From assembly GCA_022750375.1 (NCBI GenBank), contig JAKIVU010000001.1, positions 30,695 to 94,694 on the forward strand: a stretch of DNA of 64,000 nt, given 5' to 3'. Below, in pieces: positions 1 to 64,000 of this stretch; the first letter of the stretch is position 1; each line of letters begins with the position of its first letter. This DNA comes from Thermoplasmata archaeon (GTDB taxonomy: Archaea; Thermoplasmatota; Thermoplasmata; Lutacidiplasmatales; UBA184). The notes beneath the pieces were generated by a model. That model had not been told where the DNA came from and made no database searches. It worked only from the letters and a program-made list of their open reading frames with translations. A program made the translations under genes and the position numbers.

Positions 1-636
1 GCTCGGGTGAGCCGTGACTCCGAGGACGAGCGTCGCATCCTCCAGAACCAAGTCGACAACCTTCGGGCGTACTGCTCGAGAATCGGACTCTCCCTAACCG
101 AAGCAAACGAATTCGTCGAGATCGTTTCGGGAGGGAAGGACGACCGCCCCGAACTGAACCGTCTCCTCGCGGCCGCCAGTCTCCAACGAGGGCGGCCGTT
201 CGACGTCGTCGTGTTCACGAGCTTGAGCCGAATGACCAGGGGTGGGATCGGGAGCGCACTCTACATCCTCGACCGCCTTGCCGCCTCGAAGGTGAGCTGG
301 CACTTCGTGGATCAGCCGCTACTCAACTTCGATTCAAACACTCCAAAGCTCGCGAAGGACATCATCCTCAGCGTTCTCGCCGCCGTCGACGCGGACTACC
401 GCGACCGGATCTCCAAAGCGACGAGGGCGGCGTATCAGAGCCGAGTGAATCTTGCCGCCGGTTCCGGTACGACGGTTCGGTGGGGACGCCACAAGAAGAC
501 CTGCGTTTGCGAAAGGTGCGCGAAGCGACGCGGGGAAATGGGGTCCCCCCCTCTCCATTCTCGTCCGGGATCGGCTAAGGAAATAGGGGCTATTTCCCCG
601 ACAGCGACCCAACCCCTATCGGCTCTTCGGACGTGA
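1..636 (+). CDS. Serine recombinase (resolvase/invertase catalytic domain), 5'-truncated by window edge; Cys-containing C-terminal tail instead of an HTH
   Basis: The window opens in frame with ARVSRDSEDE (catalytic Ser context). Downstream resolvase-type motifs are IVSGGKDDRPELNRLL, VVVFTSLSRMTR and the E-helix RDRISKATRAAYQ. A C-terminal HTH is absent, which is consistent with an IS607-like or small serine recombinase whose HTH is N-terminal and upstream of the window. Confidence 0.75.
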   Translation, partial: ARVSRDSEDERRILQNQVDNLRAYCSRIGLSLTEANEFVEIVSGGKDDRPELNRLLAAASLQRGRPFDVVVFTSLSRMTRGGIGSALYILDRLAASKVSWHFVDQPLLNFDSNTPKLAKDIILSVLAAVDADYRDRISKATRAAYQSRVNLAAGSGTTVRWGRHKKTCVCERCAKRRGEMGSPPLHSRPGSAKEIGAISPTATQPLSALRT

Positions 637-890
637 TACCACCGATGGGGAACGTCTACGTCGCGGTCGGGTTCGCGGCGTTCGCGTCGGTCCTCGAGAT
701 CGTCCTCGTCGTGCTATCCGAGCCACTCTTCATCTTGGTCACGGTCGGTCTCGTACTCGTCGCGACGGACTTGCTATTCGTCAGCTGGCATCCTTACGCG
801 GTCCTCACGAGCCTCGGGATCTACATCTTCGCCGTGATCGTCGGTCTCGTCGGTTTCAGCGTGCTCGACCTCATTCTCAACGTGGTTTGA
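633..890 (+). CDS. Small hydrophobic membrane protein, hypothetical
   Basis: The 85-aa ORF is almost entirely hydrophobic (2-3 TM). Its GTG start overlaps the recombinase stop as GTGA, giving translational coupling. Confidence 0.4.
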   Translation: MIPPMGNVYVAVGFAAFASVLEIVLVVLSEPLFILVTVGLVLVATDLLFVSWHPYAVLTSLGIYIFAVIVGLVGFSVLDLILNVV

Positions 891-1255
891 GGGAGCACGA
901 AGGAACGATGAGCTTCGAAAAGGGATCCGTCCACATCGAGATCGGTTGGGCCGAACTCTCGCAAGATTCAGACCCCGAGACCAGAGTGATGCGACTCGCG
1001 ATCGACGAAATCCAGGGGAAGTTCCACTACGCCGATGACGAAGCCCAGTACGTCGCCGATGACCCGGGGTTTCAAGAGTCCTGCCGGAACGCAGTTCGTG
1101 AGGCTCGTCGCCGGCAGTATCGACTCGATCGAAAGGCTCAGCCGTTGCCGGCGGGCACCGTTCCGAACCCGGCCGCCCAGCGCTTCCGAGTCAAGATCAC
1201 TTTTCCCCGTCCCGGGACGAGAGGGATTTTTCAGAGGGTCTTGACAGAGGACTAG
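887..1255 (+). CDS. Hypothetical protein
   Basis: The ORF overlaps the upstream stop by 4 nt, with a TTG or downstream ATG (908) start. No recognisable motif. Confidence 0.3.
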   Translation: MREHEGTMSFEKGSVHIEIGWAELSQDSDPETRVMRLAIDEIQGKFHYADDEAQYVADDPGFQESCRNAVREARRRQYRLDRKAQPLPAGTVPNPAAQRFRVKITFPRPGTRGIFQRVLTED

Positions 1256-1294
1256 TTCGCCGGTACCTGTGAGCGGGACGCGATCTCCGTTCGA

Positions 1295-2230
1295 TCACTC
1301 GTCCGTCTCGGTCTCCGGCACGGACCTAATCCCCTTCGGTCCCCTGGCTCCGGCTAACGAAACGATCGCGGCTCGGTTAGCGATTTCGTAGGCCCGCTTG
1401 ATCAGTTCCGGAACGAGACCTTCGAACTCATCGATGTGTTCGCGTAACGACTTCGCGAATGCCGGAAGCGCCCGTTCGGTGGCGACCTGGACCAGGATCG
1501 ACGGCTCGGAGAAACCGATCCGCTCAACGAGGATCGAGGCGTAGCCGGGTCCGGCCTTTAGTTCGAAGTCATCACCATCGCCGAGCCGAACCTCGAACAA
1601 CTCCCCATCGAGGACGAGGACCGGGAGAACCAGTCCTCGGTTTGCGGCGCCGCCCTGTGTCGACAGAATCGCGAGAGCCGCGTCGATTACCTGAGCGACC
1701 TTATCTCGCCAGGGTTCGTCCGCCTCGGGCAAATCGTCCTTAGCCTCCCGGTCCTTTGACTTGCCGGCGTGGAATCCAACTTGCCGGATCCCGTACCCGA
1801 ATGGTGATGGGAACGTGATTAAGTTCGGCGGAACGCCCTCCTCGTCCAGGTACTCAGCGATTGCCTTCCCCATGTAGTAGGACGCCCCGGTCCAGAGCCT
1901 GGCGTCCCATTCGGCGAAGAGGCTCGAGTCCGGACCATCGTGCGGGAAGATGATCCACGGTTGGTCCGCCGAGTAGACGCACTCGAACACGCAGTTTACG
2001 GTGAACTCGACGTCGGGCGATCCCCGATGAAGGACGTCCTGCGTCCGAATGTCAATCTCGCGGAACTTGCCGGTCGACTCGCTCCGGTAGCTCGGCCACC
2101 GAGACACGTCCGAGAATCCAGCCTGCCGGAGTGTGCGAGCAGTTCGAATCTCGAGAGGATACCCGGTCTTTCTGAGCCAAGCCTCGGCCATCTTCTGCAG
2201 GTCTTCGGTCGAGGGACGCACAGTCGACAT
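1295..2230 (-). CDS. Hypothetical protein, possible restriction-endonuclease-like fold (fourth gene of a minus-strand operon)
   Basis: The 311-aa ORF has N-terminal pattern GKFREIDIRTQDV ... PDVEFTVNCVFECVYS, which resembles the D ... (D/E)xK-like beta-strand core of PD-(D/E)xK / NERD / Hjc-type nucleases without a canonical Lys. The rest is unknown. Confidence 0.45.
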   Translation of the reverse strand: MSTVRPSTEDLQKMAEAWLRKTGYPLEIRTARTLRQAGFSDVSRWPSYRSESTGKFREIDIRTQDVLHRGSPDVEFTVNCVFECVYSADQPWIIFPHDGPDSSLFAEWDARLWTGASYYMGKAIAEYLDEEGVPPNLITFPSPFGYGIRQVGFHAGKSKDREAKDDLPEADEPWRDKVAQVIDAALAILSTQGGAANRGLVLPVLVLDGELFEVRLGDGDDFELKAGPGYASILVERIGFSEPSILVQVATERALPAFAKSLREHIDEFEGLVPELIKRAYEIANRAAIVSLAGARGPKGIRSVPETETDE

Positions 2231-2317
2231 GGGTCGTGCCCGAGCCCGGAGAAGGTAGACGCCCGCATTCAGTTTGCGGGCGGCCCGTCTGTGGTAAGAA
2301 TCGGACCGTCGAGGTCG

Positions 2318-2911
2318 CTAGAGTCGAAATTTGTTGGAGACCTCTATCGGGAACGGACCCAGGTTGTACTGCCTTCCGTTGAAACTGTCGAGGTAGATGA
2401 AAATCAAAATCTCAGTAGTTCCCTCCCTCTTCGGCAATAATGAGACCTCAAGCTCCTGTTGGTCACGCCCGCTGAGAGGGAAGGTGGTGACCGGCTGATT
2501 GCTCGGGTGCAGAAGAATCTCGGCTGGCCCGAGAAGGTCTCCGTAATAGATCGCCGAAGGGTCCTTTTTCCTGGTTCGGGGAGGATCACCGTACCCCACT
2601 CCGACCGTCCTCGTTTGGCGGCCAAGGTTGTCGACCCTAAGCTGGAAGTGGACCCGTGACTGAGGGTGTACGTTCAGGTGTTTCGAGAGAACCGTAGTCC
2701 GGAGAACGTCTCCGGTACGCTCGGCCCATCTCGTTCGGAGATACTCGCCACCACCCGCCAAGATGAAAATGATGACCGAGACGATCAATCCGACGATGAA
2801 GTAAACTAAGTCAGCCGTCCCGCCCCCAAAGCTGCCAGTATCGGTCACGAGCCCACCGGATGATGGTTCAAGGAACTGGCCGGGTTCGCTTCCTGCGGGT
2901 CTTCGGAGCAC
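2318..2911 (-). CDS. Membrane-anchored hypothetical protein (N-terminal TM, extracytoplasmic C-terminal domain)
   Basis: One strong TM helix (LVYFIVGLIVSVIIFILAG) sits near the N-terminus. An alternative GTG start at 2848 would leave a 19-nt gap to the upstream gene. Confidence 0.45.
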   Translation of the reverse strand: MLRRPAGSEPGQFLEPSSGGLVTDTGSFGGGTADLVYFIVGLIVSVIIFILAGGGEYLRTRWAERTGDVLRTTVLSKHLNVHPQSRVHFQLRVDNLGRQTRTVGVGYGDPPRTRKKDPSAIYYGDLLGPAEILLHPSNQPVTTFPLSGRDQQELEVSLLPKREGTTEILIFIYLDSFNGRQYNLGPFPIEVSNKFRL

Positions 2912-3854
2912 TCGAAGGTTTCAGAGGACGGAGCGGCTTCGCCCGAGCGATGGCCCTCGCCGGTGCGGCGAAGGCCGGCTCGATCTGACTCCACGTCGCT
3001 CTGACCTTGGCCTCCACGGTAGGCTCGTCCAAGCTGGCGGTGAGTCGGTTGATCCCGTCGAACAGGTCACCCAACCCGATCACTTTTGAGATTTCGCGTA
3101 ACTCGCTCTCGTCGGGCATCGTGAACAATATTCCACCATACTTTCGGAGTCCGTCGGCTACGCCTTGAAGTGTTTTGGGAAACGGAAGCCCCTCCGGCAG
3201 CTTTTCGGGGATGCTTGTTAGCGGGGCGTCGAGTAGACTGAGGAAGACGATCGGGCGAACCGAACCCTCAGTCGTGAGCATCAGCATGGTCTTCGGGGGG
3301 AGTCTGCCATCAGCCCGAAGTAGGCCGATGGCCTTCGATAGTTGAGTCGTGTCGTCCAGCTCGACCTTCGTCATACTCTCGAGCAGGGTCCCTATCGACA
3401 GATCTGCGTCGGCAAGCGGCTCTCCGGTCTTGACCTCAGTGTGGGGAACAAGGTCAGCCGGAACGAGGAAGCCCTCGGCGGCCTCCCGCCGGAGCTTCGG
3501 AGTCAGGAACCTTGCCAGGGGCTCGTCGAGAGTCCCGGACTTCAGACTCTCGATCAGGGTCTCCTTGTCCACGCGCGCGATCCGACCGACGCCTTTCGCT
3601 TCGAGGTGGATATCTCCGGTCGGGTGGATTGAGAGTTTCAGAGGGTTCGGAACCAAACCGGGCATCATGAAGACGTAAAGACTCTCGTCGCGCGCCCGAA
3701 CAGTCTTCGTGAGTCGAAGCCCCAGTGGCGGAGAACCGTCCTTCGGCGGATTCGCCACAATCCGAAAGTCACTCTTGTCCTTGACCATCGCTTCTCCTCC
3801 CGAATCGCTACCGATCGAGACAGAACGTCGACTTGTTCTTCCGAACGATATCAT
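2868..3854 (-). CDS. Hypothetical protein with basic C-terminal tail (probable start at 3788)
   Basis: Long ORF with balanced composition. The C-terminus KPLRPLKPSSAPKTRRKRTRPVP is Lys/Arg/Pro rich. The internal Met (MVKDKSDF) at 3788 removes the overlap with the upstream gene. Confidence 0.5.
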   Translation of the reverse strand: MISFGRTSRRSVSIGSDSGGEAMVKDKSDFRIVANPPKDGSPPLGLRLTKTVRARDESLYVFMMPGLVPNPLKLSIHPTGDIHLEAKGVGRIARVDKETLIESLKSGTLDEPLARFLTPKLRREAAEGFLVPADLVPHTEVKTGEPLADADLSIGTLLESMTKVELDDTTQLSKAIGLLRADGRLPPKTMLMLTTEGSVRPIVFLSLLDAPLTSIPEKLPEGLPFPKTLQGVADGLRKYGGILFTMPDESELREISKVIGLGDLFDGINRLTASLDEPTVEAKVRATWSQIEPAFAAPARAIARAKPLRPLKPSSAPKTRRKRTRPVP

Positions 3855-4350
3855 CCGAATAATGACCTCCCCGGTTAGCCGGAGAAGCGACTACCCGGTA
3901 CGCGACGTGCCCGAACCGTTGTTCTGCGTTCCGAATCTTCGCGGTGAGATCGGGAGCCCAGTTCTTTCCTCCCCATCTCGCCGACACCTTGTTCTGCCCG
4001 CTCCTGAGCCACTCGATGACCATGCCGTCTCCTATGATCTCGAGGTTCTCGCCCGAACGAGCGGGCCGATTTTTCTCGAGTGCATAATAAACCGCGACGA
4101 AATCCGAACCCTCGTTTCCCTTCATGTACGACCCTTTGGCTGCTTGATCGAACGGAGCAAGGTCGAAGTTGACGATGTCGCTCATGGCAAGCGTGGTGTG
4201 AGACTGAAGAAACTCCCGCTCAACGGGGACGGATACAGACTCAAGCTCCGGCTCCATGGTCTCGGCCACGAAGACCATCACTCGTTCTCCGGGATCGGGG
4301 CTACCAGATGGTCCGGAGTCGACCCAAATCCGTCGTGGGCGTGGCGGCAT
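3808..4350 (-). CDS. Hypothetical cytoplasmic protein (first gene of minus-strand operon)
   Basis: 180-aa ORF with no TM. It is co-oriented and tightly spaced with the three genes downstream. Confidence 0.45.
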   Translation of the reverse strand: MPPRPRRIWVDSGPSGSPDPGERVMVFVAETMEPELESVSVPVEREFLQSHTTLAMSDIVNFDLAPFDQAAKGSYMKGNEGSDFVAVYYALEKNRPARSGENLEIIGDGMVIEWLRSGQNKVSARWGGKNWAPDLTAKIRNAEQRFGHVAYRVVASPANRGGHYSDDIVRKNKSTFCLDR

Positions 4351-4436
4351 GCTCTGACGGCGTAATCCTCGGTTGGCTATTCAAACACCCGGTCGCCGGG
4401 CGTCAAGTGCTTTAGGAGGAACCGGAGTCGGGAGGC

Positions 4437-4919
4437 ATGGATTGGGCCTCATTTGCGGAAGGGTTAGTCGCCGGGGTCCTCCTAACCACCGTAAGCGGCT
4501 TCCTCGTGAACTTTCTGCAACCGCTCGCCCTTCACTACGGGAAGAAGCTCCTCCCGTCGAAGCCGGCACAGAAGCAACAAGTGAAGGCCGAGATCGAACG
4601 CGAAGGCCCAAAGGCCGACTTCGACCTTGTCGAATCAGTAGCAAAGATTGTTGGTACCGCGCTGCAAGAGTTCGTCACAGAGATGGAACCGTTCTTCTCC
4701 GCGTGGATCCAGGCGACCAGTGGCTTCGCGACCGGCGTGAGCGCGATCGTTGTGGCCGCAGAGTTCCTCTCGGTCCTCCTGATCGGTGAGTACCTCGGCG
4801 TCGACGTTGTCGGGCTTGTGCTCGGCCTGGCCGCGAGCGTGATGGTTGTAGGGGCGATCGAAGTCGGGCTCGCAGAGCGGATGTTTCGGAAGGCGAAACT
4901 CGGACCGAACCCGAAGTAG
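4437..4919 (+). CDS. Hypothetical membrane protein
   Basis: The 160-aa ORF has an N-terminal TM and a C-terminal double TM (SAIVVAAEFLSVLLIG ... LVLGLAASVMVVGAI) with a charged middle. It immediately precedes the AAA+ gene. Confidence 0.4.
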   Translation: MDWASFAEGLVAGVLLTTVSGFLVNFLQPLALHYGKKLLPSKPAQKQQVKAEIEREGPKADFDLVESVAKIVGTALQEFVTEMEPFFSAWIQATSGFATGVSAIVVAAEFLSVLLIGEYLGVDVVGLVLGLAASVMVVGAIEVGLAERMFRKAKLGPNPK

Positions 4920-4934
4920 GACCAATTCGGCAGG

Positions 4935-5801
4935 TTGCGGGAGGACATCCAGATGAATTTCGACTTTCGACCACGGAACCTGGATGAGGTGCTGGGCCAG
5001 CCCAAGGCCGTCGCGATCCTGCGCAAGGTTGTCGCGTCGCTCAACCGGGGCGTGTCACCGTCAAACGCACTTTTCTTCGAAGGCCCGCCCGGTACCGGTA
5101 AGACTAGCACCGCGTATGCACTCGCGGGCGAGATAACGAACTCAACCGTCTGGGAGCGGAACTGTGGGGAGTCGACTGCCGTCAGTCTTCGTGAGGAGCT
5201 AGAGTCAATCGCTGGTCATCGGGACTGGAATGACGGCAACTCTCGGCTGATCGTTCTCCTTGACGAGTTCGAGCGGATCACGAAGAATGATCGGATTTCG
5301 CTTCGAAGGCCCCTCGAGCTGGCTGCCTCCCATGCACTCATTGTGATAACGGCGAACGAAGAGATTGGTGATCCCGGCCTCGAGTCTCGAACTCGGCTCG
5401 TCGAGTTTGTTCGACTTGACGATGGGGCCAGTCGCGCCCTTATCGCTCGAGTGTCCTCGCGTCTCGGTCTCCGTCCTTCGGAGGCAGCGATTCTATCCGT
5501 CATTCGGGACAGCAAAGGGGACGGGCGGGCGATTCTCGACAACATCCGAATAGTCGAAGAGGACCTCCTCGCCGAGCCCATGCCGGCACCATCTGCCGAA
5601 GAACCGCTCGGTCGGTCGAAGGGGGGTCGGAAGAGGGCCGACGTCGACGCTGAGCGATGTGCCGAGCTTCGACGACAGGGAATGTCGTGGACGCAGATTG
5701 GCAAGTCGGTGGGTCACCCGGCGTCCACGGTACGAGATCGTGTGCTCGAAAAGTACCCCGACCTAGCGGGAACCCCCTCCGGGAACCCTTCCGGAAACTA
5801 G
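4935..5801 (+). CDS. AAA+ ATPase, RFC/clamp-loader-like core fused to a C-terminal HTH domain
   Basis: Walker A is GPPGTGKTS, Walker B is IVLLDEFERI, sensor-1-like is VITANEE, and GDGRAILDNI resembles the RFC small-subunit GDMRxAxNxL motif. The C-terminal ELRRQGMSWTQIGKSVGHPASTVRDRV is a sigma-70 r4 / LuxR-like HTH. Confidence 0.7.
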   Translation: MREDIQMNFDFRPRNLDEVLGQPKAVAILRKVVASLNRGVSPSNALFFEGPPGTGKTSTAYALAGEITNSTVWERNCGESTAVSLREELESIAGHRDWNDGNSRLIVLLDEFERITKNDRISLRRPLELAASHALIVITANEEIGDPGLESRTRLVEFVRLDDGASRALIARVSSRLGLRPSEAAILSVIRDSKGDGRAILDNIRIVEEDLLAEPMPAPSAEEPLGRSKGGRKRADVDAERCAELRRQGMSWTQIGKSVGHPASTVRDRVLEKYPDLAGTPSGNPSGN

Positions 5802-5850
5802 CGAATCGGGGTTTCCGGAGGGGATTCCGGTATAGGTTTCCGGAGAGCGG
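5779..5850. repeat. Cluster of TTCCGG(A) half-palindromes including two exact GGTTTCCGGAG copies 25 bp apart
   Basis: Read directly in the sequence: tccggga(5779), ttccggaa(5789), ggtttccggag(5810-5820), ttccgg(5825), ggtttccggag(5835-5845). The cluster straddles the stop of the AAA+/HTH gene. Confidence 0.5.
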
Positions 5851-6016
5851 TCAGGCCCGCCTCCGTTCGGTCCGTTCCTTCCGGCTACGCGACGGGTCTA
5901 TCGCCTCTCGACTCTGATGTAACGTCTCACCCGGTCGGACCCCGGAGACGAGAGGACATCCGGTGAGTCGACCCTCCACGGGGAATCTGTCGATGGGGTT
6001 TCTTCCTGGCATCGAG

Positions 6017-7279
6017 CTACCTCTTCGCCGTCCGAAGGGCAACCTTCGCTCGATTGCAGAGAAGGCGGACGGCTGCGCGGGACACCCGAATTCTCTTTTC
6101 GTCAAGGAAGACCTCGACGTCACCCATCGAAAGCCTGGTCAGACCCCTCTCCTCGGCCCAAGCAACACACTCGGCGACTAGCGGTTCGATTCGGGTCCGC
6201 TCTTCTTCGGCAAGGCTCGCACTCAGGTCCATCGATAAGTCGTCTGCGATTTTCTGGACCAGAAGATCGAGAGGAGAGCCATCGTGAGGAACTCCCGGGA
6301 ATAATCCGGCCGCCGGGGCTGGTAGCTCTAACTTCGTGGAGAGGAATCGGCGGAAACCCTGTTCGATAGAGAATCGACTCGTCTCGAGCGGGCCCGGGCG
6401 CTGTTTCATCCCGGCGACGAACTCCTGAACGAACTCGTCTTTCCGAGTAGTCAGCGTCTCGAGAGCCCCCGAGTTGTCGGTATTGGGTTGCTCGTCGGCC
6501 TCTTCTTCGTCGATCCCCGCCCATTCGGCGGTCTTCAGTAAGACATGGAATTCGCCGTCAAACAGGAAGGCGAGTTCGACGAGCCAAGTCTCCCCGACGT
6601 GCTTCGCCCGCTCCGGATTCTCGTCGCCTTGACCAACTATCGCCTCGTTCAGGTATAGTACTTTGGCCCCGATCTTCTTCGCGAGAGTCAGAAATTCGGT
6701 CGCGTCCTCGCCCGACCAAGTTACAGCCTCCTCGGTCGGGAGGTTCCCTCGGAAAGGGAAGATTGGAAGCTCGGCCGCCTTACGCACATCGTCGGCGAGT
6801 TCGCTTAGGGTTCCACGATCCTTGGCCACGGTATCAAACCCGGAATGGCAGACTTCCCCTTCAAGCGCTCGGTCGGGAACTGCCCCGTCGATGACCTGGC
6901 CGCCGATACCGATGTTGAGGGCTTGGAGAAACTCGGGCGATAGACTCGAAAGGGCGAGGCGCTCAAGAGAATGCGGCTCTATCTCGACCTCAGCGTCGAC
7001 ACAGGAATCCGGCTGGACTACACGTCCCAAAAGAACGGAGGCGCTGAATGCTTCGCCCGCTCGATCATCTCCTGGATAGATGGCAACTTGCCGAAATCGA
7101 CGGTCGGCGGCGTCATGATCCACCAAACTCGCTGCCCGGATAACCTCGCAGCCGGGGATGTGACGTCGCGGACCCGATAACGGGCGGTATGAAGGTCTCG
7201 ATTGAAAACGTCGCGCGACTCGATCTCGACGATATAATCCATCGCCGGGTAGGGCGACTGGATCGTAACGTCCCACCAC
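6017..7279 (-). CDS. Hypothetical protein (start uncertain; ORF N-terminus overlaps the upstream gene by about 260 nt)
   Basis: Long ORF with acidic stretches and no recognisable motif. The true start is probably internal, since the first ~87 aa are Arg-rich and overlap ORF 7018-7809. Confidence 0.4.
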   Translation of the reverse strand: MVGRYDPVALPGDGLYRRDRVARRFQSRPSYRPLSGPRRHIPGCEVIRAASLVDHDAADRRFRQVAIYPGDDRAGEAFSASVLLGRVVQPDSCVDAEVEIEPHSLERLALSSLSPEFLQALNIGIGGQVIDGAVPDRALEGEVCHSGFDTVAKDRGTLSELADDVRKAAELPIFPFRGNLPTEEAVTWSGEDATEFLTLAKKIGAKVLYLNEAIVGQGDENPERAKHVGETWLVELAFLFDGEFHVLLKTAEWAGIDEEEADEQPNTDNSGALETLTTRKDEFVQEFVAGMKQRPGPLETSRFSIEQGFRRFLSTKLELPAPAAGLFPGVPHDGSPLDLLVQKIADDLSMDLSASLAEEERTRIEPLVAECVAWAEERGLTRLSMGDVEVFLDEKRIRVSRAAVRLLCNRAKVALRTAKR

Positions 7280-7809
7280 TCGTCCGGGTCGGGATCGAGG
7301 TACGTCCGGTATGCCCCAACAGTACCCGTCGTCGGCGCCTTGAGATTCGCCTTACGGACGAGCGCCTTTGCTTCGACAGTTTCCGGGAACATGAACCATG
7401 TAAACTTGACGTCCTTCGCGACCCCCGGTCCTAGGTTTCGAATTGCCAGTCTGGGGCCTTCCAAGCCGGGGCCAGTTGTCGGGCCAGGCGGACCGGCTCC
7501 AAGAGCTAGAGTAGCGAGCACCGGACTCGGTCGATGAGAGGCCCTGGTTGTGTCGATCGAGCTGACCGCGGAGACGAGTCCAGCGAATGCCAGCGCAAGC
7601 GTCCCGGTAGCGAGCAACGCCTCGACCTGGTCCGAGATTGAAACCGGCGGTAACCAACCCGCGGGCCAGTGCCAACCCGCATCGAGACCGAAAATCAGAG
7701 CGACAATCTGACCGATGATTGCGAGACCTAGGATCGCAGCGAACTGCGCCCGGTTTTTGTAGAGCCACTCGTCGGCTTCCCGACGACCGAGCCAATCCCA
7801 GAGTCCCAC
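7018..7809 (-). CDS. Hypothetical membrane protein
   Basis: The N-terminal region has 2-3 TM helices (FAAILGLAIIGQIVALIFGL, LATGTLALAFAGLVSAV), followed by a soluble domain. Confidence 0.45.
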   Translation of the reverse strand: MGLWDWLGRREADEWLYKNRAQFAAILGLAIIGQIVALIFGLDAGWHWPAGWLPPVSISDQVEALLATGTLALAFAGLVSAVSSIDTTRASHRPSPVLATLALGAGPPGPTTGPGLEGPRLAIRNLGPGVAKDVKFTWFMFPETVEAKALVRKANLKAPTTGTVGAYRTYLDPDPDEWWDVTIQSPYPAMDYIVEIESRDVFNRDLHTARYRVRDVTSPAARLSGQRVWWIMTPPTVDFGKLPSIQEMIERAKHSAPPFFWDV

Positions 7810-8047
7810 GTCGGCCGATTGGTGCCACCGACTTCAACCTGCCGCCGGCCTCGTCCCAGCCGAACGGAGGCGTCGGCTGTCGGAGGTGGCCGATCCGACT
7901 ACAGGGACCCGGTTTAATCCCGCACTGACCCCCAAATCGACGGCGTGGCGGGTTTTGACCCCAAAAACGGGGTGTGGGGCCCCCCGAGTCCAGAGACGAC
8001 CCCGTGTGGGTCTATTCTCGTCCCTTCCGGACCATGGGGGCCTTCGC

Positions 8048-8512
8048 TTACGGTTCGCGATTGCCGCGCTTGGCGGCCTCGTAAACGACGCCGATGATGA
8101 CAGCTGCGGCGAGCCAGCAGAGAAGCGCGAAAACGAGCGGCGAGACCCCGATTTCGGACGCGAGCCCTTCGGATAGTGTACGGTCGAACAGGAGCCAAAG
8201 TTCGATTGCGACCACCACGACGAAGACGAACGCGAAGCCGACCCAATCCGCCAGGCCCACAGACTGCCCAAGATGGATTCGAATACTGGACTTTGAAGGT
8301 ACTGTTCGATGATCGGAGGTCGTCGGGCGTTTGCAGGCCTTAGAATCGTCAGCGAGAACCTTGGGATTATGGCGGGACCGCTTTCCCGCAGTAGGAACAG
8401 AACCCGCCGGCCCTCTGGCCCCCCACTCCCCCAGGCGGGGCTGATTCGAATGGTCGGTGACGCTGCGCGAGACTTTCGCCGATGACTGGTCCCCACGGAG
8501 TTCCCGTGGCAT
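8048..8512 (-). CDS. Hypothetical membrane protein (possibly only the C-terminal about 65 aa; GTG start near 8255)
   Basis: The C-terminus has two TM helices. The 5' part overlaps the zinc-ribbon ORF in another frame, suggesting either a shorter gene or a frameshifted relic. Confidence 0.3.
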   Translation of the reverse strand: MPRELRGDQSSAKVSRSVTDHSNQPRLGEWGARGPAGSVPTAGKRSRHNPKVLADDSKACKRPTTSDHRTVPSKSSIRIHLGQSVGLADWVGFAFVFVVVVAIELWLLFDRTLSEGLASEIGVSPLVFALLCWLAAAVIIGVVYEAAKRGNREP

Positions 8513-8600
8513 TCATACGCAGAAGGAGATACCCTCGCATGGCCCGAAAGCGATTCGCGTACATTTCTAGCGGCGACACGGCCTTCAAGCTCGGCGTCAA
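8367..8600 (-). CDS. Small protein with C-terminal zinc-ribbon (GGFCSYCGKAVPP), paralog of 9241-9624 C-terminus
   Basis: The C-terminal FCSYCGK motif, and about 45 nt of DNA encoding it, is nearly identical to 9246-9294. Confidence 0.35.
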   Translation of the reverse strand: MTPSLKAVSPLEMYANRFRAMRGYLLLRMNATGTPWGPVIGESLAQRHRPFESAPPGGVGGQRAGGFCSYCGKAVPP

Positions 8601-8784
8601 GGGGATTGAGATCTACATCTCGGCCGCCGATCACCCGAACAAGAAGGAGGCAGTAGTTGGAACGCTCTTCGTCGCGAAGGCGGGGATTCGTTGGCTCCCG
8701 AAGAGAGGGAAGGCAGTCCTCAAGGGAAAGCACGTGGCGGGCTACAAAATCTCTTGGGACGAACTGACCGCGATGGTCCCGTAG
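8541..8784 (+). CDS. Hypothetical small basic protein
   Basis: MARKRFAYISSGDTAFKLGVKGIEIYISAADHPNKKEAVVG... has clean composition. ORF track entry is 8482-8784; the internal Met at 8541 is preferred. Confidence 0.35.
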
Positions 8785-8900
8785 TCGGGCCGTCCGACCC
8801 CTCCACAGAAGGGTGAACCGTCCGACGACGGAGCCGGTCCTCTGGTTCGACCTCGCGATCTAGGTATCTCCCGTTCAGCGTTCGGCGGGGATTGACGGAC

Positions 8901-9383
8901 TCACTCGTCGGGTTCTACCTTCATTCCGAGAATGTGCTTGGCGTGCCCCAGCATGACGAGAGCGCCGCCAACATCTCCGGTAGCAAAGGCTTGCTCGGCC
9001 TGAGCCAAGTATCGTCCGGCCGCCTGATACATTCGCTCCCATCCTCCGTCGTAGAGAACGGCATCGATTTTGGTCTCGAGCGTCACCATACGATGTTCGA
9101 ACTGCGTCCTTGGATCCTCGGTTTCGCGCCTCGACCGGACCATAGCTCCCCTGCTTCGGATATCGAGGGGCAACTTCAAAGAGATGTCGTTCGGCGACCC
9201 GTGCTGGACGGGCTCAGCCCGGCCGCCAGCGAGTCTAGAGTTACCGGGGCACTGGTTTGCCGCAGTAGGAGCAGAATCCACCGGCCATCTGGCCTCCAGC
9301 CCCGCACGACGGGCAAAATCGAGTTGAACCGCCGGATGGCGGCGGGGGAGGAGGAGCCGGCGACTGGTATTGCGGCGGCGCAT
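8901..9383 (-). CDS. Hypothetical protein (likely only the C-terminal ~80 aa from Met at 9140)
   Basis: The full ORF overlaps 9241-9624. The C-terminal part MVRSRRETED...GHAKHILGMKVEPDE is compositionally protein-like. Confidence 0.3.
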   Translation of the reverse strand: MRRRNTSRRLLLPRRHPAVQLDFARRAGLEARWPVDSAPTAANQCPGNSRLAGGRAEPVQHGSPNDISLKLPLDIRSRGAMVRSRRETEDPRTQFEHRMVTLETKIDAVLYDGGWERMYQAAGRYLAQAEQAFATGDVGGALVMLGHAKHILGMKVEPDE

Positions 9384-9624
9384 ACATCTGACGGTTCGCC
9401 TGAGCGGCGTTCATTGCAATCTGCTGTTGGAGGAGCATGTTGGTCTGCGCCTGTTGCTGACTCATCCTCTCGGCGTCCCCCCTCGCGGAGATCCCGGATG
9501 CGAGTAGAACGATTCCAATGATGAGTAACACAATTCCAAGCAAGATGCCGATAATAGTCACGAAGAAGACTATCCCGGCGAGCAGGAACAAAACTCCAAA
9601 GACGATTCGGACTATCCCTGCCAC
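9241..9624 (-). CDS. Membrane protein with N-terminal double TM, Gln-rich linker, poly-Pro and C-terminal zinc-ribbon
   Basis: MAGIVRIVFGVLFLLAGIVFFVTIIGILLGIVLLIIGIVLLASG then QQQAQTNMLLQQQ, then PPPPPP and CPSCG...FCSYCGKPVPR. Confidence 0.5.
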   Translation of the reverse strand: MAGIVRIVFGVLFLLAGIVFFVTIIGILLGIVLLIIGIVLLASGISARGDAERMSQQQAQTNMLLQQQIAMNAAQANRQMYAPPQYQSPAPPPPPPSGGSTRFCPSCGAGGQMAGGFCSYCGKPVPR

Positions 9625-10157
9625 GACTCCGCACCCTCGTCCCGGGTGATAATACCGTTGAGGAACCGTTCAGAGCCACCAGGTCGAATTCTCACGAGCC
9701 TCGAGAGCTCGAATCTCAGGGGCATTCGGGTGGACCGCGCAAGGCGCGAGGTCGAAGCACACCGAGCAGATGACCGGCCCGAATCTCGGGGGTCGAGGCA
9801 GAGTGGCCCTTCTCTCCTTCCCCGCCCAAGCCCTCTGGGCCTGCTCGGTATCGGACTTTCCCGATTCTTTCGGACGAGCAATACAGGTCCGAAGGCGTCC
9901 GGCGGTATGCATCTTACGCAGGTTCGCGGAAGCATTCCATCATTCAATCGGAAGTATTGCCGACGAACCGAGCCTCCGCTCTCTAAGCTGGCAGAATCGA
10001 TACCCCAGGGCTATTGTGAAGGAGGTTCGACCGCAGGGTGGCTCGGATAGCCGCTGCCCCGCATCGAGCGAACCAAAGCCTTAACGGCGCCAACAAGGAT
10101 AGGAGTCCAGCCCAGCCGGCCCGGGATCGAACGTTCCAGTGCGTGGGGGAGGTTCAG

Positions 10158-10427
10158 ATGCGCTCACCAAAACTCGCCTTTCTCATCGTATCGTGTATAG
10201 TTGTCAGCGTCGGCGTGGTGGTGTTCGTGGCGGCCTATCTCGCAGGCTGTGGGGGATCGCAGCAGACTGGCTGTCCTCCCCTAGGCTGTAACTCCGGCAC
10301 AACCGCCACTTGCGAAGCGCCACTCGTAGAGGCCGCCGGGGGCCTCCTCATCGCCTCCGGTTCCGCTATCGCCGTTTTGCTTACCGTAAGGGCGAACTGG
10401 CCACGACTCGCGCAACTCGACACCTGA
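10158..10427 (+). CDS. Small membrane/secreted Cys-rich protein
   Basis: An ATG is preceded by GGAGGT 5 nt upstream. The protein has an N-terminal TM (LAFLIVSCIVVSVGVVVFVAAYLAG), then Cys-rich CGGSQQTGCPPLGCNSGTTATC, then a second hydrophobic segment. Confidence 0.45.
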   Translation: MRSPKLAFLIVSCIVVSVGVVVFVAAYLAGCGGSQQTGCPPLGCNSGTTATCEAPLVEAAGGLLIASGSAIAVLLTVRANWPRLAQLDT

Positions 10428-10503
10428 TCGAATCAGAGTTCCACATAACACGATGTGCACCGGTAACCGGACGGCGATCTTTCAGTTTGGACCGGAGCGT
10501 CAG

Positions 10504-11925
10504 CTATGTGACGATCAAGGACCAAAACGTGAGATAAGTCTCACCGTTTGATTCGACGGCGTAGAGGGCCATGAGGTAGGTGCCAACGGCAAAACCCGAT
10601 GGCAGGCTCACTATCATCTTTGCATTTGGAAGGTAAAAGTAAGAATCTGCCTGCACAGTCGAGGATGCCGGTGAAAAGGAGACGTCACCGCAGGGGACAG
10701 AGCAGAAGTTGTATTGGTAGCTCACCGGAAAACCGTAGGAAGGGTCCGCCAACGGGTCTATCTCGGCGTCAATGACGCGAGGAGCAGTATTGCTAACCTG
10801 GACTGTAAATTCGCCGTTCCCAAACCACGTCCCGACCCACGAAGCGAAGTTTTCGTTGGAGATATTCACTTCATTGTATGGACTGTTCCAGAATGATTCA
10901 TACTGGCCCGGGAAGCCTGTCGGCGGGCTGACGCTGTATGTCGTCCAAGAAATTTGGTAGGCAGCTGAGGGAGGCGTTTGCGCGACGATTGACGTGTGTA
11001 AGTTAAACGCAGGCCATGCCTCAACAGGATTATTCCCATAATCCTCTTCGTAATCTGTAAAATCGTCCCAGGCAACGATGGGATTCCAGCACTCCTGTGT
11101 ATAGTCTGCCAACACGAAACTCGTTCCCCCGGTGTACCAGGTTCCTGATCCGATAACCGTGCCCGCACCATTGGGACCCTGAACCTGGAAGGAAACTGTG
11201 CCGCCAGAGATCGACATAGTAAACCGGTATGACTCAGAATATGCGAGTGGGCCGTACGAGAAGGAGTAGTACGTTGTAGCGCAACTCCACCACCCCACCA
11301 CGCCGAACGAGAAATATGCGCACCAGTTGCCCGTGTTGTAGCACGGACTCGAGGTCTGACTAACCGACCACTGACCGCCCTGGCTTCCCGCGCCGACGAT
11401 TCCCATCTGGTCGTAGACGTATCCATTGTCGAAAACCGAGGCGCCAATGAAAACCGTGTCACCTTCGGACGAGCTTTGTGGGGTCGTTATGTTAAAAGTC
11501 AGTTTTGTCACGTAGAAGGCCATACCGTGACTATCAAGCGACCCGAACTTCCAGTCACCAGGGCCGCCACCCGAGGTCACGGCGGACTGGCCAAGAAGAT
11601 GCGATGTGGCGGGTCCGGAGAATCTCGGCGGACCAGAATAGGCGGGAGCGACGACCGACGGACCTGTCTCGTTGTCTCCTCCATCGGCCATGGCGGTCTC
11701 CTTTCCGTGATCCAGAACTGAGGAGTTCGTTTCGAGATTTACGCGGTCAAGAGTAGAGGACTTCTCGATCCCGGAATCTGTATGGTCCGCCGAAGGAATT
11801 TGGACCGGAAAATCCCGTGCATTGCTCGCCTCGCCGTAGCCGCTACTGACGACGAAAAGCACCGCGAGCGAACAAATGGAGAGGCCCACAACTAGGGAAC
11901 GGTGCGACTTCGAACGAGCCGCCAC
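10504..11925 (-). CDS. Secreted aromatic/Ser/Thr/Gly-rich beta-type protein (speculative: glutamic-peptidase/thermopsin-like or lectin-like)
   Basis: It has an N-terminal signal/anchor (LVVGLSICSLAVLFVVSSG). 473 aa rich in W, Y, S, T, G, and it carries many N-x-S/T sequons. VAWDDFTDYEED is faintly reminiscent of the G1 peptidase WIVEDF motif, but this is unverified. Confidence 0.55.
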   Translation of the reverse strand: MAARSKSHRSLVVGLSICSLAVLFVVSSGYGEASNARDFPVQIPSADHTDSGIEKSSTLDRVNLETNSSVLDHGKETAMADGGDNETGPSVVAPAYSGPPRFSGPATSHLLGQSAVTSGGGPGDWKFGSLDSHGMAFYVTKLTFNITTPQSSSEGDTVFIGASVFDNGYVYDQMGIVGAGSQGGQWSVSQTSSPCYNTGNWCAYFSFGVVGWWSCATTYYSFSYGPLAYSESYRFTMSISGGTVSFQVQGPNGAGTVIGSGTWYTGGTSFVLADYTQECWNPIVAWDDFTDYEEDYGNNPVEAWPAFNLHTSIVAQTPPSAAYQISWTTYSVSPPTGFPGQYESFWNSPYNEVNISNENFASWVGTWFGNGEFTVQVSNTAPRVIDAEIDPLADPSYGFPVSYQYNFCSVPCGDVSFSPASSTVQADSYFYLPNAKMIVSLPSGFAVGTYLMALYAVESNGETYLTFWSLIVT

Positions 11926-12171
11926 CTGTTGGCATAGGCCTTTCGTCTATTTCAACCAATGACGAAGGGGCCGATTTTCAACGGTCTGGAGCGAAGTTCA
12001 GATACGTATGGAGTCGTGGGCACTTGACCGAGGTGGCCTTCGAGTTCGAGATCGCGGTTCGGCTTTCTTCGGAATAACAGCGCGACACCCAAACGCGGAC
12101 TGGGCATCAAAGAGCGCCACAGAAAGGCCCCGGACAGAGGTCACCGGTTTGAGTCAGGTTTAAGCGCCTTT

Positions 12172-12783
12172 GTGGGCTCCGAGAAGAATCCGGTTGTTGG
12201 GTACGGGACACCGTGCGGAACGGGGTTTAAGAACTCTATGGAGCAACAGTACCGCATGGAGTTCGCGGCGGGGTTGCATGCCCAAGAAGTGCAACGCATC
12301 TCCGCGGGCGATGCAATACGCGCCGTGCTCATCTGCCCCGACGGCGAGCAGGACGGTCGGCTGACGTTCGGCGCGCCTATTCCTGGGCGGACGAGATTGA
12401 TGAAGGAGCTATTTCTGGTGTCTCGGGAAACAGAGGTGGGCCAGGCTGGGGCATTCGGATTCGAGTTCACTCCGGGCCCTTACGGTCCCTCCTCAGTGGA
12501 GGTCCAGCATGAACTGGACCGATTGACGACCATAGGCGACGTGCTCCAGGACCCACTCGAGCGTGGGGACGGGACACTCGTTCGAATCTCCGAGAGGGGG
12601 TACGAGTGGGCCAGATCTATCTGGTCGGCGCTCCCTCCTGAAACGGCGCGTGGGTTCTACTCGATCAAATCTAGATTCAATCAGGTTCCGTATGCCGCGC
12701 TGATGTTCTACGTTTACTCTGCCTACGCAGAATTCACTGCGAATTCGAGGATCCGAGAAGAGGTCCTGGGCCCTCACGCATGA
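12172..12783 (+). CDS. Hypothetical protein with Panacea (DUF4065)-like segment; candidate antitoxin
   Basis: RLMKELFLVSRE ... FGFEFTPGPYGPSSVEVQHELDRL resembles the Panacea/SocA-like pattern (KLxKLLYxxD ... FEAWxYGPVxPEVY). The likely start is Met at 12238. It overlaps the downstream gene by 4 nt. Confidence 0.4.
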   Translation: MGSEKNPVVGYGTPCGTGFKNSMEQQYRMEFAAGLHAQEVQRISAGDAIRAVLICPDGEQDGRLTFGAPIPGRTRLMKELFLVSRETEVGQAGAFGFEFTPGPYGPSSVEVQHELDRLTTIGDVLQDPLERGDGTLVRISERGYEWARSIWSALPPETARGFYSIKSRFNQVPYAALMFYVYSAYAEFTANSRIREEVLGPHA

Positions 12784-13553
12784 CACCCCCCGACCCCGCG
12801 CTCGTCGGCGCGTTGGTCGTCGCGGCAATCGGAGTATCGGCCGACATCTATTTCCTAGGGGGTGCGAAGTTCGCCCGACAATACGAGAAGGAGAGCGAGG
12901 AGTTCTACAAGGAGAATCATCAGGTTTGCCGAGACATGGACGAACTCGCTGGCGTCAGCTTCACGAGGGCGTTGATTACTTCCGAACTTTGGAGAATCGG
13001 AACCGTGGGGACACCGGTTGGCGATCCGTCCGATGAAGAAACGAGGATTCAGGCCCTCGAGGTTAGAATTCGGCAAAGCTCAGGGAAGGTGCGGACCGAC
13101 TTGGACAATCTAACGACTCAGTTCCGGACCAGGACCGGGAACAAAGAGAAACTTGAGAAGCTGCTCTCGTTGTACGAGAAGTGCGCCGGATTGACGAAGA
13201 AGGCCTGGGCATCCTTCGCGATTCTGATCTCCGCCCTCGCAATCATGTTTGCGTGGTACGTTTCCATTCCGAATGGTGTGAATTCAACCTGGTTCGTCCT
13301 CTTGGGGTTGGCGGCATTCGTCGCGGGAGCGGTCACATTCGATGCGGCAACGGATTGGCAGCGTGACAGCGCTGCTCTAAAGAAGTGTAAGACCGAAATT
13401 AAGACAACCATTCGCACGAAGATTCACTTCCCGGAGTCAGACGTGGCGGGCCTTCAAGCACCACCTGCCGCGCCAAGGCCCGCGCCTGTGGGCGCCGTGG
13501 GACCGGCGATGGGACCGACCCCCGATTCTGGAGCCGGGAAAACCGGGCACTAG
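12780..13553 (+). CDS. Membrane protein with coiled-coil middle; candidate toxin partner
   Basis: It has an N-terminal TM (ALVGALVVAAIGVSADIYFLGGA), a charged coiled-coil, and two further TM helices (ILISALAIMFAWYVSI, FVLLGLAAFVAGAVTF). It is translationally coupled (ATGA) to the upstream ORF. Confidence 0.45.
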   Translation: MTPPDPALVGALVVAAIGVSADIYFLGGAKFARQYEKESEEFYKENHQVCRDMDELAGVSFTRALITSELWRIGTVGTPVGDPSDEETRIQALEVRIRQSSGKVRTDLDNLTTQFRTRTGNKEKLEKLLSLYEKCAGLTKKAWASFAILISALAIMFAWYVSIPNGVNSTWFVLLGLAAFVAGAVTFDAATDWQRDSAALKKCKTEIKTTIRTKIHFPESDVAGLQAPPAAPRPAPVGAVGPAMGPTPDSGAGKTGH

Positions 13554-13662
13554 GTCGGGAAGGTCAATCCCTCCCGCCGATCGACGCCTATCAGTTCTCG
13601 AGGCGCCAATTCAATCATGGCGGCGATTCACTTTAGGACTGCGAAAGCGAGACTAAGCTAAG

Positions 13663-14433
13663 CTACAGGCCCGATTCCCGGACGGGCGACCGTTCCTTAA
13701 TCCCTTCTGCCCTCGACGGGCGCGGCGGGCTGCCGGCGGACGCGATGAGGTGCGCGAGGCGGAGTGGCTCGGGCCAGTATCCGCGGACCGTCGTACGCTG
13801 GACGAGCCTCGTCGCGTCGGTCGCGCGGCACCCCACGGCCGCGGCGAGGATCGGCTGCTCTCCCGTCGGGACACGAAACAGCCGATGAGCGCGGAGCAGC
13901 TTCCAGCGACGATCGGCGTCCGTCCCGAACCAGGTCCGAAGCGCGGCGTGGATGCGGGGAAAATCCGGGGGCCGTCGCGTGACCGCGACGACCGGGATCC
14001 CCAGCGCTTCGTGGAGTCGGTCGAGGTCGAGCACGTTGAACCCGCCGACCACCGCCCCATCGACGAGCAGGGCCCGGATCCCGTCGATCGCCGAGGTCGA
14101 CCGCACGAGCGCGACGACCGCTTCCGTGCCGTCCGTCCCGTCCACGCGGACCCGGGAGCGCCGCACCGCCTCGACGTAGGAGGGACTCGATACGACCACG
14201 GCGGCGATCGGCGCGAACGCCTCGCCTCGTCCGAACGCGCCGTCGTCGACCCCGACCACGCGGGGATGATCCTTCGCGAGGGACCGCCTCAAGGCTAAGA
14301 CAGGGGCGGAGCTTGGTCGGGGCGCATGGCGGGAACGACGGTGGCGGTCCGCTGCCCGGTCTGCGGGGCCGACCTTCGGGTCTCCCTCGCGGCGCAGCCT
14401 CCGACGCAGTGGTTTCCTTGCCCGCAATGCCAT
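13663..14433 (-). CDS. DUF99 / UPF0215 family protein (endonuclease dU-like); true start probably near 14298
   Basis: VVGVDDGAF near the N-terminus is the DUF99 hallmark. The length is consistent with the family. The first ~45 aa (Arg-rich) would overlap the divergent gene and are probably not translated. Confidence 0.55.
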   Translation of the reverse strand: MALRARKPLRRRLRREGDPKVGPADRAADRHRRSRHAPRPSSAPVLALRRSLAKDHPRVVGVDDGAFGRGEAFAPIAAVVVSSPSYVEAVRRSRVRVDGTDGTEAVVALVRSTSAIDGIRALLVDGAVVGGFNVLDLDRLHEALGIPVVAVTRRPPDFPRIHAALRTWFGTDADRRWKLLRAHRLFRVPTGEQPILAAAVGCRATDATRLVQRTTVRGYWPEPLRLAHLIASAGSPPRPSRAEGIKERSPVRESGL

Positions 14434-15249
14434 AGTCCCGTCCCCGTGGTCGTTCCCCGCGACCCGCCGCCGCTCTACAGCTGGGAAGTCCTTCAGGGAC
14501 TATATCCCCCGCTGACCCGCCCGCGCGTACCGAAATGGAGGGCGCGTCGTGCGGTCGCGGCGGCCCTGATCGTCGTCACCGTCCTCGCGGCCGGTCTCGC
14601 CGCCGTCCTCGTCTACGAGGGGTACGACGCGAGCCGGCCCTCCTCGTTCACCGTCGACGGGACCGTGGACCATCAGGTCGGGGGGATCCCGCAACCGTTG
14701 GACGGGGCGAAAGTGGTGCTGACGAACGACGGCAACCACGCGAGCGAGGTGTTCACCGTGCTCGACGGCACATTCGCGTTCTCGAACGTTCCACCGGGCG
14801 GGGTCACCCTGAACGTCACGGCGGCGGGATTCGCCCCGCTCACGGTCACGACGTTCGTGTCGGTCGTCTACCTGACCCAGGCGACCGGACTCCAGATCGT
14901 GCTCTCCCCCGGCGGACCGGACAACTCGTCCACGGTGGCGCTGGCTCCGTTCCCCGACCTCGAACAGTTCCTCGCGTCGGTCGGCAGCGGAGCGGTGCTG
15001 CTCGGCATCATCGCGCTCGTCGCCGGGTTCGCGGCGGTCGCCACGTTCCGCGACGACCGGCCGGCGATCGGGGTGGTCGGCGGCGCGGCCGGACTGGTCG
15101 CCCCGCTCGTGTTGTTTTACCTCAGCCTTTCCGCCGTCTTCCCTCTCCTGGAAGGGCTGAGCGCAATCCTCGCGGCGGCCGGGTCGTTCACGCTCGCGCT
15201 GCGCGCCATCCAGCTGGCGCAGACGGGTCCGGCGCCCGATTTCGACTAG
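14326..15249 (+). CDS. Membrane protein: N-terminal zinc-ribbon, TM, carboxypeptidase-regulatory-like beta domain, C-terminal TMs
   Basis: CPVCG ... CPQCH is followed by TM (AVAAALIVVTVLAAGLAAVLV), then GTVDHQVGG...AKVVLTNDG...FTVLDGTFAFSNVPPG (CarbopepD_reg-like), then a C-terminal hydrophobic region. Confidence 0.55.
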   Translation: MAGTTVAVRCPVCGADLRVSLAAQPPTQWFPCPQCHSPVPVVVPRDPPPLYSWEVLQGLYPPLTRPRVPKWRARRAVAAALIVVTVLAAGLAAVLVYEGYDASRPSSFTVDGTVDHQVGGIPQPLDGAKVVLTNDGNHASEVFTVLDGTFAFSNVPPGGVTLNVTAAGFAPLTVTTFVSVVYLTQATGLQIVLSPGGPDNSSTVALAPFPDLEQFLASVGSGAVLLGIIALVAGFAAVATFRDDRPAIGVVGGAAGLVAPLVLFYLSLSAVFPLLEGLSAILAAAGSFTLALRAIQLAQTGPAPDFD

Positions 15250-15755
15250 GGCACGCCGCGGGCCGCCGAGCCACGGGGGCTCGGATTCGCCCGGCGGGGC
15301 GGTTCGGCGATCGGCCGCCGCGTCGCGAACGACCCGGTGAGCGGATGATAGAATGCGACGAGGGGTTCTCCCCGTTGCCAGCAGAGGAAGACGACCTCGC
15401 CGTTCTGGAGCCCGTAGAAGTCGACGAGCCCGCTCTCCAGGTCCTTCACCTCGATCGCCTCCTTGCGCAGTCCCGCGACCGCCTCTTCGAGCCGGCGGGT
15501 GAGATTCTGCCACTCGGCGTCGAGCCGCTGCTTCAACGCGTGGTCCGCATGGTCCGGCGCATCGACGTCGTTCCCCCAGAATGCGGTCAATCGGTGCGTC
15601 TCGTCGTGCACCTCCCGGAGACGGACCACCCATCCCCGGAGACGTGGAAGGAGTTCCTCGAGCTCCGCGACCCGAGCGTTCGCTTCCTCGGCCGTCCACA
15701 GTCGAGGAGGGTCGGGGAGATCGTCGGTCGTGCGGACACCCCCGGAATGCGCCAT
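15246..15755 (-). CDS. DUF2203-like hypothetical protein
   Basis: The pattern WTAEEANARVAELEELLPRLR ... VDFYGLQNGEVVFLCWQRGE ... FYHPLTGSFATRRPI matches my recollection of the DUF2203 family. Confidence 0.4.
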   Translation of the reverse strand: MAHSGGVRTTDDLPDPPRLWTAEEANARVAELEELLPRLRGWVVRLREVHDETHRLTAFWGNDVDAPDHADHALKQRLDAEWQNLTRRLEEAVAGLRKEAIEVKDLESGLVDFYGLQNGEVVFLCWQRGEPLVAFYHPLTGSFATRRPIAEPPRRANPSPRGSAARGVP

Positions 15756-15839
15756 CGTTCCCTTTCCTCACCTATACCATGCCGGCACCCTATTTACAGG
15801 GATGATGGGGTCGAGGTAACCGCGCAGCGTCGAGCCCCG

Positions 15840-17081
15840 CTAAGTAGGACCGAGCGGGACCCGCGTGGCGGACCACCCGCGCGAGCGGTACGCGGCTTCC
15901 ACCGCATCGCCGTGGGCCGCGTCGCGGACCTCGAGCTCCAGCTCCACGGTGACCTCGCCGGGGGGGAGGTCCGGCGACTCCCGTCCGTGAATGATGTGCC
16001 GCACGTTGGCGCCCTCGCGGGCGGCGACCGAGAGGAACTCCTCGAGCCGGCCGGGCACATCCCGCAACGGCGCGCGGAGCCGCAGGAGTCGTCCCTCCGC
16101 GGCCAATCCGATGAACAGGATCCGGTCGAGGAGGAAGGGGTCGAGGTTGCCTCCGCTCACGACGAGGACGACCGGGCCGTCGTTCGCGAGCTCGGGGTGC
16201 TCGAGCAGGAGCGCGAGCGGCGTCGCGCCGGCGCCCTCGGCCAGGACCTTTGCCTGCTCGAGCAGGAGGAACGAAGCGCGGGCGATCGTTCGGTCGTCCA
16301 CGCTGAACGCCCGGGCGCCCGCCGCCTTCAGGATCCGGAACGGCAGGTCGCCGATCTGACGCGTCGCGAGACCGTCCGCGAAGGTCGACGGACGCCCTCC
16401 CCGGATGACCCGACCTTCGGCGAGCGACGGGCGGAGGTTGTCCGCGCCCTTCGGCTGCACCCCCACGAGGTCGGCCGTGCTGCCCCGCCCGCGCACGGCC
16501 GCGGCGATACCGGCGAACAGACCGCCTCCGCCGACTCCGACGATGATGCGTCGCACGTTCGGCAACTCGTCGAGGATCTCGAGGCCGACCGTTCCTTGGC
16601 CCGCCACGACGAACGGGTCGTCGTACGGATGCACGTACGTGAGGTGTTCCTCGGCAGCGATCCGCAAGGAGTGCTCGTGCGCCTCGTCGTAGTCGCTCCC
16701 CTCCAGGATCACCCTCGCTCCGAGCGCCTTGGTGAGACTGACCTTCAACGGCGACGCGTTCTTGGCCATCACGATCGTAGCGGGCACCCCGCGCGCGCGC
16801 GCGGCCCACGCCACGCCTTGCGAATGATTCCCCGCGGAGGCGGTGACCACCCCTCGTTTCGCCTCCTCGGGAGTCAGCTGGGCGATCCGGTTCGTCGCGC
16901 CGCGCAACTTGAACGCCCCGGTCCGTTGCAGGTTCTCGAGCTTGAGGTAGATCGGGGTGTCGGGCAGCCCCGGAAAACGCGGGGCCTCGATCAACGGGGT
17001 CCGCACGACCTTTCCCGCGATGGTTCGCGCCGCCGCTTCCACGTCGGCGAGCGAGATCCGGAGTTCGGTCGACGTGGTCAT
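15840..17081 (-). CDS. ilvA: Threonine dehydratase / threonine ammonia-lyase (PLP-dependent) with C-terminal ACT-like domain
   Basis: The PLP lysine motif is NLQRTGAFKLRGA, followed by SAGNHSQGVA and the Gly-rich GVGGGGLFAGIA. The preferred start is Met at 17081 (MTTSTEL); the ORF track extends to 17123. Confidence 0.8.
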   Translation of the reverse strand: MTTSTELRISLADVEAAARTIAGKVVRTPLIEAPRFPGLPDTPIYLKLENLQRTGAFKLRGATNRIAQLTPEEAKRGVVTASAGNHSQGVAWAARARGVPATIVMAKNASPLKVSLTKALGARVILEGSDYDEAHEHSLRIAAEEHLTYVHPYDDPFVVAGQGTVGLEILDELPNVRRIIVGVGGGGLFAGIAAAVRGRGSTADLVGVQPKGADNLRPSLAEGRVIRGGRPSTFADGLATRQIGDLPFRILKAAGARAFSVDDRTIARASFLLLEQAKVLAEGAGATPLALLLEHPELANDGPVVLVVSGGNLDPFLLDRILFIGLAAEGRLLRLRAPLRDVPGRLEEFLSVAAREGANVRHIIHGRESPDLPPGEVTVELELEVRDAAHGDAVEAAYRSRGWSATRVPLGPT

Positions 17082-17265
17082 GGTCACTTCCCGCCGCGCC
17101 ACCCTCCCGCGACCCTTAATCATTCCCGTGACAGCGGGGCCCGGAACGGCCGGTTGCCCGCGGGCGTTTCTCTACGCGCGCGTTCGAGCGACGCGCCGTC
17201 GCGCGGTCGCATTTCCCTCGAAAATGCGCGATTCTCTCGCCGGTCGCCGGCGTTTCTCGGCAGGT

Positions 17266-17275
17266 CTTATATAGG
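17266..17275 (+). promoter_or_regulatory. TATA-box-like element (cTTATATAgg) upstream of the L3 operon
   Basis: It is the only AT-rich octamer in the 200-bp GC-rich intergenic region, about 50 nt before the rpl3 ATG. Confidence 0.4.
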
Positions 17276-17323
17276 GTACGTTTCTCCCCCGACTCCACCG
17301 GAGGCAGGACCCCCTATCGACCT

Positions 17324-18325
17324 ATGGCTCGTCGGCATAAACCAAGGCGAGGATCTCTCGCCTTTTCTCCGCGTAAGCGCTCCGTGCGCCCGGTTCCCCG
17401 AATCCGTTCGTGGCCAGCCGGCCCTTCCAAACCGACGATCGAAGGATTCGCCGGCTACAAGGTCGGGATGACGCACGCGTTCATCGTGGATTACCGAAAG
17501 CGGTCGACCACCGCGGGGCAGGAAGTGTCGATCCCCGTGACCGTAGTGGAAGTTCCCCCGATCCGGATCGTCGGCGCACGCGTCTACACCCGGAGTCCCT
17601 ACGGCTCACGAGTGACCGGTGAGGTGTGGGGTGCCGGGGCGGCCGAAGAGCTGTCGCGTAGGATCCCTACCCATCCCGCGAGTTCCGCGGACGCCGTCGC
17701 GGCGTTCTCCCACCTGGCCGGGGACGAGATCCGACTCCTGGTCCACACCCAACCGCAGTTGATCACCGGTACCCCCTCGAAGACGCCGCAGATCTTCGAG
17801 GTCCGTGTATCGGGAGACAAGTTCGACGAGCGCCGCGATTTCGCGGTGCAGCAGCTCGGTCAGGAGATCACGGTCGACCAGCTGACCAAGGAGGGCGAAT
17901 TCCTCGACGTGCTCGGCGTGACGAAGGGATTCGGCTTCCAGGGCCATATCCAACGCTGGGGCGTCAAGCTTCAACCGCGAAAGAACTCGAAGCACCGCCG
18001 GATGATCGGTACCCTCGGCCCGCACAATCCCAGCTTCGTTACCTACCGGGTGCCCCAGGCGGGCCAGCAGGGCTACCATCGCCGTACCCAATTCAACATG
18101 CGGGTCCTCAAGGTCGTGCGCGACCCTCGGTCCGACCCGGTGACTCCCGCGGGCGGGTTCCTGCACTATGGCGAGGTGCGGAGTGCCTGCATCATCCTCC
18201 ATGGGTCTCTTCCGGGACCCGCGAAGCGCCTCCTTCGATTCCGCACGCCGATGCGAAGTCGGGTCGCCACCGTCGAAAAGGTCGACCTGCGGTACTTCAG
18301 CAGCCGTTCGAAGCAGGGCGTATGA
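17324..18325 (+). CDS. rpl3: 50S ribosomal protein L3 (uL3)
   Basis: The N-terminus RKRSVRPVPRIRSWP, AGYKVGMTHAF and FGFQGHIQRWG are typical archaeal L3. It is the first gene of the cluster. Confidence 0.9.
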   Translation: MARRHKPRRGSLAFSPRKRSVRPVPRIRSWPAGPSKPTIEGFAGYKVGMTHAFIVDYRKRSTTAGQEVSIPVTVVEVPPIRIVGARVYTRSPYGSRVTGEVWGAGAAEELSRRIPTHPASSADAVAAFSHLAGDEIRLLVHTQPQLITGTPSKTPQIFEVRVSGDKFDERRDFAVQQLGQEITVDQLTKEGEFLDVLGVTKGFGFQGHIQRWGVKLQPRKNSKHRRMIGTLGPHNPSFVTYRVPQAGQQGYHRRTQFNMRVLKVVRDPRSDPVTPAGGFLHYGEVRSACIILHGSLPGPAKRLLRFRTPMRSRVATVEKVDLRYFSSRSKQGV

Positions 18326-19155
18326 CGACGCCCGACTCGCCGGCCATCGCCCCGTCGCCGGTCGAGCATTCGACCCCGCACCATCGGGTCCATCTCGTCG
18401 GCGTGGACGGTAAACCCGGAGCGACCCTCTCCCTCCCGCTCGCGTTCTCCAGCCCGTTCCGGCCGGACCTGATCCATCGTGCGGTCGTCGCGGCGCAGAG
18501 TCACCGGATCCAACCGCACGGAACGAAACTTACCGCCGGCGCTCGGCACTCGGTCCAGTGGTCAGGAAAGGGCAAGGGGATCTCCCGAAGCCCTCGATTG
18601 ATGGACTCGAACCGCGGCGCTCAGGCGAACAATACCGTCGGCGGACGCCCGGCGCACCCTCCGAAAGTCGAGCGGATCTGGGCGAAGAAGATCAACCGGA
18701 AAGAGCGCCAGCTGGCGTTCGCTTCTGCGCTCGGGGCGACCCGCGAGACGAAGCTCGCCACCGCGCGCGGACACACGGTCCCCTTGGGCCTCCATCTCCC
18801 GGTCGTCATGGAAGACCCGGTCGAAGAGATCCACACCTCGGCGGACGCGCGCACTCTCCTCCAACGGCTGAAACTCTGGGCCGACGTCACCCGCGCCCAG
18901 GACGGGACCCACATCCGCGCGGGCCGCGGAAAGCGACGAGGCCGGGTCCGACGAACGCCCCGCAGCCTCTTGATCGTCACGAGCGCTCCAGGCAAGGCGC
19001 GGGGATTCCGGAACCTTTCCGGTGTCGAAGTCGTTCCCGTGCTCCGCCTCGCGACCGAAGACCTCGCGCCGGGCGGCACCGCGGGGCGTTTGACGTTGTT
19101 CTCTCACGCAGCGGTCGAGTCGTTGCGCGCGCGGCTGGGGGAGGTCGCTCCGTGA
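18322..19155 (+). CDS. rpl4: 50S ribosomal protein L4 (uL4)
   Basis: Position after L3, overall similarity to archaeal L4 (PRLMDSNRGAQANN), and the ATGA overlap. Confidence 0.85.
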   Translation: MTTPDSPAIAPSPVEHSTPHHRVHLVGVDGKPGATLSLPLAFSSPFRPDLIHRAVVAAQSHRIQPHGTKLTAGARHSVQWSGKGKGISRSPRLMDSNRGAQANNTVGGRPAHPPKVERIWAKKINRKERQLAFASALGATRETKLATARGHTVPLGLHLPVVMEDPVEEIHTSADARTLLQRLKLWADVTRAQDGTHIRAGRGKRRGRVRRTPRSLLIVTSAPGKARGFRNLSGVEVVPVLRLATEDLAPGGTAGRLTLFSHAAVESLRARLGEVAP

Positions 19156-19415
19156 GCGAGTTCCGCCACCGCGTCGTCCTCCACGCCTACGTCACGGAGA
19201 AGTCGATGGACGAGATGGAGCGCCTCAACAAGCTCGAGTTCGCCGTCGACCGGCGCGCCACCCGCGCCGAGATCAAGCGGGCGGTCGAGGGACTCTACCA
19301 GTGCAAGGTGTCGAAGGTCAACACCAAGATCGTGCGGTCGGGGAAGATCGCGACCATCACGTTCACGAAGGACTTCTCCGCCGAGGATATCGGCAGCCGC
19401 GCCGGGGTGTTCTGA
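19152..19415 (+). CDS. rpl23: 50S ribosomal protein L23 (uL23)
   Basis: The GTG start overlaps the L4 stop. VVLHAYVTEKSMDEME...NKLEFAVD...ATITF is the L23 signature. Confidence 0.85.
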   Translation: MSEFRHRVVLHAYVTEKSMDEMERLNKLEFAVDRRATRAEIKRAVEGLYQCKVSKVNTKIVRSGKIATITFTKDFSAEDIGSRAGVF

Positions 19416-20146
19416 TGGGGAAACGCATCATCTCCCGCCGTCGGGGCAGCGGCACCGGCACGTACCGGTCGCCGAGCCACCGCCATCACGGCCCCGTCTA
19501 TCTGCCGCCACCGTCGGTCGTCGGGGAGGGCAAGGTCCTCCGGATCGTCCCGGCCCCCGGACGCACGGCGCCGGTCGCCGACGTCGCCGGACCGGACGGC
19601 AAGGAGCTGCGCGTACTCGCCACCGCCGGTCTCGCGACCGGGGACTCGATCACTTTCCAGGAAGGCCGCGTCGACCGAGGCTCGATCCTTCCGCTCGGCA
19701 AGATCCCGGACGGCACGCTCGTTTCGAACCTCGAGGTCAAGCCGTTCGACGGCGGCCGACTCGTGCGCTCGGCCGGCGCGAGTGCCCTCGTGGTCGCCCA
19801 CACCGAGCGGGACGTGACGATCCAGCTTCCGAGCGGGGCGTTCAAGCAGTTCCTCGCCACCTGCCGCGCCCAGGTCGGAGCGGTCGGCGGCAGCGGTCGC
19901 CGGGAGCGACCGATCATCAAGGCGGGAAAGAAGGTCTGGACGACCCGTTCGCTCGCCCGTGCGGCCTTCAAGGTCCGTGGTGTCGCGATGAACCCCGTCA
20001 ACCACCCGTTCGGTGGCGGCGCGCACCAGCATGTCGGGCGCCCGAGCACCGTCGCGAGCGGCACGTGGCCGGGGGCCAAAGTCGGGCGGTTCTCCCGGTC
20101 GGTGCGCGTGAAGAAGCGTCTCCGCGAGCAGAAGGGAGGTGGCTGA
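19415..20146 (+). CDS. rpl2: 50S ribosomal protein L2 (uL2)
   Basis: MGKRIISRRRGSGT...HRHHGP...NPVNHPFGGGAHQHVG is classic L2. Start and stop overlap L23 as TGATG. Confidence 0.95.
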   Translation: MGKRIISRRRGSGTGTYRSPSHRHHGPVYLPPPSVVGEGKVLRIVPAPGRTAPVADVAGPDGKELRVLATAGLATGDSITFQEGRVDRGSILPLGKIPDGTLVSNLEVKPFDGGRLVRSAGASALVVAHTERDVTIQLPSGAFKQFLATCRAQVGAVGGSGRRERPIIKAGKKVWTTRSLARAAFKVRGVAMNPVNHPFGGGAHQHVGRPSTVASGTWPGAKVGRFSRSVRVKKRLREQKGGG

Positions 20147-20148
20147 GC

Positions 20149-20574
20149 ATGGCGAAAGCCCGGAAGGCGAAGAAGGTCGAGGCCCGCCGGAAGCGGGAGT
20201 TCTCGTTCCGCGGCCTCTCCCTGCCGCAGCTCCAGGCGATGAGCCTCGAGGAGTTCGCGAAGGTCGCCTCCAGCCGTGCCCGCCGGTCGATCCGGCGGGG
20301 ATTCAACATCGAGACCTCGATCTTCTTCGAGCGGATGCAATCGACCCCCGCGACCAAGGTCGTCCGGACGCACGTCCGCGACGCGCTCGTCCTGCCGGCC
20401 CATGTCGGCCGCCACGTGGCGATCCACAACGGGAAGGAGTTCAAGGAGATCGAGGTGCGACCCGAGATGGTCGGCCATTACTACGGCGAGTTTTCGCTCA
20501 CCCGCCGATTCGAAAAGCACTCGGGACCCGGCGTCGGGGCGACGCGGTCGTCGAAGTTCATGCCGTTGAAGTGA
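20149..20574 (+). CDS. rps19: 30S ribosomal protein S19 (uS19)
   Basis: FSFRGLSLPQLQAMSLEEF...HNGKEFKEIEV... is archaeal S19. Confidence 0.9.
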   Translation: MAKARKAKKVEARRKREFSFRGLSLPQLQAMSLEEFAKVASSRARRSIRRGFNIETSIFFERMQSTPATKVVRTHVRDALVLPAHVGRHVAIHNGKEFKEIEVRPEMVGHYYGEFSLTRRFEKHSGPGVGATRSSKFMPLK

Positions 20575-20591
20575 GGACGGGCGGTCGAACG

Positions 20592-21050
20592 ATGCGGGGC
20601 TACACGTACCAGGACGAGCCGGGCGTGAGCGTCGGCCGGGCCCGCGGGGTCGAGATCCCGATGTCCCCGAAGAAGACGTACGAGGTGTTGAACGCGATCC
20701 GCGGGCTCCCGCTCGACCGGGCGCGCCGGATCCTCGAGGACGCGGTGGAGCTCAAGAAAGCGATCCCGTTCCGTCGTTACAATCAGGAGACGGCGCACCA
20801 TCGCGGCGTCGGCCCCGGCCGGTTCCCCATCAAGGTCGCAAAGCAGGTCCTGCAGCTCCTCAAGAACGCCGAGGAGAACGCCGAGTACGACAGCCTCGAC
20901 ACCGACCGGCTCTACATCAAGGTCGCCGCCTGCGCGCGCGGCCGGATCCGCAAAGCGTCGATGCCCCGCGCCCAGGGCCGCGCGACGGCGTGGAACGAGC
21001 AGACGACGAACGTGGAGATCATTCTCGCCGAACGGAAGGAGGCGTCGTGA
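20592..21050 (+). CDS. rpl22: 50S ribosomal protein L22 (uL22)
   Basis: The call rests on position and sequence (KKTYEVLNAIRGLPLDRA...). Confidence 0.85.
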   Translation: MRGYTYQDEPGVSVGRARGVEIPMSPKKTYEVLNAIRGLPLDRARRILEDAVELKKAIPFRRYNQETAHHRGVGPGRFPIKVAKQVLQLLKNAEENAEYDSLDTDRLYIKVAACARGRIRKASMPRAQGRATAWNEQTTNVEIILAERKEAS

Positions 21051-21742
21051 GCGCCGAACAGAAGGTCATCCAGGAAGCGATGCGGCGGGTCCTGCTGAAG
21101 GATTACCTCGTCCAGGAGAGCGCCCGCGCCGGGTTCGGTGGGCTCGAGATCACCCGCACCCCGATGGGCACCCGGGTCACCCTCATCTGCGAACGCCCCG
21201 GCATCCTGATCGGGCACCGCGGGGAGCTGATCAAGCGTCTCACCGAGGACATCCAGCATCGTTTCCAACTCGACAATCCCCAGATCGAGGTGCAGGAGGA
21301 GCGCCAGCCGAGCCTCAACGCCCAGCTGATGAGCGAGAAGCTCGCCTCGACGCTCGAGCGCGGATGGCACTTCCGACGCGCCGGCCACTCCACCGTCCGT
21401 CGTATCATGGAGTCGGGAGCCCGGGGGTGTCAGGTCATTCTTTCCGGCAAGCTCACCGGCGAGCGGCACCGGACGGAGCGGTTCAAGGCCGGGACGATCA
21501 AGTACTGCGGGGAAGCGGTCCACCTCTGGATCGGGAAGGGATTCTACCAGGCCCGGTTGAAACCGGGCGTCATCGGGGTCAACGTCTGGATCATGCGCCC
21601 GACGGCGAAGCTGCCCGACGAGATCACGGTGAAGGGGGTAGAGGAGCGACCCAAGACGACCCCGGTCGAGTTGCCTCCGCTGGACGACCCGGCGATCCCT
21701 CTGCCTCCCGTTGAACTTCCCGGCGCCCCGGGGGTCCCGTGA
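21047..21742 (+). CDS. rps3: 30S ribosomal protein S3 (uS3)
   Basis: The KH domain is LEITRTPMGTRVTLICERPGILIGHRGE. The GTG start overlaps the L22 stop. Confidence 0.9.
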   Translation: MSAEQKVIQEAMRRVLLKDYLVQESARAGFGGLEITRTPMGTRVTLICERPGILIGHRGELIKRLTEDIQHRFQLDNPQIEVQEERQPSLNAQLMSEKLASTLERGWHFRRAGHSTVRRIMESGARGCQVILSGKLTGERHRTERFKAGTIKYCGEAVHLWIGKGFYQARLKPGVIGVNVWIMRPTAKLPDEITVKGVEERPKTTPVELPPLDDPAIPLPPVELPGAPGVP

Positions 21743-21969
21743 CGCTGCTCCGCATGAAGGAACTCCGAGAACTCTCGGAGGACGACCTCAAGCGTAAGAT
21801 CTCCGACGCGGAGAACGACCTGCTCCGGGAACGCGGCGTCGCCGCGATGGGCGGCGCGCCGCCGAGCCCCGGTCGGATGCGGGCGCTCCGCACGAACGTC
21901 GCGCGCGCGCTCACGGTGCTCAACGAGCGGTCGCTCGCGATCCGTCCCCGGGAGGCTCGACGTCCGTAG
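21739..21969 (+). CDS. rpl29: 50S ribosomal protein L29 (uL29)
   Basis: RMKELRELSEDDLKRKISDAENDLLRERG matches L29. Confidence 0.85.
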   Translation: MTLLRMKELRELSEDDLKRKISDAENDLLRERGVAAMGGAPPSPGRMRALRTNVARALTVLNERSLAIRPREARRP

Positions 21970-21988
21970 GGGGCCTCGAGGTGCACCG

Positions 21989-22315
21989 ATGTCGCAGGGG
22001 ACGGGGACCACGGTCGAACTCAGCCGTACGCAGCGCGAAGCGCTCGCCGGCGAGATCCTGGGCGCCTCGGTCGCGATCCCGGCGTCGCCGGGAATTCACT
22101 CCCCCGTCGAAGGCACCCTCATCGACGAGTCCCTCTCCACCTTCCTCCTCCGCGTTCCGGGGCGCACGCGTCCGCTGCGTGTGTCGAAGACCGGCCTCGA
22201 GGGGACGATCGTCCTCGGCGCCGGAGAGTTACCGTTAAGAGGCGATACCCTTCGCGTCCGTCCCGAGGACCGCACGAAGCGGCTCTTGACCGGTGGTCCT
22301 CGGAGGTTCCGATGA
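21989..22315 (+). CDS. rnp1: RNase P protein component 1 (Rpp29/Pop4-like)
   Basis: The archaeal syntenic slot between L29 and S17, the size (108 aa), and a beta-rich sequence with [10 protein letters not shown]...[13 protein letters not shown] support the call. Confidence 0.55.
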
Positions 22316-22740
22316 CACCGACCCGTACGCCTGCTGCTCGCCGGGCCCGGGATATCGGTCTCGACGTTCGCGCGCCGAAGACGCGGTGCGACGACCGCCA
22401 CTGTCCGTTCCACGGCCGCCTCCCGCTGCGCGGTCAGGTGCTCGAGGGGACCGTCGTCTCCACCTCCATGCAGCGCACCGCCGTGGTCGAGCGGACCCTG
22501 CTTCACTTCGTTCCCAAGTACGAACGGTACGAGAAGCGACGCCGGCGCTACCTCGCCCATGCCCCGGCGTGCCTCAACGTCCCGGTCGGGCACCGGGTCC
22601 GCATCGCCGAGACCCGCCCGCTCTCCAAGCTCGTCTCCTTCTGCATCGTCGAGGACCTCGGCGAAGCGTCGTTCCGCGTCACGAGCGAGGAACCGGTCGT
22701 TCCCGCGAGCACCCCCGAGCCGAAAGAGGAGTCCGCATGA
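22312..22740 (+). CDS. rps17: 30S ribosomal protein S17 (uS17) with acidic C-terminal extension
   Basis: [37 protein letters not shown] and [13 protein letters not shown] match S17. Confidence 0.9.
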
Positions 22741-23135
22741 AGGGACTCGCCGGACGCCGGGGCCGAAACCTGCCGAAGGGGGCGCGGCTCGACGTCGTCG
22801 ACAATACCGGCGCGAAGATCGTCGAGATCATCGCCGTCATGAACTGGCACGGCACCCACCGCCGCTACCCGCGGGCGGGGATCGCCGACCTCATCGTCGT
22901 CTCCGTCAAGAAGGGGACTCCCGAGATGCGGAAGCAGGTGCTGCACGCGGTCATCGTACGGGCGCGGGCTCCGTTCCGTCGACCCGACGGCACGCGCCTT
23001 CAGTTCGAGGATAACGCCGCCGTCATCACGACCGAGACCGGCGAGATCAAGGGTTCCCAGATCAAGGGGCCGGTGGCAAAGGAGGCCGCCGAGCGCTGGC
23101 CGCGGATCGCGGCCGCCTCGTCGATCATCGTCTAG
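22737..23135 (+). CDS. rpl14: 50S ribosomal protein L14 (uL14)
   Basis: [17 protein letters not shown] ... [17 protein letters not shown] matches L14. ATGA overlap with S17. Confidence 0.95.
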
Positions 23136-23149
23136 GAGGCGCCTCGTCG

Positions 23150-23689
23150 ATGCGGATCTCTCCCCACTCCCCGCGCCGCCAACGCAAGGCGCTCTACACC
23201 GCGGGGCCGTTCCAACGGCGCCGACGGATGACCGTGCCGCTGTCGCGGGACCTGCGGAGCCGCTTCCACGCCCGTTCCGTCCCGATCCGCAAGGGAGACA
23301 CCGTCCGTGTCCTCTCCGGCAGTTTCGTCGGCCGCGAGGAGCGGGTCGCCAAGGTCGACCGACGGGGCTACTCCGTGATCCTGGACAACGTGACGCTGAA
23401 AACCGGTGAGGAGAAGTTGAAGCCCCTCCCGATCCGGACCAGCCACCTCGTCATCACGCGCCTGAACCTTTCCGACCCGTGGCGCCGCCGAGTCCTCAAG
23501 GTCTCCGACGAGGAGGTCACTCCCGAGGAGCGGGGCGTAGTCGCGGAGGAAGAGGAGACGGCCGAACCCGTGTCCGCACCGACGCCCGCACTTCCCCCCG
23601 CCGAAGCGCCCTCGCCTAAACCCAAAGCCAAGCGCGCGTCGAAGGCCGCGCCCAGCGACACGGCTCCACCGCCCGAGGAGGACGCATGA
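23150..23689 (+). CDS. rpl24: 50S ribosomal protein L24 (uL24) with about 60-aa Glu/Pro/Ala-rich C-terminal extension
   Basis: The KOW motif is KGDTVRVLSGSFVGREERV. The tail EEVTPEERGVVAEEEETAEPVSAPTPALPP... is low complexity. Confidence 0.85.
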   Translation: MRISPHSPRRQRKALYTAGPFQRRRRMTVPLSRDLRSRFHARSVPIRKGDTVRVLSGSFVGREERVAKVDRRGYSVILDNVTLKTGEEKLKPLPIRTSHLVITRLNLSDPWRRRVLKVSDEEVTPEERGVVAEEEETAEPVSAPTPALPPAEAPSPKPKAKRASKAAPSDTAPPPEEDA

Positions 23690-24402
23690 CGTTCCGTCTC
23701 AAGCGCCGCGCCGCTCCGCGGGCGTGGACGATCCCTCGCAAAGGGACGAAATGGGTCAAGCGACCCGGCCCCGGACCCCACGCCCAGGACCAGTCGATCC
23801 CCCTCCTCCTCGTGCTACGTGATATCCGCCACATCGTCGAGAACGCGCGCGAGGCGCGGATCCTCGTCCGGACCGGCGCCGTCCGAGTGGACGGTCAGGT
23901 CGCAAAGGACCTCGACCGGGGGCTCGGCCTGATGGACACGCTCTCGTTCGCTGCCCCGCTCAACGCGCACTTCCGGGTCGTGAAGGACCGGCGGGGCAAA
24001 CTTGTCCTCGTCGCGATCCCCTCGACCGAAGCGACCGTCAAGATCGGCCGCGTTCGATTCAAGCATACGGTCCGGAAGGGCCAGGTGGAGGTCACGCTCC
24101 ACGACGGACGCAACCTCCTCGTGCCCCCGACGAGCGCCTATCGGGTCGGGGATTCGTTGAAGCTCGAGGTTCCGAGCCAGAAGGTCGTCGACCACATCCC
24201 GCTCGCCGCGGGTGCGCTCGCCTACGTCGCGGGAGGTTCGCACGTGGGGGAGCTTGCTCGGGTCGAGCGGGTCGAGGTCCGCAACTCCTCCCAACCGAAC
24301 CTCGTGCATTTCAAGGAAGGATTCTCGACCGTCAAGGAGTACGTCTTCGTGGTCGGCCAGACGTCCCCCGAGGTCACGCTCGCGGAAGGGGTCGACCGAT
24401 GA
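23686..24402 (+). CDS. rps4e: 30S ribosomal protein S4e
   Basis: MTFRLKRRAAPRAWTIPRKGTKWVKRPGPGPH matches archaeal S4e. Confidence 0.9.
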   Translation: MTFRLKRRAAPRAWTIPRKGTKWVKRPGPGPHAQDQSIPLLLVLRDIRHIVENAREARILVRTGAVRVDGQVAKDLDRGLGLMDTLSFAAPLNAHFRVVKDRRGKLVLVAIPSTEATVKIGRVRFKHTVRKGQVEVTLHDGRNLLVPPTSAYRVGDSLKLEVPSQKVVDHIPLAAGALAYVAGGSHVGELARVERVEVRNSSQPNLVHFKEGFSTVKEYVFVVGQTSPEVTLAEGVDR

Positions 24403-24956
24403 GCACCCCTCCCGGCTCCGTCGTCACCCCCGCCGTTCCGGCGAGCGGGAACCCGCACCGCGCGATCCGCGTCATCAAGATCGTCGTCAACGCCGGCGTC
24501 GGCGAGTCCGGTGAGAACCGGACCAAGGCCGAGAAGGTGCTCAAGATGATCACGAGCCAGAAACCGATCGCGACCCGGGCCCATTCGACCAACCGGGATT
24601 TCGGGATCCGGCAGGGGCAGGAGATCGGGGCGAAGGTCACGCTCCGCGGTGCCGCGGCGGTCGACTTCCTGAATCGTGCCTTCGAGGCCCGGGACCGACA
24701 GCTCGACGTCGATTCGATCGACCGGAACGGCAACTTCTCCTTCGGGATCGCCGATTACACCGATTTCACCGGGATGAAGTACGACCCGCAGATCGGGATT
24801 CACGGGATGGACGTCGCGGTCGAAGTCGGCCGTGCCGGCTACCGGGTCCGCCAGCGCCACTTGCAGTCCCGCCCGATCCCCCGTTCGATCCGCTCCACGG
24901 CGGCGGAGACGCGCGCGTTCCTCGAATCGATGTTCCACGTCACGGTGCTGGAGTGA
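24399..24956 (+). CDS. rpl5: 50S ribosomal protein L5 (uL5)
   Basis: [17 protein letters not shown] ... GMDVAVEV matches L5. Confidence 0.9.
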
Positions 24957-24958
24957 GC

Positions 24959-25108
24959 ATGTCGAAACCCAAGAAGCGCTTCGGACGGAAGGAGGGATGC
25001 CTGCGATGCGACCGCAAGCGCGGCATCGTTCGTCGGTACGGACTCCACGTCTGCCGCCAATGCTTCCGCGAGGTCGCGGTCGACCTGGGATTCCGGAAGT
25101 ACCAGTAG
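24959..25108 (+). CDS. rps14: 30S ribosomal protein S14 type Z (uS14, zinc-binding)
   Basis: The 49-aa [43 protein letters not shown] was hand-translated; it is absent from the ORF track because it is under 60 aa. It carries CxxC...CxxC. Confidence 0.85.
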
Positions 25109-25120
25109 GAGGGGGCTCGC

Positions 25121-25510
25121 ATGCAACACGATCTACTCAACGACGCCCTCGTCACGCTCCGCCACGCGGACCGCGACGGGAAGCCGAACGTCGAGCTGGC
25201 GCCGACCTCCAAGCTCATCGCGGAGGTCCTCCGGATCTTCCGCGAGCACCACTACATCGAGGAGTTCACCTTCGTTCCGACCGGTCGCGGCGGCAAGTAC
25301 GACGTGCGGCTCGCCCGTCGCATCAACTCGTGCGGCGTGATCAAGCCCCGCCTCGCGGTCCCGCACGACGGGCTCGAGCGGTACGAGGCCCGGTTCCTGC
25401 CGGCGCAAGACTTCGGACTCCTCGTCCTCTCCACCAACCGCGGGGTGCTCTCGCACCAGCAGGCCCGGGAATTGAAGATCGGAGGTCGGCTGCTCGCCTA
25501 TGTCTACTGA
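25121..25510 (+). CDS. rps8: 30S ribosomal protein S8 (uS8)
   Basis: LNDALVTLRHADRDGK ... GVLSHQQARELKIGGRLLAYVY matches S8. Confidence 0.9.
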   Translation: MQHDLLNDALVTLRHADRDGKPNVELAPTSKLIAEVLRIFREHHYIEEFTFVPTGRGGKYDVRLARRINSCGVIKPRLAVPHDGLERYEARFLPAQDFGLLVLSTNRGVLSHQQARELKIGGRLLAYVY

Positions 25511-26063
25511 TCCAGACCGCTCGCGGGAGGTCGTCGAGATCCCCACGGGCATCACCTTCACGGTCTCGCCCGGTCGCCTTGGGGCGAAAGGTCCGCTCGG
25601 CCATGTCGAGCGTCCGTTCCCGTCGGACGTCATTGAGCTCACGGCCAAAGGCGGCAAGGTGACCCTGAAGCTTCGGATCGCGTCGGACCGCAAACGGTCC
25701 CAGTCGCTGCTCAAGACCTGGGCGGCCCACGTCCGAAACCTCGCGCAGGGGCTGACGTTCGGGGTCGAAGCGAAGATGAAGGTCGTCGCGGCGCACTTTC
25801 CGATGAAGGTCTCGGTCCGCGGCGAAGAGCTCGTCATCGAGAACTTCCTGGGCGAGAAGTACCCGCGCACGACGCGCCTCTGGCCGGGCACGAAGGCGGT
25901 CGTCGAGGGGGACATCGTCACCCTCACCGGTCACGACGTGGAGCAGGTCGGTCAGAGCGCCGCGAACATCGAGCGCGTGACCCACATCCGGGACTACGAC
26001 CCCCGCGTCTTCCAGGACGGCATCTATCTCACCGAGCGCGCCCACATGAAAGAGGCGGCGTAA
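25500..26063 (+). CDS. rpl6: 50S ribosomal protein L6 (uL6)
   Basis: Position, and two repeated beta domains (GITFTVSPG...KGPLG / ...VSVRGEELVIENFLGEK). Confidence 0.9.
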   Translation: MSTDPDRSREVVEIPTGITFTVSPGRLGAKGPLGHVERPFPSDVIELTAKGGKVTLKLRIASDRKRSQSLLKTWAAHVRNLAQGLTFGVEAKMKVVAAHFPMKVSVRGEELVIENFLGEKYPRTTRLWPGTKAVVEGDIVTLTGHDVEQVGQSAANIERVTHIRDYDPRVFQDGIYLTERAHMKEAA

Positions 26064-26626
26064 TGGCGGACGAGCCGACCGAGAGCGCGTCCCCCGCGAC
26101 GCCCTCCCCTCCCGCGAAACGACGCCGCCGGGCGAGCGCCAAGAGCGACACCCCCGAACCGAAGGTCCCGGCGAAGAAGGAGAGCACCGACGAGGTGCGC
26201 GCTCCCCGGCGGGCGACGCTCGCCGTCGATCGACGCCGGCTCCTCACGCTGCGACGGGCGCTGGACAAGAAGCGCCCGATCTTCGGACGCACGGCGGCGA
26301 ACCGGTACTGGCGGATCGGTCGGGACGGCGCCTGGCGTCGCCCGCGGGGCCTGCAGTCGAAGCAACGCCGCCACTACGGCTACCGGAGCCAGATCGTGAG
26401 CATCGGGTACCGCTCCCCGGCGGCCGTTCGGGGCCTGGTGCCCAGTGGGTTCCGTCCGATCATCGTTCACACTCCGAAAGAGATCGAGGGGATCGACCCC
26501 GCCACCGAAGCGGCGATCATCGCGCGGACGGTCGGCACCCGACGGCGACTCACCCTCGAGGAGACCGCCCGCAAGCTCGGCGTCCATATCCTGAACCCAA
26601 TCGTTAAGTCCGAGCGGGAGGCGTAG
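26063..26626 (+). CDS. rpl32e: 50S ribosomal protein L32e with about 50-aa basic/Pro-rich N-terminal extension
   Basis: RPIFGRTAANRYWRIGRDGAWRRPRGLQSKQRRHYGYR is the L32e core. Confidence 0.85.
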   Translation: MADEPTESASPATPSPPAKRRRRASAKSDTPEPKVPAKKESTDEVRAPRRATLAVDRRRLLTLRRALDKKRPIFGRTAANRYWRIGRDGAWRRPRGLQSKQRRHYGYRSQIVSIGYRSPAAVRGLVPSGFRPIIVHTPKEIEGIDPATEAAIIARTVGTRRRLTLEETARKLGVHILNPIVKSEREA

Positions 26627-26631
26627 GAGCG

Positions 26632-27093
26632 ATGCCGGACCTCTCGAATCAGCGGCGCATGGCCGCCGCCCTCCTGAAATGTGGAGAGGGGCGCGTCTGG
26701 ATCGACCCCGCGAGCCAGGAGGAGTTGGCGGACGCGGTCACCCGTAGCGACGTGCGAAGCGCGATCAAGGCGGGGGTCATCCGCCGGAAGCGGATCCCCG
26801 GTACTTCTCGCGTACGGGCGCGACTGCACGCCCTCGAGGTCAAGAAGGGACGTCATTCGGGTCCCGGCTCGCGGCGCGGCACCCCGCGCGCGCGCCTACC
26901 GAAGAAGGACCGCTGGATGCGCCGCATCCGCGCCCAACGCGACCTGCTGCAGGAACTTCGCGACTCGAAGAAGATTCCCTCCGGAGTCTACCGCCAATTC
27001 TACCGCCGCGCGAAGGGCGGCATGTTCCGCAGTCGCGCTCACCTCGTCGTCAACCTTCGCCTCGCGGGCCACCTGAAGGAGGAGGGCGCATGA
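26632..27093 (+). CDS. rpl19e: 50S ribosomal protein L19e
   Basis: MPDLSNQRRMAAALLKCGEGRVWIDP matches L19e. Confidence 0.9.
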   Translation: MPDLSNQRRMAAALLKCGEGRVWIDPASQEELADAVTRSDVRSAIKAGVIRRKRIPGTSRVRARLHALEVKKGRHSGPGSRRGTPRARLPKKDRWMRRIRAQRDLLQELRDSKKIPSGVYRQFYRRAKGGMFRSRAHLVVNLRLAGHLKEEGA

Positions 27094-27620
27094 GCACCGG
27101 ACCGAACTACCGTGTACCGTTCCGGCGCCGACGTGAGGGCAAGACCGATTACCGGGTCCGCCTGCGTCTGTTGAAATCCGGCGAACCGCGAGCGGTCGTT
27201 CGCCTCACCGACCGCCGGGTCCGCGTCGCGCTCGTCACCTATGATCCGACGGGCGACCGCGTCCTCGCCGCCGCCGACAGCCGAGAGCTGGGCGGCGTGG
27301 AGTTTCCCGCGGGCAGCCTCGCTTCGACCCCGGCCGCCTACCTTACAGCGTATCTCGCCGGCCTGCGCGCGAAGGCGAACGGCGCGGAGTCGGCCGTGCT
27401 CGACGCGGGCCTGCGCCATCCGACCCACGGCGGGCGATTGTCGGCCGCGCTCAAGGGTCTGCTCGACGCCGGGATCGAGATCCCCCACGGCGAGGGCGGG
27501 TTCCCCACCTCCGACCGATTGAACGGGGCCCATCTCGGCAAACCGCTCCCCTCCCCGATCGAGGCGTACAAGCTCAAGCTGCCCAGCATCCTCCAACGCG
27601 CTCCGGAGGCGGCCGCATGA
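27090..27620 (+). CDS. rpl18: 50S ribosomal protein L18 (uL18)
   Basis: YRVPFRRRREGKTDYRVRLRLLKSGEPRAVVRLTDRRV matches archaeal L18p. Confidence 0.9.
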   Translation: MSTGPNYRVPFRRRREGKTDYRVRLRLLKSGEPRAVVRLTDRRVRVALVTYDPTGDRVLAAADSRELGGVEFPAGSLASTPAAYLTAYLAGLRAKANGAESAVLDAGLRHPTHGGRLSAALKGLLDAGIEIPHGEGGFPTSDRLNGAHLGKPLPSPIEAYKLKLPSILQRAPEAAA

Positions 27621-28495
27621 GTCCGGCCTACGGGGGAGGCGACCGCCGGCCCGGCGGGCCGCCGGCACTCGCCCCTCCACCCCCCTGGTTGCCGAAGACC
27701 GAGCTCGGCAAGCGCGTCGCGGCGGACGAGATCACCACGATGAGCGCCGCGCTCGCCACCGGTCTGCCGCTCCGCGAGCCGCAGATCGTCGACAAGCTCC
27801 TCCCCGGACTCCACGACGAGGTCCTCGATGTGAACATGGTCCAGCGCATGACCGACTCCGGTCGTCGGTTCAAGTTCGCCGTCACGGTCGTCGTCGGGAA
27901 CGGCGACGGGTTCGTCGGGCTCGGACGTGCGAAGGGCCGAGAAGTCGGACCGACCATTCGTCGCGCGATCGACCGTGCGAAGCTCGGCGTGATCGAAGTC
28001 CTCCGCGGATGCGGAAGCTGGGAGTGCGGCTGCGGCCGTTCCCACACGCTCCCGTTCCTCGTGCACGGCCGTTCGGGTTCGGTCGTCGTCACGTTCAAAC
28101 CGGCCCCCCGGGGCGTGGGTCTCGCGGTCGGAGGGGTGGCGAAGCCGGTGCTCCGATTCGCCGGGATCACCGACGCCTGGGGGTACACCGCCGGCCACTC
28201 GAAGACCACCGTGAACTACGCGCAGGCGGCCTACCGAACCCTCGTCGCGCTCTCCGAACTGAAGGTCCCTCCGGAGGACGCGGCTCGCCTCAAGATCGTT
28301 CGTGGCCCGATCGGAACGTCGATCCTGCCTCCGAAGGAGGAGGGAGCCCGCCCGATGCGTGGCGGGCGCGGTGGCCGACGCCCCGGTGGGCGCGGTGGTC
28401 CGCCCGGACGCGGCGGGCCGGGACGGGGCGGACCGGGGGCGCCGGGCGGTGGCCCCGGCGGGGCACGGCGGCCCGGACCGCCGACAGGAAGGTAA
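27617..28495 (+). CDS. rps5: 30S ribosomal protein S5 (uS5) with Gly/Arg/Pro-rich N-terminus and about 55-aa RGG-repeat C-terminal tail
   Basis: The core is VQRMTDSGRRFKFAVTVVVGNGDGFVGLGRAKG ... RGCGSWECGCGRSHTLPF. The tail is RGGRGGRRPGGRGGPPGRGGPGRGGPGAPGGGPGG. Confidence 0.9.
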   Translation: MSPAYGGGDRRPGGPPALAPPPPWLPKTELGKRVAADEITTMSAALATGLPLREPQIVDKLLPGLHDEVLDVNMVQRMTDSGRRFKFAVTVVVGNGDGFVGLGRAKGREVGPTIRRAIDRAKLGVIEVLRGCGSWECGCGRSHTLPFLVHGRSGSVVVTFKPAPRGVGLAVGGVAKPVLRFAGITDAWGYTAGHSKTTVNYAQAAYRTLVALSELKVPPEDAARLKIVRGPIGTSILPPKEEGARPMRGGRGGRRPGGRGGPPGRGGPGRGGPGAPGGGPGGARRPGPPTGR

Positions 28496-28499
28496 CAAC

Positions 28500-28958
28500 A
28501 TGGCGTGGATGGTGGTACGGGTGCGCGGAACGATTCATGCGCGGCACGACGTCGTGGAGACGTTGCAGTTCCTCCACCTGACCCGACCCAACAACGCGAC
28601 CGTGCTCCCCGAGGCAGCGTCGTTCAAGGGGATGCTCACGAAGGTCCAAGGGTACGTCACCTGGGGCGAGGCCGAGCCCGAGACCGTCAGTCTGCTACTG
28701 CAGGAACGCGGCGAGACCCTCGAGGGGAAACGCATCACCCCGGAGGTGCTCGGCGACGAGCTCCGGGCGAAGGACCTCCCCGAACTCACGCGCTCCGCGC
28801 TGGAGCGGGGGCTTCCCCCGATCGCCGGGCTCCGTCCCCGGTTCCGACTCAAGGCGCCGAAAGGCGGCTGGCGTTCGACCAAGAAGCCGTATGCCCTCGG
28901 AGGGGCGCTCGGCTACCGCGGGCGCTCGATCAACGACCTCGTCCGCCGGATGATGTAA
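28500..28958 (+). CDS. rpl30: 50S ribosomal protein L30 (uL30)
   Basis: MAWMVVRVRGTIHARHDVVETLQFLHLTRPNNATVLPEAASFKGMLTKVQGYVTWGE matches archaeal L30P. Confidence 0.85.
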   Translation: MAWMVVRVRGTIHARHDVVETLQFLHLTRPNNATVLPEAASFKGMLTKVQGYVTWGEAEPETVSLLLQERGETLEGKRITPEVLGDELRAKDLPELTRSALERGLPPIAGLRPRFRLKAPKGGWRSTKKPYALGGALGYRGRSINDLVRRMM

Positions 28959-28968
28959 GGAGGTCGAC

Positions 28969-29415
28969 ATGCCGAGCCGTACACGAAAGTTCCGTGGTCT
29001 GCGCACCCACGGACGAGGGATCAAGGCCGGACGCGGCGCGGGCAAGCAGGGCGGCCGAGGCAACGCCGGCCTGCACAAGTACAAGTTCAAGTCGATGCTG
29101 ATCTACGCGCCGAACCACTTCGGGCGGCACGGCTTTCAGCGGCCCCCCGAGATCGTCGCGCGACCGACGTCGATCAACGTGGGGGAGCTCGACTCGTTCG
29201 TCCCGGTCCTCGAGGCGGCCGGCGCCCTCTCGCGGGATGGGGAGGCGTTCGTCGCCGACCTGACGAAGGCCGGGGTCGACCGACTGCTCGGCAAGGGTTC
29301 CTCCGACCGCTCCTGGAAGGTCATCGTGGCCCACGCGACCCGCCACGCCCGCGAGAAGGTCGCGGTCGTCGACGCGGCGAAGGCGGCCGCTCCCGCCAGC
29401 GCGGGTTCCCCGTAG
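28969..29415 (+). CDS. rpl15: 50S ribosomal protein L15 (uL15)
   Basis: RKFRGLRTHGRGIKAGRGAGKQGGRGNAGLHKYKF matches L15. Confidence 0.9.
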   Translation: MPSRTRKFRGLRTHGRGIKAGRGAGKQGGRGNAGLHKYKFKSMLIYAPNHFGRHGFQRPPEIVARPTSINVGELDSFVPVLEAAGALSRDGEAFVADLTKAGVDRLLGKGSSDRSWKVIVAHATRHAREKVAVVDAAKAAAPASAGSP

Positions 29416-29417
29416 AC

Positions 29418-29426
29418 TATATAAAT
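29418..29426 (+). promoter_or_regulatory. TATA-box-like element (TATATAAAT) immediately after rpl15, upstream of secY
   Basis: It is an AT-rich nonamer in a 36-nt intergenic gap. It lies 25 nt before the first in-frame ATG of the secY ORF, which would give a leaderless transcript. Confidence 0.4.
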
Positions 29427-29451
29427 CGGGCTCGGGGTCATCGGCCGTTCG

Positions 29452-31218
29452 ATGGTGGACGAGGAGATTCCCCGCGACAACCGGTGGGCGGTCGCGCTCG
29501 CCGTCGTCGGCATCGCGCTCCTCGCGTTGATCTGGGAGTGGGCCCATCCGACCGTCGTCGCCTTCGGGGTCGCGTCGGCGATCGTCTTCATCGTGATGAC
29601 CCTGTTCTATCTGGGACTCTCCTACCAGGGAACACGCTCGCGCCTGTACGGTCTGAAACCGATCACGACGCGCATGCCCGCGGTCTCGCAGCCGAAGGGC
29701 CACGTCCATTTCCGGACGAAGATGTTCTGGACGATCGGCGTCCTCCTCACGTATTTCCTGCTCACCAACATCTACCTCTTCGGCGTCGACCAGGCGACCG
29801 TCATCGACCTGTTCGCCAGCTACCGCGCCATCCTCGCCGGCGCGCAAGGGACGCTCATGCACCTCGGGATCGGCCCGATCGTCACCGGGTCGATCATCAT
29901 GCAGTTATTCACCGGCGCGAAGATCATCAACCTCGACCTCACGGACGATGAGGACAAGGGTACCTACCAGGGGACGCAGAAGGTCCTCGTCATCGCGATG
30001 ATCTTCATCGAGGCGGTGCCGCAGGTCTTCGGGTACCTGACGCCGTCCGCGAGCCTGGTCACCTCGCTCGGTCAGGTCTCGCCGGGAAACGGGCTCCTGC
30101 TGGGCAACGCGATCATCATCGCGCAACTCGTCTTCGGCAGCTACCTCGTCTTCCTGATGGACGAGGTCGTGTCGAAATGGGGGATCGGCAGCGGGATCTC
30201 GCTGTTCATCGCGGCCGGCGTCTCGCAACAGATCATCCAGGGTACCCTCAACTGGGTTCCCCAAACGCCCGGCGCGGCGATCTCCGCGGCGAATCCGCCG
30301 AGCGGGACGATCCCGAAGACGATCTACTTCTTCACCCACTTTTCCGCGTCCCAAATGGCGAGCGGCGGCTGGGAGCTCGTCTTGTTACGGGCGCCGAATC
30401 CGATCATCGCTCTCGTGGGAACGGCCGCGATCTTCTTCCTGGTGGCCTGGACGGAGTCGACCCGGATCGAGCTCCCCCTCTCGCACGCCGAGTCCCGGGG
30501 GGCGCGGGGACGGTACCCGCTGCGCCTGATCTACGCGTCCAACATCCCCGTGATCCTGATGAGCGCCCTGCTCGCCAATGTCTCCGTCTTCACCATCCTT
30601 CTCTGGACGAACCCGACCCTCGTCCACTTCCCGCTCATCGGCCATCAATGGTGGATAGGGTCGTACCCGACGGCCGCGCAAGCGTCGTTAATGGGCGTCA
30701 GCCAAACGCAGCCGTTAACGGGCGGAGCCTACTATTTCTCGACGGTCAACGGCTTAGAGGCCTGGCTGTTACCGATCCTCAACTACCAGCAGTACGGAAG
30801 CTTCCTCGTCGGCCACGCCTGGTGGCAGGGGCTGATCCACGTCGGCGTCTACTTCGGTGCGATGGTCGGCGGCTCGATCCTGTTCGCCAAGTTCTGGATC
30901 CAGACGACCAACATGGGCCCCGAGGCGGTCGCTCGCCAGATCGAGGCGTCGGGGATGCAGATCCCCGGTTTCCGTAGAGAGCCGCGCGTCTTGCGTCGGG
31001 TGCTCGAACGGTACATCCCGGTCATCACGGTGATCTCGGGGGCCGCCGTGGGTGCGCTCGCGGCCGGCGCCGACCTCATAGGGACGCTTGGCAATGCCAG
31101 TGGTACGGGGGTGCTCCTCATGGTCGGGATCATCATCAACCTCTACGAGGCGATGGGTCGCGAGCAGCTGATGGAGATGAACCCGCTCCTCCGGCGCTTC
31201 CTGGGTGGCGAGACGTAG
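29452..31218 (+). CDS. secY: Preprotein translocase subunit SecY (588 aa; unusually long, about 70-aa N-terminal extension relative to canonical archaeal SecY; alternative start Met at 29596)
   Basis: The canonical N-terminal region begins near LYGLKPITTRMPAVSQPKGHVHFRTKMFWTIGVLLTYFLL. The protein has 10+ TM helices. Placement after L15 is universal. Confidence 0.9.
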   Translation: MVDEEIPRDNRWAVALAVVGIALLALIWEWAHPTVVAFGVASAIVFIVMTLFYLGLSYQGTRSRLYGLKPITTRMPAVSQPKGHVHFRTKMFWTIGVLLTYFLLTNIYLFGVDQATVIDLFASYRAILAGAQGTLMHLGIGPIVTGSIIMQLFTGAKIINLDLTDDEDKGTYQGTQKVLVIAMIFIEAVPQVFGYLTPSASLVTSLGQVSPGNGLLLGNAIIIAQLVFGSYLVFLMDEVVSKWGIGSGISLFIAAGVSQQIIQGTLNWVPQTPGAAISAANPPSGTIPKTIYFFTHFSASQMASGGWELVLLRAPNPIIALVGTAAIFFLVAWTESTRIELPLSHAESRGARGRYPLRLIYASNIPVILMSALLANVSVFTILLWTNPTLVHFPLIGHQWWIGSYPTAAQASLMGVSQTQPLTGGAYYFSTVNGLEAWLLPILNYQQYGSFLVGHAWWQGLIHVGVYFGAMVGGSILFAKFWIQTTNMGPEAVARQIEASGMQIPGFRREPRVLRRVLERYIPVITVISGAAVGALAAGADLIGTLGNASGTGVLLMVGIIINLYEAMGREQLMEMNPLLRRFLGGET

Positions 31219-32077
31219 TCCGATGCCGACCGACGAGGAGCCGCTGCCGTCCAGCACCGCGCTCGAGCTCTCCTCGACCGACGAGGCCGACCTCGAGGCG
31301 GAACAGGAGGCGGCGACCGAGGCCGACCCGACCCCGAAACGACCCGCGGCTCCCGCGTTCAAGATCTCGACGTTCATCTACGTCTTCCTCGGGATGCTCG
31401 GCCTCTTGATGATCATCGATACGGCGGCACGGAACAGCGTCGCCTGCCTGCTCGGGACGTATACGGTGCTGTCCCCCCTCGGCCCGACGACGTGCGCGAC
31501 CGGTGGAGGCCCTCTCTATTTCGTGATCGGATTCCAGAGCCACTACCTCCTCCTCACGATGGCGATCGCCGGCGCGATCGAGATGCTGATCACCGCCGTC
31601 GCCTACAACTACACGACCGACTGGATCAAGGCGGCCAAGGTCCAGAAGTGGAGCGCGGCGTTCCGCAAGGTGCAGATGGAGGCGATTCGGTCGGGGAAGA
31701 AGGACCGTATCGCGGCGTTGAAGCCCCACCAGGAGCGGCTCACGCGCCTCTCGAGCGAAGTCTCGATCGCCCAGTTCAAGGGGATGGCGATCACTTGGTT
31801 CCTGCTGATCCTGATCTACACGTGGGTCGGCCTTCTCATCGCCGCCGCGTCGCCGGTCGCCCAGACCGTGAGCCTGGGTGGAACAGTGGTGAACCTCTAC
31901 TTGTACAGGGTGGCCGGCTACTTCCCCCTGTGGTTCTTCATCTTCAGCCTGTACACCATTCCGTTCTCTCTCGTCTTCCGCCGGGTCCTGAAGAACTACT
32001 GGCTGCGTCGACACCTGGACGGGAAACCGACCCCGCCCACACCTCCGGCCGTGGGAGCAGCCGGGGGTTCGGCGTGA
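31205..32077 (+). CDS. DUF106 family membrane protein (archaeal Oxa1/YidC/EMC3-like insertase homolog) with acidic N-terminal extension
   Basis: Three TM helices flank the amphipathic coiled-coil KWSAAFRKVQMEAIRSGKKDRIAALKPHQERLTRL. The secY-adjacent position is typical for archaeal DUF106. Confidence 0.6.
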   Translation: MARRSPMPTDEEPLPSSTALELSSTDEADLEAEQEAATEADPTPKRPAAPAFKISTFIYVFLGMLGLLMIIDTAARNSVACLLGTYTVLSPLGPTTCATGGGPLYFVIGFQSHYLLLTMAIAGAIEMLITAVAYNYTTDWIKAAKVQKWSAAFRKVQMEAIRSGKKDRIAALKPHQERLTRLSSEVSIAQFKGMAITWFLLILIYTWVGLLIAAASPVAQTVSLGGTVVNLYLYRVAGYFPLWFFIFSLYTIPFSLVFRRVLKNYWLRRHLDGKPTPPTPPAVGAAGGSA

Positions 32078-32622
32078 TCGGGTGGGTCATCGCGATCGGG
32101 GGCCCTCCCGGCAGCGGAAAATCGACCGCCGGCCGGCGGGTGGCGGAGCGACTCGAGCTCGGGTACCACTCGGCCGGCGAGCTGTTCCGGGCCGAGGCGG
32201 CGCGCCGTTCGATGGACCTCGAGGCGTTCGGAAGGTACGCGGAAGCCCACCCGGAGGTCGACCGGGAGCTCGACCTCGTCATGCAGGCGCTCGCCCGCCC
32301 CGGGCAGGTGCTCGACGGTCGGATCCAGGGAATTCTCTGTCGGAGGAACGGAACGCCCGTCCGCTCGATCATTGTGACCGCGGACGCTGCCGAGCGGGTC
32401 CGGCGGGTCGCGCAGCGGGACGGGCAGTCGGTGGCCGAGGCCACGGAGCGCGTCCGGGCCCGCGAGGCGAGCGAACGCGCGCGGTACGCGAAGTTCTACG
32501 GGATCGACGTCGACCGCGAACCCGCCGACCTGACGATTGACTCGACGCATCGCCCTCCCGCCGAGGTAGCGAGCGCGATCGTCGACTTCGTCCGCGCCCC
32601 TTCCGCCGAGCGCTCCGAATGA
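32074..32622 (+). CDS. cmk: Cytidylate kinase, archaeal type
   Basis: The GTG start overlaps the upstream stop. The P-loop is IAIGGPPGSGKST, followed by GYHSAGELFR. The size is about 182 aa. Synteny secY-DUF106-cmk. Confidence 0.7.
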   Translation: MIGWVIAIGGPPGSGKSTAGRRVAERLELGYHSAGELFRAEAARRSMDLEAFGRYAEAHPEVDRELDLVMQALARPGQVLDGRIQGILCRRNGTPVRSIIVTADAAERVRRVAQRDGQSVAEATERVRAREASERARYAKFYGIDVDREPADLTIDSTHRPPAEVASAIVDFVRAPSAERSE

Positions 32623-33578
32623 CCGACCCGGTCATCGATCCCGTGGCGTCCCGCCTCGCCGAGGGTGCGTTCCTTCTGATCGACAAGCCCCGGGGTCCGT
32701 CGTCGCACCAAGTGACGGCGTGGGCCCGGGACCTCCTCGGGGTCGAACGGGCCGGCCACGCCGGCACCCTCGACCCGAACGTCTCGGGACTCCTCTGGGT
32801 AGGGGTCGGGCCCGCGCTCAAGCTGTTGCCGCTCGTCCTCGAATTCCCGAAGCGGTACGTCGGGGTCGTCGCGCTCCACGGAGCGGTGCCCGCGAAAGAG
32901 CTCGCGCGCGTCCTGGCGGAATTCACCGGTCCGGTCTACCAGACGCCCCCGGTCCGTTCGGCGGTGCGACGGGAGCGCCGGGTGCGCACGATCCACCGAC
33001 TCGAGCTCGTCGAATCGGTCGGGAACCGGCTTCTGATCGACGTCGTCGCGGAGTCGGGGACGTACATCCGGACGCTCGCGGTCGACCTCGGCGAGGCGCT
33101 CGGGGTCGGCGGCCATCTCGAAGAGCTCCGGCGGGTCGCCACGGGGCCGTTCGACGAGTCCCGGAGCGTGTCGCTTGCGACCCTCGCCGACGCGGTCGCC
33201 CGGCGCGCGACCGGTGACGCCGCGCCGCTCGTCGCCTTGCTCCACCCGATCGAGGAGGTCTGGAAGGAGTTCCCCGCGATCGTCGTCAAGGACGCCGCGG
33301 CGAGCGCGGTCGCGCACGGAGCGGGTCTCGCGAGCGGCGGCATCCTCGCGCTGCCTCAATCGTTCGCCCGCGGCGCCCGGGTCGCCCTCGTGAATCGCGC
33401 CGGTGCGCTCATCGCGACCGGCGTCGCGCGCCACGATGCCGCGGCCATGGGAGCGATCCCCCACGGTTGGGTGGTCGACGAAACCCGGGTGTTCGTGGAT
33501 TCCGCGCAGTTCCCCGCGCTCTGGCAGGGACCGCGAACGACGCGTCGCCCCGCCGCCGACGACGACGCAGTCCGCTAG
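32619..33578 (+). CDS. cbf5: tRNA pseudouridine(55) synthase / H/ACA RNP catalytic subunit Cbf5 (TruB family with PUA domain)
   Basis: The motif is GHAGTLDPNVSGLL, with the catalytic Asp. The C-terminal PUA-like region (IVVKDAAASAVAHGAGL) is present. Confidence 0.85.
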   Translation: MTDPVIDPVASRLAEGAFLLIDKPRGPSSHQVTAWARDLLGVERAGHAGTLDPNVSGLLWVGVGPALKLLPLVLEFPKRYVGVVALHGAVPAKELARVLAEFTGPVYQTPPVRSAVRRERRVRTIHRLELVESVGNRLLIDVVAESGTYIRTLAVDLGEALGVGGHLEELRRVATGPFDESRSVSLATLADAVARRATGDAAPLVALLHPIEEVWKEFPAIVVKDAAASAVAHGAGLASGGILALPQSFARGARVALVNRAGALIATGVARHDAAAMGAIPHGWVVDETRVFVDSAQFPALWQGPRTTRRPAADDDAVR

Positions 33579-33609
33579 GGTTATTTGGCCGGCTCGGTCG
33601 AACGCGACG

Positions 33610-36600
33610 ATGGCGCATCCCCCGGCACCTGCGGGCCCTGGAGGGACACGGCTTCTCGGCGGAATGGCGCGGTGGGTCGTGCGCCACCCGTGGTACCCGA
33701 TCATCTTCTGGGTCGCCCTGCTCCTGGTCACCGTCCCGTTCCTGTCGCTCATCGGGTCGGTGACGACGAACTCGACCCAGTCGTCCTCGCCCAACGCACC
33801 GAGCTCGCTCGCCAACGCCGAGCTCGCGCGACTGTTCCCGAACACGACGGGAGGTTCCTCGAGCACGATCCTGCTCACCGGACCGAATCTCACGGACGCG
33901 AACGCCCAGCGCGTCGTCCTCAACGTGACGAGCGCGCTCGAGGGGGATACCGCCCTCGCGGACCTCGGGTCCGTGAGCACCGTCTACTCGAGCTTCTCGC
34001 ACTACCTTGCGGGCCAGGGCGAGATCGCCACGGGCGTGATCGCGGCGGGGCTCGCGAGCACCCCCTCTGTCCCGGTCGCGGTGAACCAGACCGCGACGCT
34101 CTTCTGGGGTCCCCCCGGCCGCTTCCTCGGCACGTGGCAATCTCTCGTGGCGAACGGTAGCTCGCCGCAGGCGGCGAACTTTCCGGCCTATCAAAAGACC
34201 CTGACCGCGCTCGGGAACGCCACCGCCGAGATCACGATCCTCAACGCGTTCTATTCGGGGAACTCCACCGTGGCCGGCTTCAACGGCACGGCGGGCTGCT
34301 GGAACGACCCCCCGACCGTGGTCGCATGCTCCGATGCCACGGCCCGCGCCGCGGAGGCCGGTTGGATTCCCGCGTTGGTGCCCGTGCCGGCAGAACGGGC
34401 GGTGCCGTACGCGACGCTGGCTTCCCTCGGCATCGAGAACTTCACCCTTTGGCCGAGCGTCCAGTCGACCGTGGCGCTCGTGCTCGGAGAGGGCTCGGGA
34501 ATGTCGGGCGCCTGGGTCCTCCGGGTATGGCAGGCGTTCCCCACGGGGACCGCGACGCCCGCCGAGCTCGCGATCTGGGCCACCGAGCTGGTCGCCGCAT
34601 CGACCCTCGCGAGCGAGCCCCTCCCCGTCCCGCCGGCAATCTACACCGAGTTCGTCGACCCGAGCGGCACCGCCCAGATCGTCCAGCTCAGCTTCACGGT
34701 CGCCGACGACGCAACGAACGCGAGCGGCGGCGACCCGGTGTACGCCGACCTCGGACGGATCGACACCCTCGTCCCCGCCGTGGTGCATGCCTCCGACCCG
34801 ACCCGCTCGATCTCGTACGTGCAGACCGGTCCCGCTCCTCTCGACCTACTGACCCAGACGGCGGTGAACTCGTCGCTCGCGCTGGTGCTCCCTCTCACCG
34901 TGGGGCTCCTGCTCGTGATCTCGATGATCTACTTCCGGTCCCCGATGACCCCGCTCGTCACGTTCGGGATCCTCGGGATCGCGTTGGTCCTCGCCCTGGG
35001 CGGCACGGTGCTCATCGGCGAGCTGGTGGGCCACGTCGACTCGACCGCGCTCACGCTCGAGGAGGTGTTCGTCCTCGGGGTCGGGACGGACTACTCGATC
35101 TTCATGGTCGCGCGGTACCGGGAGGAGCTGGTCGCCGGAAAGAGCTCGGACGAGGCGATCGTTGCGTCGATCTCCTGGGCCGGCCAGTCGGTCGCGACGA
35201 GCGGGTCGACCGCGATCATCGCGACGCTCGCCCTCACGTTCAGCGGCGTCGCGCTCCTCGCGCAGTGGGGCGAAGTGCTCTCCCTCGCGATCTTGATCAC
35301 GGTCCTCGCGTCGCTCACGATGGTTCCCGCGTGCCTCAAGCTCGTCGGGCCCCGGATCTTCTGGCCGTCGACCGGCGAGCGGTTCCGACGCCGGGCGACC
35401 GTCGTCGCCGAACGGAACCGGACCGAGCAGACGTACTTCTACCAGGTCGGCCGCGCGACCCAGCGCCGTCCGGGCCTCACGGTCGGAGTGATCCTGCTCG
35501 TCTCGATCCCGCTGGTCCTCGTCGCGCTGCAGGTCCCCCTCTCGTACGACTTCTACGCGCAGCTCCCGAGCGGACATCCCGCGACCGACGGACTGAACGA
35601 GCTGGGCCAGCACTTCGGTCCGGGATTCGCGGTCCCGTCGTTCGCGCTCGTGACGTTCGCGTCGCCGCTGCTCGTTGGGAACGTGACCAATGCGACCGAA
35701 TTCACGGACTTAGCGTCGCTCACCGCACTCGCGAACGGTACCTCGGGGATCGCCTCGGTCTCCTCCCCGGTCGGCCCGGACGGCGGTTCGCTCTCGCAGT
35801 GGCTCAGCCTCTCGACTCTCCCGTCCGCGACCCGTACGAACCTGCTCGGAGTCCTTTCCGGATTCATCGGCACCGACGGCCGAACGGTGCTCCTCTCGAT
35901 GCAGCCGTCGTCGAGCGGTCTCTCCGTGGGTGCCGTCAACGCCGTGCAGTCGGTGCAATCGTCGTTCTCGGGATTCGCCTCCGCCCATCCCGAGGTCGCT
36001 TCCGTCGCGTACGGCGGGGGGGCGCCGACGATCAGCGACCTCGCCGACGAGACCCAGACCGCGACCGAGTACCTCGTCTTCGCGGTGAGCGTCGGCCTGG
36101 TGGTCGTCCTGCTGGTCGTCCTTCGGTCGTGGATCATCGCCCTGATGGCGATCGGAACGATCGGCATCTCGATCGGCTGGGCGTGGGCGGTGACGTACCT
36201 CGTTTTCGAGGGGGTGCTCGGGTTCCCGCTGTTCTTCTACGTCCGGACGATCCTGTTCATCCTGATCCTGGGCCTCGGCATCGACTACAACATCTTCCTG
36301 CTCACCCGGGTCCGGGAGGAGCGCGTACGGGGACGCAGCGCGGGGGACGCCGCGGTGGAGGCGGTCGCCCGGACCGGCGGGATCATCACCGCCGCGGCGG
36401 TCATCCTCGCGAGCGCGTTCGGTGCCCTGATGGTCGGCGAGTTCACGCTCATCCGGGCGATCGGCTTCTCCGTCGCGGTCGCGGTCCTCCTCGACGCGAT
36501 GGTCGTCCGCACGTACCTCGTCCCCGCGTCACTGCAGCTCCTCGGGGAGCGGGTCTGGAGCTTGAGCGGGCGCCGCCCCAAACCTTCGCCCGTCGGACCG

Positions 36601-36651
36601 TCGACCTCCCCGGAAGCTTCGGACGCCGCCGCAGCGGTCGAGAGCGCTTAG
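33610..36651 (+). CDS. MMPL/RND-superfamily membrane transporter (two 6-TM bundles with large extracytoplasmic loops)
   Basis: The duplicated motif is GVGTDYSIFMVARYREE / GLGIDYNIFLLTRVREE. There are 12 predicted TM helices. The ORF track extends upstream to 33403, but the first Met after the Cbf5 stop is 33610. Confidence 0.75.
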   Translation: MAHPPAPAGPGGTRLLGGMARWVVRHPWYPIIFWVALLLVTVPFLSLIGSVTTNSTQSSSPNAPSSLANAELARLFPNTTGGSSSTILLTGPNLTDANAQRVVLNVTSALEGDTALADLGSVSTVYSSFSHYLAGQGEIATGVIAAGLASTPSVPVAVNQTATLFWGPPGRFLGTWQSLVANGSSPQAANFPAYQKTLTALGNATAEITILNAFYSGNSTVAGFNGTAGCWNDPPTVVACSDATARAAEAGWIPALVPVPAERAVPYATLASLGIENFTLWPSVQSTVALVLGEGSGMSGAWVLRVWQAFPTGTATPAELAIWATELVAASTLASEPLPVPPAIYTEFVDPSGTAQIVQLSFTVADDATNASGGDPVYADLGRIDTLVPAVVHASDPTRSISYVQTGPAPLDLLTQTAVNSSLALVLPLTVGLLLVISMIYFRSPMTPLVTFGILGIALVLALGGTVLIGELVGHVDSTALTLEEVFVLGVGTDYSIFMVARYREELVAGKSSDEAIVASISWAGQSVATSGSTAIIATLALTFSGVALLAQWGEVLSLAILITVLASLTMVPACLKLVGPRIFWPSTGERFRRRATVVAERNRTEQTYFYQVGRATQRRPGLTVGVILLVSIPLVLVALQVPLSYDFYAQLPSGHPATDGLNELGQHFGPGFAVPSFALVTFASPLLVGNVTNATEFTDLASLTALANGTSGIASVSSPVGPDGGSLSQWLSLSTLPSATRTNLLGVLSGFIGTDGRTVLLSMQPSSSGLSVGAVNAVQSVQSSFSGFASAHPEVASVAYGGGAPTISDLADETQTATEYLVFAVSVGLVVVLLVVLRSWIIALMAIGTIGISIGWAWAVTYLVFEGVLGFPLFFYVRTILFILILGLGIDYNIFLLTRVREERVRGRSAGDAAVEAVARTGGIITAAAVILASAFGALMVGEFTLIRAIGFSVAVAVLLDAMVVRTYLVPASLQLLGERVWSLSGRRPKPSPVGPSTSPEASDAAAAVESA

Positions 36652-36667
36652 GCGCCGACGACCCCGA

Positions 36668-37108
36668 CTACTTCGCGAGGAACGCCGCGCGAGCGCGCGT
36701 GAGGTGGAGGTCGACCGACGAGGAGTCGATCACGTCCACGACCTTCCCCGACGGGTCGATGAGGAAGGTGACGCGCCGCGCGTTCCCGTGCGGGCCGAGG
36801 ACGCCGTAGAGGGTGGCGACCTTCTTGGCCGAATCCGCGATCAGAGGGAACGGGAAGCCGTACTTCGTTCGGAACGCCCGCTGCGCGTCACAGTCGTCCG
36901 TGCTCACCCCGATGACCTTCACGTTCTTCGCCTGGTACTCCGCGTAGACGTCGCGGAAGCCTTTCGACTCGGTCGTGCAGCCCGGAGTGTCGGCCTTCGG
37001 ATAGAAGTACATCACGACCGAAGAACCCCGGAGGGCAGAGGACCGGAACGTGGCTCCGGTGTGATCGGGGGCTTCGAATTCCGGCGCTTTCTCTCCAATT
37101 GCGACCAT
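36668..37108 (-). CDS. bcp: Thioredoxin-dependent peroxiredoxin (Bcp/PrxQ type)
   Basis: FYPKADTPGCTTE carries the peroxidatic Cys. The size is 146 aa. Confidence 0.85.
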   Translation of the reverse strand: MVAIGEKAPEFEAPDHTGATFRSSALRGSSVVMYFYPKADTPGCTTESKGFRDVYAEYQAKNVKVIGVSTDDCDAQRAFRTKYGFPFPLIADSAKKVATLYGVLGPHGNARRVTFLIDPSGKVVDVIDSSSVDLHLTRARAAFLAK

Positions 37109-37173
37109 GGACCCCCGAGCCCTCCGGCCGTATTTGAAGTCGGAGACGAGACCGGGTCGGCGTCGCCGGCGGG

Positions 37174-37410
37174 TTATCCGACGCCGACCGTAACCAGCGT
37201 CTCGGTCGATTTAAGCCCCGGGATCCGCCGGATCTTGTGCACGACCGTGTCGAGGGCCTCGTTGATGTGCGGAGCCTGCACCTTCACGATCAGGTCGAAC
37301 GGACCCGTGACGGTGTGCACTTCGATGACCCCCGGGATCGCTTGCATGCGTCGAAGGACGTCTTCGAGCTTCCCGACCTCGACTTCGACGAGCAGGAACA
37401 ACGTCTCCAT
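37174..37410 (-). CDS. Stand-alone Lrp/AsnC C-terminal (RAM) domain protein
   Basis: The 78-aa protein has a beta-alpha-beta-beta-alpha-beta pattern (LVEVEVGKLEDVLRRMQAIPGVIEVHTVTGPFDLIVKV) and no HTH. Confidence 0.55.
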   Translation of the reverse strand: METLFLLVEVEVGKLEDVLRRMQAIPGVIEVHTVTGPFDLIVKVQAPHINEALDTVVHKIRRIPGLKSTETLVTVGVG

Positions 37411-37522
37411 CGGCCGCGCCTCGGGGCGTCACGGGCGGGGGCCCATTTCAAGCTAACGTGGCCGCGGGGGGCCACCGTTCGGTCGCCCCCGAACGGGCGC
37501 GAACTCCCCCGTCCAAAGGGTT

Positions 37523-38770
37523 ATGCCCCGTCGGGGACCGCTCTCCCAAGGCATGGACCTCACTCTGCGGGACACGCTGTCCGGCACCCGCCGTGCGGTT
37601 CGGCGGCGACCGGGCCGTCCGCTCGCGCTCTACGTGTGCGGTCCGACCGTCTACGATGTCGCCCACGTGGGGCACGCCCGTACCTATCTGTTCTTTGACG
37701 TCGTACGCCGGCAACTCGAGACGGAGGGCGTTCCGGTGCAGCACGTGATGAACCTCACCGACTTCGAGGACAAGCTCGAAGCCCGCGCGACAAGCCTCGG
37801 CCTCACGTGGCGAGCCCTCGCCCGGCGCGAGGAGCGGGGGTTCTTCCGCGACCTCCGTGCCCTCAACGTCCTCCCTCCGCACTTCCGGCCGCGCGCGTCC
37901 GACTTCGTGCCCCAGATGATCCGCGTGGTCCGCCGCCTGGAACGCACGGGACGCGTGCACCGCGTAGGGGACGAGTGGATCTACACGCCCCCGCTCCGCC
38001 CCGCCGGCGAGAACTTCCCGACCGACCGCCAGCTCGCGACCCACGCCGTCACGGAACCGGGTCACCCGTTCCCCGAGAGCCGCGGACGGGCGGGGGAGTT
38101 CATGGTCTGGAAGCTGCAAGACGCCCCCAAGCCGTCGTGGCCGAGTCCGTGGGGACCCGGGGTCCCCGGCTGGCACCTCGAATGCTACGCGATGGCCCAG
38201 GAGATCCTCGGCATCCCGGTCGACCTTCACGGCGGTGCGCCCGACCTCATCTACCCCCACCACTACGCCGAGAACGAGGTCGCGCTCGAATTTGAGAAGA
38301 CGCCGTTCTCGAGGGTGTTCCTCCACACCGCCTTCGTGCTGGTTGGCGGGGCGAAGATGGCGAAATCCACCGGGAATCTCATTCCGCTTCGCACCGCGCT
38401 CGAAGACGTGGGTGCGAGCCCGTTGCGCTGGTATCTCCTCTCCACCTCGCACACGCAACGGCTCGCGTGGGATTCGGCCGCCCTGCACCGGGCCGCGAAA
38501 GAGTACGCCGGTGTTCGGTCCGCCGTGCGGTCGTGGCTCGCTCCCCGCTCGTCGGGTCGGGCGACCGCGGTGTCGGCCGTGCGGCTCGAGGAAAGGGTCC
38601 GACGCGACCTCGCGAATGGCCTCGCGACCGACCGTGCGTTCGCTCGCATCCGGACGTGGGCGCTCCGGACCACGGCGCGGCGCTCTGGGGGCCTCGCCCC
38701 ACGGGAACGCGCCACGGCCCGCCGTGCGTTCCGAACCATCGAGGCTCGGACCGGGCTGTCGCTGCTCTAG
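37523..38770 (+). CDS. cysS: Cysteine--tRNA ligase
   Basis: The HIGH motif is CGPTVYDVAHVGHARTY, the zinc-binding site is WHLEC, and KMSKS is KMAKSTGN. Confidence 0.9.
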   Translation: MPRRGPLSQGMDLTLRDTLSGTRRAVRRRPGRPLALYVCGPTVYDVAHVGHARTYLFFDVVRRQLETEGVPVQHVMNLTDFEDKLEARATSLGLTWRALARREERGFFRDLRALNVLPPHFRPRASDFVPQMIRVVRRLERTGRVHRVGDEWIYTPPLRPAGENFPTDRQLATHAVTEPGHPFPESRGRAGEFMVWKLQDAPKPSWPSPWGPGVPGWHLECYAMAQEILGIPVDLHGGAPDLIYPHHYAENEVALEFEKTPFSRVFLHTAFVLVGGAKMAKSTGNLIPLRTALEDVGASPLRWYLLSTSHTQRLAWDSAALHRAAKEYAGVRSAVRSWLAPRSSGRATAVSAVRLEERVRRDLANGLATDRAFARIRTWALRTTARRSGGLAPRERATARRAFRTIEARTGLSLL

Positions 38771-39972
38771 AGACCCGAGCGGTCGACCACCAGGCTGAGC
38801 CCGTTCCCGCCGCCCATACATAGGGTAGCGAGCCCGAGGGACCCGCGCGAGCGGATCAGTTCGTGGACGAGGGTGACCACGATGCGCGCCCCGCTGGCAC
38901 CGATCGGGTGCCCCAGCGCCACCGCGCCACCGTGGACGTTGAACTGTTCTTCCGAGAACCCGAACTCCCGCTGGACCGCGATCGACGCCGACGCATAGGC
39001 CTCGTTGTGCTCGACCCGGTCGAAGTCGGCGGGGCGCAGGCCCGTCTGTGCGAGGTGCTTCTTCACGGTCGGGATCGGCGACTCCATGACGTCCCTCGGG
39101 TGCACGCCACTCTCGGCGGCGGAGTGGATCCAGGCGATCGGTCGGGCTCCCCGTTCGCGGACCTCCCGCGCGCTCGCGAGCACGAGGGCCGCGGCCCCAT
39201 CCGAGAGTTTCGAGGAGTTCCCTGCCGTGAGGATTCCGCCCGGCGCGAACGCCGGCTTCAGTCGACCGAGCCCCTCGAGGGTCGTGTCGGCCCGGGGAGC
39301 TTCGTCGTGATCCAGCCCGTTCCCGCCGGGAGTCACTGTCGAAGGGACGGCGACCAATTCGGGCGCGAACGTCCCGGCGGCGACCGCTTGGGAGGCCCGT
39401 AGATGGCTCCGCAACCCGAAGGCGTCCACGTCGTGCCGGGTCAACCCCAGCTTTTTCGCGATCCGCTCTCCGGTGAGTCCCATGAGCTCGTGCTCGTCGT
39501 ACGCGTCGATCAACGCGTCCCGCTGCATCTCGTCGTCCAAGAGGTGAGGGCCGGGGGGAGTTCCCCACCGCATCGAACCATCCACGAGGTAGGGGGCCCT
39601 CGACATGCTCTCCATCGCGCCGACCACGACCCGGTCGAAGTCCCCGGCACGGATCGCCGTGAACCCCCACTGAATCGCTTTCATCCCCGAGCCGCAGACC
39701 ATGTTGACGGTCGCAGCTCCGACGGAATCCGGTACTCCCGCCCCTCGCAGCACCTGGCGGGCGGGGTTCTGCCCCGCGCCGGCCTGGAGCGCCTGTCCGA
39801 ACAGCACTTCCTCGACGTCGGCGGGAGTCCAACCGGCGCGGTCGATCGCGGCGCGTGCCGCGAGGGTGCCGAGGGCGGTCGCGGGGACCGAACGCAACGC
39901 CCCGCCGAACCGCCCGATCGGTGTCCGAGCGGCGGAGAGTATCGCGACGGAATGAGGGGGAGGGGACGGCAT
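38767..39972 (-). CDS. Acetyl-CoA C-acetyltransferase (thiolase)
   Basis: The N-terminus is VAILSAARTPIGRFGG. NMVCGSGMKA carries the active-site Cys, and the C-terminus has GGNGLSLVV. Confidence 0.9.
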   Translation of the reverse strand: MPSPPPHSVAILSAARTPIGRFGGALRSVPATALGTLAARAAIDRAGWTPADVEEVLFGQALQAGAGQNPARQVLRGAGVPDSVGAATVNMVCGSGMKAIQWGFTAIRAGDFDRVVVGAMESMSRAPYLVDGSMRWGTPPGPHLLDDEMQRDALIDAYDEHELMGLTGERIAKKLGLTRHDVDAFGLRSHLRASQAVAAGTFAPELVAVPSTVTPGGNGLDHDEAPRADTTLEGLGRLKPAFAPGGILTAGNSSKLSDGAAALVLASAREVRERGARPIAWIHSAAESGVHPRDVMESPIPTVKKHLAQTGLRPADFDRVEHNEAYASASIAVQREFGFSEEQFNVHGGAVALGHPIGASGARIVVTLVHELIRSRGSLGLATLCMGGGNGLSLVVDRSGL

Positions 39973-40031
39973 GCGCGGCCGACCTGTGTCCGGATTAAGA
40001 AGGTAGTGGCGGCGATTCGGTGCAGGGCGGT

Positions 40032-40763
40032 TCAGTCCTCTTCGACCCGGGGCGCGAGGAGGTAGCGGCCCTCGCCTCGACCGGCGCTCATCGCGAACTC
40101 GACCTTCAGTGGGTACTCGTTGCCGACGTGGAGGGTCGTGTCCTCGGCCGAGATCGACTTCACCATCGCGGAGAAGAAATCGAGCGGGTACATGCTCTTC
40201 ACTGGCTCCTTCACCTCGAGCTTTGTCAGGTTCTCCTTCGCGATCCGGAGGTCGAGCTGGTCGGTCTCTCCTTCCGAGTGCATCGTGAAGGCCGTCGGGT
40301 CGAGGGTAAGGGTGACGTGGTCCGTGAAGCTCTCGCTCCCCCGAATCCCCTGGCGGAGGTCCTCCGTCTTGACGGTGACGCTCGCGGGCGGGCTCACGTT
40401 CGGCACCTTGGGGTCGGTGATCCCCGCGGGGTCGACGACCGCCATCTGCCGGGTGACGCGGCCGAGCGAAGCGATCAGCCGGTTCTTGCCGTCAAACTGG
40501 AAATCGATGATGTCGCCCGGCTTCGAAAGTCGGAGCACTTCCTTGAGCTTCTCGACGTCCACGCCGAGCTCGGTCGGCTCGCCGGTGAACTCCTCGAAGA
40601 CCGCCTTGTGCAACTTGAGGACCAGCATCGCAACGTGCGACGGGTCGACCGCCTTCGCCTCGAGGCCGTCCTTGGAGATGGTGAGCTTGACCTCGCTCAC
40701 GAGGGTCGAGACGACCTCGACGACCTCCCGGAGGTTCTCCATCTTCATTCGGAGCTTGAACAT
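40032..40763 (-). CDS. pcn: DNA polymerase sliding clamp PCNA
   Basis: MFKLRMKMENLREVVEVVSTLVSEVKLTISKDGLEAKAVDPSHVAMLVL is the PCNA fold. The size is 244 aa. Met at 40763 is preferred; the ORF track extends to 40787. A TATA-like ctctaaaaag lies 32-43 nt upstream on the coding strand. Confidence 0.9.
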   Translation of the reverse strand: MFKLRMKMENLREVVEVVSTLVSEVKLTISKDGLEAKAVDPSHVAMLVLKLHKAVFEEFTGEPTELGVDVEKLKEVLRLSKPGDIIDFQFDGKNRLIASLGRVTRQMAVVDPAGITDPKVPNVSPPASVTVKTEDLRQGIRGSESFTDHVTLTLDPTAFTMHSEGETDQLDLRIAKENLTKLEVKEPVKSMYPLDFFSAMVKSISAEDTTLHVGNEYPLKVEFAMSAGRGEGRYLLAPRVEED

Positions 40764-40863
40764 CGGACGCCTCGGGGCGGACCACACCGGCCCCCTCTAA
40801 AAAGCCTTCCTGCTTCCACGGTGGGAGCAAGCGGTTTCTCTACCGGAAGTTCCGTTCCTCACC

Positions 40864-41622
40864 GTGACCGAGCTCGCGTACTTGCCGGACCTGCCGTCGG
40901 CATACATTCGCACGTTTCGCGCCCGGGTGACCGCCCTTCCGCCAGGCGCGGTCGTGCTCGACCGCACGTACTTTTACCCGACGGGTGGCGGGCAGCCGTC
41001 CGACCGGGGTGTCCTGAGGGTCGACGGGGGGACCACGCTCGAGGTGGTCGACGTCGTCAAGTCCGGCCCCGGAGTCTTCCACCGGTTTCGCAGTGGTCCG
41101 ACGGCCCCCCAGGCCCTACAGGTGGGCGAAGAGGTGGAAGGTTCGATCGACTGGGACCGGCGACACCGTCACATGCGCCTCCACACCGCTCAGCACTTCG
41201 TGAGCGCCCGTATCTTCGCCCGGACGGGTCTCAGAACGCGCCGGGCGAACCTCGCCGGGGCGGGCGCAACGGTCGACCTCGAAGGACCGTTGCCCTCGGG
41301 GGCACTCGAACCCGTCGCGGAAGACCTACGTCAGGCGGTCGCGGTGCCGCGCGCGGTGACGGTGCGAGCAGTACCTCGCGCCGAATGGGACGCGAACCCC
41401 GCCGCGGGTCGGTCGGGGCTCGTTCCGCTTCCGACGCAGGTAGACCCCGTTCGAGTCGTCGAGATCGACGCGTCCGACGTCTGCCCGTGCGGAGGGACCC
41501 ACGTTCGCTCCACGGCGGAGATCGGCGAGGTTCGATGGCTGCCGATCGTCCCGTTGTCGGGCGGCGCGTCGCGAGTCGCGTTTACGCTGGTCGTGGCCGA
41601 TCTTTCCATTCCGCTCGAGTGA
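40864..41622 (+). CDS. alaX: Alanyl-tRNA editing protein AlaX-M-like
   Basis: The zinc-binding motifs are HTAQHF and CPCGGTHV, typical of AlaX/ThrRS second additional domain. The start is GTG. Confidence 0.7.
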   Translation: MTELAYLPDLPSAYIRTFRARVTALPPGAVVLDRTYFYPTGGGQPSDRGVLRVDGGTTLEVVDVVKSGPGVFHRFRSGPTAPQALQVGEEVEGSIDWDRRHRHMRLHTAQHFVSARIFARTGLRTRRANLAGAGATVDLEGPLPSGALEPVAEDLRQAVAVPRAVTVRAVPRAEWDANPAAGRSGLVPLPTQVDPVRVVEIDASDVCPCGGTHVRSTAEIGEVRWLPIVPLSGGASRVAFTLVVADLSIPLE

Positions 41623-42133
41623 CCCCGTAGAAGTACACGTCGTGCCATCGCCCGTGGTGAAAGAGCGCCGAGCGGAGCGTCCCTTCCCGGCGGAATCCGA
41701 GGCCCTCGACCAGTCGGTACGACGCCGCGTTCTCCACGTCGCACGTGGCGCCGACGCGTTCGACCGCGGTCGTCGCGTAGAGGTGGTCGATGAGGAGCCG
41801 AACGGCCTCGCGGCCGTATCCTTTGCCGCGCGCCGCACGGTCCCCCATCACGTACCAGACGTCCACGAACTCGAGCACCGGGTGGGGGACGTAGTGACCG
41901 ACAAACCCGACCGGCCCCGGCGTCTCCCGTCGCTCCACGACGTACCGGGGCGCGAGCGAGGTAACGTCCGAAGGTGCGGACTCCACGCTGCTCACGAAAC
42001 TCTCCATCGCGTCGACCGAGAACCGGTCGAACGGTGCGACGACCTCGGGGTCGTTGTACCAGTCGAAGATCGCCGCGTAGTCGGAGGGGACCAATGGACG
42101 CAGCCGGACGGACGATCCCTCGAGATCGGTCAT
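41582..42133 (-). CDS. GNAT family N-acetyltransferase (RimL-like)
   Basis: RLRPLVPSDYAAIFDWYNDPEV ... ARGKGYGREAV ... is the acetyl-CoA binding motif. Met at 42133 is preferred; the ORF track extends to 42427. Confidence 0.75.
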   Translation of the reverse strand: MTDLEGSSVRLRPLVPSDYAAIFDWYNDPEVVAPFDRFSVDAMESFVSSVESAPSDVTSLAPRYVVERRETPGPVGFVGHYVPHPVLEFVDVWYVMGDRAARGKGYGREAVRLLIDHLYATTAVERVGATCDVENAASYRLVEGLGFRREGTLRSALFHHGRWHDVYFYGVTRAEWKDRPRPA

Positions 42134-42141
42134 CGCCGTGG

Positions 42142-42519
42142 CTAACTGCCCTGGCCCCGCTCCCGCCGACCTGCCCGGGGGGGAGGAGACGGGATCTCTT
42201 CCGGTTCCGAGGCGGTCGCGACGCGCTCGTCCTCGCGGAGGTGCTCGAGCGCCTTGCGGTGACCGCTCGGGGTCAGGGAGAAGACATGCTTCGGCTCGGA
42301 GTACCCGACGACGTACTGCGTGCGGCGGAACACCATCCGCGACATCTCGAGGGACCGCAGCGCATTCTTCAATGCGCCCGGGTCCTCGTTCGAGAACTTC
42401 CGTGCGATGCCGAACTCGGTCGTCCACTGGTCGGCCTCGAACCGGATCTGCTGACCGCGGTGTTCGAGGAGGTGGAGGAGAAGCGAGCGCTCGAGACGCT
42501 CCATATCACCTACCGGCAT
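42142..42519 (-). CDS. Winged-helix transcriptional regulator (MarR/ArsR-like)
   Basis: The C-terminal 125 aa of a longer ORF are LERSLLLHLLEHRGQQIRFEADQWTTEFGIARKFSNEDPGALKNALRSLEMSRMVFR. The upstream part of the ORF is Arg-rich and spurious. Confidence 0.5.
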   Translation of the reverse strand: MPVGDMERLERSLLLHLLEHRGQQIRFEADQWTTEFGIARKFSNEDPGALKNALRSLEMSRMVFRRTQYVVGYSEPKHVFSLTPSGHRKALEHLREDERVATASEPEEIPSPPPRAGRRERGQGS

Positions 42520-42536
42520 TTCCCTCCGGCCGATCC

Positions 42537-42761
42537 TTAGGAAATCGTCGTGATCTCGTAGTTGACGTCCAGGCCCTTGAGGCGGCCATGCATCTCCGCC
42601 ACCAGGCGTATGACGTTCTCGAGCGCGGCCTTCTCTTTCCACTTGTAAACGAAGTCGTGCATTCCCATCGACTCCTCGAACCCGAGCTGCCGCATGACCT
42701 CCATCACTTTCAGAGGATCCGCGCCTTCGGAGTGAAAGGTCATCCGGACGTAGGTACGCAT
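42537..42761 (-). CDS. Small hypothetical protein
   Basis: 74 aa with well-balanced composition (MRTYVRMTFHSEGADPLKVMEVMRQLGFEE...). Confidence 0.4.
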   Translation of the reverse strand: MRTYVRMTFHSEGADPLKVMEVMRQLGFEESMGMHDFVYKWKEKAALENVIRLVAEMHGRLKGLDVNYEITTIS

Positions 42762-42822
42762 AGCATCGTTCGCCGGGGTCGGTCCCCCGGGCAGTTCGGC
42801 CGTCGTGTTTAGGCGGCCGTCC

Positions 42823-42833
42823 GTTTATATATG
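42823..42833 (+). promoter_or_regulatory. TATA-box-like element (gTTTATATATg) in divergent intergenic region
   Basis: It lies 27 nt upstream of the epimerase ATG (42860), consistent with a leaderless mRNA. Confidence 0.4.
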
Positions 42834-42859
42834 CTTCCACGAGCTTCGAGAGAGTCAAG

Positions 42860-43825
42860 ATGGCAGAGGGCCAGCGGTCCGGTCCTGTCGTGGTCACCGG
42901 CGGCGCGGGCGCGATCGGGTCGGTCGTGGTTCGGAAGCAGTTGGACCGAGGTCGCGAGGTGCGCGTGGTCGACAACCTTTCCGTGGGCCGAGCGGAGCAT
43001 CTTCCCCCTCCGGGGACCGGCAAGTTCGCCCTCACCGTTGCGGATGTAAAGCAACCCGAACTGTATTCCGCGGCGTTCGACGAGGCGACGGAGGTCTGGC
43101 ACCTCTCCGCGAACTCGGACATTCGGAAAGGCACGAAAAGCGCCCGGCTCGACCTCGAGGAGGGGATACTCGCGACATTCAATGTGCTCGAAGAGGCGCG
43201 ACGCCACGACGTCGGCCGCGCTGTCTTCGCCTCCTCCAGCGTCGTTTACGGCTACCCCACGGTCTTCCCGACCCCCGAATCGTACGGTCCTCTCCTGCCG
43301 GAATCGCTCTACGGCTCCGCGAAGCTCGCCGGAGAGGCGCTCTTCTCGGCGTACGCACACACCTACGGCCTTCGGGCCTACCTGTTCCGGTTCGCGAATA
43401 TCATTGGGCCGCACATGACCCACGGAGTGCTCTACGACTTTTTCGAGAAATTGCGCTCCGACCCGCGACGCCTCGAGGTGCTGGGGGACGGACGGCAAGC
43501 GAAGAGCTACCTCCGAGCCGAGGACTGCGTTGACGGGATGCTCCTCGCGACGGACGTAACGGACCAACCCGTCAATCTCTACAATCTCGGCACGGATGAC
43601 CGGATCTCGGTGAAGGAAATCGCGGAAAAGGTCGTGGCAGCCCACGGGGGTACTGCTCACATCGACTACACGGGCGGGGCCCGGGGCTGGGTGGGAGACG
43701 TGCCCCAACAGTTGCTCGCCATCGACCGGATCCAGCAGCTGGGTTGGCGGCCCCGGCTGTCGAGCGCGGCGGCGGTCGACCAGACGATCGCCGAGCTCCT
43801 GGCGGAGAGGAGTCGGTCGGGCTAG
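42860..43825 (+). CDS. NAD-dependent epimerase/dehydratase (UDP-sugar 4-epimerase family)
   Basis: The Rossmann motif is VVVTGGAGAIGS. The catalytic site is YGSAK (YxxxK). Confidence 0.8.
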   Translation: MAEGQRSGPVVVTGGAGAIGSVVVRKQLDRGREVRVVDNLSVGRAEHLPPPGTGKFALTVADVKQPELYSAAFDEATEVWHLSANSDIRKGTKSARLDLEEGILATFNVLEEARRHDVGRAVFASSSVVYGYPTVFPTPESYGPLLPESLYGSAKLAGEALFSAYAHTYGLRAYLFRFANIIGPHMTHGVLYDFFEKLRSDPRRLEVLGDGRQAKSYLRAEDCVDGMLLATDVTDQPVNLYNLGTDDRISVKEIAEKVVAAHGGTAHIDYTGGARGWVGDVPQQLLAIDRIQQLGWRPRLSSAAAVDQTIAELLAERSRSG

Positions 43826-44865
43826 GCGCGCCGCGGAGAGCTTTCCGCTACCGAGCGATAAAGTTCGACGTACTGTTCGACGACCCGGGGCCAAGAGTAG
43901 CGCGCTTGGGCGGTGGCGCGCGCGGCGTCGCCCATCTGCCGCCGTACGGTCGGGTTCTCCGCGAGCTCCGATGCGCGCTGCCGCATGCCGGCGACAAAAC
44001 CCCGGACGTCCCCGTCGGGCACGGCCCACCCGGTGCGGCCGTCGTCTACGACCCCGGCGAGGGCGGAACCCCCGATCACGGGCAGCCCGGACGAGAGGCC
44101 CTGGACGACCGTGCCGGAAAGAAGCTCCACCCGACTCGGGTGGACGAGCACGTCGCTTCGGGCGTATCGAGCGGCCAGGTCGTCGTCGGAAACCTCCCCC
44201 ACCAACTCGATGCTGTCACCGCCTACCGCGCGTATCCGTGCTGCGTAGGCCGGGTCCGGTGTCGGACCCACGAGCACCAGCCGATAGCCCGTGGACCGCA
44301 GCGACTCCGCGGCAAGCTCCCAGCGCTTGACCGGCGCGACCACCCCGACGCCGAGCGCAGTGTGACCGTTCCGCTGGTCCCACTCGGGCCGAAAACGATT
44401 CCCGTCGACCCCGAACGGAATCACCGAGATCGGCCGACGGGTGGGGCCCACGGCGGCCGCCATCGTTAGGGCGAGAGACTCGGTGAGGGCGACCGCGGCG
44501 GCCGCGTGCCGGACCGCGCGACGCTCGAGCCAGTATCCCCACCGGTGCGAGAGGCGGTCGCGGTAGTACCAGTGCCGGGAATGGGTGGTGTAGACGTACG
44601 GAACCCTGGCCCAGGCCAGTCGATTGCCCACCACGGGGGAATTCGCGTGCACCACATCGAACTTCTCCTGACGGAGCAGACGGGGAAGTTCCCAGGCGAA
44701 CGGATACTCGTCCCGCAGTCGTCGATGTCGCACACGATTGATCACGGTGACCTCGTGACCCGCGGTCCGCAGGGCGGCTTGGAGCTCCGCGATGAACCGT
44801 TCGGTCCCTCCGTAGCCGGTGGGAGGGATCGGCTCGACGCCCCCTCCGACGAGGACAATGCGCAC
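43822..44865 (-). CDS. Glycosyltransferase family 4 (GT-B)
   Basis: The N-terminus is GGVEPIPPTGYGGTER. The C-terminal motif is EVSDDDLAARYARSDVLVHPSRVELLSGTVVQGLSSGLPVI (E-x7-E). Confidence 0.8.
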   Translation of the reverse strand: MRIVLVGGGVEPIPPTGYGGTERFIAELQAALRTAGHEVTVINRVRHRRLRDEYPFAWELPRLLRQEKFDVVHANSPVVGNRLAWARVPYVYTTHSRHWYYRDRLSHRWGYWLERRAVRHAAAAVALTESLALTMAAAVGPTRRPISVIPFGVDGNRFRPEWDQRNGHTALGVGVVAPVKRWELAAESLRSTGYRLVLVGPTPDPAYAARIRAVGGDSIELVGEVSDDDLAARYARSDVLVHPSRVELLSGTVVQGLSSGLPVIGGSALAGVVDDGRTGWAVPDGDVRGFVAGMRQRASELAENPTVRRQMGDAARATAQARYSWPRVVEQYVELYRSVAESSPRRA

Positions 44866-44958
44866 GGGTTCCCCACCACCCCCCGAGATTAAGGGCTACC
44901 GGCATTCTCTCGCGTCCGTCCACGACCGGCCTCGGCCGGTCTCGGTCGAGGGGAGTGC

Positions 44959-45783
44959 ATGGCGACGATCTGTGTCGAGGTGGCCGTGCTCGACGACCGC
45001 CGGCTCCTGGATGCGCTCGATTCGCTCGCAGCCCAGACGCGGCCCCCGGACCGGATCCTCATCGCGGCCTCGACCGCGACACCCGAAAGCCTCCTCGACG
45101 AGGCGCGGCGACGCCAGACCCGGATCCCGGTCGAGATCGCTCGGTTCGACGGCGGGGTGGTCAGCGCTCGCGCGGGATCCCTCCCGCTACTTCGCGAGGA
45201 GACGACCGTGTTTCTGGATTCGGACGAGCGCGCCCCGCCCGAGTGGCTCGCCGCGATCGTTGCGCCGGTCGAATCCGGTGCGGCGGCGTTCGCGGGCGGG
45301 CCCACGAGGCCGCTCCGGAGCCCGGTGAATTCGATCGAGCGGTACTACGCGCTGCTCGAGGAATCGATCTACGCCGACCTCGTCCCGCGGAGCATCTCGT
45401 ACATCCCCCTCCAGAACACGGCGTGGCGGACGTCGGTCCTCCGGTCCGTGGGGTTCGACCCTCGGATCTCGTTCGCAGAGGATCACGACCTCGAGTCCCG
45501 AGCCGCTCGCACCGGCGCGCACGGCGTCTTCGTTCCCGCCGCGTTCGTCTACCACGACAAGAGCGACGAGACGAGTCTGCTCCGTTGGGCTCGGAAGCGG
45601 TACCGCTACCTCGTCGCGATGGCGATGTCCTTGATGAAAAACGGGCACCTTCGGGATCGCCTCGAAGAGCGGCGTCGACCGGTGCGACATCCGCTCCGGT
45701 ACCTCGAGTCGGCGATGAAGCCGATCGCGCTCCTCCATGCGTCCATCCGCTGGCGACGTCTGCGAGGAGCAACGGACGGTTGA
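44959..45783 (+). CDS. Glycosyltransferase family 2
   Basis: The pattern VEVAVLDDRRLLDALDSLAAQT ... VFLDSDE (DxD) matches GT2. Confidence 0.7.
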   Translation: MATICVEVAVLDDRRLLDALDSLAAQTRPPDRILIAASTATPESLLDEARRRQTRIPVEIARFDGGVVSARAGSLPLLREETTVFLDSDERAPPEWLAAIVAPVESGAAAFAGGPTRPLRSPVNSIERYYALLEESIYADLVPRSISYIPLQNTAWRTSVLRSVGFDPRISFAEDHDLESRAARTGAHGVFVPAAFVYHDKSDETSLLRWARKRYRYLVAMAMSLMKNGHLRDRLEERRRPVRHPLRYLESAMKPIALLHASIRWRRLRGATDG

Positions 45784-45871
45784 GATTCGAACGGGCCGGA
45801 GCCCCGGTCCTCGAGAGATACGGCGACCGCCCCGCGGAAAACCTTATCCCGCGGCCGGATTCGGCGGGGCC

Positions 45872-46807
45872 ATGTCGGCAGAAACCGCCCACCCGCACGG
45901 GGTCACCAAGTCGGGAGAGATCGTCCGACTGGACTACGACCTCTGGGCCGAGGGCGGAGGGCGGACCGAGCTCGTCGATACGACCCATCAGGAGGTCGCG
46001 CAAGAGGCGAAAGTCTCGGTTCCCGAGGGCCAAAAGTGGGGCGCCCGCCCCCATCTGGTCGGCGGGGAGTACTTCCCGGGCGGGATCGAGGCGTCGCTCG
46101 TCGGCGTCAAGGTCGGGGAGGAGCTCGAACGCGAATACGCTCCGGCCGATGCGTTCGGGGAGCGGGACCCGAAACTGATCGAACTGTTCTCCATGCACGA
46201 GATCTCCCGCCTGCCCGAGATGCGACGGGAGGACGCCCACCTGGACATCGGTACGGTCCTGACGATCGAGGGGCGGCGCGGTCGCGTCGTGACCCTGACC
46301 GCCGCGCGTGTGCGCGTTGACTTCAACCCGGCCTTCGCCGGCCGGAAAGTTCGAGGGAAGTTCAAAGTCGTCGACCGGATCACCGAGCCCGCCGAACAGG
46401 TGCGCGCCATCCTCGAGCTACAGTACGGTCGCGGGGCCGAGTTCCAGATAGAGGCGAATGAGAAATCCATCACGCTCCAGATCCCGGACCGCTCCAAGTT
46501 CGACATCCAGTGGATGGCGGCCAAGCCGCGCGTCGTCGACCGGCTACGATCCCAGCTCCACCCTCAGACGATCCGGATCGTCGAGGAGTACGTGACCCCC
46601 TCCGAGAAGAAGGACGACAGCTCCAAACCGAAAGTGGCGGACGAGGAGAAGTCGGGGGGCCACGAGAGCCATAAGGCTCATGCGGCGACCAAGGCCGAAG
46701 GGAAGGACGAGAAGGCGTTGGAGCCGGCCGGTCACGAGGGCCATGGCCACACCCCGTCGAAGTCCGACACCAAGAGCGCCACTCCCCCCGCCGAGAAGGA
46801 ACCCTGA
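45872..46807 (+). CDS. FKBP-type peptidyl-prolyl cis-trans isomerase (SlyD-like long archaeal FKBP) with His/Lys/Glu-rich C-terminal tail
   Basis: The pattern LDYDLWAEGGG...LVDTT ... HLVGGEYFPGGIEASLVGVKVGEE has an IF-domain insertion. The tail is SGGHESHKAHAA...GHEGHGHTP. Confidence 0.75.
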   Translation: MSAETAHPHGVTKSGEIVRLDYDLWAEGGGRTELVDTTHQEVAQEAKVSVPEGQKWGARPHLVGGEYFPGGIEASLVGVKVGEELEREYAPADAFGERDPKLIELFSMHEISRLPEMRREDAHLDIGTVLTIEGRRGRVVTLTAARVRVDFNPAFAGRKVRGKFKVVDRITEPAEQVRAILELQYGRGAEFQIEANEKSITLQIPDRSKFDIQWMAAKPRVVDRLRSQLHPQTIRIVEEYVTPSEKKDDSSKPKVADEEKSGGHESHKAHAATKAEGKDEKALEPAGHEGHGHTPSKSDTKSATPPAEKEP

Positions 46808-46898
46808 AAAGGCCCGCCCTCCGAGGAGCCTGTCTCTCGGAACGGTTCCTACGGAACCAACGCGGAGGACTTGAACCACGCGGGATTCCGTCCGGGCG

Positions 46899-47024
46899 AT
46901 GACCGCCCCCGATACCCGGGTCTCCCCGACGTTCCTTGTCGTCACGTTCGGGGCGGCGATCGCGATCGGGGTGCTGATCGTCTACTTCGGAATCCACGGG
47001 CAGATCGGCGGACCGATCCCCTGA
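46899..47024 (+). CDS. Small single-TM peptide (41 aa)
   Basis: Hand-translated as MTAPDTRVSPTFLVVTFGAAIAIGVLIVYFGIHGQIGGPIP. It is not in the ORF track because it is under 60 aa. Confidence 0.3.
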   Translation: MTAPDTRVSPTFLVVTFGAAIAIGVLIVYFGIHGQIGGPIP

Positions 47025-47107
47025 CCGTCCCGGGACTCGTCCTACCCTAGGTCACTTAAACCGGCAGCGCGGTCGTGAGGGCCGTGAACGCAACTTCGGG
47101 CGCCCGC

Positions 47108-47215
47108 ATGGACAATGAGGGGGGCGGCACGAACGCGGGGTGGATCGCCGGCGTGATCGTGATCCTCGCCGTGCTCGCGATTGGCGGCGCGCTCTGGTTC
47201 ACGTTCCACCCGTAG
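47108..47215 (+). CDS. Small single-TM peptide (35 aa)
   Basis: Hand-translated as MDNEGGGTNAGWIAGVIVILAVLAIGGALWFTFHP. Confidence 0.3.
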   Translation: MDNEGGGTNAGWIAGVIVILAVLAIGGALWFTFHP

Positions 47216-47753
47216 CCGGCGGTGCGCGGGGCCGTCGATAGAAGTAGACGTCGGTTTCGGGGTCGTACACCTCGGGGGTCCACCCCTCGATCTTGTGGCA
47301 GTGGCTCACGACGCGAGCCCCCGCGGGGAGCTCGGCCTCGAGCTTCGGTCGGAGGCGGGCCATCGCGCCGGGCCAGAGAAAAGCGGTGACGACCGTCGCC
47401 TCCCGAAAATCGAGGTCGAAGAGATTTCCCCAGCGGATCGTGATCCGGTCGGCGAACGGCCCGGACCGGCGACGAAGTCGTAGGATCGCGACCCGGATCG
47501 GCTCGACCTCCACTCCTACGACGCGCGCCCGGTAGATCCGGGCCGCCCGGAACACGATCGCCCCCGTGCCCGCGCCGAGGTCGTAGAGGGTGTCCTGGGG
47601 TCCGACCTCCGCGAGCCGGAGCATCGTGAGCACCGAGCTGCGAGGGGTCGGTTGATACCCCGCGCCGTAGGCGAACGAGGCGAAGACGAAGTACGCGATG
47701 ACCGCGATACCGACGAGGATCAATCCGAAGAGGAGCAGGGGGTCGAAGGCCAT
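47199..47753 (-). CDS. Class I SAM-dependent methyltransferase with N-terminal TM anchor
   Basis: The N-terminal TM is LLFGLILVGIAVIAYFVF. Motif I is LYDLGAGTGAIVF. Confidence 0.6.
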   Translation of the reverse strand: MAFDPLLLFGLILVGIAVIAYFVFASFAYGAGYQPTPRSSVLTMLRLAEVGPQDTLYDLGAGTGAIVFRAARIYRARVVGVEVEPIRVAILRLRRRSGPFADRITIRWGNLFDLDFREATVVTAFLWPGAMARLRPKLEAELPAGARVVSHCHKIEGWTPEVYDPETDVYFYRRPRAPPATGGT

Positions 47754-47759
47754 GCGGTC

Positions 47760-48725
47760 CTACCGTCGGAACGCAGAGCCACGTTCGAGGCGCTCCGCAG
47801 CCTCCCGAGGGTCGATCTTCCGGGAGACCACGTCGTCCACGACCTTCCTCAGGTCGGGGTCGCGATCCAGGCGCACCGAGAGCTCGCGACCGACCCGCTC
47901 CCGCACCAACTCGACGATCTCGGCGGAGAGCCTCCGTCGTTCCTCGATCCCTCGTTGGCCGGAGCTGTCGAGGAATCGCTCGTGGGTTTCCACGGCGGTC
48001 CAGAGCGCCTCGACGCCGGACGGTTGCGTCGTCGAGGTCGAAACCACAAGGGGAGTCCACCCGGAACGTCCCGCGCCGAGTCCCACCAGCTCCGAGAGGT
48101 CCTTCCGTGCGAGGTCCGCGCCGGGGAGGTCGGCTTTGTTCACGCAGAACACATCGGCGATCTCGAAAAGGCCGGCTTTCAGCGTCTGCACTTCGTCTCC
48201 CAAGTGGGGCACGAGCACGACCACGCTCGTCGACGCGATGTCGCGGATCGCGATATCCACCTGGCCGCTGCCCACCGTCTCGACGAGCACCACGTCGAAT
48301 CCGGCCGCATCCATGAGCCGGGCGACCTCGCGCGTGGCGGCGGCGACCCCTCCGGCTTCCCCCCGACTCGCCATGGACCGGAAGAATACGCCGGCGTCGT
48401 CTGCCCGTCGCTCGAATCGGATCCGGTCCCCGAGCACCGAGCCCCCGGAGAAGGGGCTCGACGGGTCGACGGCGACCACGCCCACCGAACGGTCGAGTTC
48501 GCGTAAGCGCGCGACGATCAGGTTGATCAGGCTCGATTTGCCCACCCCGAGGGGGCCGGTGATCCCGATGATCGGGGTCCCGCCGGTTTTCGGGTAGAGG
48601 GCGCGGGAGATCGCAGCGACCTTCGGGTCGCGATTCTCCACCTGGGAGATGACGCGGGCGAGCGCACGACGGTCCCCGTCGAGGATCGCCCGCGCTGCGG
48701 GCGGCATCCGGGCCGCGCGCGTCAT
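47760..48725 (-). CDS. meaB: Methylmalonyl-CoA mutase-associated GTPase MeaB (ArgK family)
   Basis: The P-loop is [12 protein letters not shown], followed by the switch region [17 protein letters not shown] and NKAD. Confidence 0.85.
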
Positions 48726-49138
48726 GCCGCGCTGCGCGCGAGCCTCTGCGCGGTCGTGACGATCTCCTGGAGCGTGGTGCCCGGACCGAAGATGGCGCGG
48801 ATACCGGCCTTCTTCAACCGCCGGGCATCTTCGTCGGGGATGATCCCTCCGGCGAAGACTGGGATGTCCCCGGCCTTCTCCTTCTTCAGCAACGCGAGGA
48901 CCTTCGGGAAGAGCGCCATGTGGGCCCCCGAGAGGATCGAGAGTCCGATCAGGTCGACGTCCTCCTCGAGCGCCGCGCGGACGATCTCCTCGGGCGTCTG
49001 CCGCAAGCCCGCGTAGATGACCTCGAATCCGGCGTCGCGAAGTGCCCGGGCGACGACCTTGGCCCCCCGGTCGTGTCCGTCCAGACCGGGCTTCGCGATG
49101 AGGACCCGAATCGGCGCAGCCTTCGAAGTGCGGTTCAT
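48722..49138 (-). CDS. Methylmalonyl-CoA mutase small subunit (cobalamin-binding domain)
   Basis: The B12 motif is [23 protein letters not shown] (DxHxxG). The size is 138 aa. ATGA overlap with meaB. Confidence 0.85.
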
Positions 49139-49223
49139 CGACCCAGCTCCGTAAACCGACCGGGCCCGTGGAAAAAAGCTTTGGTGTTGGTCCGCTGGGC
49201 CCGGCTCTTGCTCGGATGACTCA

Positions 49224-50105
49224 TCACAGATGCACGAGGAGGTCGAGCACGAGGTTCCCGGCGAGGAGCGCGGTGACCGAGCCGGCCGCCATCAGTACGA
49301 GGAACGGGATCTGCGGGGTGACCCAAACCCGGTCCACTCCCTTCGCTTCCAGCTCGTGAGCGACTCGAATGCGCTCCTGACGATCCTCTTCTGACGTCTC
49401 GGCGGCCGGGGTATCGTCGTCGCCGCCGCTCAGCGGGTCCTTCAGCCAGACAAAGCTGTCGGGCAGCTCGCGCACCGGGATCATGTACCCGGAGAACCCA
49501 CGGGGGAATCGAAACTCCCCCCGCACGACGTTCCGGATCCCGATGGCGACCGGGATGACGACGGAGATCAGGGCGGCGTCCATGAGGAGGTTGATCGAAA
49601 AGGGCAGGACCGTCAGCAAGGTCGCGACCTCCGCCGACTGGGGCAGCAGCGGCGAGGCGAATACCGGGACGAGCACCCCGGCGATCATCAGGGCCTTCGC
49701 GTCGGCTCCTCCGTACAACACCCCGAGTTCGAACAGCGCCCGCGCGAAGAGGACCGTCAGCAGCAGCGCGAGGACCGGCACGGGGACCTGGTCGGCGCCC
49801 ACTCCGACCCGCCACACGGCGACGCCGACGAGCAGGATGGCCGCGAGATACCCCACACCCTCGATCGGGTCGGCGTATCGGGCGACCGCCGCGCCGAGCA
49901 CGTCGTCCCAAGGGAAGAGATGCTGCAGTGTGAAGAGCCCGACCACGACCCACAGGAGCACCGGGACCCAGCCACTCGGCGCGACGGAGACCGCTCCCAG
50001 GAGCACACCGACTCCACCCATGAGTTGCCAGAGGCGGTCGGTGACCTCCCGGTCGCGCAGGTCGGCAAACCCCGCATACGCAAACCCTGCCAGGAGGACG
50101 ATCAC
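49224..50105 (-). CDS. A24 family aspartic peptidase (prepilin/preflagellin peptidase, FlaK/PibD-like)
   Basis: The polytopic membrane protein has the first Asp motif [10 protein letters not shown] and the second GGADAK ([14 protein letters not shown]). Confidence 0.55.
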
Positions 50106-50259
50106 GTCGACGATGAGGAGCGCCTCCTCGACGCTCGTCAGTAACGTGCACCCCCCGTCGGTCGTTGCGACGGTGAGCCCTCCTCTTAAGGGCGAGGCCC
50201 GGCGAGAACGTCGGGAGGCTCCGCCGTGCTTTTCTAACCTCGTCCGCTAGTAGGCTGCG

Positions 50260-51180
50260 ATGAGTTCCGCCGGACCGCCGATCGTCCATTCTGCCTCCCC
50301 GTCCGACGCTCCGTCGGGACCTTCCCACCCGCCCTCGCTCCGCGGATGGCTCGTTCCGGTCGTGGTCGTCGCCGTCATCGCCCTCGTGGTCCTCGCCGCG
50401 TTGTTCGCGACGGGTACGATCCGGCTCGGAGCGTCGAACTCATCGAACCCGACGTACGAGACCTTCTCCCAGGCGCAATCTGTCGCCGACGGCGGCGCCG
50501 GTTCGGTCGCGGGCGGACCCTGGTTCGCCGAAGTCGGTGTGGGGGTCGCCACTCCTACCGCAGTGCTGGAACCGACGACCAATCTCTCGGGACTGTTTCA
50601 GGACCTCAACTGTTCCTTCGACTGGCCCACGGGCGAGCCCGCGAACCTGGAAGTACCCGCGACCCCCGCTTCGGCCTCCATCGGGACCGCGGCGTTCTGG
50701 GCGTTCGGCCTGAAGAATACCTCGAATGGCCTCCTCGTCGAGACCGTCTCGGACGGAGTCTCCACGGCCCTCCTCGAAGCATCGGGCGCGAAGTGCGCGG
50801 AGGGGGTCGGCTCGATCGCCCAATTCAGTTCGGCCATCATCGACTCTCCGACGATCGTCGCGACGGCGAACCAGGCCGGAGGGTCCGCGTTCCTCCTGGC
50901 CCACCCGAACTCGACGATGGTATGGGGCGTGTTCGGCGGCTTCCAACTCGGTCTCTTCGGGAGCACGAGTCCTGAGTGGGGCGTCGAGTACACTTCGTGT
51001 GTGCTGCCCTTATCTGCGGGCGAGACCGGAGATTCGTTCAACGCAACGATCGGTGGGACCTCGGGTGCCCTGCTGAGTTCGGCGACAGGAGCCACGAACT
51101 GCGATCTGACACTACCGAGCGGACTCGGCGTGACACTGCTCGCCCACACCTCGGCGGCGGGCGCCCGAAAAGCTATTTAA
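50260..51180 (+). CDS. Membrane-anchored extracellular protein, hypothetical, with many N-glycosylation sequons
   Basis: A Pro/Ser-rich cytoplasmic N-terminus is followed by one TM (LVPVVVVAVIALVVLAALFATG) and a Gly/Ser/Thr/Ala-rich ectodomain with NSS, NLS, NCS, NTS, NST, NAT sequons. Confidence 0.5.
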   Translation: MSSAGPPIVHSASPSDAPSGPSHPPSLRGWLVPVVVVAVIALVVLAALFATGTIRLGASNSSNPTYETFSQAQSVADGGAGSVAGGPWFAEVGVGVATPTAVLEPTTNLSGLFQDLNCSFDWPTGEPANLEVPATPASASIGTAAFWAFGLKNTSNGLLVETVSDGVSTALLEASGAKCAEGVGSIAQFSSAIIDSPTIVATANQAGGSAFLLAHPNSTMVWGVFGGFQLGLFGSTSPEWGVEYTSCVLPLSAGETGDSFNATIGGTSGALLSSATGATNCDLTLPSGLGVTLLAHTSAAGARKAI

Positions 51181-51185
51181 ATAGC
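51172..51185. promoter_or_regulatory. Perfect 14-bp palindrome GCTATTTAAATAGC overlapping the upstream stop codon and carrying a TATA-like core before rps6e
   Basis: Read directly from the sequence. It lies 33 nt upstream of the S6e ATG. Confidence 0.4.
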
Positions 51186-51217
51186 CTCCAACTGCGCGCC
51201 CGCACCCTAGGGGTTTC

Positions 51218-51595
51218 ATGGTCGAGTACAAGCTCGTCATCTCCGAACGCGAGACGTCGATCGCCCGCACGGTCGGCGACCCGCAGGCCGCCGGTTTCTT
51301 GGGCAAGCGGATCGGCGAAACGATCGGAGGCGAGCTGATCGGTGCGACGGGCTACACGTTCCGGATCACCGGAGGGACCGACAAGAGCGGTTTCCCTCTC
51401 CGCCCGGACCTACCGGGGGCGCGCCAGACCCGCCTGTACGTCGGGGAAGGCTTTGGATTCCACGCCCCGCGCGCGGGGATGCGGCGACGTCGAACGTTCC
51501 GCGGCAACACGGTCAGCGAAGACACCGTCCAGATCAACCTGATCGTGGAGCAGAAAGGCGGGAAACCGCTCGCGGAGCTTCTCGCCGCTTCATGA
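51218..51595 (+). CDS. rps6e: 30S ribosomal protein S6e
   Basis: MVEYKLVISERETSIARTVGDPQAAGFLGKRIGETIGGELIGATGYTFRITGGTDKSGFPL matches S6e. Confidence 0.9.
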   Translation: MVEYKLVISERETSIARTVGDPQAAGFLGKRIGETIGGELIGATGYTFRITGGTDKSGFPLRPDLPGARQTRLYVGEGFGFHAPRAGMRRRRTFRGNTVSEDTVQINLIVEQKGGKPLAELLAAS

Positions 51596-52827
51596 AGGTC
51601 CCACGACAGCCCGAGGTCAACATCGGTCTCGTGGGCCACGTCGACCACGGGAAGACGACCCTCACGCAAGCGCTGACCGGGGAATGGACCGACCGCCACT
51701 CCGAGGAACTGAAGCGCGGCATCTCGATCAAGCTCGGCTACGCAGACGCGGCGTTCTATTCTTGCCCTAAGCTCCCACCGCCGTCGAACTACACGACCGA
51801 GCCGGTCTGTCCCGACGACGGAGGCGACGCGAAGTTCGTCCGCTCGGTCTCGTTCGTGGATGCCCCGGGCCACGAGACGCTCATGGAGACGATGCTCTCG
51901 GGCGCCGCGATCATGGACGGGGCGTTGCTGCTCGTGGCGGCGAACGAGAAGGTTCCCCAACCCCAGACTCGGGAGCACCTCTATGCCCTCGACATCATCG
52001 GCGTCCGGAAGGTCGTCGTCGTCCAGAACAAGATCGACCTGATCACACCCGAGGCGGCGGAGACGAACTATCGCGAGATCGTGGAGTTTCTCAAGAGTTC
52101 GCCGATCTCGGAAGCCCCGATCATTCCGATCAGTGCGAACCACCGTGTCAACATCGACGCGCTCATCGGGGCGATTGAAGAAACGATCCCCACTCCGGTC
52201 CGAGACACCTCCAAACCCCCCCTCATGTACGTCGCGCGCTCGTTCGACATCAATCGCCCGGGGACGCGGCCCCGCGACCTGCAGGGAGGAGTCCTTGGGG
52301 GTTCGCTGATCCAAGGAAAGATCTCCCTCGGGGAGGAGATCGAGATCCGCCCGGGACCGAGCGGCGCCACGGAGGGACGGGCCGAGTCGTTGACGACCAA
52401 GGTAACCTCCATCATCTCCGGCGGCCGGGAGTGGAAGGAGTTGCGGCCGGGCGGGCTCGCCGCGATCGGAACGGACCTCGACCCCGCGCTCGCGAAGGGG
52501 GACGGCCTCACCGGCCGCCTCGTCGGAACCGCGGGGACGCTTCCCCCGGTGAGCCAGAAGATCCGGCTCAAGGCGACGTTGCTCGACCGGGTCCTCGGCG
52601 CACAACGCGAGATCAAGGTCGAGAAGATCCGCACCAGCGAGATGCTCGCGGTCACGGTCGGCACGACCGTCGCGAGCGGAAAGGTGACGAGCGCCCGCGG
52701 GAACGAGGTCGAACTTTCCCTCAATCGGTCGGTCACGGTCTTCCCGGGGAGCCGCGTCGCGATCTCACGGAAACTGAACGCCTGGCGACTGATCGGCTAC
52801 GGCATCGTCGAGGGAGGCGCGAAGTGA
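51592..52827 (+). CDS. eif2g: Translation initiation factor 2 gamma subunit (aIF2-gamma)
   Basis: The G1 motif is GHVDHGKTT, the zinc knuckle is CPKLPPPSNYTTEPVCP, and DAPGH and NKID are present. Confidence 0.9.
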   Translation: MKVPRQPEVNIGLVGHVDHGKTTLTQALTGEWTDRHSEELKRGISIKLGYADAAFYSCPKLPPPSNYTTEPVCPDDGGDAKFVRSVSFVDAPGHETLMETMLSGAAIMDGALLLVAANEKVPQPQTREHLYALDIIGVRKVVVVQNKIDLITPEAAETNYREIVEFLKSSPISEAPIIPISANHRVNIDALIGAIEETIPTPVRDTSKPPLMYVARSFDINRPGTRPRDLQGGVLGGSLIQGKISLGEEIEIRPGPSGATEGRAESLTTKVTSIISGGREWKELRPGGLAAIGTDLDPALAKGDGLTGRLVGTAGTLPPVSQKIRLKATLLDRVLGAQREIKVEKIRTSEMLAVTVGTTVASGKVTSARGNEVELSLNRSVTVFPGSRVAISRKLNAWRLIGYGIVEGGAK

Positions 52828-53006
52828 GGCCGGACCTCTTGGAGATCCTGCGTTGCCCGGTCTGCCGGGGCGAACTGGGACTCGTCCAGCGACGCACGGA
52901 CGGGGGCGAGATCCTGGAAGGCACCCTCACCTGCGCGAGGTGTAAGGTCGACTATCCGATTCAGGATGGCATCCCGGACCTGTTGCCTCCGGACGAGCGC
53001 GACTGA
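52824..53006 (+). CDS. Trm112-like small zinc-ribbon protein (DUF343)
   Basis: The GTG start overlaps the aIF2g stop. LEILRCPVCRGELG ... LTCARCKVDYPIQDGIPDLL matches the Trm112/DUF343 pattern. Confidence 0.6.
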   Translation: MRPDLLEILRCPVCRGELGLVQRRTDGGEILEGTLTCARCKVDYPIQDGIPDLLPPDERD

Positions 53007-53105
53007 CGGACCCCCGCTCCTCCGCGTCCCGAGCGGCCACCGCCCGCGAGATAGGTCTACCCTTCGAGCCGAAGGGTTAAGCAGGGCCGGGCCGAACGGC
53101 GCCCG

Positions 53106-54443
53106 ATGGCCAGTCGACGGGACTCGGATGACCCGTCCCCCGACACGGACGACGAGGAAGCTTCCGAGAAGGAGTCTCCTCGTTCCCATCGGTCCGAGCG
53201 GCGCCCTTCCGCGCGGCCCGCGCGCCGGCGAGCGCCCGTACGCCGCTGGCGTGCGTCGGACGACAGCGAGGAGGATGAGAACGAGGCCGAGCTGGAGCCG
53301 CCCACAAAGCCCCGAGGGTTCTTTCATCGGGAACCCCGACCCGTATACTGGCGAGCCCGAGATTCGCTCTACTTCGAGCCGTTGGTCGCGGTCGCGATCA
53401 TCGTCGTGCTGCTCGTCGGATTGTACGCGTACACCCAGAACTGGCCCCCGGCGTACGTCGTCGAATCTGCTAGCATGCAACACGGCTCCTCGGACGTGAT
53501 CGGCGTGATCAACACGGGAGACCTCGTCCTCGCCCAGCGACTTCCGACGAACCAGATCACTCCCTACGTGGTGGGCGCCCAAACCGGTTACTCCACATAC
53601 GGCGAGTACGGGGACGTGATCCTCTACTCGGCGAATGGTCAGGGTTCGACCCCCATCATCCACCGGGCGATCCTGTTCTTGGAGTGGGACCCAGTGACGA
53701 CCTCGTACAATGCGACGGACCTCTCCGGCCTGCGTTGCGGAAATGCCACGGGCGCCGTGTACTCGACGCCCGGCACGCTGCACGATTGCGGTCTCACCGG
53801 CCTCACGGGCACGCTTGACCTCTACCGGATCGGGTGGCAGTCGGTCGACGTGAGCATCGACCTCGCCTCCTCCGGTCTCGGTCGACACTCCGGTTTCGTC
53901 ACCATGGGAGACAACAACTTCGTTCCGGTCGGATGCGTCACCGGATGCACCGGCCTCCCCGACCAGGAGACCGGCCTCAGCCCGCTGGTCGAGCCCGGAT
54001 GGATCGTCGGCGTCGCGCGGGGCATGCTTCCGTGGTTTGGTGCCGTGAAATTGTTGCTCGAAGGCAACGCCGGGAGCGTCCCGACCCAATCATGGCAATT
54101 CCTCGGACTCACGGTGATCGGCTTGATCCTTCTCGCTTTCGGAGTCCATTACGCCCTGCGGGCCGAGGGGATCGAGGACGAACGTCGTAAGGACGAGGAG
54201 GCGGCCGCAGCCGATGAGGCCGCCGCGGCACCGGAGAGCCGCGGCCGTCGGTTCCTCCGGGCGATCCGGCCTTGGGGCCGGGATGAGGAGGAAGACGAAG
54301 AGGACGAGGGACCACCCCCACCCCGCAAGCACGTGGCGAAGGGTCGCTCGAGGGACCACCGCCGGGGACGCCCTTCCCCGCGGGTCCGTCGCGACGAGAA
54401 GGCGAAACCGAAGGACCGGGCCCCAGAGGACGACGACCTCTGA
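53106..54443 (+). CDS. Signal peptidase I, Sec11/S26B-like, with long charged low-complexity N- and C-terminal cytoplasmic tails
   Basis: A TM helix is followed by VVESASMQHGSSD (Ser nucleophile box) and IIHRAILF (catalytic His). A second TM lies near residue 340. The tails are rich in D/E/R/S/P. Confidence 0.55.
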   Translation: MASRRDSDDPSPDTDDEEASEKESPRSHRSERRPSARPARRRAPVRRWRASDDSEEDENEAELEPPTKPRGFFHREPRPVYWRARDSLYFEPLVAVAIIVVLLVGLYAYTQNWPPAYVVESASMQHGSSDVIGVINTGDLVLAQRLPTNQITPYVVGAQTGYSTYGEYGDVILYSANGQGSTPIIHRAILFLEWDPVTTSYNATDLSGLRCGNATGAVYSTPGTLHDCGLTGLTGTLDLYRIGWQSVDVSIDLASSGLGRHSGFVTMGDNNFVPVGCVTGCTGLPDQETGLSPLVEPGWIVGVARGMLPWFGAVKLLLEGNAGSVPTQSWQFLGLTVIGLILLAFGVHYALRAEGIEDERRKDEEAAAADEAAAAPESRGRRFLRAIRPWGRDEEEDEEDEGPPPPRKHVAKGRSRDHRRGRPSPRVRRDEKAKPKDRAPEDDDL

Positions 54444-54530
54444 GTCGCCGGATCCGGCGGGGCCGTCGGCCCCGGCGCCTTCGCAAGCTTTTAGTGTCAA
54501 ATCGGGTCCGGCCCCCGAGGCTTAGGTCGG

Positions 54531-55406
54531 ATGCACGTTATTGGCGGTACCGCGTCGACCTCGCTCGCCGAGCGGATCTCTCGCGAGCTCGGGAACGCCC
54601 CGTTCGCCATCCCGTTCACCAAACGGTTTCCCGACGGGGAGATGTACGTCCGCGTTGGGGGTCGATTCGAGGGCGAGGATGTGGTCGTGGTGCAATCGAC
54701 ACGCACCGACCAGGACCTCGTCGAGCTCTTGCTCCTCGAGGATGCCGTGCGCGAGGCGGGCGCCCGGCGCGTCTTCGTGGTCGTGCCGTATCTCGGCTAT
54801 GCGCGACAAGACCGCCGATTCTTTCCGGGCGAGCCGGTCAGCGCCCGCACGTTCTGTCGTCACCTCGAACTGGATGCGGATGTGGTCGTGACCGTCGACC
54901 TCCATTCGAGCCAGACGCTCACCCACTTTTCGAAGCCCGCGTTCGAGGCCAGCGGGATCCCGGCAATCGCGCGGCTGCTCCGCGAGCGGCCGATCGACCT
55001 GCTCGTCTCTCCCGACCAAGGCGGCGTCGACCGGGCGCGCCGCATGGCCCAACTCCTCGACAAACCATGGTTCGCCCTGCAGAAGAAGCGGCTGGACAGT
55101 GAGCACGTCGAACTTTCGCTCCCGAGCACGCTCCCGGTGGCGATCGAAGGCAAGCAGGTGGTCATCGTCGACGACGTGATCTCGACCGGCGGCACGATCG
55201 TCGAAGCTGCGAAGCTCCTCAAGAAACGGAACGTCGCCGGGATCAGCGCGGCCTGCACGCACGGCCTGTTCTTGCGCGACGCGTTCGAGCGCATCAAGGC
55301 CGTCGCCGACGAGGTCTACTCGACCGACACCCTCGGCAACCCGGCCGAGAAGGCATCGGTCGCGCCCGATATCGCGCAGATCCTCCTGCGCGAGTCGTCC
55401 GCGTAG
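54531..55406 (+). CDS. prs: Ribose-phosphate pyrophosphokinase (PRPP synthetase)
   Basis: RFPDGEMYVRV is present. The PRPP-binding loop is VVIVDDVISTGGT. Confidence 0.9.
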   Translation: MHVIGGTASTSLAERISRELGNAPFAIPFTKRFPDGEMYVRVGGRFEGEDVVVVQSTRTDQDLVELLLLEDAVREAGARRVFVVVPYLGYARQDRRFFPGEPVSARTFCRHLELDADVVVTVDLHSSQTLTHFSKPAFEASGIPAIARLLRERPIDLLVSPDQGGVDRARRMAQLLDKPWFALQKKRLDSEHVELSLPSTLPVAIEGKQVVIVDDVISTGGTIVEAAKLLKKRNVAGISAACTHGLFLRDAFERIKAVADEVYSTDTLGNPAEKASVAPDIAQILLRESSA

Positions 55407-55421
55407 GAAAGGAGCGGGCCG

Positions 55422-56387
55422 ATGGAGCCTCCCCGACCCGCTCACGATGCACCGGCCGAGGAGCTCCTCGAACTGGTCCACCAGGTCCAACGCGAGCTCC
55501 TTCTTCGGGACGAGGCTCCTACCGGTCCGTGGGTCGAGGAGTCGACCACCGACCTCCGTACCGGCGCGAAGGCCGGATGGTACTATCCGGTCGACAGCGG
55601 TGGCGGCGTCGCGTTCCGGACCGAACGCGAGACGGCTTCGTTCGCGCATGTCCACGTCGGCCCAGGTCCGGGCGCGCTGCCCCGGGCCATCGCCCTGTCG
55701 GAAGTGTTGATCGAGAGTCTCCCCGGCACGATCCAGTCGGTGAGCGTCGGGTTCACCGGCCTCACGACGGAGCAGGAGCAAGCCCTCACCTCACGTCTGT
55801 CCGAACGTCCGGGCTCCACCGTGATCCAACGCTTTGCCATGGAACGGGAGCTTCGCTCGCGAGACGGGGAGGGGCTTCCGCCCGTCCCGGACGCCCTGAC
55901 CCTCGTCCCGATCCGTGACATCTCCCTCGACGCCCTCTCGCTGCTCGACCAGCGTGCGTTTCGTGGGACGACCGACGAGCTGCTGGTCGGTACGGAACTC
56001 GAAGAGTACCGCCGCGTCCTGACGGCCTACTTGAGCGGTACGGTGGGACGGTTCCTCGACGAGGCATCCACCGCGCTCTACCGGGCGGAGCCGCCGACTC
56101 TTGCGGGGGCGATCCTCGCCTGCGAGAAATCCGCGCGTCGCGCGGTGTTCCAGGACTTCATGGTCGACCCGTCGCTCCGTGGCCGGGGGTACGGCGCGTA
56201 CCTCCTCCGCTGGGCGATGCGCGCCCTCTGGGCCCTCGGGTACGAGCGGGTTCGACTGTGGGTGAGCGCGTCGAACGAGCCGGCCCGGCGGCTCTACGAT
56301 TCCGTCGGGTTCTCGGTGACCCACTCCGCGGTCATCTACCGTTGGGACCGGACCCCGCTTCCGCCGCAACCGCAGTCGGCGCGGTAA
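55422..56387 (+). CDS. Two-domain protein with C-terminal GNAT acetyltransferase fold
   Basis: The C-terminus is VDPSLRGRGYGAYLLRWAMRALWALGYERVRLWVSASNEPARRLYDSVGF. The N-terminal 200 aa are unknown. Confidence 0.55.
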   Translation: MEPPRPAHDAPAEELLELVHQVQRELLLRDEAPTGPWVEESTTDLRTGAKAGWYYPVDSGGGVAFRTERETASFAHVHVGPGPGALPRAIALSEVLIESLPGTIQSVSVGFTGLTTEQEQALTSRLSERPGSTVIQRFAMERELRSRDGEGLPPVPDALTLVPIRDISLDALSLLDQRAFRGTTDELLVGTELEEYRRVLTAYLSGTVGRFLDEASTALYRAEPPTLAGAILACEKSARRAVFQDFMVDPSLRGRGYGAYLLRWAMRALWALGYERVRLWVSASNEPARRLYDSVGFSVTHSAVIYRWDRTPLPPQPQSAR

Positions 56388-57709
56388 GGGCAATCCGAAT
56401 ACATCCAGTCGGCGCAGGCCGGAACCGACTGGGGAGTGTGGGTCGCCAGCGCGGTCTCGAGTTGCTGGACGCGCTCGCGCCAGAGTCGGGATACGGCGCT
56501 TGCCGGAGAGAACTCGTATTCGAAGACCTGGACCCGGTCGCGCTCCTCCACGGCGCGTTCGCGGCCCAGGACGAGCCGACCCCGCGAGGCCCCGGTCGCC
56601 ACGCAACGGAACCCGAGCTCGAGAGCGTACTGCGGCTGAGAGGCAAGGAGCGTCTGGGGCGTGGCGCGGTCCCTGCCCCGCGAAGTGCGGACGAGAAGCG
56701 GAGCGCCGCGAAACGCTCCCACCTCCTCGTCCGGCTCCGTGACTTGGGAGGGGAGGAGCGCGACCTCGCCGAGGGGCCCGCCCTCTACCGCCGCGATCAG
56801 CCGAGCGTACAGATCCGGAGGCTCGGAGGGATCGCGGCGGGACGGCTCGGGAGGGGCCAGTTTCACGGTTCGTTCGAAATACGCGCGCCGAGGATAGAGC
56901 AGCTCGCGAAACCGTGTCAGCGTGGGGGGCCCCGTCGCGTTCGCGGGGACACTCTTCAGGCGCGACTCGATGCGCTCGGCGACGTCGGTCCGTTCCGTGA
57001 GCGACTTCACCTGGGATGCGATCACCGAGGGGCCGGCCTCCTCGGAGTGGACGCAATCGCAGACCGCGGCCGCCTGGAACTCGCAGCCCCGGCCGAACCA
57101 ACGGCACGCGGGGAGGCCACCCGATCGACCGGAGGCCCACGCACGTCGAAGTTCCTCCGCCCGCCGCTGCATCTCACGGCGGATCGGCTCGGTATCTCCG
57201 AAGGCGATGTCCACCGCCTGGATCGCCCCGCCAGGATTCTCCCCGACGACGAGGGTGACCAGGCGACCGTCGGAGCGACCGGAGAGCGCGCAGTACATCG
57301 CCAGCTGCTCCACCTGGTCGGTGCGGGAGGAAGGAAGATCGCTGACCCCGACTGCGCTCGAGCTCGTCTTGACCTCGACGGGGACGTCACTGAACAGGTC
57401 GATCCGCCCAACGATTCCCTCCCGTCGTATCCGGGCCTCCAGGAGTCCTTCGGCGGCGAGTGCGACCCCGAGTCGTCGATGCAACGCTCGACCGAGGTCG
57501 ATTCGCCCCTGTCGTTCCGGGTCGAGTCGTACCGGCGACTTCGCCCGCCAGTAGGCGCGTCGGGGAGCGACCAGGTCAGTAACGCTCACTGCCCGGGGGG
57601 ACGTCACGGGGGGCAATCGCTCGGTGAACAGTCGGGCGAGGTCGACATCCTCGCGGAGCGTGACGGAACTCCGCCAGTCGGGTTCTGGGGCAGACGGGGA
57701 GGCCGACAC
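56336..57709 (-). CDS. RecB-family (Cas4-like) PD-(D/E)xK nuclease-domain protein with multiple Cys pairs
   Basis: Motif I/II is GRIDLFSDVPVEVKTS, and motif III QxxxY is QLAMYCALSG. Cys clusters are CRWFGRGC...CDC and the C-terminal CADWMYSDCPYRADCGCGG. Confidence 0.55.
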   Translation of the reverse strand: MSASPSAPEPDWRSSVTLREDVDLARLFTERLPPVTSPRAVSVTDLVAPRRAYWRAKSPVRLDPERQGRIDLGRALHRRLGVALAAEGLLEARIRREGIVGRIDLFSDVPVEVKTSSSAVGVSDLPSSRTDQVEQLAMYCALSGRSDGRLVTLVVGENPGGAIQAVDIAFGDTEPIRREMQRRAEELRRAWASGRSGGLPACRWFGRGCEFQAAAVCDCVHSEEAGPSVIASQVKSLTERTDVAERIESRLKSVPANATGPPTLTRFRELLYPRRAYFERTVKLAPPEPSRRDPSEPPDLYARLIAAVEGGPLGEVALLPSQVTEPDEEVGAFRGAPLLVRTSRGRDRATPQTLLASQPQYALELGFRCVATGASRGRLVLGRERAVEERDRVQVFEYEFSPASAVSRLWRERVQQLETALATHTPQSVPACADWMYSDCPYRADCGCGGSGVRSQR

Positions 57710-57788
57710 ACCCTCCCAAACTCGGCCCGCTATACGAGCCGACCGGCTCGAGGGTTGCGGCTATTTGCGTGCGCCCGATTCCCCGTCG

Positions 57789-59357
57789 ATGACCGAAGCG
57801 GGACGGCGACCCCTGATCATTGGCAGCGGGATCGCCGGTTTGTACGTCGCGCTGCGTTGTCGCGAACTGGGACTGCGGCCCACGATCGTGACGAAGGCCC
57901 GACTCGAGGAATCCAACACACGGTACGCGCAAGGGGGCATCGCCGCCGCCATCGGGACCGACGATTCTCCGCGGATCCACCTCGAAGACACGGTCAAGGC
58001 CGGGGACGAACTGGTGGACCGGGCTGCCGCCCGCATCCTGACCTCCGAGGCCCCCGCCCGTATCGCGGACCTCGTGCGCAACGGCGTGCCGTTCGATACG
58101 GCCGACGGTCGGATCGCGCTCGGCCGTGAAGCCGCCCACTCGCGCTTTCGGACCCTGCACGCGGGCGGCGACGCGACTGGACTCTCGATCGAAGAGGCGC
58201 TCAAGCGCCGGGTCCTTGACGCGGGCGTGGAGGCCCGGGAACGGACCGTGCTCCGGGCGCTTCGGCCCGGGACTCGGGATGGACCGGTGGCCGTGTTGTC
58301 GAACGCCGACGGGAAGGATGTCGAATACTCCACCGCGGGTCCGGTCGTGTTGGCCACCGGCGGAGCGGGCAGCCTCTATCGACAGAGCTCGAACCCGTCG
58401 ATCGCGACGGGGGAAGGCGTCGCGATCGCGTTCCGGGCGGGTGCGCTGCTCACGGACATGGAGTTCATCCAGTTCCACCCGACCGCGTTCTGCCGAGAGG
58501 GCGCCCCGCGATTCCTGATCACCGAGGCACTCCGGGGCGAGGGGGCCGTCCTGCGCAACGAAGCCGGGGACCGGTTCATGACCCGGGTGCACCGCGACGC
58601 CGAGCTCGCTCCGCGCGACATCGTCGCTCGGGCGATCGACCGGGAGATCGTGACCTCCGGACATCCCTGCGTCTACCTGGACGCCACGGCGCTGCCCCGC
58701 GACCTGCTCTTCGCCCGGTTCCCCTCGGTCTGTCACTTTCTCTCCACGTACGGTCTCGACCCGTCCCGGGATCAGATCCCGGTCGCCCCGGTGGCCCACT
58801 ACATGATCGGCGGTGTCACCACCGACCTGGAGGGGCGAACGTCCCTGCAGGGGCTGTACGCCGCCGGAGAGGTCGCGTCAACCGGGGTCCACGGGGCGAA
58901 CCGTCTCGCGGGCAATTCCCTCCTCGAGGGGCTCGTGTTCGGGGAGCGCGTCGCGCGTCAACTCCTCCATCCCGCGATCGGGGGGCCGAGAGTACCGGAT
59001 CGAACGGTGGAACTTTCACTCCCCACCGGCGGGGGCCGACCGGAAGAGGTCGAGGAATTCGAACAGGTCCGCACCACGTTGTGGGAGGAGGTGGGTATCG
59101 TGCGCTCGGCCGAGGGGCTTGCCTCCGCCGTGGAGCAGTTCGAACGTCTCGTGAACGTCCTTCAGCCGACGCGGTCTGACACGATGCCCGGACCCGTGGC
59201 GAACGCTGCCCTCACCGCCTGGCTGATCGCGCGCGCCGCGTCGATCCGGACCGAAAGTCGCGGCGCCCACTACCGCTCCGATTGGCCGAAACGTCGCCCT
59301 CAATGGCGGGTCCATGTCGGTCTTCGCCTTCGGCCCCCTCGAGGCCACTCCGGGTGA
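57789..59357 (+). CDS. nadB: L-aspartate oxidase
   Basis: The FAD motif is IIGSGIAGL, followed by RYAQGGIAAA. Fumarate-reductase/succinate-DH flavoprotein-like HPT and RLAGNSLLEG are present. Start taken at Met 57789 (MTEAGRRPL); the ORF track extends to 57624. Confidence 0.85.
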   Translation: MTEAGRRPLIIGSGIAGLYVALRCRELGLRPTIVTKARLEESNTRYAQGGIAAAIGTDDSPRIHLEDTVKAGDELVDRAAARILTSEAPARIADLVRNGVPFDTADGRIALGREAAHSRFRTLHAGGDATGLSIEEALKRRVLDAGVEARERTVLRALRPGTRDGPVAVLSNADGKDVEYSTAGPVVLATGGAGSLYRQSSNPSIATGEGVAIAFRAGALLTDMEFIQFHPTAFCREGAPRFLITEALRGEGAVLRNEAGDRFMTRVHRDAELAPRDIVARAIDREIVTSGHPCVYLDATALPRDLLFARFPSVCHFLSTYGLDPSRDQIPVAPVAHYMIGGVTTDLEGRTSLQGLYAAGEVASTGVHGANRLAGNSLLEGLVFGERVARQLLHPAIGGPRVPDRTVELSLPTGGGRPEEVEEFEQVRTTLWEEVGIVRSAEGLASAVEQFERLVNVLQPTRSDTMPGPVANAALTAWLIARAASIRTESRGAHYRSDWPKRRPQWRVHVGLRLRPPRGHSG

Positions 59358-59399
59358 GAGGCGAATAACCATTATGCTCTGCCGCCGCTCGCCCGAGCG

Positions 59400-60554
59400 A
59401 TGGACCTGTCCCTCACGGAGGAGGAGCGCGAGCTCCGGGAAGCGGCACGGCGATTCGCTCGAAAGGAGATTCAGCCGGTCGCCGACCGGATGGACCGGGA
59501 GGATTACTTCCCGCGTGACGTCTTTCGGCGGTTGGGCGAGCAGGGCTTCCTCGGGGTAACGGTCCCCACGGCGTACGGGGGCCTCGGGCTCTCCTACCTC
59601 TCCCAGGCACTGATCCTGGAAGAGATCGCGCGAGTAAGTCCGGCACTCGCGCTCAGCGTCGGGGCGCACTCCAACCTCTTCGCGGACAACGTGGGCCGGA
59701 ACGGAACTGACGCCCAGCGTCAAGAGTTCCTTCCGAGCGTCGTCCGCGGGGAGTCGGTGGGGGCTCTCGCCCTTACGGAACCGAACGCGGGGTCGGACGC
59801 GGTCTCGCTTCGGACCCGCGCGGAGCGGCACGGAGATCACTTCGTCCTGAACGGGAGCAAACAGTTCATCACCAACGGGCCGGTCGCGGACTCGCTCCTT
59901 GTCTACGCGAAGACGGCTCCCGATCGGGGGGCCCACGGGATTAGCGCGTTCTTGTTACGAAGGGATACGCCGGGCTTCGCGGTCGCGCGCAGTCTCGACA
60001 AGATGGGAATGCGCGGGTCCCCCACGGGCGAGCTCGCGTTCCAGGACTGTCGAGTGCCGGCCGACCAGCTCGTGGGGGTCGAGAACGACGGCGTTCGGGT
60101 GATGATGAGCGGCCTCAACGTTGAACGCGCGGTCCTCTCGGCGATTCCCGTCGGCATCATGGCGGAGTGCCTGGACCGCTCGATCGCGTACGCGCGCGAG
60201 CGGGAGCAGTTCGGCCAGAAGATCGGGCGGTTCCAGCTCATCCAGGAAAAGCTCGCGAACATGTACACCGAGCTCGAAGCGTCACGGCAGCTCCTGTACG
60301 CTGCGCTCGAGCAGGTCACCACGGACCCGCGCCGGATGGGTCTGAGTGCGGCAGCGCTCACGTACTCCTCGGAGGCATCGACCCGGGCCGCCCTGGAGGC
60401 TATTCAGATCCACGGAGGTTACGGCTACATGCGCGACCTGCCGCTCGAGCGCCTGGCCCGGGACGCGAAGTTGCTCGAGATCGGCGCGGGCACGTCGGAG
60501 ATCCGGAGGCTCTTGCTCGCTCGCGAACTTCTCGGTCCGGGGTTCGAGCAGTAG
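59400..60554 (+). CDS. Acyl-CoA dehydrogenase
   Basis: LTEPNAGSDA ... QIHGGYGY ... and the catalytic Glu region EIGAGTSEI are present. The size is 384 aa. Confidence 0.9.
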   Translation: MDLSLTEEERELREAARRFARKEIQPVADRMDREDYFPRDVFRRLGEQGFLGVTVPTAYGGLGLSYLSQALILEEIARVSPALALSVGAHSNLFADNVGRNGTDAQRQEFLPSVVRGESVGALALTEPNAGSDAVSLRTRAERHGDHFVLNGSKQFITNGPVADSLLVYAKTAPDRGAHGISAFLLRRDTPGFAVARSLDKMGMRGSPTGELAFQDCRVPADQLVGVENDGVRVMMSGLNVERAVLSAIPVGIMAECLDRSIAYAREREQFGQKIGRFQLIQEKLANMYTELEASRQLLYAALEQVTTDPRRMGLSAAALTYSSEASTRAALEAIQIHGGYGYMRDLPLERLARDAKLLEIGAGTSEIRRLLLARELLGPGFEQ

Positions 60555-60612
60555 CCCCGAATACCGCCGGCAGCGCTGCCCATTCGGCGGAAGTGGACCT
60601 CGCCGTACCGAG

Positions 60613-60622
60613 GGTATATAGG
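60613..60622 (+). promoter_or_regulatory. TATA-box-like element (GGTATATAGG)
   Basis: It lies 24 nt upstream of the ATG at 60646 (leaderless). Confidence 0.35.
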
Positions 60623-60645
60623 GTTCGGCGGCCCTGCGACGCTCA

Positions 60646-61386
60646 ATGGCCGGCCGGCCGCCTACCGCACAGGGCGGAACATCGTCGTTGCGCGTGGAGA
60701 TTCTGAAGGAACTTCAGAGTCTGATCGACGACCGCGATGTCCGCGACCGCCTCGACCGGGGTCCGATCGGGGAGACGAAGGGCCGCGAGCACTGGGTGCT
60801 CCATCTGCTGCTCCGCGGACAGGAATCGAGCCAGAATCACCTGGACGTGCTGATCGGCTCCGCGTACTCGAACCTGCTCGCCCGGCTGCAATCGATCGAG
60901 GACCGGCTCGAGCGTGCGGAAGGGTCGAGCCGAACGTTCGGGGACGACGTGAAGAGCCGTCTTGACGGGCTCGAAGGTTCGGTCGCCGACCGCGTGTCGA
61001 AGGAGGTCAAGACGGAGACCGAGGCCGCGGCCAACCACATCGCGACCGGACTCTGGACCAACCTCGACAAGAAGTGGGAGCCGATCGGCAACTCCATCGA
61101 GGTGTTCTCTCAGTCCGCGGGCCAACTCTCCAAGAACCTATCCGACACGTACCGGGTCGCCACCCAGAGCCGGCTCCTACTCAACGAGAACGCGCGGCGG
61201 ATCATCGACCTCGGACGTGACCTCGTAGCCTTGGAGGAGAGCCTCAAACTCGCCCTCGCGAAGACGCTGGAGGAGGGCCTCCAACCCCTCGAGGAACGCA
61301 TCTCGGCGCTCGAAGCCCGCATCGCGGGCGCGACGGAAGAAGCCGCCGCGTCGAACGGGCGTACCGATGCGCCCGGGGGCGCCTAG
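60646..61386 (+). CDS. Coiled-coil hypothetical protein
   Basis: 246 aa with heptad-rich segments (LQSIEDRLERAEG ... LEERISALEARIAG). No catalytic motif. Confidence 0.45.
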   Translation: MAGRPPTAQGGTSSLRVEILKELQSLIDDRDVRDRLDRGPIGETKGREHWVLHLLLRGQESSQNHLDVLIGSAYSNLLARLQSIEDRLERAEGSSRTFGDDVKSRLDGLEGSVADRVSKEVKTETEAAANHIATGLWTNLDKKWEPIGNSIEVFSQSAGQLSKNLSDTYRVATQSRLLLNENARRIIDLGRDLVALEESLKLALAKTLEEGLQPLEERISALEARIAGATEEAAASNGRTDAPGGA

Positions 61387-61403
61387 GTCCCCCGGATCCC
61401 TCG

Positions 61404-62177
61404 ATGCACCTCTCGCCCCGCCACCCGCGATATCGGAGTCTCGTCACGCGCGCTCGACTTGCGGAGTGGTCCCAGAAGGGGCTGGTGGTGCCCGAAGGAC
61501 TGATCGCGCACGGTCGGGGCGAGGCGTTCGACTACCTTCTCGGGGAGCGAACGACGCCGAGTGCCCGGAAGGCGACGCGCGTCGCGGCTCAGTGGCTGCG
61601 GGCCGCACGGCGTCCGGTGCTCAGCGTGAACGGTAACGTGGCCGCTCTCGCGGCACCGGAGATCGCCCGGCTTCAGCATGCACTGCCCTCCCTCGGCGTT
61701 GAGGTGAATCTCTTCCACCGTACTCCCCGTCGGGCGGCCCTCGTGGCCCGCACGCTGCACGGCGCGGGGGTGCGCACCGTCCTGGGGATCCGGCCCACGG
61801 CGAAGATCCCCGGGCTGCCGTCCGATCGCGCGTTCGTCGATCGTCGGGGGATCTTCGTCGCCGACGTCTGTCTCATCCCATTGGAGGACGGGGACCGAAC
61901 GGAGGCGCTCCGAGCGCTCGGGAAGCGCGTGATCTCGGTCGACCTCAATCCGCTCTCTCGGACGAGCGAACACGCGGACTTGCCGATCGTCGACGAGTTA
62001 GTACGAGCCCTGCACAACTTGAGCGTCGATCTCGAGATGCGGCACGGCACGCCCGTTCCCGGACGTTTCGCCCCGTTCAATGCCCCGGCAGCACTGAGAA
62101 CGGCGAGGGCGACGATCCGCTACCGGCTGCAGCGGGAGGCAGCGCCGCGCTCCCGGAGAGCACCACCGCGGCGGTGA
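61404..62177 (+). CDS. 4-phosphopantoate--beta-alanine ligase (archaeal phosphopantothenate synthetase, COG1701)
   Basis: EGLIAHGRGEAFDYLLGE and VDLNPLSRTSE resemble the archaeal PPS family. Confidence 0.55.
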   Translation: MHLSPRHPRYRSLVTRARLAEWSQKGLVVPEGLIAHGRGEAFDYLLGERTTPSARKATRVAAQWLRAARRPVLSVNGNVAALAAPEIARLQHALPSLGVEVNLFHRTPRRAALVARTLHGAGVRTVLGIRPTAKIPGLPSDRAFVDRRGIFVADVCLIPLEDGDRTEALRALGKRVISVDLNPLSRTSEHADLPIVDELVRALHNLSVDLEMRHGTPVPGRFAPFNAPAALRTARATIRYRLQREAAPRSRRAPPRR

Positions 62178-62622
62178 GCTTCGCGGCCACGGTCTCCAGG
62201 AACGACCCGTCCGACCGGTCGAACGCCCCCACCTCATTGCCGTCGATGTCGATCTCCCCGATGACCTTCCCCGCGTCGCGGATCGGCACGACGACCTCGG
62301 AGCGAGTTTCGAGGAAGCAGGCGAGATAGTCGGGGGAAGAGCGCACGTCGTCGACCACGACCGTCCGACCCTCCCGGACCGCCTGCCCGCAGACTCCCTT
62401 CTCGACGGGAATGCGCGTATGCTCGGTGGCGGCCGGTCCGTCCCACGCATCGAGCACGAGCTCGCTTCCCTCGAGGCGATAGACCCCGACCCACCGGTAG
62501 TGCCGGAACGATTCGTGCAGAAACCGGCAGACTTCCTGGAGTGCGGCACGACCCTGAAGTCGTGAAAGGACGGCATCGATCTGCAGGAGCGCCGGGGTCG
62601 TGGCTCTCGACGGAACGGTCAT
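62077..62622 (-). CDS. GAF domain protein (free Met-R-sulfoxide reductase-like)
   Basis: WVGVYRLEGSELVLDAWDGP ... GVCGQAVREGRTVVVDDV ... EVVVPI ... GEIDIDG is the GAF fold with a conserved Cys. Confidence 0.6.
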   Translation of the reverse strand: MTVPSRATTPALLQIDAVLSRLQGRAALQEVCRFLHESFRHYRWVGVYRLEGSELVLDAWDGPAATEHTRIPVEKGVCGQAVREGRTVVVDDVRSSPDYLACFLETRSEVVVPIRDAGKVIGEIDIDGNEVGAFDRSDGSFLETVAAKLTAAVVLSGSAALPPAAAGSGSSPSPFSVLPGH

Positions 62623-62833
62623 CGCCGTCGCCTCCGAGCGGGAATGGGTAGGGAAGCGCCGAGGGGGAGATTTTCCCCCGGGACGGGTCGACCGTGCCCG
62701 GCGTTTGAACTCCCGAGGCGAATTTCGCCACGAGCTTTCCAGACTCGCGCCGTACCGGACTGAGCCACCTCGGCACGCCCTCCGGTCGAGGACGGAGTTC
62801 CGCCGATAAGCTTAGCGGCCGAGGAAGTCGCGG

Positions 62834-63073
62834 TTATCCGCCGAGAGGATACCAGCCGCAGCTGGAGCACCCGACGCCGCGCTCCTCGCCCGGGATCTCG
62901 GCTCGACACTCGGGGCACGGAGCCGGGCCCGGGATCGAGAGGGAGAGGCAATCGAAGCAACTCCCTTGCCGCCGGTCGTCCGGGAGGACGACGAGATCCT
63001 TTCCGCAGAAGAGACAGTGGGAAAGACGATCCTCGGGGGATTCGAGGCTTCGACTATCCGCGAAAGAAAGCAT
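62834..63073 (-). CDS. Small zinc-ribbon protein (two CxxC pairs x2)
   Basis: The Cys pairs are CLFCG ... CFDC ... CPEC ... CSSCG. Confidence 0.4.
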   Translation of the reverse strand: MLSFADSRSLESPEDRLSHCLFCGKDLVVLPDDRRQGSCFDCLSLSIPGPAPCPECRAEIPGEERGVGCSSCGWYPLGG

Positions 63074-63158
63074 CGAACGCCGCCACCATCCGTCCGGTAC
63101 ATAAGGGCTCGCTGAACGTCACTCGCCCGACGGCCCGGAACCGGCCGGTCGGACGATT

Positions 63159-63905
63159 TCAGGGGTCTTTCCAGCGCGCCTTGAAGGCGGCGATCAGAAA
63201 CAGCGCTACCGTGAACGCGATGAGCACGACCCAGTCGATGGTCGCCGTGGAAAATGAGAGCGGCTGGAGCCCGACCGCCCCCTGGACGAGCTCGGCCGCG
63301 TAGGTCGTGGGTGATAATCGGGCGGCGACCTGCGCCCACCCCGGCAGGTAGCCGATCGGGTAGTAGACGGGCGGCAGCACCGTCAGAACAAGAGAGAATA
63401 TCGGACTGAACATCCAGGTCTCGCGGACGTCCTTGAAGTACGTGGAGAGGGTGAACGCAAATGCGGTGGCGAACGACCAGACGAGGAGGAGCGCACCCGC
63501 GAGGACCACGACGCTCGTCAGCGTGGCGTACCCGTAATAGACGAACAGGACGACAAACACCGCGAGCGCCGGCAGCGAGTAAACAAGTTCCGAGAAGGCG
63601 AGGCCCGCGACGTATATCGGGGCCTCGACCGGCGACGACACCACGATGTCCTGGAATTTCATGTCGTGCCGGTAATGGGTCAGGTCGGACTGAAGCCCGG
63701 TGCCCACGCCGAGCATCGTCAGGACCATGCCCCCCATGACCCCGTAGGCGAGGTCCGAGCCGCGCGAGATGATCCAGATGAAGAAGAGGAAGGAGAGCGG
63801 GCTCGCGACGAGGTTGATCAGGTAGAGCGGCTGGGTCCGGATCGGGATGAGGCCGTTGATCTGGACGAGCGTGAGCAGGGACCGCAGGCGGTTGCGCTCG
63901 CTCAC
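63159..63905 (-). CDS. ABC-2 type transporter permease
   Basis: Six TM helices. The GTG start overlaps the stop of the upstream ATPase gene. Confidence 0.7.
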   Translation of the reverse strand: MSERNRLRSLLTLVQINGLIPIRTQPLYLINLVASPLSFLFFIWIISRGSDLAYGVMGGMVLTMLGVGTGLQSDLTHYRHDMKFQDIVVSSPVEAPIYVAGLAFSELVYSLPALAVFVVLFVYYGYATLTSVVVLAGALLLVWSFATAFAFTLSTYFKDVRETWMFSPIFSLVLTVLPPVYYPIGYLPGWAQVAARLSPTTYAAELVQGAVGLQPLSFSTATIDWVVLIAFTVALFLIAAFKARWKDP

Positions 63906-64000
63906 GCTTCCACCTCCGGCGGCGTGCCCTCATCCTCGATCGACTTTCCCACGACGTCGAGGAAAATGTCCTCGAGACTCACCGGGCCCATGCTGACGCG
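63902..64000 (-). CDS. ABC transporter ATP-binding protein, 3' end only (5' beyond window)
   Basis: The minus-strand reading gives the C-terminus ...RVSMGPVSLEDIFLDVVGKSIEDEGTPPEVEA. Confidence 0.6.
   Translation of the reverse strand, partial: RVSMGPVSLEDIFLDVVGKSIEDEGTPPEVEA

Follow-up and report, generated by a model that had tools for sequence, protein, structure and literature searches.

In Thermococcales, elements of the pTN3/TKV4 type encode tyrosine integrases whose target is the 5' half of a tRNA gene. Targeting of the 5' end of a tRNA is rare but documented in pTN3-like elements, and tRNA-Arg(TCT) is favored in archaea, where it is among the most used targets (PMC8371274; PMC6563490). 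Integrated cryptic plasmids and iMGEs, such as those of the pT26-2 family and of thaumarchaea, form low-GC islands at tRNA targets (PMC6563490) and carry variable cargo mostly without known function. The reviews consulted here mention archaeal serine recombinases only in transposons (PMC8371274). Here, we analyzed a 64-kb stretch of the genome of an uncultured Thermoplasmata archaeon (the window), which begins with a serine recombinase gene. We consider it reasonably probable that positions 1-13654 are the distal part of an integrated plasmid-like element in tRNA-Arg(TCT), which was inserted by a tyrosine integrase and in which the serine recombinase is accessory.

The GC content is 59.6% for 1-13654 and 68.1% for the remainder of the window, and the step is located between ~13.6 and ~13.7 kb. 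In tetranucleotide usage, 4-kb segments within the island lie at a distance of 0.34-0.44 from the host, as against 0.140 ± 0.017 (maximum 0.188) for host segments; the island is more than 12 SD away from the host. The AGA codon is 5-10 times as frequent in the island as in host genes. The island contains ~17-20 genes, nearly all without a known family; the NCBI annotation of the source MAG has 17 (L3J68_00175 to L3J68_00255), and ~20 ORFs are plausible (Table 1). Only the recombinase and an AAA+ ATPase have Pfam matches, and TM-like segments are present in about half of the ORFs. The initial annotation had described a lower-GC island extending to 13.66 kb, with about 20 ORFs, no recognizable housekeeping gene and a cargo including membrane or secreted proteins, and the computed composition, which is not uniform, and the gene inventory agree with this description. 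Its suggestion of a defence island was not borne out, as PADLOC gave no known defence system in the island and weak partial matches only.

Table 1. Features of the island and its right flank (positions in the window)
Feature	Position	Strand	Locus tag or basis
Small serine recombinase, 5'-truncated by the window edge	1-636	+	MCI4338736.1 / L3J68_00175; Pfam Resolvase PF00239
85-aa two-TM protein, conserved partner 3' of the recombinase	633-890	+	L3J68_00180
122-aa hypothetical protein, start of variable cargo	887-1255	+	
311-aa protein, N-terminal restriction-endonuclease-like (PD-(D/E)xK) fold	1295-2230	-	
197-aa ORF, one TM, no known family	2318-2911	-	ORF list, TM scan
328-aa ORF, no known family	2868-3854	-	ORF list
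180-aa ORF, no known family	3808-4350	-	ORF list
160-aa membrane protein, three TM-like segments	4437-4919	+	L3J68_00210; TM scan
288-aa AAA+ ATPase, clamp-loader (RFC) type, C-terminal HTH-like segment	4935-5801	+	
~330-aa ORF, start uncertain, no known family	~6017-7015	-	ORF list
263-aa ORF, two TM, no known family	7018-7809	-	L3J68_00225; ORF list, TM scan
Small ORFs on both strands, gene calls uncertain, 3 annotated genes	7810-10427	.	
Paralogous small protein 1, CxxC...CxxC zinc ribbon at end	8367-8600	-	Weak zinc-ribbon Pfam matches
Paralogous small protein 2, CxxC...CxxC zinc ribbon at end	9241-9624	-	Weak zinc-ribbon Pfam matches
89-aa two-TM protein	10158-10427	+	TM scan
473-aa predicted secreted/surface protein	10504-11925	-	L3J68_00245; N-terminal signal or anchor segment
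175-aa winged-helix protein, gene 1 of conserved overlapping pair	12256-12783	+	L3J68_00250
257-aa membrane protein, three TM-like segments, gene 2 of pair	12780-13553	+	L3J68_00255
Non-coding right end of element, arm adjoining attachment site	13554-13654	.	Sequence; alignment with relatives diverges
Host tRNA-Arg(TCT) remnant, first 18 nt (GGGCCTGTAGCTTAGCTT)	13655-13672	-	Attachment-site remnant, island/host junction
Endo_dU (DUF99) gene, host flank	13663-14433	-	Pfam Endo_dU 3.8e-48; 80 related loci

The right junction was located at base level between 13654 and 13655. In 66 of 73 related Thermoplasmata loci, an intact tRNA-Arg(TCT) follows Endo_dU, which is the first gene of a collinear core running into the ribosomal-protein operon, with L3 and SecY downstream. 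The 18-nt remnant of this tRNA has a single exact match in the window, with 0 expected by chance. The window lacks the remainder of the gene, its anticodon arm occurs nowhere in the 64 kb, and ARAGORN and Rfam gave no tRNA. All sequence from 13637 rightwards is collinear with 80 related loci, none of which has a homologue of an island ORF at this site, and an alignment of the junction with 8 relatives diverges within 13554-13654. Because the tRNA-Arg is interrupted, the island ORFs are missing from the relatives and the right flank is collinear, the island is a true insertion, which none of the examined relatives has at this site. This comparison with empty sites strongly supports the integrated mobile element proposed by the initial annotation, with its right junction near 13.55-13.66 kb. 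Foreign DNA misjoined to the host contig at the tRNA during assembly or binning would fit the metagenomic origin of the assembled genome and a breakpoint within conserved tRNA sequence. However, the tRNA stretch is only 18-20 nt, below the usual k-mers of metagenome assemblers, and the arrangement is exactly as for a biological att junction; such a chimera is very improbable.

No tyrosine recombinase was detectable anywhere within the window. A Resolvase-domain serine recombinase and a tyrosine integrase occur together in six related elements from metagenomes and MAGs, and in four of them (L001, L006, L116/117 and L119/120) the integrase lies 7-9 kb upstream of the serine recombinase, adjoining host genes at the edge. 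In L001, whose recombinase is 88% identical to that of the window, a D5_N/DUF5906 primase-helicase and a 454-aa integrase are located upstream. L006 is a 15.1-kb element with an exact 17-nt direct repeat at the 3' end of tRNA-Ala and at the far end; the integrase adjoins tRNA-Ala, and the recombinase (61% identical to the window's) is placed mid-element. In L102, a PF00589 integrase (6e-20) comes immediately after the recombinase, where a 7-kb low-GC island has its edge. The order of integrase and Resolvase-domain gene is the same in L116/117, L119/120 and L115. The 450-aa integrase protein of these elements matches Pfam Phage_integrase weakly. In the PDB, it matches P. abyssi XerA best, and the catalytic residues of the two align; R153, K197, Y293-x-x-R296, H323 and Y331 do not vary among 8 sequences. 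Judged by its sequence, it is a tyrosine recombinase. The targets differ among the related elements: the 3' end of tRNA-Ala is used in L006, no tRNA is adjacent at L116 and L119, and none of them shows targeting of the 5' end of a tRNA. Beyond nt 867, and apart from the gene pair at its right end, the island's cargo has nothing in common with any related element.

The serine recombinase (~223 aa) lacks ~12 N-terminal codons in the window, compared with a 217-aa homologue that is 88% identical; in the source MAG, its annotated start is GTG at nt 7, and it matches P0001 at 100%. It matches Pfam Resolvase with an E value of 1.3e-19, retains the invariant catalytic residues of the family alignment, and consists of the catalytic domain, helix E, a conserved RWGR-x-K motif and a short basic Cys/His tail. 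Neither an HTH nor the large C-terminal domains of serine integrases were found with Pfam and the family alignment. As in the resolvase/invertase group (gamma-delta/Tn3 resolvase, Sin and Hin), the YARVS serine of the enzyme lies in an N-terminal catalytic domain, helix E precedes a basic G-R motif, and the gene has an accessory position on the element; unlike that group, the enzyme has no C-terminal HTH domain, and the tail in its family comprises 20-60 variable residues. The nearest solved relatives are the catalytic domains of ISC1926 TnpA (1.6e-15) and TP901-1 integrase, and IS607-type TnpA and TP901-1 also score above resolvases in profile comparisons. The catalytic domain resembles those of IS607 transposases and large serine integrases more than those of classical resolvases; therefore, a direct role in mobility may be considered. 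No resolution site (res or hix) was identified. The two-TM protein encoded 3' of the recombinase shares 68% amino acid identity with the post-recombinase gene in L001-L003, and nucleotide homology to these three loci stops at ~867.

The small serine recombinase could itself be the integrase at the left end of the element, with a 2-bp crossover in the D-loop region that split the tRNA-Arg without duplicating it. No visible gene lies further left, and its annotated start would fit a contig that begins at this point. In its catalytic domain, it comes closest to IS607 TnpA and to large serine integrases or XisF, and the only 18 nt of tRNA left at the junction have no second copy visible in the window. 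However, it lacks an HTH, an N-terminal MerR-like domain and the recombinase and zinc-ribbon domains found in large serine integrases. A tyrosine integrase is also present in all six related elements, with the serine recombinase internal in four. Splitting the sole AGA decoder would be costly, as AGA remains in use in host genes and is abundant in the island. We regard integration by the serine recombinase as unlikely. The gene comes first simply because its sequence is cut by the start of the window (or of the contig), and the left end lies outside the window, as had been noted initially. The view that the island is bounded by a serine recombinase, and hence unusual, is not supported, given the edge integrases of the four relatives. 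The serine recombinase has no HTH and is most likely an accessory site-specific recombinase that may, for example, resolve multimers of the circular form.

By analogy with the related elements, the most likely source of the island is a tyrosine-integrase element that would target the 5' end of the tRNA and have its distal part in the window. It would belong to a loose family with a backbone comprising, from the edge, a tyrosine integrase, a replication/modification module (primase-helicase or Prim-Pol, and methyltransferases), the serine recombinase with the membrane protein, and cargo. The tyrosine integrase would recombine an attP with a short core (~18 nt) at the tRNA 5' end, and duplication of this core would account for the remnant at 13655-13672. 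Beyond the window, one would expect the replication module and a left junction at which the integrase adjoins a complete, re-formed tRNA on the minus strand. Like the pTN3/TKV4-type elements, the element is archaeal, lies in a tRNA gene and retains the 5' part of the tRNA at the distal junction; a full tRNA placed divergently next to the integrase would be a further shared feature. Unlike them, it resides in Thermoplasmata, its remnant is only 18 nt instead of half a tRNA, no integrase or second att copy is visible, and the related elements have integrases of a divergent 450-aa family with Y for H in the HxxR box. The primase-helicase replication modules of archaeal iMGEs resemble the D5-like primase-helicase or Prim-Pol in the window's relatives. 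Unlike those iMGEs, this family regularly adds an HTH-less serine recombinase and a membrane protein between the backbone and the cargo.

The 122-aa protein at the start of the cargo is unmatched in Pfam, PADLOC and PHROGs, and the three overlapping minus-strand ORFs in 2318-4350 are unmatched in these databases and in NCBIfam. The PD-(D/E)xK-fold protein is a member of a large family without a Pfam model; D60 and E83 are retained, and the motif lysine is replaced (E-C-V). The ATPase matches Pfam AAA (1e-8), also RuvB_N, and a PHROG clamp loader (2e-18), with weak HTH matches at residues 227-270. The RFC-like ATPase-HTH of the initial annotation is borne out at the sequence level by matches to the NCBIfam RFC small subunit (9e-20, far under the cut-off) and to RFC3 in the PDB (1e-15). 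The two zinc-ribbon paralogues have a 73-nt direct repeat, D1 (74% identical), and a 22-aa match at 77% identity, and L3J68_00245 is rich in Ser, Thr, Gly, Tyr and Trp.

The putative toxin-antitoxin genes at 12256-13553 proved to be a conserved pair in which the second start overlaps the first stop by 4 nt, and homologues of the second gene (47-48% identity) come right after those of the first in L113/L114 and L115. Like PanA-PanT (Panacea/DUF4065) and DarTG, they form a conserved two-gene cassette. By fold, the winged-helix protein comes closest to the DarG chain in the DarTG toxin-antitoxin complex, its 'YGPS' motif is reminiscent of the Panacea GPV signature, and several PanT toxins are membrane proteins, as is the second gene product here (PMC8832971). 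Unlike PanA-PanT, the pair has no Pfam DUF4065 match even at E<=1. For the pair, both the order of the genes and their roles are assumed. As a possible toxin-antitoxin-like cassette, it would favor persistence of the element.

A decayed or composite island, left by one or several integrations at a tRNA-Arg hot spot and no longer mobile, would have lost the rest of the tRNA and the integration module by later deletion. Such decay would fit a cargo unlike that of any related element outside the common segments, the poor gene calls in 7.8-10.5 kb and the missing motif lysine, and the contigs of four relatives (L032, L048, L064 and L076) end within or at Endo_dU, just upstream of the tRNA position. 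However, most of the island's ORFs are intact and of good length, the invariant catalytic residues of the recombinase are retained, and the junction cuts the tRNA cleanly and leaves a remnant of core size, comparable with the 17 nt in L006; we therefore find decay rather unlikely. A provirus is suggested by L004/L005, where relatives of the recombinase lie near several DNA methyltransferases and element-borne tRNAs for rare codons, which are virus-like features, and by L115, where a long opposite-strand block of genes without assigned function could be structural. However, PHROGs gave no capsid, portal, terminase or other structural family in the island, matching only the clamp loader and one unknown-function family (a 203-aa ORF), and no relative was found in IMG/VR or GenBank phages, which makes a provirus improbable.

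An integrated plasmid-like element remains our preferred reading. Its cargo consists mainly of membrane or secreted proteins without known function, together with the RFC-like ATPase-HTH, the PD-(D/E)xK-fold protein and the possible toxin-antitoxin-like pair. The serine recombinase is probably an accessory gene and not the integrase; therefore, the element, with its cargo mostly of no known function, would be a fairly ordinary archaeal integrated element.

The left part of the window differs from the rest in base composition. GC content is 0.596 in positions 1-13600 and 0.681 in the other 50 kb, with a step at approximately 13.6-13.7 kb. The tetranucleotide distance to the host profile is 0.34-0.44 for the 4-kb windows of this part, more than 12 SD above that of the host windows (0.140 +/- 0.017, maximum 0.188). 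The composition is not uniform, and both calculations bear out the lower-GC island that the initial annotation had placed in 1-13.6 kb. A second GC dip at 30-32 kb (0.644, window 29452-32077) was considered as another island and rejected; the ribosomal-protein operon ends there, with SecY and an EMC3/TMCO1-like membrane protein. We counted about 20 plausible ORFs in the island, the number first proposed, and the NCBI annotation of the source lists 17 genes (L3J68_00175 to L3J68_00255, proteins MCI4338736.1-MCI4338752.1). Pfam families were matched by only two of the ORFs, the recombinase and an AAA+ ATPase, and about half of them contain transmembrane-like segments. A megablast search of the island against plasmids gave no match, and neither a CRISPR array nor tandem repeats were found in it beyond one short imperfect repeat. 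The main features are collected in the table.

Features of the island and its right flank (window coordinates)
Feature	Position	Strand	Remarks
Serine recombinase	1-636	(+)	Pfam Resolvase (PF00239), 1.3e-19, model positions 5-138 of 145
Restriction-endonuclease-like protein	1295-2230	(-)	311 aa, PD-(D/E)xK superfamily
Clamp-loader-type AAA+ ATPase	4935-5801	(+)	NCBIfam RFC small subunit, 9e-20, far below family cut-off
snoR9 match	5774-5823		Rfam, at chance level (E 0.57); adjoins the tandem repeat
Imperfect tandem repeat	5810-5847		12-nt unit, 3.1 copies, in the gap after the ATPase gene
Direct repeat, two copies	8367-8439, 9241-9313	(-)	73 nt, 74% identity
Winged-helix protein, terminal gene pair	12256-12783	(+)	
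Membrane protein, terminal gene pair	12780-13553	(+)	
tRNA-Arg(TCT) fragment	13672-13655	reverse	first 18 nt of the gene
Endo_dU (DUF99)	13663-14433	(-)	first of the host core genes right of 13.66 kb
PLP-dependent enzyme, ribosomal protein L3, then ribosomal-protein operon up to SecY	right of Endo_dU		host core

The right junction was located by comparison with related genomes. A scan of species-representative genomes for Endo_dU gave 80 loci, of which 73 belong to Thermoplasmata-type MAGs. An intact tRNA-Arg(TCT) gene follows Endo_dU on the same strand in 66 of the 73, mostly within a few tens of bases; it was identified from the anticodon arm and both gene ends. The reverse-strand sequence of the window at this place, GGGCCTGTAGCTTAGCTT, matches the relatives' tRNA-Arg(TCT) exactly over the first 18 nt of the gene. 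As in the relatives, its start overlaps the end of Endo_dU by 10 nt, and unrelated DNA lies beyond the 18-mer. Identity over 18 nt followed by divergence sets the boundary between island and host at 13654/13655, which falls inside the range of 13.55-13.66 kb originally proposed. All ORFs from 13637 rightwards are collinear with the relatives, with up to 78-96% amino acid identity to the related locus L010. A comparison with an empty site had also been recommended; besides the intact tRNA genes, it showed that the island ORFs (1-13636) have no homologue in any of the 80 loci (tblastn, E<1e-6, reaching up to 10 kb past the tRNA). Since the junction lies inside a tRNA gene and the site is empty in relatives, the island is a genuine insertion into the tRNA-Arg gene. 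A chimeric assembly is not favoured by the data. Four of the seven remaining loci (L032, L048, L064 and L076) are contigs that end within or at Endo_dU, just before the position of the tRNA. Such contig ends suggest frequent assembly breaks here, the behaviour predicted of a variable integration hot spot.

The other end of the insertion was sought in the window. No tRNA gene was found in the whole 64 kb, and an Rfam search of 1-16 kb detected neither a tRNA nor any other family. The anticodon arm and 3' end of the tRNA-Arg do not occur in the 64 kb, nor does a second copy of the 18-mer, and a search for flanking repeats inside the window returned only short repeats at chance level. Nor does the window contain orthologues of the genes that lie downstream of the tRNA in relatives; therefore, the other junction lies to the left of the window. 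The same absence led us to reject an inversion that had carried the other half of the tRNA elsewhere in the window. In the source assembly, 34 annotated features precede the recombinase; the contig begins either at or close to window nt 1 or about 30 kb further left. From the relatives described below, the window would contain the distal part of the element, and the missing left part (about 7-9 kb in relatives) would carry a replication module and an integrase. At the left junction, the full tRNA-Arg gene would stand on the minus strand beside the integrase, while the right junction would hold the duplicated 18-nt core. This arrangement is expected because the right remnant is the 5' end of the tRNA, which reads from Endo_dU into the element.

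Codon usage agrees with this proposed arrangement. AGA is rare but not absent in host genes (0.5-1.2 per 1000 codons), and it reaches 5.3 per 1000 in island genes. Because both use this codon, a functional tRNA-Arg(TCT) should persist somewhere. In archaea, elements seldom recombine with the 5'-distal part of a tRNA gene, but examples have been described (pTN3-like integrases, CalSub-E1), and tRNA-Arg(TCT) is listed among the most often used archaeal integration targets (PMC8371274, PMC6563490).

The target gene has some features of its own. In these Thermoplasmata, the tRNA-Arg(TCT) adjoining Endo_dU is about 107-112 nt long (L010:10755-10861, L008:10755-10861 and about 60 other loci), and its start overlaps the final 10 nt of the Endo_dU ORF. 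Between TTCAAA and T-CCCGA, its T-loop appears to be interrupted by an insertion of about 32 nt, at a position that is non-canonical for an intron. ARAGORN gave odd lengths for this gene (74-91 nt) or missed it (L012, L013, L021, L031 and L070). L031 contains a further match to the tRNA 3' end, which was considered as a sign of another element and dismissed as chance, because it covers 14 nt and comes with no compositional change. In L004:5517-5699, and likewise in L005, tRNA-Arg(TCT) and tRNA-Ile(TAT), both reading rare A-ending codons, lie side by side between DNA methyltransferase genes, in a mobile-element-like stretch with a homologue of the recombinase (53% identity).

Six independent related elements indicate what the missing part may look like. 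In the 8.8-kb locus L001, the recombinase is 88% identical to that of the window, and nucleotide homology to the window is limited to 1-867, which covers the recombinase and an 85-aa membrane protein. Ahead of the recombinase stand small ORFs and a D5_N/DUF5906 primase-helicase, and the first gene encodes a 454-aa protein. A homologue of the 454-aa protein (32% identity, E 9e-57) directly adjoins tRNA-Ala(TGC) in L006, which lies on a 53-kb contig. There, an exact 17-nt repeat comprises the last 13 nt of the tRNA-Ala plus 4 nt, and its second copy precedes an ABC-transporter gene at a distance of 15.1 kb. The middle of this element holds the serine recombinase, which shares 61% identity with that of the window. 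The 18-mer of the window is absent from L001-L006. L116/117 and L119/120 have closer homologues of this protein, at 59% and 44% identity, each as the first element gene beside host genes. Prim-Pol or helicase-like and methyltransferase genes follow it, with a Resolvase-domain gene about 9 kb downstream on the same strand. These resolvases are distant relatives of the window recombinase; they share 34% (L116) and 24% (L119) identity with the L001 recombinase and were undetected by tblastn with the window protein. In L102, a 7-kb low-GC island, the serine recombinase (50% identical) directly precedes a Phage_integrase protein (6e-20) at the edge. A tRNA-Arg(ACG) predicted in this locus was rejected as a false positive inside a 1150-aa ORF. 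L115 carries a PF00589 integrase and a Resolvase gene of another serine-recombinase family, followed by homologues of the terminal gene pair of the window.

The 454-aa protein and its homologues in three of the other elements form a family of about 450 aa. A single member gave a weak Pfam Phage_integrase match (E 0.01). In eight sequences (34-60% identity to the first), R153, K197, Y293-x-x-R296, H323 and Y331 are invariant, and the best PDB match of their profile is XerA of Pyrococcus abyssi (E 0.015), to which it aligns at the Arg, (H/Y)xxR, His and Tyr positions. The eight-sequence profile was required for this match; a profile of two sequences yielded only spurious TAL-effector matches. 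Comparison of the family with the L102 integrase by hhalign gave nothing informative. The 450-aa family is a divergent tyrosine recombinase. A serine recombinase and a tyrosine integrase thus occur together in all six elements; the integrase is at the edge beside host genes in four, and in L006 it is beside the att site. No tyrosine recombinase was detectable in the window, either in 1-13654 or in the whole 64 kb.

The window recombinase itself is small. It has about 223 aa with PF00239 as the sole domain found, and it is identical to the deposited MCI4338736.1 from a 157-kb contig of a Thermoplasmata archaeon MAG, which begins at a GTG at nt 7. The frame is open from nt 1, and the window edge cuts the N-terminus, as an 88%-identical homologue of 217 aa begins 12 codons earlier. 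Its family, from uncultured archaea, consists mostly of proteins of about 170-250 aa, with one of 315 aa (alignment A3, P0002-P0066). They share a catalytic domain with an invariant R-x-S, helix E and a conserved RWGR(P/H)xK, followed by a short, variable, basic tail in which no helix-turn-helix (HTH) family was recognized by Pfam or NCBIfam. In the window protein and a few other members, this tail holds an H-x3-C-x-C-x2-C motif. The best matches of the family profile are the catalytic domains of ISC1926 TnpA (1.6e-15) and TP901-1 integrase, above gamma-delta resolvase, which was matched over 1-147. No relatives were found in IMG/VR or GenBank phages, nor in the contigs of species-representative genomes, which therefore do not include the source MAG. 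Sequenced plasmids gave matches of only about 33-35% identity, in Hymenobacter.

Large serine integrases have 450-700 aa, with a recombinase domain, a zinc ribbon and a coiled coil after the catalytic domain. The window protein differs from this phiC31/TP901-1/Ccr type in its size and in having PF00239 alone. It shares the N-terminal catalytic domain, the nucleophilic serine and helix E with the resolvase/invertase group, but their C-terminal HTH domain is absent. IS607-family transposases have an N-terminal MerR-like HTH and reside in elements of about 2 kb, often with tnpB. In contrast, the full-length homologues here begin the catalytic domain within about 10 residues of the N-terminus, no TnpB-like neighbour is present, and the NCBIfam IS607 match reaches 27 bits against a cut-off of 110.

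The initial annotation had the serine recombinase bound the island. This does not hold for the relatives, all six of which also carry a tyrosine integrase and four of which have the recombinase in an internal position. Most likely, the island looks serine-recombinase-bounded only because of where the window begins. We favour an accessory role, such as multimer resolution of the circular form, because the recombinase is internal in those four elements and has no DNA-binding domain of its own. An insertion driven by the serine recombinase, which would have split the tRNA, is not favoured. We consider it improbable that the HTH-less serine recombinases of roughly 180-230 aa on these Thermoplasmata elements form a distinct functional class. 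Such enzymes would either integrate the element themselves into the 5' part of tRNA-Arg or have a new role, for example in inversion or in the control of excision, acting with the tyrosine integrase and the adjacent small membrane protein. If true, this would be the first case in archaea of an integrative element family dependent on a minimal serine recombinase. The island is best read as an ordinary archaeal tRNA-integrated plasmid-like element, and a decayed composite island is not favoured.

Most of the cargo belongs to no known family. The proposed RFC-like ATPase-HTH is supported in its ATPase part by NCBIfam, by RFC3 in the PDB (1e-15) and by a PHROG clamp loader (2e-18); HTH matches at residues 227-270 are weak. 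The proposed nuclease-like protein has a restriction-endonuclease-like fold, with conserved D60 and E83. The motif lysine, found in most family members, has been lost from the subgroup of the window protein and its nearest homologues, where V, T or A takes its place. The family (P0087-P0236) numbers more than 1000 clusters at 50% identity; its proteins have 260-300 aa and an N-terminal PD-(D/E)xK-like domain. No Pfam model covers the family, and no relative of solved structure could be detected for it by sequence. Two small paralogous proteins of the island end in a CxxC...CxxC zinc ribbon that the two copies of the 73-nt repeat encode; at least 9241-9624 has an N-terminal membrane segment.

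The terminal genes had been proposed as a toxin-antitoxin pair. They form a conserved pair, which recurs in L113/L114 and L115 beside integrase and resolvase genes, again overlapping by 4 nt. With Panacea antitoxin-toxin pairs they share the feature of a conserved bicistronic pair on mobile elements. The Panacea (DUF4065) model for 12172-12783 was not supported, no Pfam family being matched at E<=1. The suggestion of a defence island was not supported either, as PADLOC found no known defence system, and no complete signature set of any described one, among ten of the larger island proteins; its matches were P-loop-level for the ATPase and one to a candidate family (PDC-M19A, 7e-8). A provirus is not favoured, because PHROGs identified no virion protein among the island proteins.

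This study adds one precisely mapped integration event for the uncultured Thermoplasmata, from which few mobile elements have been catalogued. The integration belongs to the rare 5'-end type and has as its target tRNA-Arg(TCT), an established hot spot in archaea. This targeting and the conserved serine recombinase without HTH are mildly unusual, and the result does not overturn the accepted reliance of archaeal integrative elements on tyrosine integrases. The related elements point to a recurrent backbone of a tyrosine integrase, a replication module, and an HTH-less serine recombinase with a small membrane protein. To our knowledge, archaeal mobile elements with serine recombinases have been little studied; therefore, it would be reasonable to follow up this backbone. 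The PD-(D/E)xK-fold family and the conserved toxin-antitoxin-like pair may also serve those who mine archaeal elements for new functions.

What the first reader, a model, noticed from the sequence alone, without database searches (positions are those of the whole stretch)
1295..4350. Four-gene co-directional ORFan operon (cytoplasmic - basic-tailed - membrane-anchored - nuclease-like)
Four minus-strand genes sit with 19-nt or shorter gaps when internal starts are used: 3808-4350, 2868-3788, 2318-2848 and 1295-2230. None matches a family I recognise. The last contains REIDIRTQDV ... VEFTVNCVFECV, which resembles the beta-strand core of restriction-endonuclease-fold (PD-(D/E)xK/NERD/Hjc-like) proteins. 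The third is membrane-anchored with an outward-facing domain. A nuclease, a membrane component and two unknowns in a mobile island is the architecture expected of an uncharacterised defence or abortive-infection system.
Basis: inference. Interest (0 to 1): 0.75.

Follow-up and report, generated by a model that had tools for sequence, protein, structure and literature searches.

The report
Four unrelated island genes, one nuclease-like
Four neighbouring genes in a foreign-looking island of a Thermoplasmata archaeon are real, and the last one has a restriction-nuclease fold, but they do not travel together in other genomes, so they look like separately acquired genes rather than one four-part defence machine.

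Summary
The four minus-strand ORFs exist as described. I call them A (3808-4350), B (2868-3788), C (2318-2848) and D (1295-2230). The gaps between them are 19, 19 and 87 nt. All four have homologues, so they are genes and not strict ORFans.

The operon-as-system idea fails its own co-occurrence test. A-relatives and B-relatives occur elsewhere without any of the other three genes. C sits next to D in only one other contig, where C is a pseudogene and D is intact. In 80 genomes, mostly bacterial, the D family has no conserved neighbour.

Relatives of A, B and D do sit in genuine archaeal defence islands (short pAgo/TIR-APAZ, GmrSD, a methyltransferase-REase fusion). Single-gene defence roles therefore remain plausible but unproven. 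The window's own island contains no match to a known defence system; its only PADLOC hit is to a candidate cluster (PDC-M19A). Interest is modest.

The parts
3808..4350 (-). Gene A, 180 aa, soluble, no recognisable domain. Conserved motifs are GxEGSD(L/F)V and GKNW(A/T)P(E/D).
   Evidence: ORF. Four homologue clusters at 45-60% identity. The alignment supports the long start at 4350. No hit in Pfam, PADLOC, PHROG, NCBIfam or PDB. Homologues sit beside transposases, an integrase and a short-pAgo/E1-E2 island, never with B, C or D.
2868..3788 (-). Gene B, 306 aa. It has a conserved N-terminal region (LRLTKTVRG.DESLY...HPTGEI.L) and an arginine/lysine-rich C-terminal tail encoded at about 2871-2945.
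   Evidence: ORF. Fourteen homologues at 49-64% identity, with the start at 3788 supported. No Pfam or PDB hit. It is the only gene shared among the window, L002-L004, L005, L006 and L144.
2318..2848 (-). Gene C, 176 aa. One N-terminal transmembrane helix (LVYFIVGLIVSVIIFILAGG, about 2750-2809) is followed by a soluble domain that looks strand-rich from its sequence. Arginines immediately after the helix suggest the domain is cytoplasmic.
   Evidence: ORF, sequence. The only homologue is in L001 (5233-5765), at 31-43% identity and disrupted by a frameshift and an in-frame TAG. tblastn found no C-like gene in any other locus tested. Topology is an inference from the positive-inside rule.
1295..2230 (-). 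Gene D, 311 aa (NCBI L3J68_00190). It has an N-terminal PD-(D/E)xK nuclease-fold domain (about residues 8-150, window 1781-2209), a family-specific C-terminal beta/alpha domain and a long terminal helix (about residues 173-294, window 1349-1714).
1976..2152 (-). Putative active-site residues of D: E27 (2150-2152), R57-E58-I-D60 (D60 at 2051-2053) and E83-C84-V85 (1976-1984). V85 occupies the position of the family's catalytic lysine.
   Evidence: Across 151 family members: E27 151/151, D60 151/151, E83 149/151, C84 151/151, K85 142/151. The nine members without lysine are D, P0002, P0023-P0028 and P0079. In the model the residues lie on helix 24-36 and strands 56-67 and 76-85.

Best explanation
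These are four separate genes, not one system. They have accumulated side by side in a low-GC genomic island of a Thermoplasmata archaeon.

D is the informative gene. It is a stand-alone member of a large family of about 270-aa proteins that is mostly bacterial and covered by no curated library. Its N-terminal half has the PD-(D/E)xK restriction-endonuclease fold. Helix 1 carries E27, strand 2 carries R-E-x-D60 and strand 3 carries E83-C-K85. A family-specific C-terminal domain and a long helix follow.

The family as a whole most likely binds DNA and cuts it with Mg2+ held by the E/D/E triad. It probably acts alone or as a homo-oligomer, since it has no conserved partner gene.

D belongs to a small archaeal subclade in which the catalytic lysine is replaced by V, T or A, while the acidic triad stays invariant and the gene is under purifying selection. 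It therefore either cuts using a relocated basic residue (R29 is the candidate), or it has become a metal-dependent DNA binder that does not cut.

A, B and D each behave as interchangeable single-gene cargo of variable or defence islands in related archaea.

Shown: gene reality, fold, motif, lack of co-occurrence, and the contexts of relatives. Inferred: DNA as the substrate, activity, any defence role, and co-transcription.
For: Genes and island:
- The island is defined by the GC drop, the serine recombinase and the Endo_dU host gene at its right edge.

D family and fold:
- The profile search found 1,239 clusters at E<=1e-3 and 188 at E<=1e-10, with full-length matches of 260-300 aa.
- Invariant or near-invariant residues are W18, G23, E27, R57, E58, D60, E83, C84, K85, P91, W92 and P203.
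- The AF2 model has pLDDT 89.8.

Lysine-less subclade:
- The subclade keeps E27, R29, R57, D60, E83 and C84 invariant.
- dN/dS is 0.13.
- All 9 members without lysine have R or K at position 29, against 76 of 142 members with lysine.

No co-occurrence:
- tblastn of every window-island protein against all fetched loci finds A alone, B alone, and C+D together only in L001.
- C in L001 is a pseudogene next to an intact D homologue.
- In 80 genome loci the best-shared neighbour of the D family occurs in 6 of 80. The Pfam content of 120 neighbours is heterogeneous and largely housekeeping.

Interchangeable cargo:
- L139 and L002 are syntenic (PDDEXK_1 80% aa identity, plus GmrSD). They carry a D-like gene and a B-like gene respectively at the equivalent position.

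Defence context of relatives:
- L002 has a PLD-helicase (1e-75), TIR-APAZ (7e-65), short pAgo (4e-165) and a GmrSD-like gene (7e-45).
- L008 has a short pAgo (2e-127), an APAZ protein and E1-E2.
- L001 has a methyltransferase (2e-60) in a fusion that also carries restriction-endonuclease domains (Pfam NA-iREase1, weak Mrr_cat).
Against: - The tight 19-nt spacing and the shared strand are what a co-transcribed unit looks like, so a lineage-specific functional link cannot be excluded by comparative data alone.
- Few independent contexts were available: 3 for A, 4 for B and 3 for the D subclade. Several contigs are short.
A very divergent C-like partner near other D genes could have been missed.
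- The C-D adjacency is conserved in L001.
- The missing lysine weakens the 'nuclease' label for D itself.
- The function of A and B remains entirely unassigned.
Confidence: 0.62

Rival explanations
1. A, B, C and D together form one new multi-component defence or abortive-infection system, made of a nuclease effector, a membrane component and two accessory proteins.
For: The four genes are co-directional with 19-, 19- and 87-nt gaps. D has a nuclease fold. C has a membrane anchor. They lie in a low-GC island with a recombinase. Relatives of A, B and D lie in defence islands.
Against: No other sequence carries the combination. A-relatives and B-relatives always occur without the others. The D family has no conserved neighbour. 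C is decayed next to an intact D in L001. A B-like gene and a D-like gene replace each other at one hotspot instead of co-occurring. D lacks the catalytic lysine.
Confidence: 0.08
2. C and D form a two-gene module. A membrane-anchored sensor or tether (C) controls the nuclease-fold protein (D).
For: C-like and D-like genes are adjacent and in the same order in the only close relative of this region, L001. Both regions also share a convergent small membrane-protein gene downstream of D: 633-890 in the window and 7962-8135 in L001.
Against: L001 and the window are 74% identical in DNA over D, so the shared order can be simple common descent. The L001 copy of C has a frameshift and an in-frame stop, while D is intact with dN/dS 0.13. 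C is only 31-43% identical where D is 73% identical. tblastn found no C-like gene in any other fetched locus, including the loci of the closest lysine-less relatives P0024 and P0025.
Confidence: 0.1
3. The genes serve the island's own life cycle as an integrated plasmid or provirus. D would be a junction-resolving or recombination nuclease (Hjc/NucS-like), and B would be a basic DNA-binding protein.
Against: A, B, C and D have no relatives in 2.9 million IMG/VR contigs. D, and a typical family member, have none in 50,697 phage records. That family member matches only 5 of 72,556 plasmid records. No viral fold match is significant. Bacterial family members are scattered singly among housekeeping genes. 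No capsid, portal or terminase gene is recognisable in the island.
Confidence: 0.12

Closest known systems
PD-(D/E)xK (restriction-endonuclease-like) superfamily, Mrr-like/AF1548-like stand-alone nucleases
   Different: D matches no Pfam model, and only 1 of the 76 family members scanned gives even a weak Mrr_cat hit. The family has its own conserved C-terminal domain (P203-V-x-V-x-D-G-x-L-F-E) and a long terminal helix. D's subclade has V, T or A in place of the lysine.
Nuclease domains of CARF/SAVED-type effectors (Can2, VC1899/Card1, NucC, Cap4) and Shedu SduA
   Different: Only the nuclease core of about 125 residues aligns. D has no CARF or SAVED sensor domain. There is no cyclase, CRISPR or CBASS gene nearby. 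Sequence identity is 9-18%.
DUF4365 (the DREN nuclease domain of SPARDA short-Argonaute systems)
   Same: UniRef labels one family member (P0047) 'DUF4365 domain-containing protein'. DUF4365 is a PD-(D/E)xK nuclease domain used in defence (PMC10810196, abstract). Relatives of A and B lie near short pAgo systems.
   Different: No family member tested hits the Pfam DUF4365 model, even at E<=10. D has no APAZ domain and no adjacent Argonaute gene.
Catalytic-lysine variants of PD-(D/E)xK enzymes such as BamHI (E-x-E) and BglII (E-x-Q). This comparison is from my own knowledge and was not tested here.
   Same: The lysine position is substituted while the acidic metal ligands are kept.
   Different: In those enzymes a polar residue replaces the lysine. 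Here the replacement is V, T or A, so a residue elsewhere would have to take over its role, or activity is lost.

Membership tests
PD-(D/E)xK nuclease superfamily (fold level) | An alpha-beta-beta-beta-alpha-beta core fold | tested here: met
PD-(D/E)xK nuclease superfamily (fold level) | Acidic metal ligands: D at the start of strand 2 and E/D on strand 3, often with a helix-1 E | tested here: met
   E27, D60 and E83 are present in D. They are found in 151/151, 151/151 and 149/151 family members, and lie on helix 24-36 and strands 56-67 and 76-85.
PD-(D/E)xK nuclease superfamily (fold level) | Catalytic lysine in the (D/E)-x-K motif | tested here: not met
   D has E83-C84-V85. The lysine is present in 142 of 151 family members but absent from D, P0002, P0023-P0028 and P0079.
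PD-(D/E)xK nuclease superfamily (fold level) | Mg2+-dependent phosphodiester cleavage | not testable with these tools
   This needs purified protein and a nuclease assay.
Pfam Mrr_cat (PF04471) / DUF4365 (PF14280) | Match to the family HMM above the gathering threshold | tested here: not met
   D gives no hit even at E<=10. One of 76 relatives gives Mrr_cat at E 0.0068, below any useful threshold. There is no DUF4365 hit.
Multi-gene anti-phage defence system (operon-level unit) | The component genes co-occur, in conserved order, across unrelated genomes | tested here: not met
   A-only, B-only and D-only loci are found. C+D occurs in one related contig only, with C decayed there.
Multi-gene anti-phage defence system (operon-level unit) | Enrichment next to known defence genes | tested here: inconclusive
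   Archaeal relatives of A, B and D lie beside short pAgo/TIR-APAZ, GmrSD, a PLD-helicase and a methyltransferase-REase fusion. However, there are few independent loci and no statistics. Neighbours of bacterial D-family genes are mostly housekeeping. The window's own island has only a PDC-M19A-like gene.
Multi-gene anti-phage defence system (operon-level unit) | Protection against viruses or plasmids when expressed | not testable with these tools
   This needs a heterologous expression and challenge assay.
Known defence-system proteins (PADLOC-DB 2.0) | Match to any PADLOC model | tested here: not met
   A, B, C and D give no hit at E<=1. Across 76 D-family members only isolated hits at E>0.002 appear.

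The most novel reading that the evidence does not exclude
The D family would be a widespread, undescribed single-gene restriction-like defence nuclease, made of a PD-(D/E)xK core plus its own conserved C-terminal domain and counting at least 1,239 clusters at 50% identity. Its Thermoplasmata subclade would work without the canonical lysine. A and B would be further new single-gene defence cassettes that swap in and out of the same hotspots, next to GmrSD and short-Argonaute systems, in archaeal defence islands.
Probability: 0.25. Interest if true: 0.55.

Novelty: new member of a known kind. Interest (0 to 1): 0.3.

Why it matters
As a four-gene defence system the finding does not hold, so its headline value is low.

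Three smaller points are left.

1. There is a large, cross-phylum family of stand-alone restriction-fold proteins that Pfam, NCBIfam and PADLOC do not cover. It would be easy to curate and to test.
2. Its archaeal branch has lost the canonical lysine but kept the acidic triad under purifying selection. That makes it a small natural experiment in active-site plasticity.
3. Three uncharacterised gene families (A, B and the D subclade) recur as cargo of Thermoplasmata variable islands, beside short Argonaute, GmrSD and restriction-modification genes. They are reasonable candidates for archaeal defence screens, an area where few systems have been tested.

Tried and rejected
- Curated libraries gave nothing for A-D: Pfam, PADLOC, PHROG and NCBIfam.
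- Sequence and profile searches against the PDB gave nothing for D, the D family, B or A.
- AlphaFold on D with only 2 sequences failed (pLDDT 31.7). It worked once 76 family members were added.
- IMG/VR scans for A, B, C and D returned no relatives.
- tblastn of D against plasmid and phage records returned none.
- The search for related loci on the 76-sequence alignment failed for lack of a conserved stretch. I redid it with subsets.
- A hairpin in the C-D spacer looked like a possible terminator or attenuator. I rejected it because its fold energy is not unusual (z -1.4). The bacterial-type promoter and terminator scan shows nothing in the intergenic gaps and does not suit archaea anyway.
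- I considered whether C, the membrane protein at 7018-7809 and the 208-aa membrane protein of L001 are paralogues. No similarity was detected.
- I considered whether the 334-aa gene upstream of P0024, or the 212-aa gene upstream of the B homologue in L005, are relatives of B or A. tblastn found no similarity.
- I considered DUF4365 membership because of a UniRef label. It was not met.
- A dN/dS estimate for the small membrane gene at 633-890 used the wrong L001 ORF and should be ignored.
Full report
**1. What is there**

The window comes from a 157-kb contig of a Thermoplasmata archaeon MAG. The last gene of the finding is NCBI L3J68_00190.

The first 13.6 kb or so are 56-61% GC, against 64-72% for the rest. 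This stretch begins with a serine recombinase at 7-636 (Resolvase, E 2e-18). It ends just before a host Endo_dU gene at 13663-14433, which is followed by archaeal ribosomal-protein genes.

All four minus-strand ORFs are present. I call them A to D.

| Gene | Window coordinates | Length |
|---|---|---|
| A | 3808-4350 | 180 aa |
| B | 2868-3788 | 306 aa |
| C | 2318-2848 | 176 aa |
| D | 1295-2230 | 311 aa |

Homologue alignments fix the starts.
- A begins at 4350. Its N-terminal 'VDSGPSG..DPG.R' stretch is conserved, so the database's 156-aa model is too short.
- B begins at 3788, behind a GGGAGGAG motif.
- C begins at GTG 2848, matching its only homologue.

The gaps are 19, 19 and 87 nt.

**2. 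The genes are real but not strictly orphans**

- None of the four hits Pfam, PADLOC, PHROGs or NCBIfam.
- A has four homologue clusters at 45-60% identity.
- B has fourteen at 49-64% identity.
- D has one close homologue, P0002, at 74% identity.
- C has one homologue, found by tblastn next to P0002.
- D against P0002 gives dN/dS 0.13.

**3. D is a restriction-endonuclease-fold protein of a large family that no library covers**

A profile built from D and P0002, run against 1.84 billion cluster representatives, found 1,239 proteins at E<=1e-3 and 188 at E<=1e-10. Most are 260-300 aa and match over their full length. A genome scan placed relatives in many bacterial phyla, including Paenibacillus, Geobacter, Sorangium, Nostoc, Nocardia, Streptomyces, Bradyrhizobium, Pseudomonas and Polaribacter.

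Across 151 members the conservation is as follows.

| Residue (D numbering) | Members with it |
|---|---|
| W18 | 145/151 |
| G23 | 150/151 |
| E27 | 151/151 |
| R57 | 148/151 |
| E58 | 146/151 |
| D60 | 151/151 |
| E83 | 149/151 |
| C84 | 151/151 |
| K85 | 142/151 |
| P91 | 148/151 |
| W92 | 148/151 |
| P203 | 148/151 |

This is the classic E...D...ExK signature.

With only two sequences AlphaFold failed (pLDDT 31.7). With 76 family members it gave a confident model (pLDDT 89.8, pTM 0.87). In that model E27 lies on helix 24-36, D60 on strand 56-67 and E83-x-85 on strand 76-85.

The family is not in Pfam. One of 76 members gives a weak Mrr_cat hit and none hits DUF4365, although UniRef gives one member a DUF4365 label. 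It is also absent from PADLOC and from the PDB by sequence. Sources call its members 'hypothetical protein'.

**4. D itself lacks the catalytic lysine**

D reads E83-C84-V85. Its closest relatives also lack the lysine: P0002, P0023-P0028 and, separately, P0079 have V, T or A at that position. At least one of them, P0024, is also from a Thermoplasmata archaeon.

Within this subclade E27, R29, R57, D60, E83 and C84 stay invariant, and selection is purifying. All nine members without lysine carry R or K at position 29, against 76 of 142 members with lysine. These nine sequences are related and represent perhaps two independent losses, so this is only a hint that a basic residue has taken over.

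Whether D cuts DNA or only binds it cannot be decided here.

**5. The four genes are not a conserved unit**

I fetched the genomic surroundings of the relatives and compared them with every protein of the window's island by tblastn.

- **A-relatives (L007-L012).** They sit beside transposases, an integrase or a short-Argonaute/E1-E2 island. None of these loci carries B, C or D.
- **B-relatives (L002-L006, L144).** B is the only gene they share with the window.
- **D's close homologue (L001).** A C-like gene precedes it, but that copy has a frameshift and an in-frame TAG. It is only 31-43% identical to C, whereas D is 73% identical and intact. A and B are absent from L001. In their place upstream is a methyltransferase fused to restriction-endonuclease domains.
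- **Lysine-less relatives P0024 and P0025.** Their loci have no C-like neighbour.
- **D family in GTDB genomes.** Among 80 loci, mostly bacterial, the most widely shared neighbour family occurs in 6 loci. Of 120 flanking proteins, the commonest Pfam family (ResIII) occurs 3 times, and most of the rest are housekeeping.

One comparison is telling. L139 and L002 are syntenic: their PDDEXK_1 proteins are 80% identical and both have a GmrSD gene. At the equivalent position L139 carries a D-like gene and L002 carries a B-like gene. This is the behaviour of alternative cargo at a hotspot, not of partners.

**6. Defence context**

Relatives do lie in real defence islands.
- L002 has a PLD-helicase (1e-75), TIR-APAZ (7e-65), short pAgo (4e-165) and a GmrSD-like gene (7e-45).
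- L008 has a short pAgo (2e-127), an APAZ protein and E1-E2.
- L139 has GmrSD and PDDEXK_1.
- L001 has the methyltransferase-REase fusion.

This is suggestive guilt by association for A, B and the D subclade as individual genes. It rests on few independent loci and has no statistics behind it.

The window's own island contains no match to a known defence system. It has an RFC-like AAA+ ATPase with an HTH domain and one match to the candidate cluster PDC-M19A at 12172-12783 (7e-8).

No relative of A-D was found in IMG/VR. D and a typical family member (P0164) have none in phage records, and P0164 matches only 5 of 72,556 plasmid records. A virion or typical plasmid-maintenance role is therefore not indicated.

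**7. C's topology**

C has one clear hydrophobic helix near its N-terminus. No K or R precedes the helix, while three or four arginines follow it, both in C and in its L001 counterpart. By the positive-inside rule the soluble domain is more likely cytoplasmic than 'outward-facing'. This is an inference, not a test.

**8. Most likely mechanism**

The D family probably acts alone or as a homo-oligomer. The long C-terminal helix at residues 255-294 is a candidate interface. It would bind DNA and hydrolyse it at a metal site formed by E27, D60 and E83, with K85 as the usual helper. The family-specific C-terminal domain would provide substrate recognition or regulation.

In D's subclade the helper lysine is gone, so there are two options: a relocated basic residue (R29) or a non-cleaving binder.

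A and B remain unassigned. B's conserved arginine-rich tail suggests nucleic-acid binding.

The fold, motif and distribution are shown. The substrate, activity and biological role are inferred.

**9. Verdict**

- The nuclease fold, the membrane anchor and the island setting are supported.
- A four-component system is not supported.
- A defence role is plausible only gene by gene.

This is a new member, and a lysine-less variant, of a known kind: the PD-(D/E)xK superfamily. The broad family is uncharacterised and would merit curation. Interest is modest.

Noticed in passing
window 3808-4350: The database gene model for A (L3J68_00205, 156 aa, start at 4278) seems too short. The 24 residues upstream, 'PRRIWVDSGPSGSPDPGERV', are conserved in three of four homologues, which supports the ATG at 4350.
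   Followed up: yes
window 1-13650: Low-GC island (56-61% against 64-72%) bounded on the right by the host Endo_dU gene (13663-14433) and then the archaeal ribosomal-protein operon from about 17.3 kb. The left end lies beyond the window, next to a serine recombinase (7-636). Most island ORFs are small membrane proteins or have no family match.
   Followed up: partly
window 4935-5801 (+): An RFC/clamp-loader-like AAA+ ATPase (NCBIfam RFC small subunit 9e-20, PHROG clamp loader 2e-18) with a C-terminal HTH domain. It is divergently placed from gene A and could be the island's replication or regulatory protein. A 33%-identical relative lies in metagenome locus L094, next to a D-family gene.
   Followed up: no
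window 12172-12783 (+): A 203-aa protein that matches the PADLOC candidate-defence model PDC-M19A (E 7e-8), more weakly a Type I specificity-subunit model, and phrog_14939. It is the only defence-library hit in the window's island.
   Followed up: no
window 9241-9624 (-) and 8367-8600 (-): Two ORFs end in nearly the same zinc-ribbon tail: '...AGGFCSYCGKPVPR' and '...AGGFCSYCGKAVPP'. The first is a membrane protein with a proline-rich linker and double zinc-ribbon hits. This may be a duplicated module or a gene remnant.
   Followed up: no
L002 4625-7501 and L008 7979-11069: Short prokaryotic Argonaute systems sit 2.5-6 kb from relatives of B and A in other metagenome contigs that carry them. 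One is TIR-APAZ plus a short pAgo (SPARTA-like). The other is an APAZ/SLFN protein plus a short pAgo.
   Followed up: partly
L002 7686-10945 and L144 1159-4607: In two contigs the B homologue keeps the same neighbours: a divergent 466-473-aa gene (53% identical between the two), a 177-217-aa gene and a convergent 91-94-aa gene. None of these is present next to B in the window, L005 or L006. The 94-aa gene also resembles the C-terminus of the 334-aa gene next to the D-like gene in L139.
   Followed up: partly
L001 3495-5216: A 573-aa fusion of an N6/N4 DNA methyltransferase with restriction-endonuclease domains (Pfam NA-iREase1, weak Mrr_cat). It occupies the position upstream of the C-D pair where the window has A and B.
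   Followed up: partly
window 2240-2290 (-): A GC-rich hairpin (GCCCGCA-N7-TGCGGGC) lies in the 87-nt C-D spacer. Its folding energy is not unusual against shuffles (z -1.4), so no function is claimed.
   Followed up: yes

Follow-up and report, generated by a model that had tools for sequence, protein, structure and literature searches.

A clamp-loader ATPase joined to a helix-turn-helix and the repeat array at the 3' end of its gene: a probable protein-site cassette of small mobile elements

What does a clamp-loader-like AAA+ ATPase do when it ends in a helix-turn-helix (HTH) domain and its gene runs into a cluster of short repeats? The question is raised by one gene in the 64-kb stretch of Thermoplasmata archaeon DNA analyzed here in full (the window). 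A preliminary description of the locus had taken this gene for a truncated RFC/clamp-loader ATPase fused to an HTH, had judged that it was not a standard chromosomal gene, and had read the repeats as iterons of a replication-initiator or partition-type protein. Our analyses indicate that the gene and its array most likely form a cognate protein-site cassette, as far as sequence comparison can tell. A replication-related role for the pair, for example in origin recognition or loading, is a serious but tentative proposal.

The gene lies in a low-GC island that also carries a serine recombinase (Table 1), and it stands apart from ordinary RFC paralogs, in line with the view that it is not a standard chromosomal gene. 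Almost no matches were obtained when the island genes were compared with Pfam, PHROG and PADLOC, and no second RFC-like gene was found in the 64-kb window. The next gene after the ATPase-HTH gene converges on it from the opposite strand. The mechanical ORF extends from 4935 (TTG) to 5801, and the likely start is the ATG at 4953, 9 nt past a GGAGG; the 282-residue product is identical to the NCBI record 'AAA family ATPase [Thermoplasmata archaeon]'.

Table 1. Features of the island, the ATPase-HTH gene and the repeat array (positions in the window)
Feature	Position	Strand	Remarks
Low-GC island, almost all orphan genes	1..13600	.	about 60% vs 68% GC
Serine recombinase gene, cut by left window edge	1-636	+	
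Weak single unit GGTTGCGGGAG, 2 mismatches, possible	4933..4943	+	overlaps ribosome-binding region of ATPase-HTH gene
RFC-like AAA+ ATPase-HTH gene, 282 aa	4953..5801	+	stop TAG 5799-5801
AAA+ domain I, residues 1-155, RFC boxes II-VII	4953..5417	+	NCBIfam, PDB, family invariance, pLDDT >90
Walker A GPPGTGKT, residues 44-51	5082-5105	+	
Walker B DE, residues 104-105	5262-5267	+	
Sensor 1 N135	5355-5357	+	
SR arginine finger, residues 145-146	5385-5390	+	
AAA+ lid domain II, residues 157-199	5421..5549	+	PDB alignment, family invariance, Foldseek
Sensor 2 / RFC box VIII GDGRAILDNI, residues 189-198	5517-5546	+	R192 at 5526-5528
Pro-rich disordered linker, residues 200-232, in place of RFC collar	5550..5648	+	pLDDT 41-62
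GGRKR arm at linker end	5622-5636	+	GGR invariant in family
Three-helix HTH, residues 233-273, homeodomain-like / resolvase type	5649..5771	+	profile matches, model
Left arm of array, three minus-oriented units 5767-5777, 5777-5787, 5788-5798	5767..5798	-	
Dyad-centre spacer TAGCGAATCGG	5799..5809	.	includes stop codon
Right arm of array, three plus-oriented units: GGTTTCCGGAG 5810-5820, GGATTCCGGTA 5822-5832, GGTTTCCGGAG 5835-5845	5810..5845	+	
Solitary TTCCGG (CCTTCCGG)	5879..5884	+	34 nt past array, array membership uncertain
First clear host gene Endo_dU	13663-14433	-	

In residues 1-199 we recognize the AAA+ module of an RFC small subunit: RFC boxes II to VIII are all there, among them the N-terminal RP..L....GQ and the LRR..E motif. 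The Walker A and B motifs, sensor 1 and the GDGRAILDNI of box VIII that had been read from the letters are all in place; their catalytic residues are invariant in the family, as are all ATP-site residues and the arginine finger across its eight members. Since this finger acts in trans, its retention suggests that the protein is presumably oligomeric. The RFC small subunit was the best NCBIfam match (E 1e-19), at 70.8 bits and thus below the curated equivalog cut-off of 303 bits for NF001679, while yeast Rfc3 was the top PDB sequence match (E 2e-15), residues 5-199 aligning with Rfc3 and archaeal RFCS. The predicted structure (pLDDT 91) was matched by Foldseek to domains 1+2 of archaeal RFC (2chg) with an rmsd of 2.7-3.3 A over 201-222 alignment columns. 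PHROG matches pointed to clamp loaders as well, and the nearest cellular sequence (P0002) shares 39% identity across 69% of the query. Neither Cdc6, ORC nor Bac_DnaA was among the 22 Pfam matches of the protein (E up to 1), and no member of the Cdc6/ORC/DnaA clade was present among the top NCBIfam, best 60 PDB sequence and best 50 fold matches. The Rep_fac_C collar domain (PF08542), which true RFC matches have, gave no Pfam match. The notion of a truncated clamp loader is therefore upheld: profile searches place the ATPase with RFC and not with IstB/DnaC, Orc/Cdc6 or DnaA, and it is cut after the lid. Judged by its residues, it is a derivative of the archaeal RFC small subunit whose AAA+ module is complete and catalytically intact.

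Several other identities were considered and rejected. IstB/DnaC, Orc/Cdc6, DnaA, RuvB, RarA and defence ATPases (IetA, mad8 and others) either matched the P-loop only or scored far under RFC; in particular, a DnaC-like PHROG match was limited to the P-loop. The cyanobacterial plasmid 'RarA/unknown domain fusion', taken as a possible Rep precedent, refers to 737-aa PRK13341-type proteins with no evident link to the protein studied here. Spindle-shaped and pleomorphic viruses of archaea have signature AAA+ ATPases of their own (bioRxiv 10.1101/2025.02.15.638363); no PHROG or sequence match pointed to these, and a tie to packaging would be a functional analogy.

The C-terminal part begins where it had been placed, after about 230 residues, with the HTH starting at about residue 233. 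Helices in the model span residues 233-241, 246-253 and 257-267. The HTH itself was borne out. As a refinement of the sigma-r4/LuxR assignment, the domain, with its GRPR-like arm, appears to resemble resolvase/Hin and HTH_23 domains more than LuxR. Across the family, matches were obtained to HTH_23 (six of seven members), HTH_7 (three of seven), HTH_38 and Sigma70_r4_2, although all Pfam HTH scores for the window protein fall below the curated cut-offs. The family HTH profile aligns from the GRPR of the gamma-delta/Tn3 resolvase DNA-binding domains onward, as a weak match (E 0.3), and also matches the C-terminal HTH of serine recombinases in two of the loci compared (L029 and L086). The DNA-binding domains of Hin and gamma-delta resolvase use a GRPR arm and an HTH on a 12-13 bp half-site, with the arm in the A/T minor groove; this half-site size and A/T groove match the unit size of the array and its central TTT/AAA. 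The order of a GRPR-like arm followed by a three-helix HTH appears common to Hin, gamma-delta/Tn3 resolvase (HTH_7), HTH_23 and the ATPase-HTH protein, but the serine recombinase HTH is joined to a recombinase catalytic domain and here it is joined to an AAA+ ATPase.

Set against the RFC small subunit itself (RfcS; NF001679; 2chg, 1iqp; yeast Rfc3), the protein shares homologous AAA+ domains I and II, boxes II-VIII and the GDxR sensor 2, and its arginine finger reads SRT where RFC has SRC. It differs behind the lid, where RFC has the collar that assembles the pentamer and the ATPase-HTH protein has a linker and a predicted sequence-specific HTH. It is also encoded on a mobile element, beside a putative cognate array, and has no large-subunit partner.

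The repeats at and after the stop codon were confirmed, including the two exact copies of GGTTTCCGGAG at 5810 and 5835, 25 bp apart, of which no other copy exists in 64 kb. TTCCGG occurs at 5789, 5813, 5825, 5838 and 5879 on the plus strand and at 5791 on the minus strand. Going beyond the preliminary description, we observed that the array consists of six 11-nt units whose starts follow each other at 10-13 bp, that three of them converge on the other three around the stop codon, and that the left set lies inside the ORF, where it encodes the C-terminal tail TPSGNPSGN. The left-arm units read GGGGTTCCCGC, GGTTCCCGGAG and GTTTCCGGAAG on the minus strand, and the dyad centre falls just past the stop codon. 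The earlier caution that the repeat might be frequent by chance was checked in two ways. The bare hexamer is not enriched over the window (77 sites vs 71.6 expected), whereas the local cluster is far past chance: 100 bp hold 6 sites, and none of 300 dinucleotide shuffles had more than 4. The weak unit ahead of the gene may be a chance match; 38 unit matches at <=2 mismatches were counted on both strands of the 64 kb. No second dyad of array units was found in the window. A scan for bacterial-type promoters and terminators was uninformative.

When 1.84 billion cluster representatives, standing for 15 billion proteins, were searched exhaustively, we obtained only seven further clusters with the ATPase-HTH architecture, all of them in small mobile-element contexts; in total, the family comprises ten sequences among 15 billion proteins. 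The seven full-length relatives were found at E 1e-58 to 1e-38 and the next matches were RFCs that align with the ATPase part only (E 1e-20 or worse), so that the two groups lie at least about 18 orders of magnitude apart in E-value; every family member carries the fusion. Less exhaustive methods found less: a word-indexed search recovered only the window protein and, with the family profile, three of the eight members. Scans of GTDB genomes, IMG/VR and JGI metagenomes gave ordinary RFC, RarA and DnaX relatives only, and when 50,697 records of phages and 72,556 of plasmids were searched by tblastn, the matches were confined to the ATPase domain, at <=33% identity. Full-text literature searches brought up no account of an RFC-HTH fusion. 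The family sample used below consists of eight loci, mostly on short contigs.

The preliminary description had proposed looking for the same repeat elsewhere in the genome or in plasmids and viruses of relatives. Of the seven relatives, five have a clear GAAAC.../...GTTTC array at the 3' end of the gene and a sixth has a degenerate one, so that with the window six of the eight family loci have a clear array, a seventh has a degenerate trace, and the eighth is without a convincing one. In L001, L029, L031 and L032/L033 the array units recur with a period of 12-13 bp, and all these arrays are oriented alike with respect to the gene; the array of L030 is degenerate, and those of L034 and L035 are at best degenerate and not convincing. 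Exact GAAAC/GTTTC pentamers numbered 16 vs 1.8 expected (P about 1e-10), with GAAAC 5' of GTTTC in every case. In each unit a G-run and a GTTTC core are combined with 4-5 bases that are specific to the locus, and the arms are built of 12-13 bp direct repeats. The unit variant differs from locus to locus and is common to all units within one locus, a pattern that an element-encoded binder would be expected to leave. The placement of the stop codon relative to the array varies, and tblastn with the relative P0122 runs through the window stop codon to 5846; what is conserved is therefore the DNA and not the protein.

The ATPase-HTH protein is the sole protein common to all family loci, and no conserved downstream partner gene was detectable among them. 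Integrase type varies, with serine recombinases in the window and L029 and tyrosine integrases at tRNA genes in L001, L031 and L032. In L086-L088, which have the L001 backbone without the ATPase gene, no array was found upstream of the homologue of the large gene; the 652-aa product of that downstream gene in L001 has no Pfam match and three homologues only, all unannotated. Gene and 3' array, the latter made of five to six repeats of binding-site size in two converging sets, are inherited together, and we regard it as probable that protein and array are a cognate pair.

How such a pair might work can be outlined as follows. One HTH with its arm would bind each unit, and the array would stand in for the missing collar by concentrating and orienting five or six protomers. 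The AAA+ modules could then form an ATP-dependent, RFC-like spiral or ring on the element DNA. Least certain is the last step, in which the assembly might serve replication of the element, either by origin-type site marking or remodelling or by recruiting or loading host replication factors like PCNA or MCM. What speaks for a replication role is that the ancestry of the ATPase lies in the replication machinery. The most novel version of this scheme, which we consider rather improbable, is a sequence-specific, DNA-templated clamp loader: the array of HTH sites would assemble collar-less protomers, and their spiral would load or hold the host PCNA, or a different ring, for example MCM, at one defined site of the element.

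Origin-like features give a mixed picture, and the iteron reading was accordingly sustained in part: the cis tie between array and gene holds, while for an initiator or partition function a dyad in L001 counts in favor, and the lack of an AT-rich element and the backbones without the gene count against. The 11-mer specific to the L001 locus, GGGGTTTCCGC, is found again at 6259-6295 as two inverted copies; it matches 4 times in the locus vs 0.45 expected (0 of 200 shuffles reach 4). This second dyad lies in apparently non-coding DNA between 69-nt inverted repeats and borders a stretch whose GC content (54-57% vs 67%) is the lowest for about 2 kb on each side. No AT-rich unwinding element was found within 300 nt of any array; the visible 13.6 kb of the window island contained neither such an element nor an origin-like non-coding region. 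L087 has window-type GGTTTCCGG units in an origin-like region and no ATPase-HTH gene on its 6.6-kb contig, so another factor might bind units of this type. Because the ATPase-HTH gene is dispensable in the L086-L088 backbone, it would there be an accessory and not the essential initiator.

Comparison with known initiators places the cassette beside them, not among them. Like Orc1/Cdc6 with its ORBs and DnaA with DnaA boxes, the protein combines an AAA+ module and a C-terminal HTH (winged in some of these systems) with several short sites in inverted sets beside its own gene, which here are putative. It belongs to another AAA+ clade, being a clamp loader with a plain three-helix HTH and a GRPR arm, and an AT-rich unwinding element, which in those initiator systems is flanked by the sites, adjoins none of the ATPase-HTH arrays. 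Mini-ORBs are 13 bp long and have TTCC/GAA motifs in common with the array (PMC1904270). Plasmid iterons measure 19-22 bp, whereas the array units have a length of 11 nt, follow each other at 10-13 bp and converge in two sets. A cis site within or at the end of the binder gene is familiar from lambda O/ori-lambda, plasmid Rep/iterons, parB/parS and R1 parR/parC. The ATPase-HTH gene resembles these initiator and centromere cassettes in having close repeats in or after the gene of the presumed binder, in a module that moves between replicons; none of their proteins, however, is an RFC-type AAA+ ATPase.

The centromere cassettes lead to the first of two alternatives that we consider unlikely, though worth weighing. 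By analogy with parS/ParB and the EBNA1 FR/DS sites, the array could be centromere-like and the bound ATPase-HTH could serve segregation, stability or tethering, keeping the excised element, for example, through PCNA or the replisome. Modularity is typical of par cassettes, in which the centromere is usually found beside or inside the gene of the binding protein. Gene and array likewise form a self-contained module that occurs on unrelated backbones with differing integrases and is missing from otherwise syntenic elements, and two closely spaced repeat sets lie at the binder gene, with L001 carrying both an array and a distant dyad. Against this, no conserved partner motor ATPase of the ParA, ParM or TubZ type is found alongside, we know of no AAA+ protein of the clamp-loader clade that acts in partition, and the idea that the elements exist as episomes is without support in the loci examined.

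A comparably low likelihood attaches, again by analogy, to a transcriptional regulator that would form an ATP-dependent oligomer, with the array as operator of its own operon or of the downstream gene. An AAA+ module with a C-terminal HTH and several adjacent sites would fit a higher-order assembly, and bacterial NtrC/PspF enhancer-binding proteins, which assemble as oligomers on tandem upstream sites, have the same domain order. The ATPase stop codon lies within the overlap with the next gene in L001, L031, L034 and L035, and the array (in L034 and L035 the tail region where it would be) lies 30-100 nt upstream of the start of that gene; in the window, the weak unit overlaps the ribosome-binding site of the ATPase-HTH gene itself. 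The downstream genes, however, are not homologous between loci, and in the window the next gene is convergent. In L001 a Shine-Dalgarno sequence but no TATA-like element precedes the downstream gene, which is therefore co-transcribed. The ATPase descends from clamp loaders and not from a regulator clade: the NtrC/PspF proteins belong to a different AAA+ clade, the Sigma54_activat signature (PF00158) is not among the Pfam matches of the protein, and the host is archaeal. To our knowledge, archaea lack sigma-54.

Still less probable is that the repeats form a hairpin unrelated to the HTH, which could act in RNA, at the 3' end or in stability, or as a DNA cruciform for another factor, which may be a recombinase, a packaging protein or host Orc1/Cdc6 acting on mini-ORB-like TTCC...GAA units. 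The single strand 5755-5855 has a strong predicted fold (-55.9 kcal/mol, z = -3.7), hairpin potential is retained in relatives although the sequence differs, and L087 carries window-type units with no visible ATPase-HTH gene. A simple hairpin would not need arms made of 12-13 bp direct repeats, which are nevertheless present at every array locus, and an Rfam search of the array region matched no family. Archaeal termination is, as far as we know, not hairpin-dependent. The concerted divergence of the units at each locus argues against a conserved host binder, and the integrase type is not constant from locus to locus. Finally, the reading of an ordinary or decaying chromosomal RFC paralog beside chance repeats can claim the unenriched bare TTCCGG but is hardly credible, given a local cluster above all shuffles, an array likewise placed and oriented in five of the seven relatives, whose proteins are 35-47% identical, invariant catalytic residues, a fusion shared by all members across an E gap of 1e-38 vs 1e-20, and a gene embedded in a low-GC island of orphan genes.

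The cognate protein-site cassette remains the most likely reading. The origin recognizers DnaA and Orc1/Cdc6 and the clamp loaders are separate AAA+ clades with separate jobs. On the sequence evidence, the present family is a clamp-loader module that has swapped its oligomerization collar for a predicted sequence-specific HTH and that co-evolves with a dedicated array, and such a protein-plus-site module for element replication or maintenance looks undescribed. The family is extremely rare, and its ecological weight is accordingly small; the interest is mechanistic and evolutionary. With a single protein of 282 aa and some 80 bp of DNA, the system is compact enough to be directly testable in vitro. 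If the ATPase does assemble on the array as a template, mobile elements would have a previously unseen means of making site-specific machines out of host replication parts. Should the DNA-templated loader prove true, the element would hijack the host replisome in order to replicate or be inherited, machines of the clamp-loader type could be built in a way not seen before, and the family would represent a third independent AAA+ origin-recognition lineage beside DnaA and Orc1/Cdc6. For the little-known small integrative elements of uncultured Thermoplasmata, the cassette would provide a handle on replication or persistence.

The likely start of the ATPase-HTH gene is the ATG at 4953, 9 nt past a GGAGG, and the resulting 282-aa product has an identical counterpart in NCBI, an 'AAA family ATPase [Thermoplasmata archaeon]' encoded on a 157-kb MAG contig. 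Residues 5-199 matched RFC small subunits best (NCBIfam NF001679, E 1e-19), with further matches to yeast Rfc3 (E 2e-15), archaeal RFCS structures and, for the ATPase part, phage clamp-loader PHROGs (E 3e-18). RFC boxes II to VIII are all recognizable, and Walker A, Walker B, sensor 1 N135, the arginine finger R146 and sensor 2 R192 are invariant family-wide. In the AlphaFold model (pLDDT 91), domain I and the lid domain are followed by a disordered linker at 200-232 and, at 233-267, by three short helices; the model superimposes on 'domains 1 and 2' of archaeal RFC (2chg) at 2.7-3.3 A. All but one of the best 50 Foldseek PDB matches were RFC-type clamp-loader subunits, the exception being a RuvB. 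The collar domain (Rep_fac_C) is absent. Profile, PDB and PHROG comparisons gave no support for the IstB/DnaC, Orc/Cdc6, DnaA or enhancer-binding-protein families.

The C-terminal part opens with an invariant GGR(P/K)R. HTH profiles matched six (HTH_23), four (Sigma70_r4_2) and three (HTH_7) of the seven members, and the family HTH profile aligned with gamma-delta and Tn3 resolvase starting at their GRPR, as well as with the C-terminal HTH of serine recombinases in L029 and L086, two of the contigs compared below. This domain is predicted to be a homeodomain-like, resolvase-type HTH. The truncated RFC-like ATPase with an HTH that the preliminary description had proposed was borne out: as judged from sequence, the comparisons show a collar-less RFC module with intact catalytic residues fused to a resolvase-type HTH, and by descent the protein is an RFC small-subunit derivative. 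It is placed outside the clamp-loader-subunit class because the collar is absent and its score of 71 bits falls short of the 303-bit cut-off. No second RFC-like gene was found in the 64-kb window.

Scanned exhaustively with HMMER, 1.84 billion cluster representatives yielded seven full-length relatives (289-379 aa, E 1e-58 to 1e-38), all with the layout ATPase-linker-GGRPR-HTH. Beyond these came ordinary RFCs, matching in the ATPase part only and at E 1e-20 or worse, which answers the concern that the gene is an ordinary RFC paralog. With cluster members included, the family comprises 10 sequences in approximately 15 billion proteins. Two other database proteins (P0161 and P0237, 544-580 aa) carry 5-7 tandem stretches resembling the family HTH (query residues 223-266); theirs is an unrelated architecture with repeated copies of a similar HTH.

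The repeats reported after the gene were recovered in full. TTCCGG occurs on the plus strand at 5789, 5813, 5825, 5838 and 5879, and the two exact copies of GGTTTCCGGAG, 25 bp apart, lie at 5810 and 5835 and are the only ones in the 64 kb. The bare hexamer is not enriched across the window (77 seen, 71.6 expected), yet the local cluster of 6 sites per 100 bp exceeds the maximum of 4 in 300 dinucleotide shuffles. The five half-palindromes originally listed proved an incomplete account, since they belong to a larger structure of six units in two arms. Unit starts are spaced by 10-13 bp, and the 11-nt spacer between the arms includes the stop codon; the left arm lies within the ORF and codes for the tail TPSGNPSGN. 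A 2-mismatch copy of the unit, GGTTGCGGGAG at 4933-4943, overlaps the Shine-Dalgarno region of the gene. There are 38 such matches across the 64 kb, and this copy could be an autoregulatory site or chance.

Coordinates and sequences of the gene, its array and related features; each contig has its own numbering
Feature	Locus	Position	Orientation	Sequence
ATPase-HTH open reading frame	window	4935-5801	+	
Left arm, three units	window	5767-5798	minus	GGGGTTCCCGC, GGTTCCCGGAG, GTTTCCGGAAG (minus-strand reading)
Right arm, three units	window	5810-5845	plus	GGTTTCCGGAG, GGATTCCGGTA, GGTTTCCGGAG
Flank after GTTTC	window			CGGAG
Flank after GTTTC	L001			CGCAA
Flank after GTTTC	L029			CACGG/CGTGG
Flank after GTTTC	L031			GGTA
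Flank after GTTTC	L033			GGCG
Apparently non-coding region downstream of the large gene	L001	6089-6340		
Apparently non-coding region downstream of the large gene	L086	5200-5450		
Apparently non-coding region downstream of the large gene	L087	5597-5812		
Apparently non-coding region downstream of the large gene	L088	5090-5233		
Window-type units	L087	5597-5812		TCCGGAAACCTC / GAGGTTTCCGGA; CCTAGTTTCG / CGAAACTAGG

The search for such repeats in relatives was productive. The same kind of array was found in L001, L029, L031 and L032/L033, and a degenerate form in L030; L034 and L035 had no convincing array at the 3' end of the gene. The arrays cover the final 30-100 nt of the gene, the DNA directly after it, or both, with GAAAC-containing units followed by GTTTC-containing units at a period of 12-13 bp. 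Exact GAAAC/GTTTC pentamers near the stop codons number 16 against 1.8 expected (P ~1e-10), with GAAAC 5' of GTTTC in every case. The stop codon lies at the dyad in the window, L029 and L033 and past the whole array in L001 and L031, and a tblastn match with the relative P0122 continues in frame across the window stop codon, to 5846. Conservation therefore lies in the DNA, with the 'TPxGG' tail of the protein as a by-product. Three further elements, L086-L088, were reached through homologues of the 652-aa protein encoded downstream in L001; they share the L001 backbone, in which an integrase-like gene is followed by a gene of 270-307 aa, small genes and a large gene. Both the ATPase-HTH gene and, at the corresponding place, the array are absent from them; gene and array thus act like a single cassette, gained or lost together, and protein and array are probably a cognate pair.

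In the window, the first 13.6 kb have approximately 60% GC against 68% in the remainder and carry orphan genes almost throughout. A serine recombinase gene runs past the left window edge, the window beginning within its ARVSRDSEDE...Q catalytic motif; the 60 C-terminal residues of the cut protein contain a CxC..C cluster, not an HTH. Because of this low-GC orphan-gene island and the recombinase, we assign the ATPase-HTH gene to an integrated mobile element that extends leftward beyond the window. The right border falls at approximately 13.6 kb, beside an Endo_dU gene (13663-14433, minus strand), and no att site or tRNA was found for the island. Among its other products, a 203-aa protein (12172-12783, plus strand) has matches to PDC-M19A, a candidate defence family of PADLOC (E 7e-8), to the C-terminal end of a Type I specificity subunit model, and to phrog_14939; the gene for a 257-aa protein (12780-13553) overlaps its end. 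A 127-aa protein (9241-9624, minus strand) has weak matches to the DUF5362 and DUF308 membrane-protein families and to zinc-ribbon families, and a 473-aa Ser/Thr/Tyr-rich protein (10504-11925, minus strand) with a hydrophobic N-terminal segment matches no Pfam, PHROG or PADLOC family. Should the island be a provirus, these last two are candidates for envelope or virion components.

The contigs of the relatives look like small mobile elements. L001 carries tRNA-Ala, followed by a 468-aa protein that weakly matches a tyrosine integrase and recurs in L031 and L032, and behind it closely packed genes in one orientation. A serine recombinase is present in L029. A weak recombinase match aside, the ATPase-HTH is the only protein common to all loci. 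In L029, an AAA_15/AAA_21 (OLD/AbiEii-like ABC) ATPase gene (679-1593) ends 2 nt ahead of the ATPase-HTH gene and was not found in the other family loci. L029 also has a second repeat family, directly past the array and again 1.3 kb away (2672-2692, 4018-4038 and 4075-4094; two CCGTTCCAATCGTCGTGCCCC and the palindrome TTCCAATCGGACGATTGGAA), and an AT-rich GTTACATAACGTAATAAC stretch upstream of the resolvase gene. In L032 a tRNA-Ile gene (2076-2152) sits between two divergent copies of the integrase-like protein (525-3507), pointing to tandem or nested integrations; the only stretch that L032 and L033 have in common is the 5 kb nearest the ATPase-HTH gene. In five of the seven independent assemblies (L030, L031, L032/L033, L034, L035) the contig stops 58-192 nt past this gene, and for two such contigs from different assemblies (25 and 34 kb) the end points differ by no more than 14 nt. 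This points to a branch of the assembly graph shortly past the cassette, for example at variable cargo, the end of an element or an att site.

Several observations bear on replication. The L001 11-mer GGGGTTTCCGC occurs four times with at most one mismatch (0.45 expected; four reached in 0 of 200 shuffles), twice within the array and twice as an inverted pair (6259-6295). Downstream of the large gene, where the DNA is apparently non-coding, 69-nt inverted repeats enclose this pair, and it sits on the margin of the stretch with the lowest GC (54-57% against 67%) for approximately 2 kb on either side. The equivalent regions of L001, L086, L087 and L088 share long inverted repeats and G-strings and are apparently non-coding, with small ORFs placed over them by gene callers; those of L001, L086 and L088 are AT-rich, that of L087 only moderately. 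From their sequence they look like replication origins of the shared backbone, and the large protein (563-758 aa), which has CxxC clusters and no Pfam match, may be an undescribed Rep. The L087 region has nested inverted repeats around a G/C-string with window-type GGTTTCCGG units, and the motif GAAACTAG is found there and in the stop-codon units of the window and L029. The 6.6-kb L087 contig has neither the ATPase-HTH gene nor a stand-alone HTH homologue; another binder may therefore also use such units. Against a replication link we count that none of the arrays has an AT-rich element within 300 nt, that the window island has no origin-like non-coding region or second dyad, and that the L086-L088 backbone manages without the gene.

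Most family loci have the array next to the gene, and its units are specific to each locus. The DNA-binding domains of Hin and gamma-delta resolvase bind 12-13 bp half-sites with a GRPR arm in the A/T minor groove. This fits the central TTT/AAA of the unit, and each 12-13 bp unit would be bound by one HTH and arm. The array could then act as a scaffold in place of the collar, assembling five or six protomers, and ATP-dependent assembly would serve element replication through origin recognition, remodelling or recruitment of host PCNA/MCM. We infer this scheme from eight loci; a replication-related role is the reading we tentatively favor, and the iteron/initiator or partition function proposed in the preliminary description is plausible. 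Lambda O/ori, plasmid Rep/iterons and parB/parS have a similar site-in-own-gene layout. A segregation or tethering cassette is rather unlikely, and a transcriptional regulator is unlikely to the same degree. That the repeats are a hairpin or a site for another factor is less probable still; the array region as a single strand folds at -55.9 kcal/mol (z = -3.7), and an Rfam search of it matched no family. Given the shuffles and the pentamer excess, chance is very hard to credit.

DnaA and Orc1/Cdc6 have a similar design (an AAA+ module with an HTH, repeats beside the gene), although the ATPase-HTH falls outside their clade. Mini-ORB repeats have a length of 13 bp and conserved TTCC and GAA motifs (PMC1904270), and their resemblance to the array units is a lead only. 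In the literature searched, no description of an RFC-HTH fusion was found. The family is extremely rare, which limits the interest of the system. Protein and array would together represent a predicted site-specific AAA+ DNA-binding ATPase with cognate repeats, built from a clamp-loader module, a surprising design that is compact enough for direct in vitro tests.
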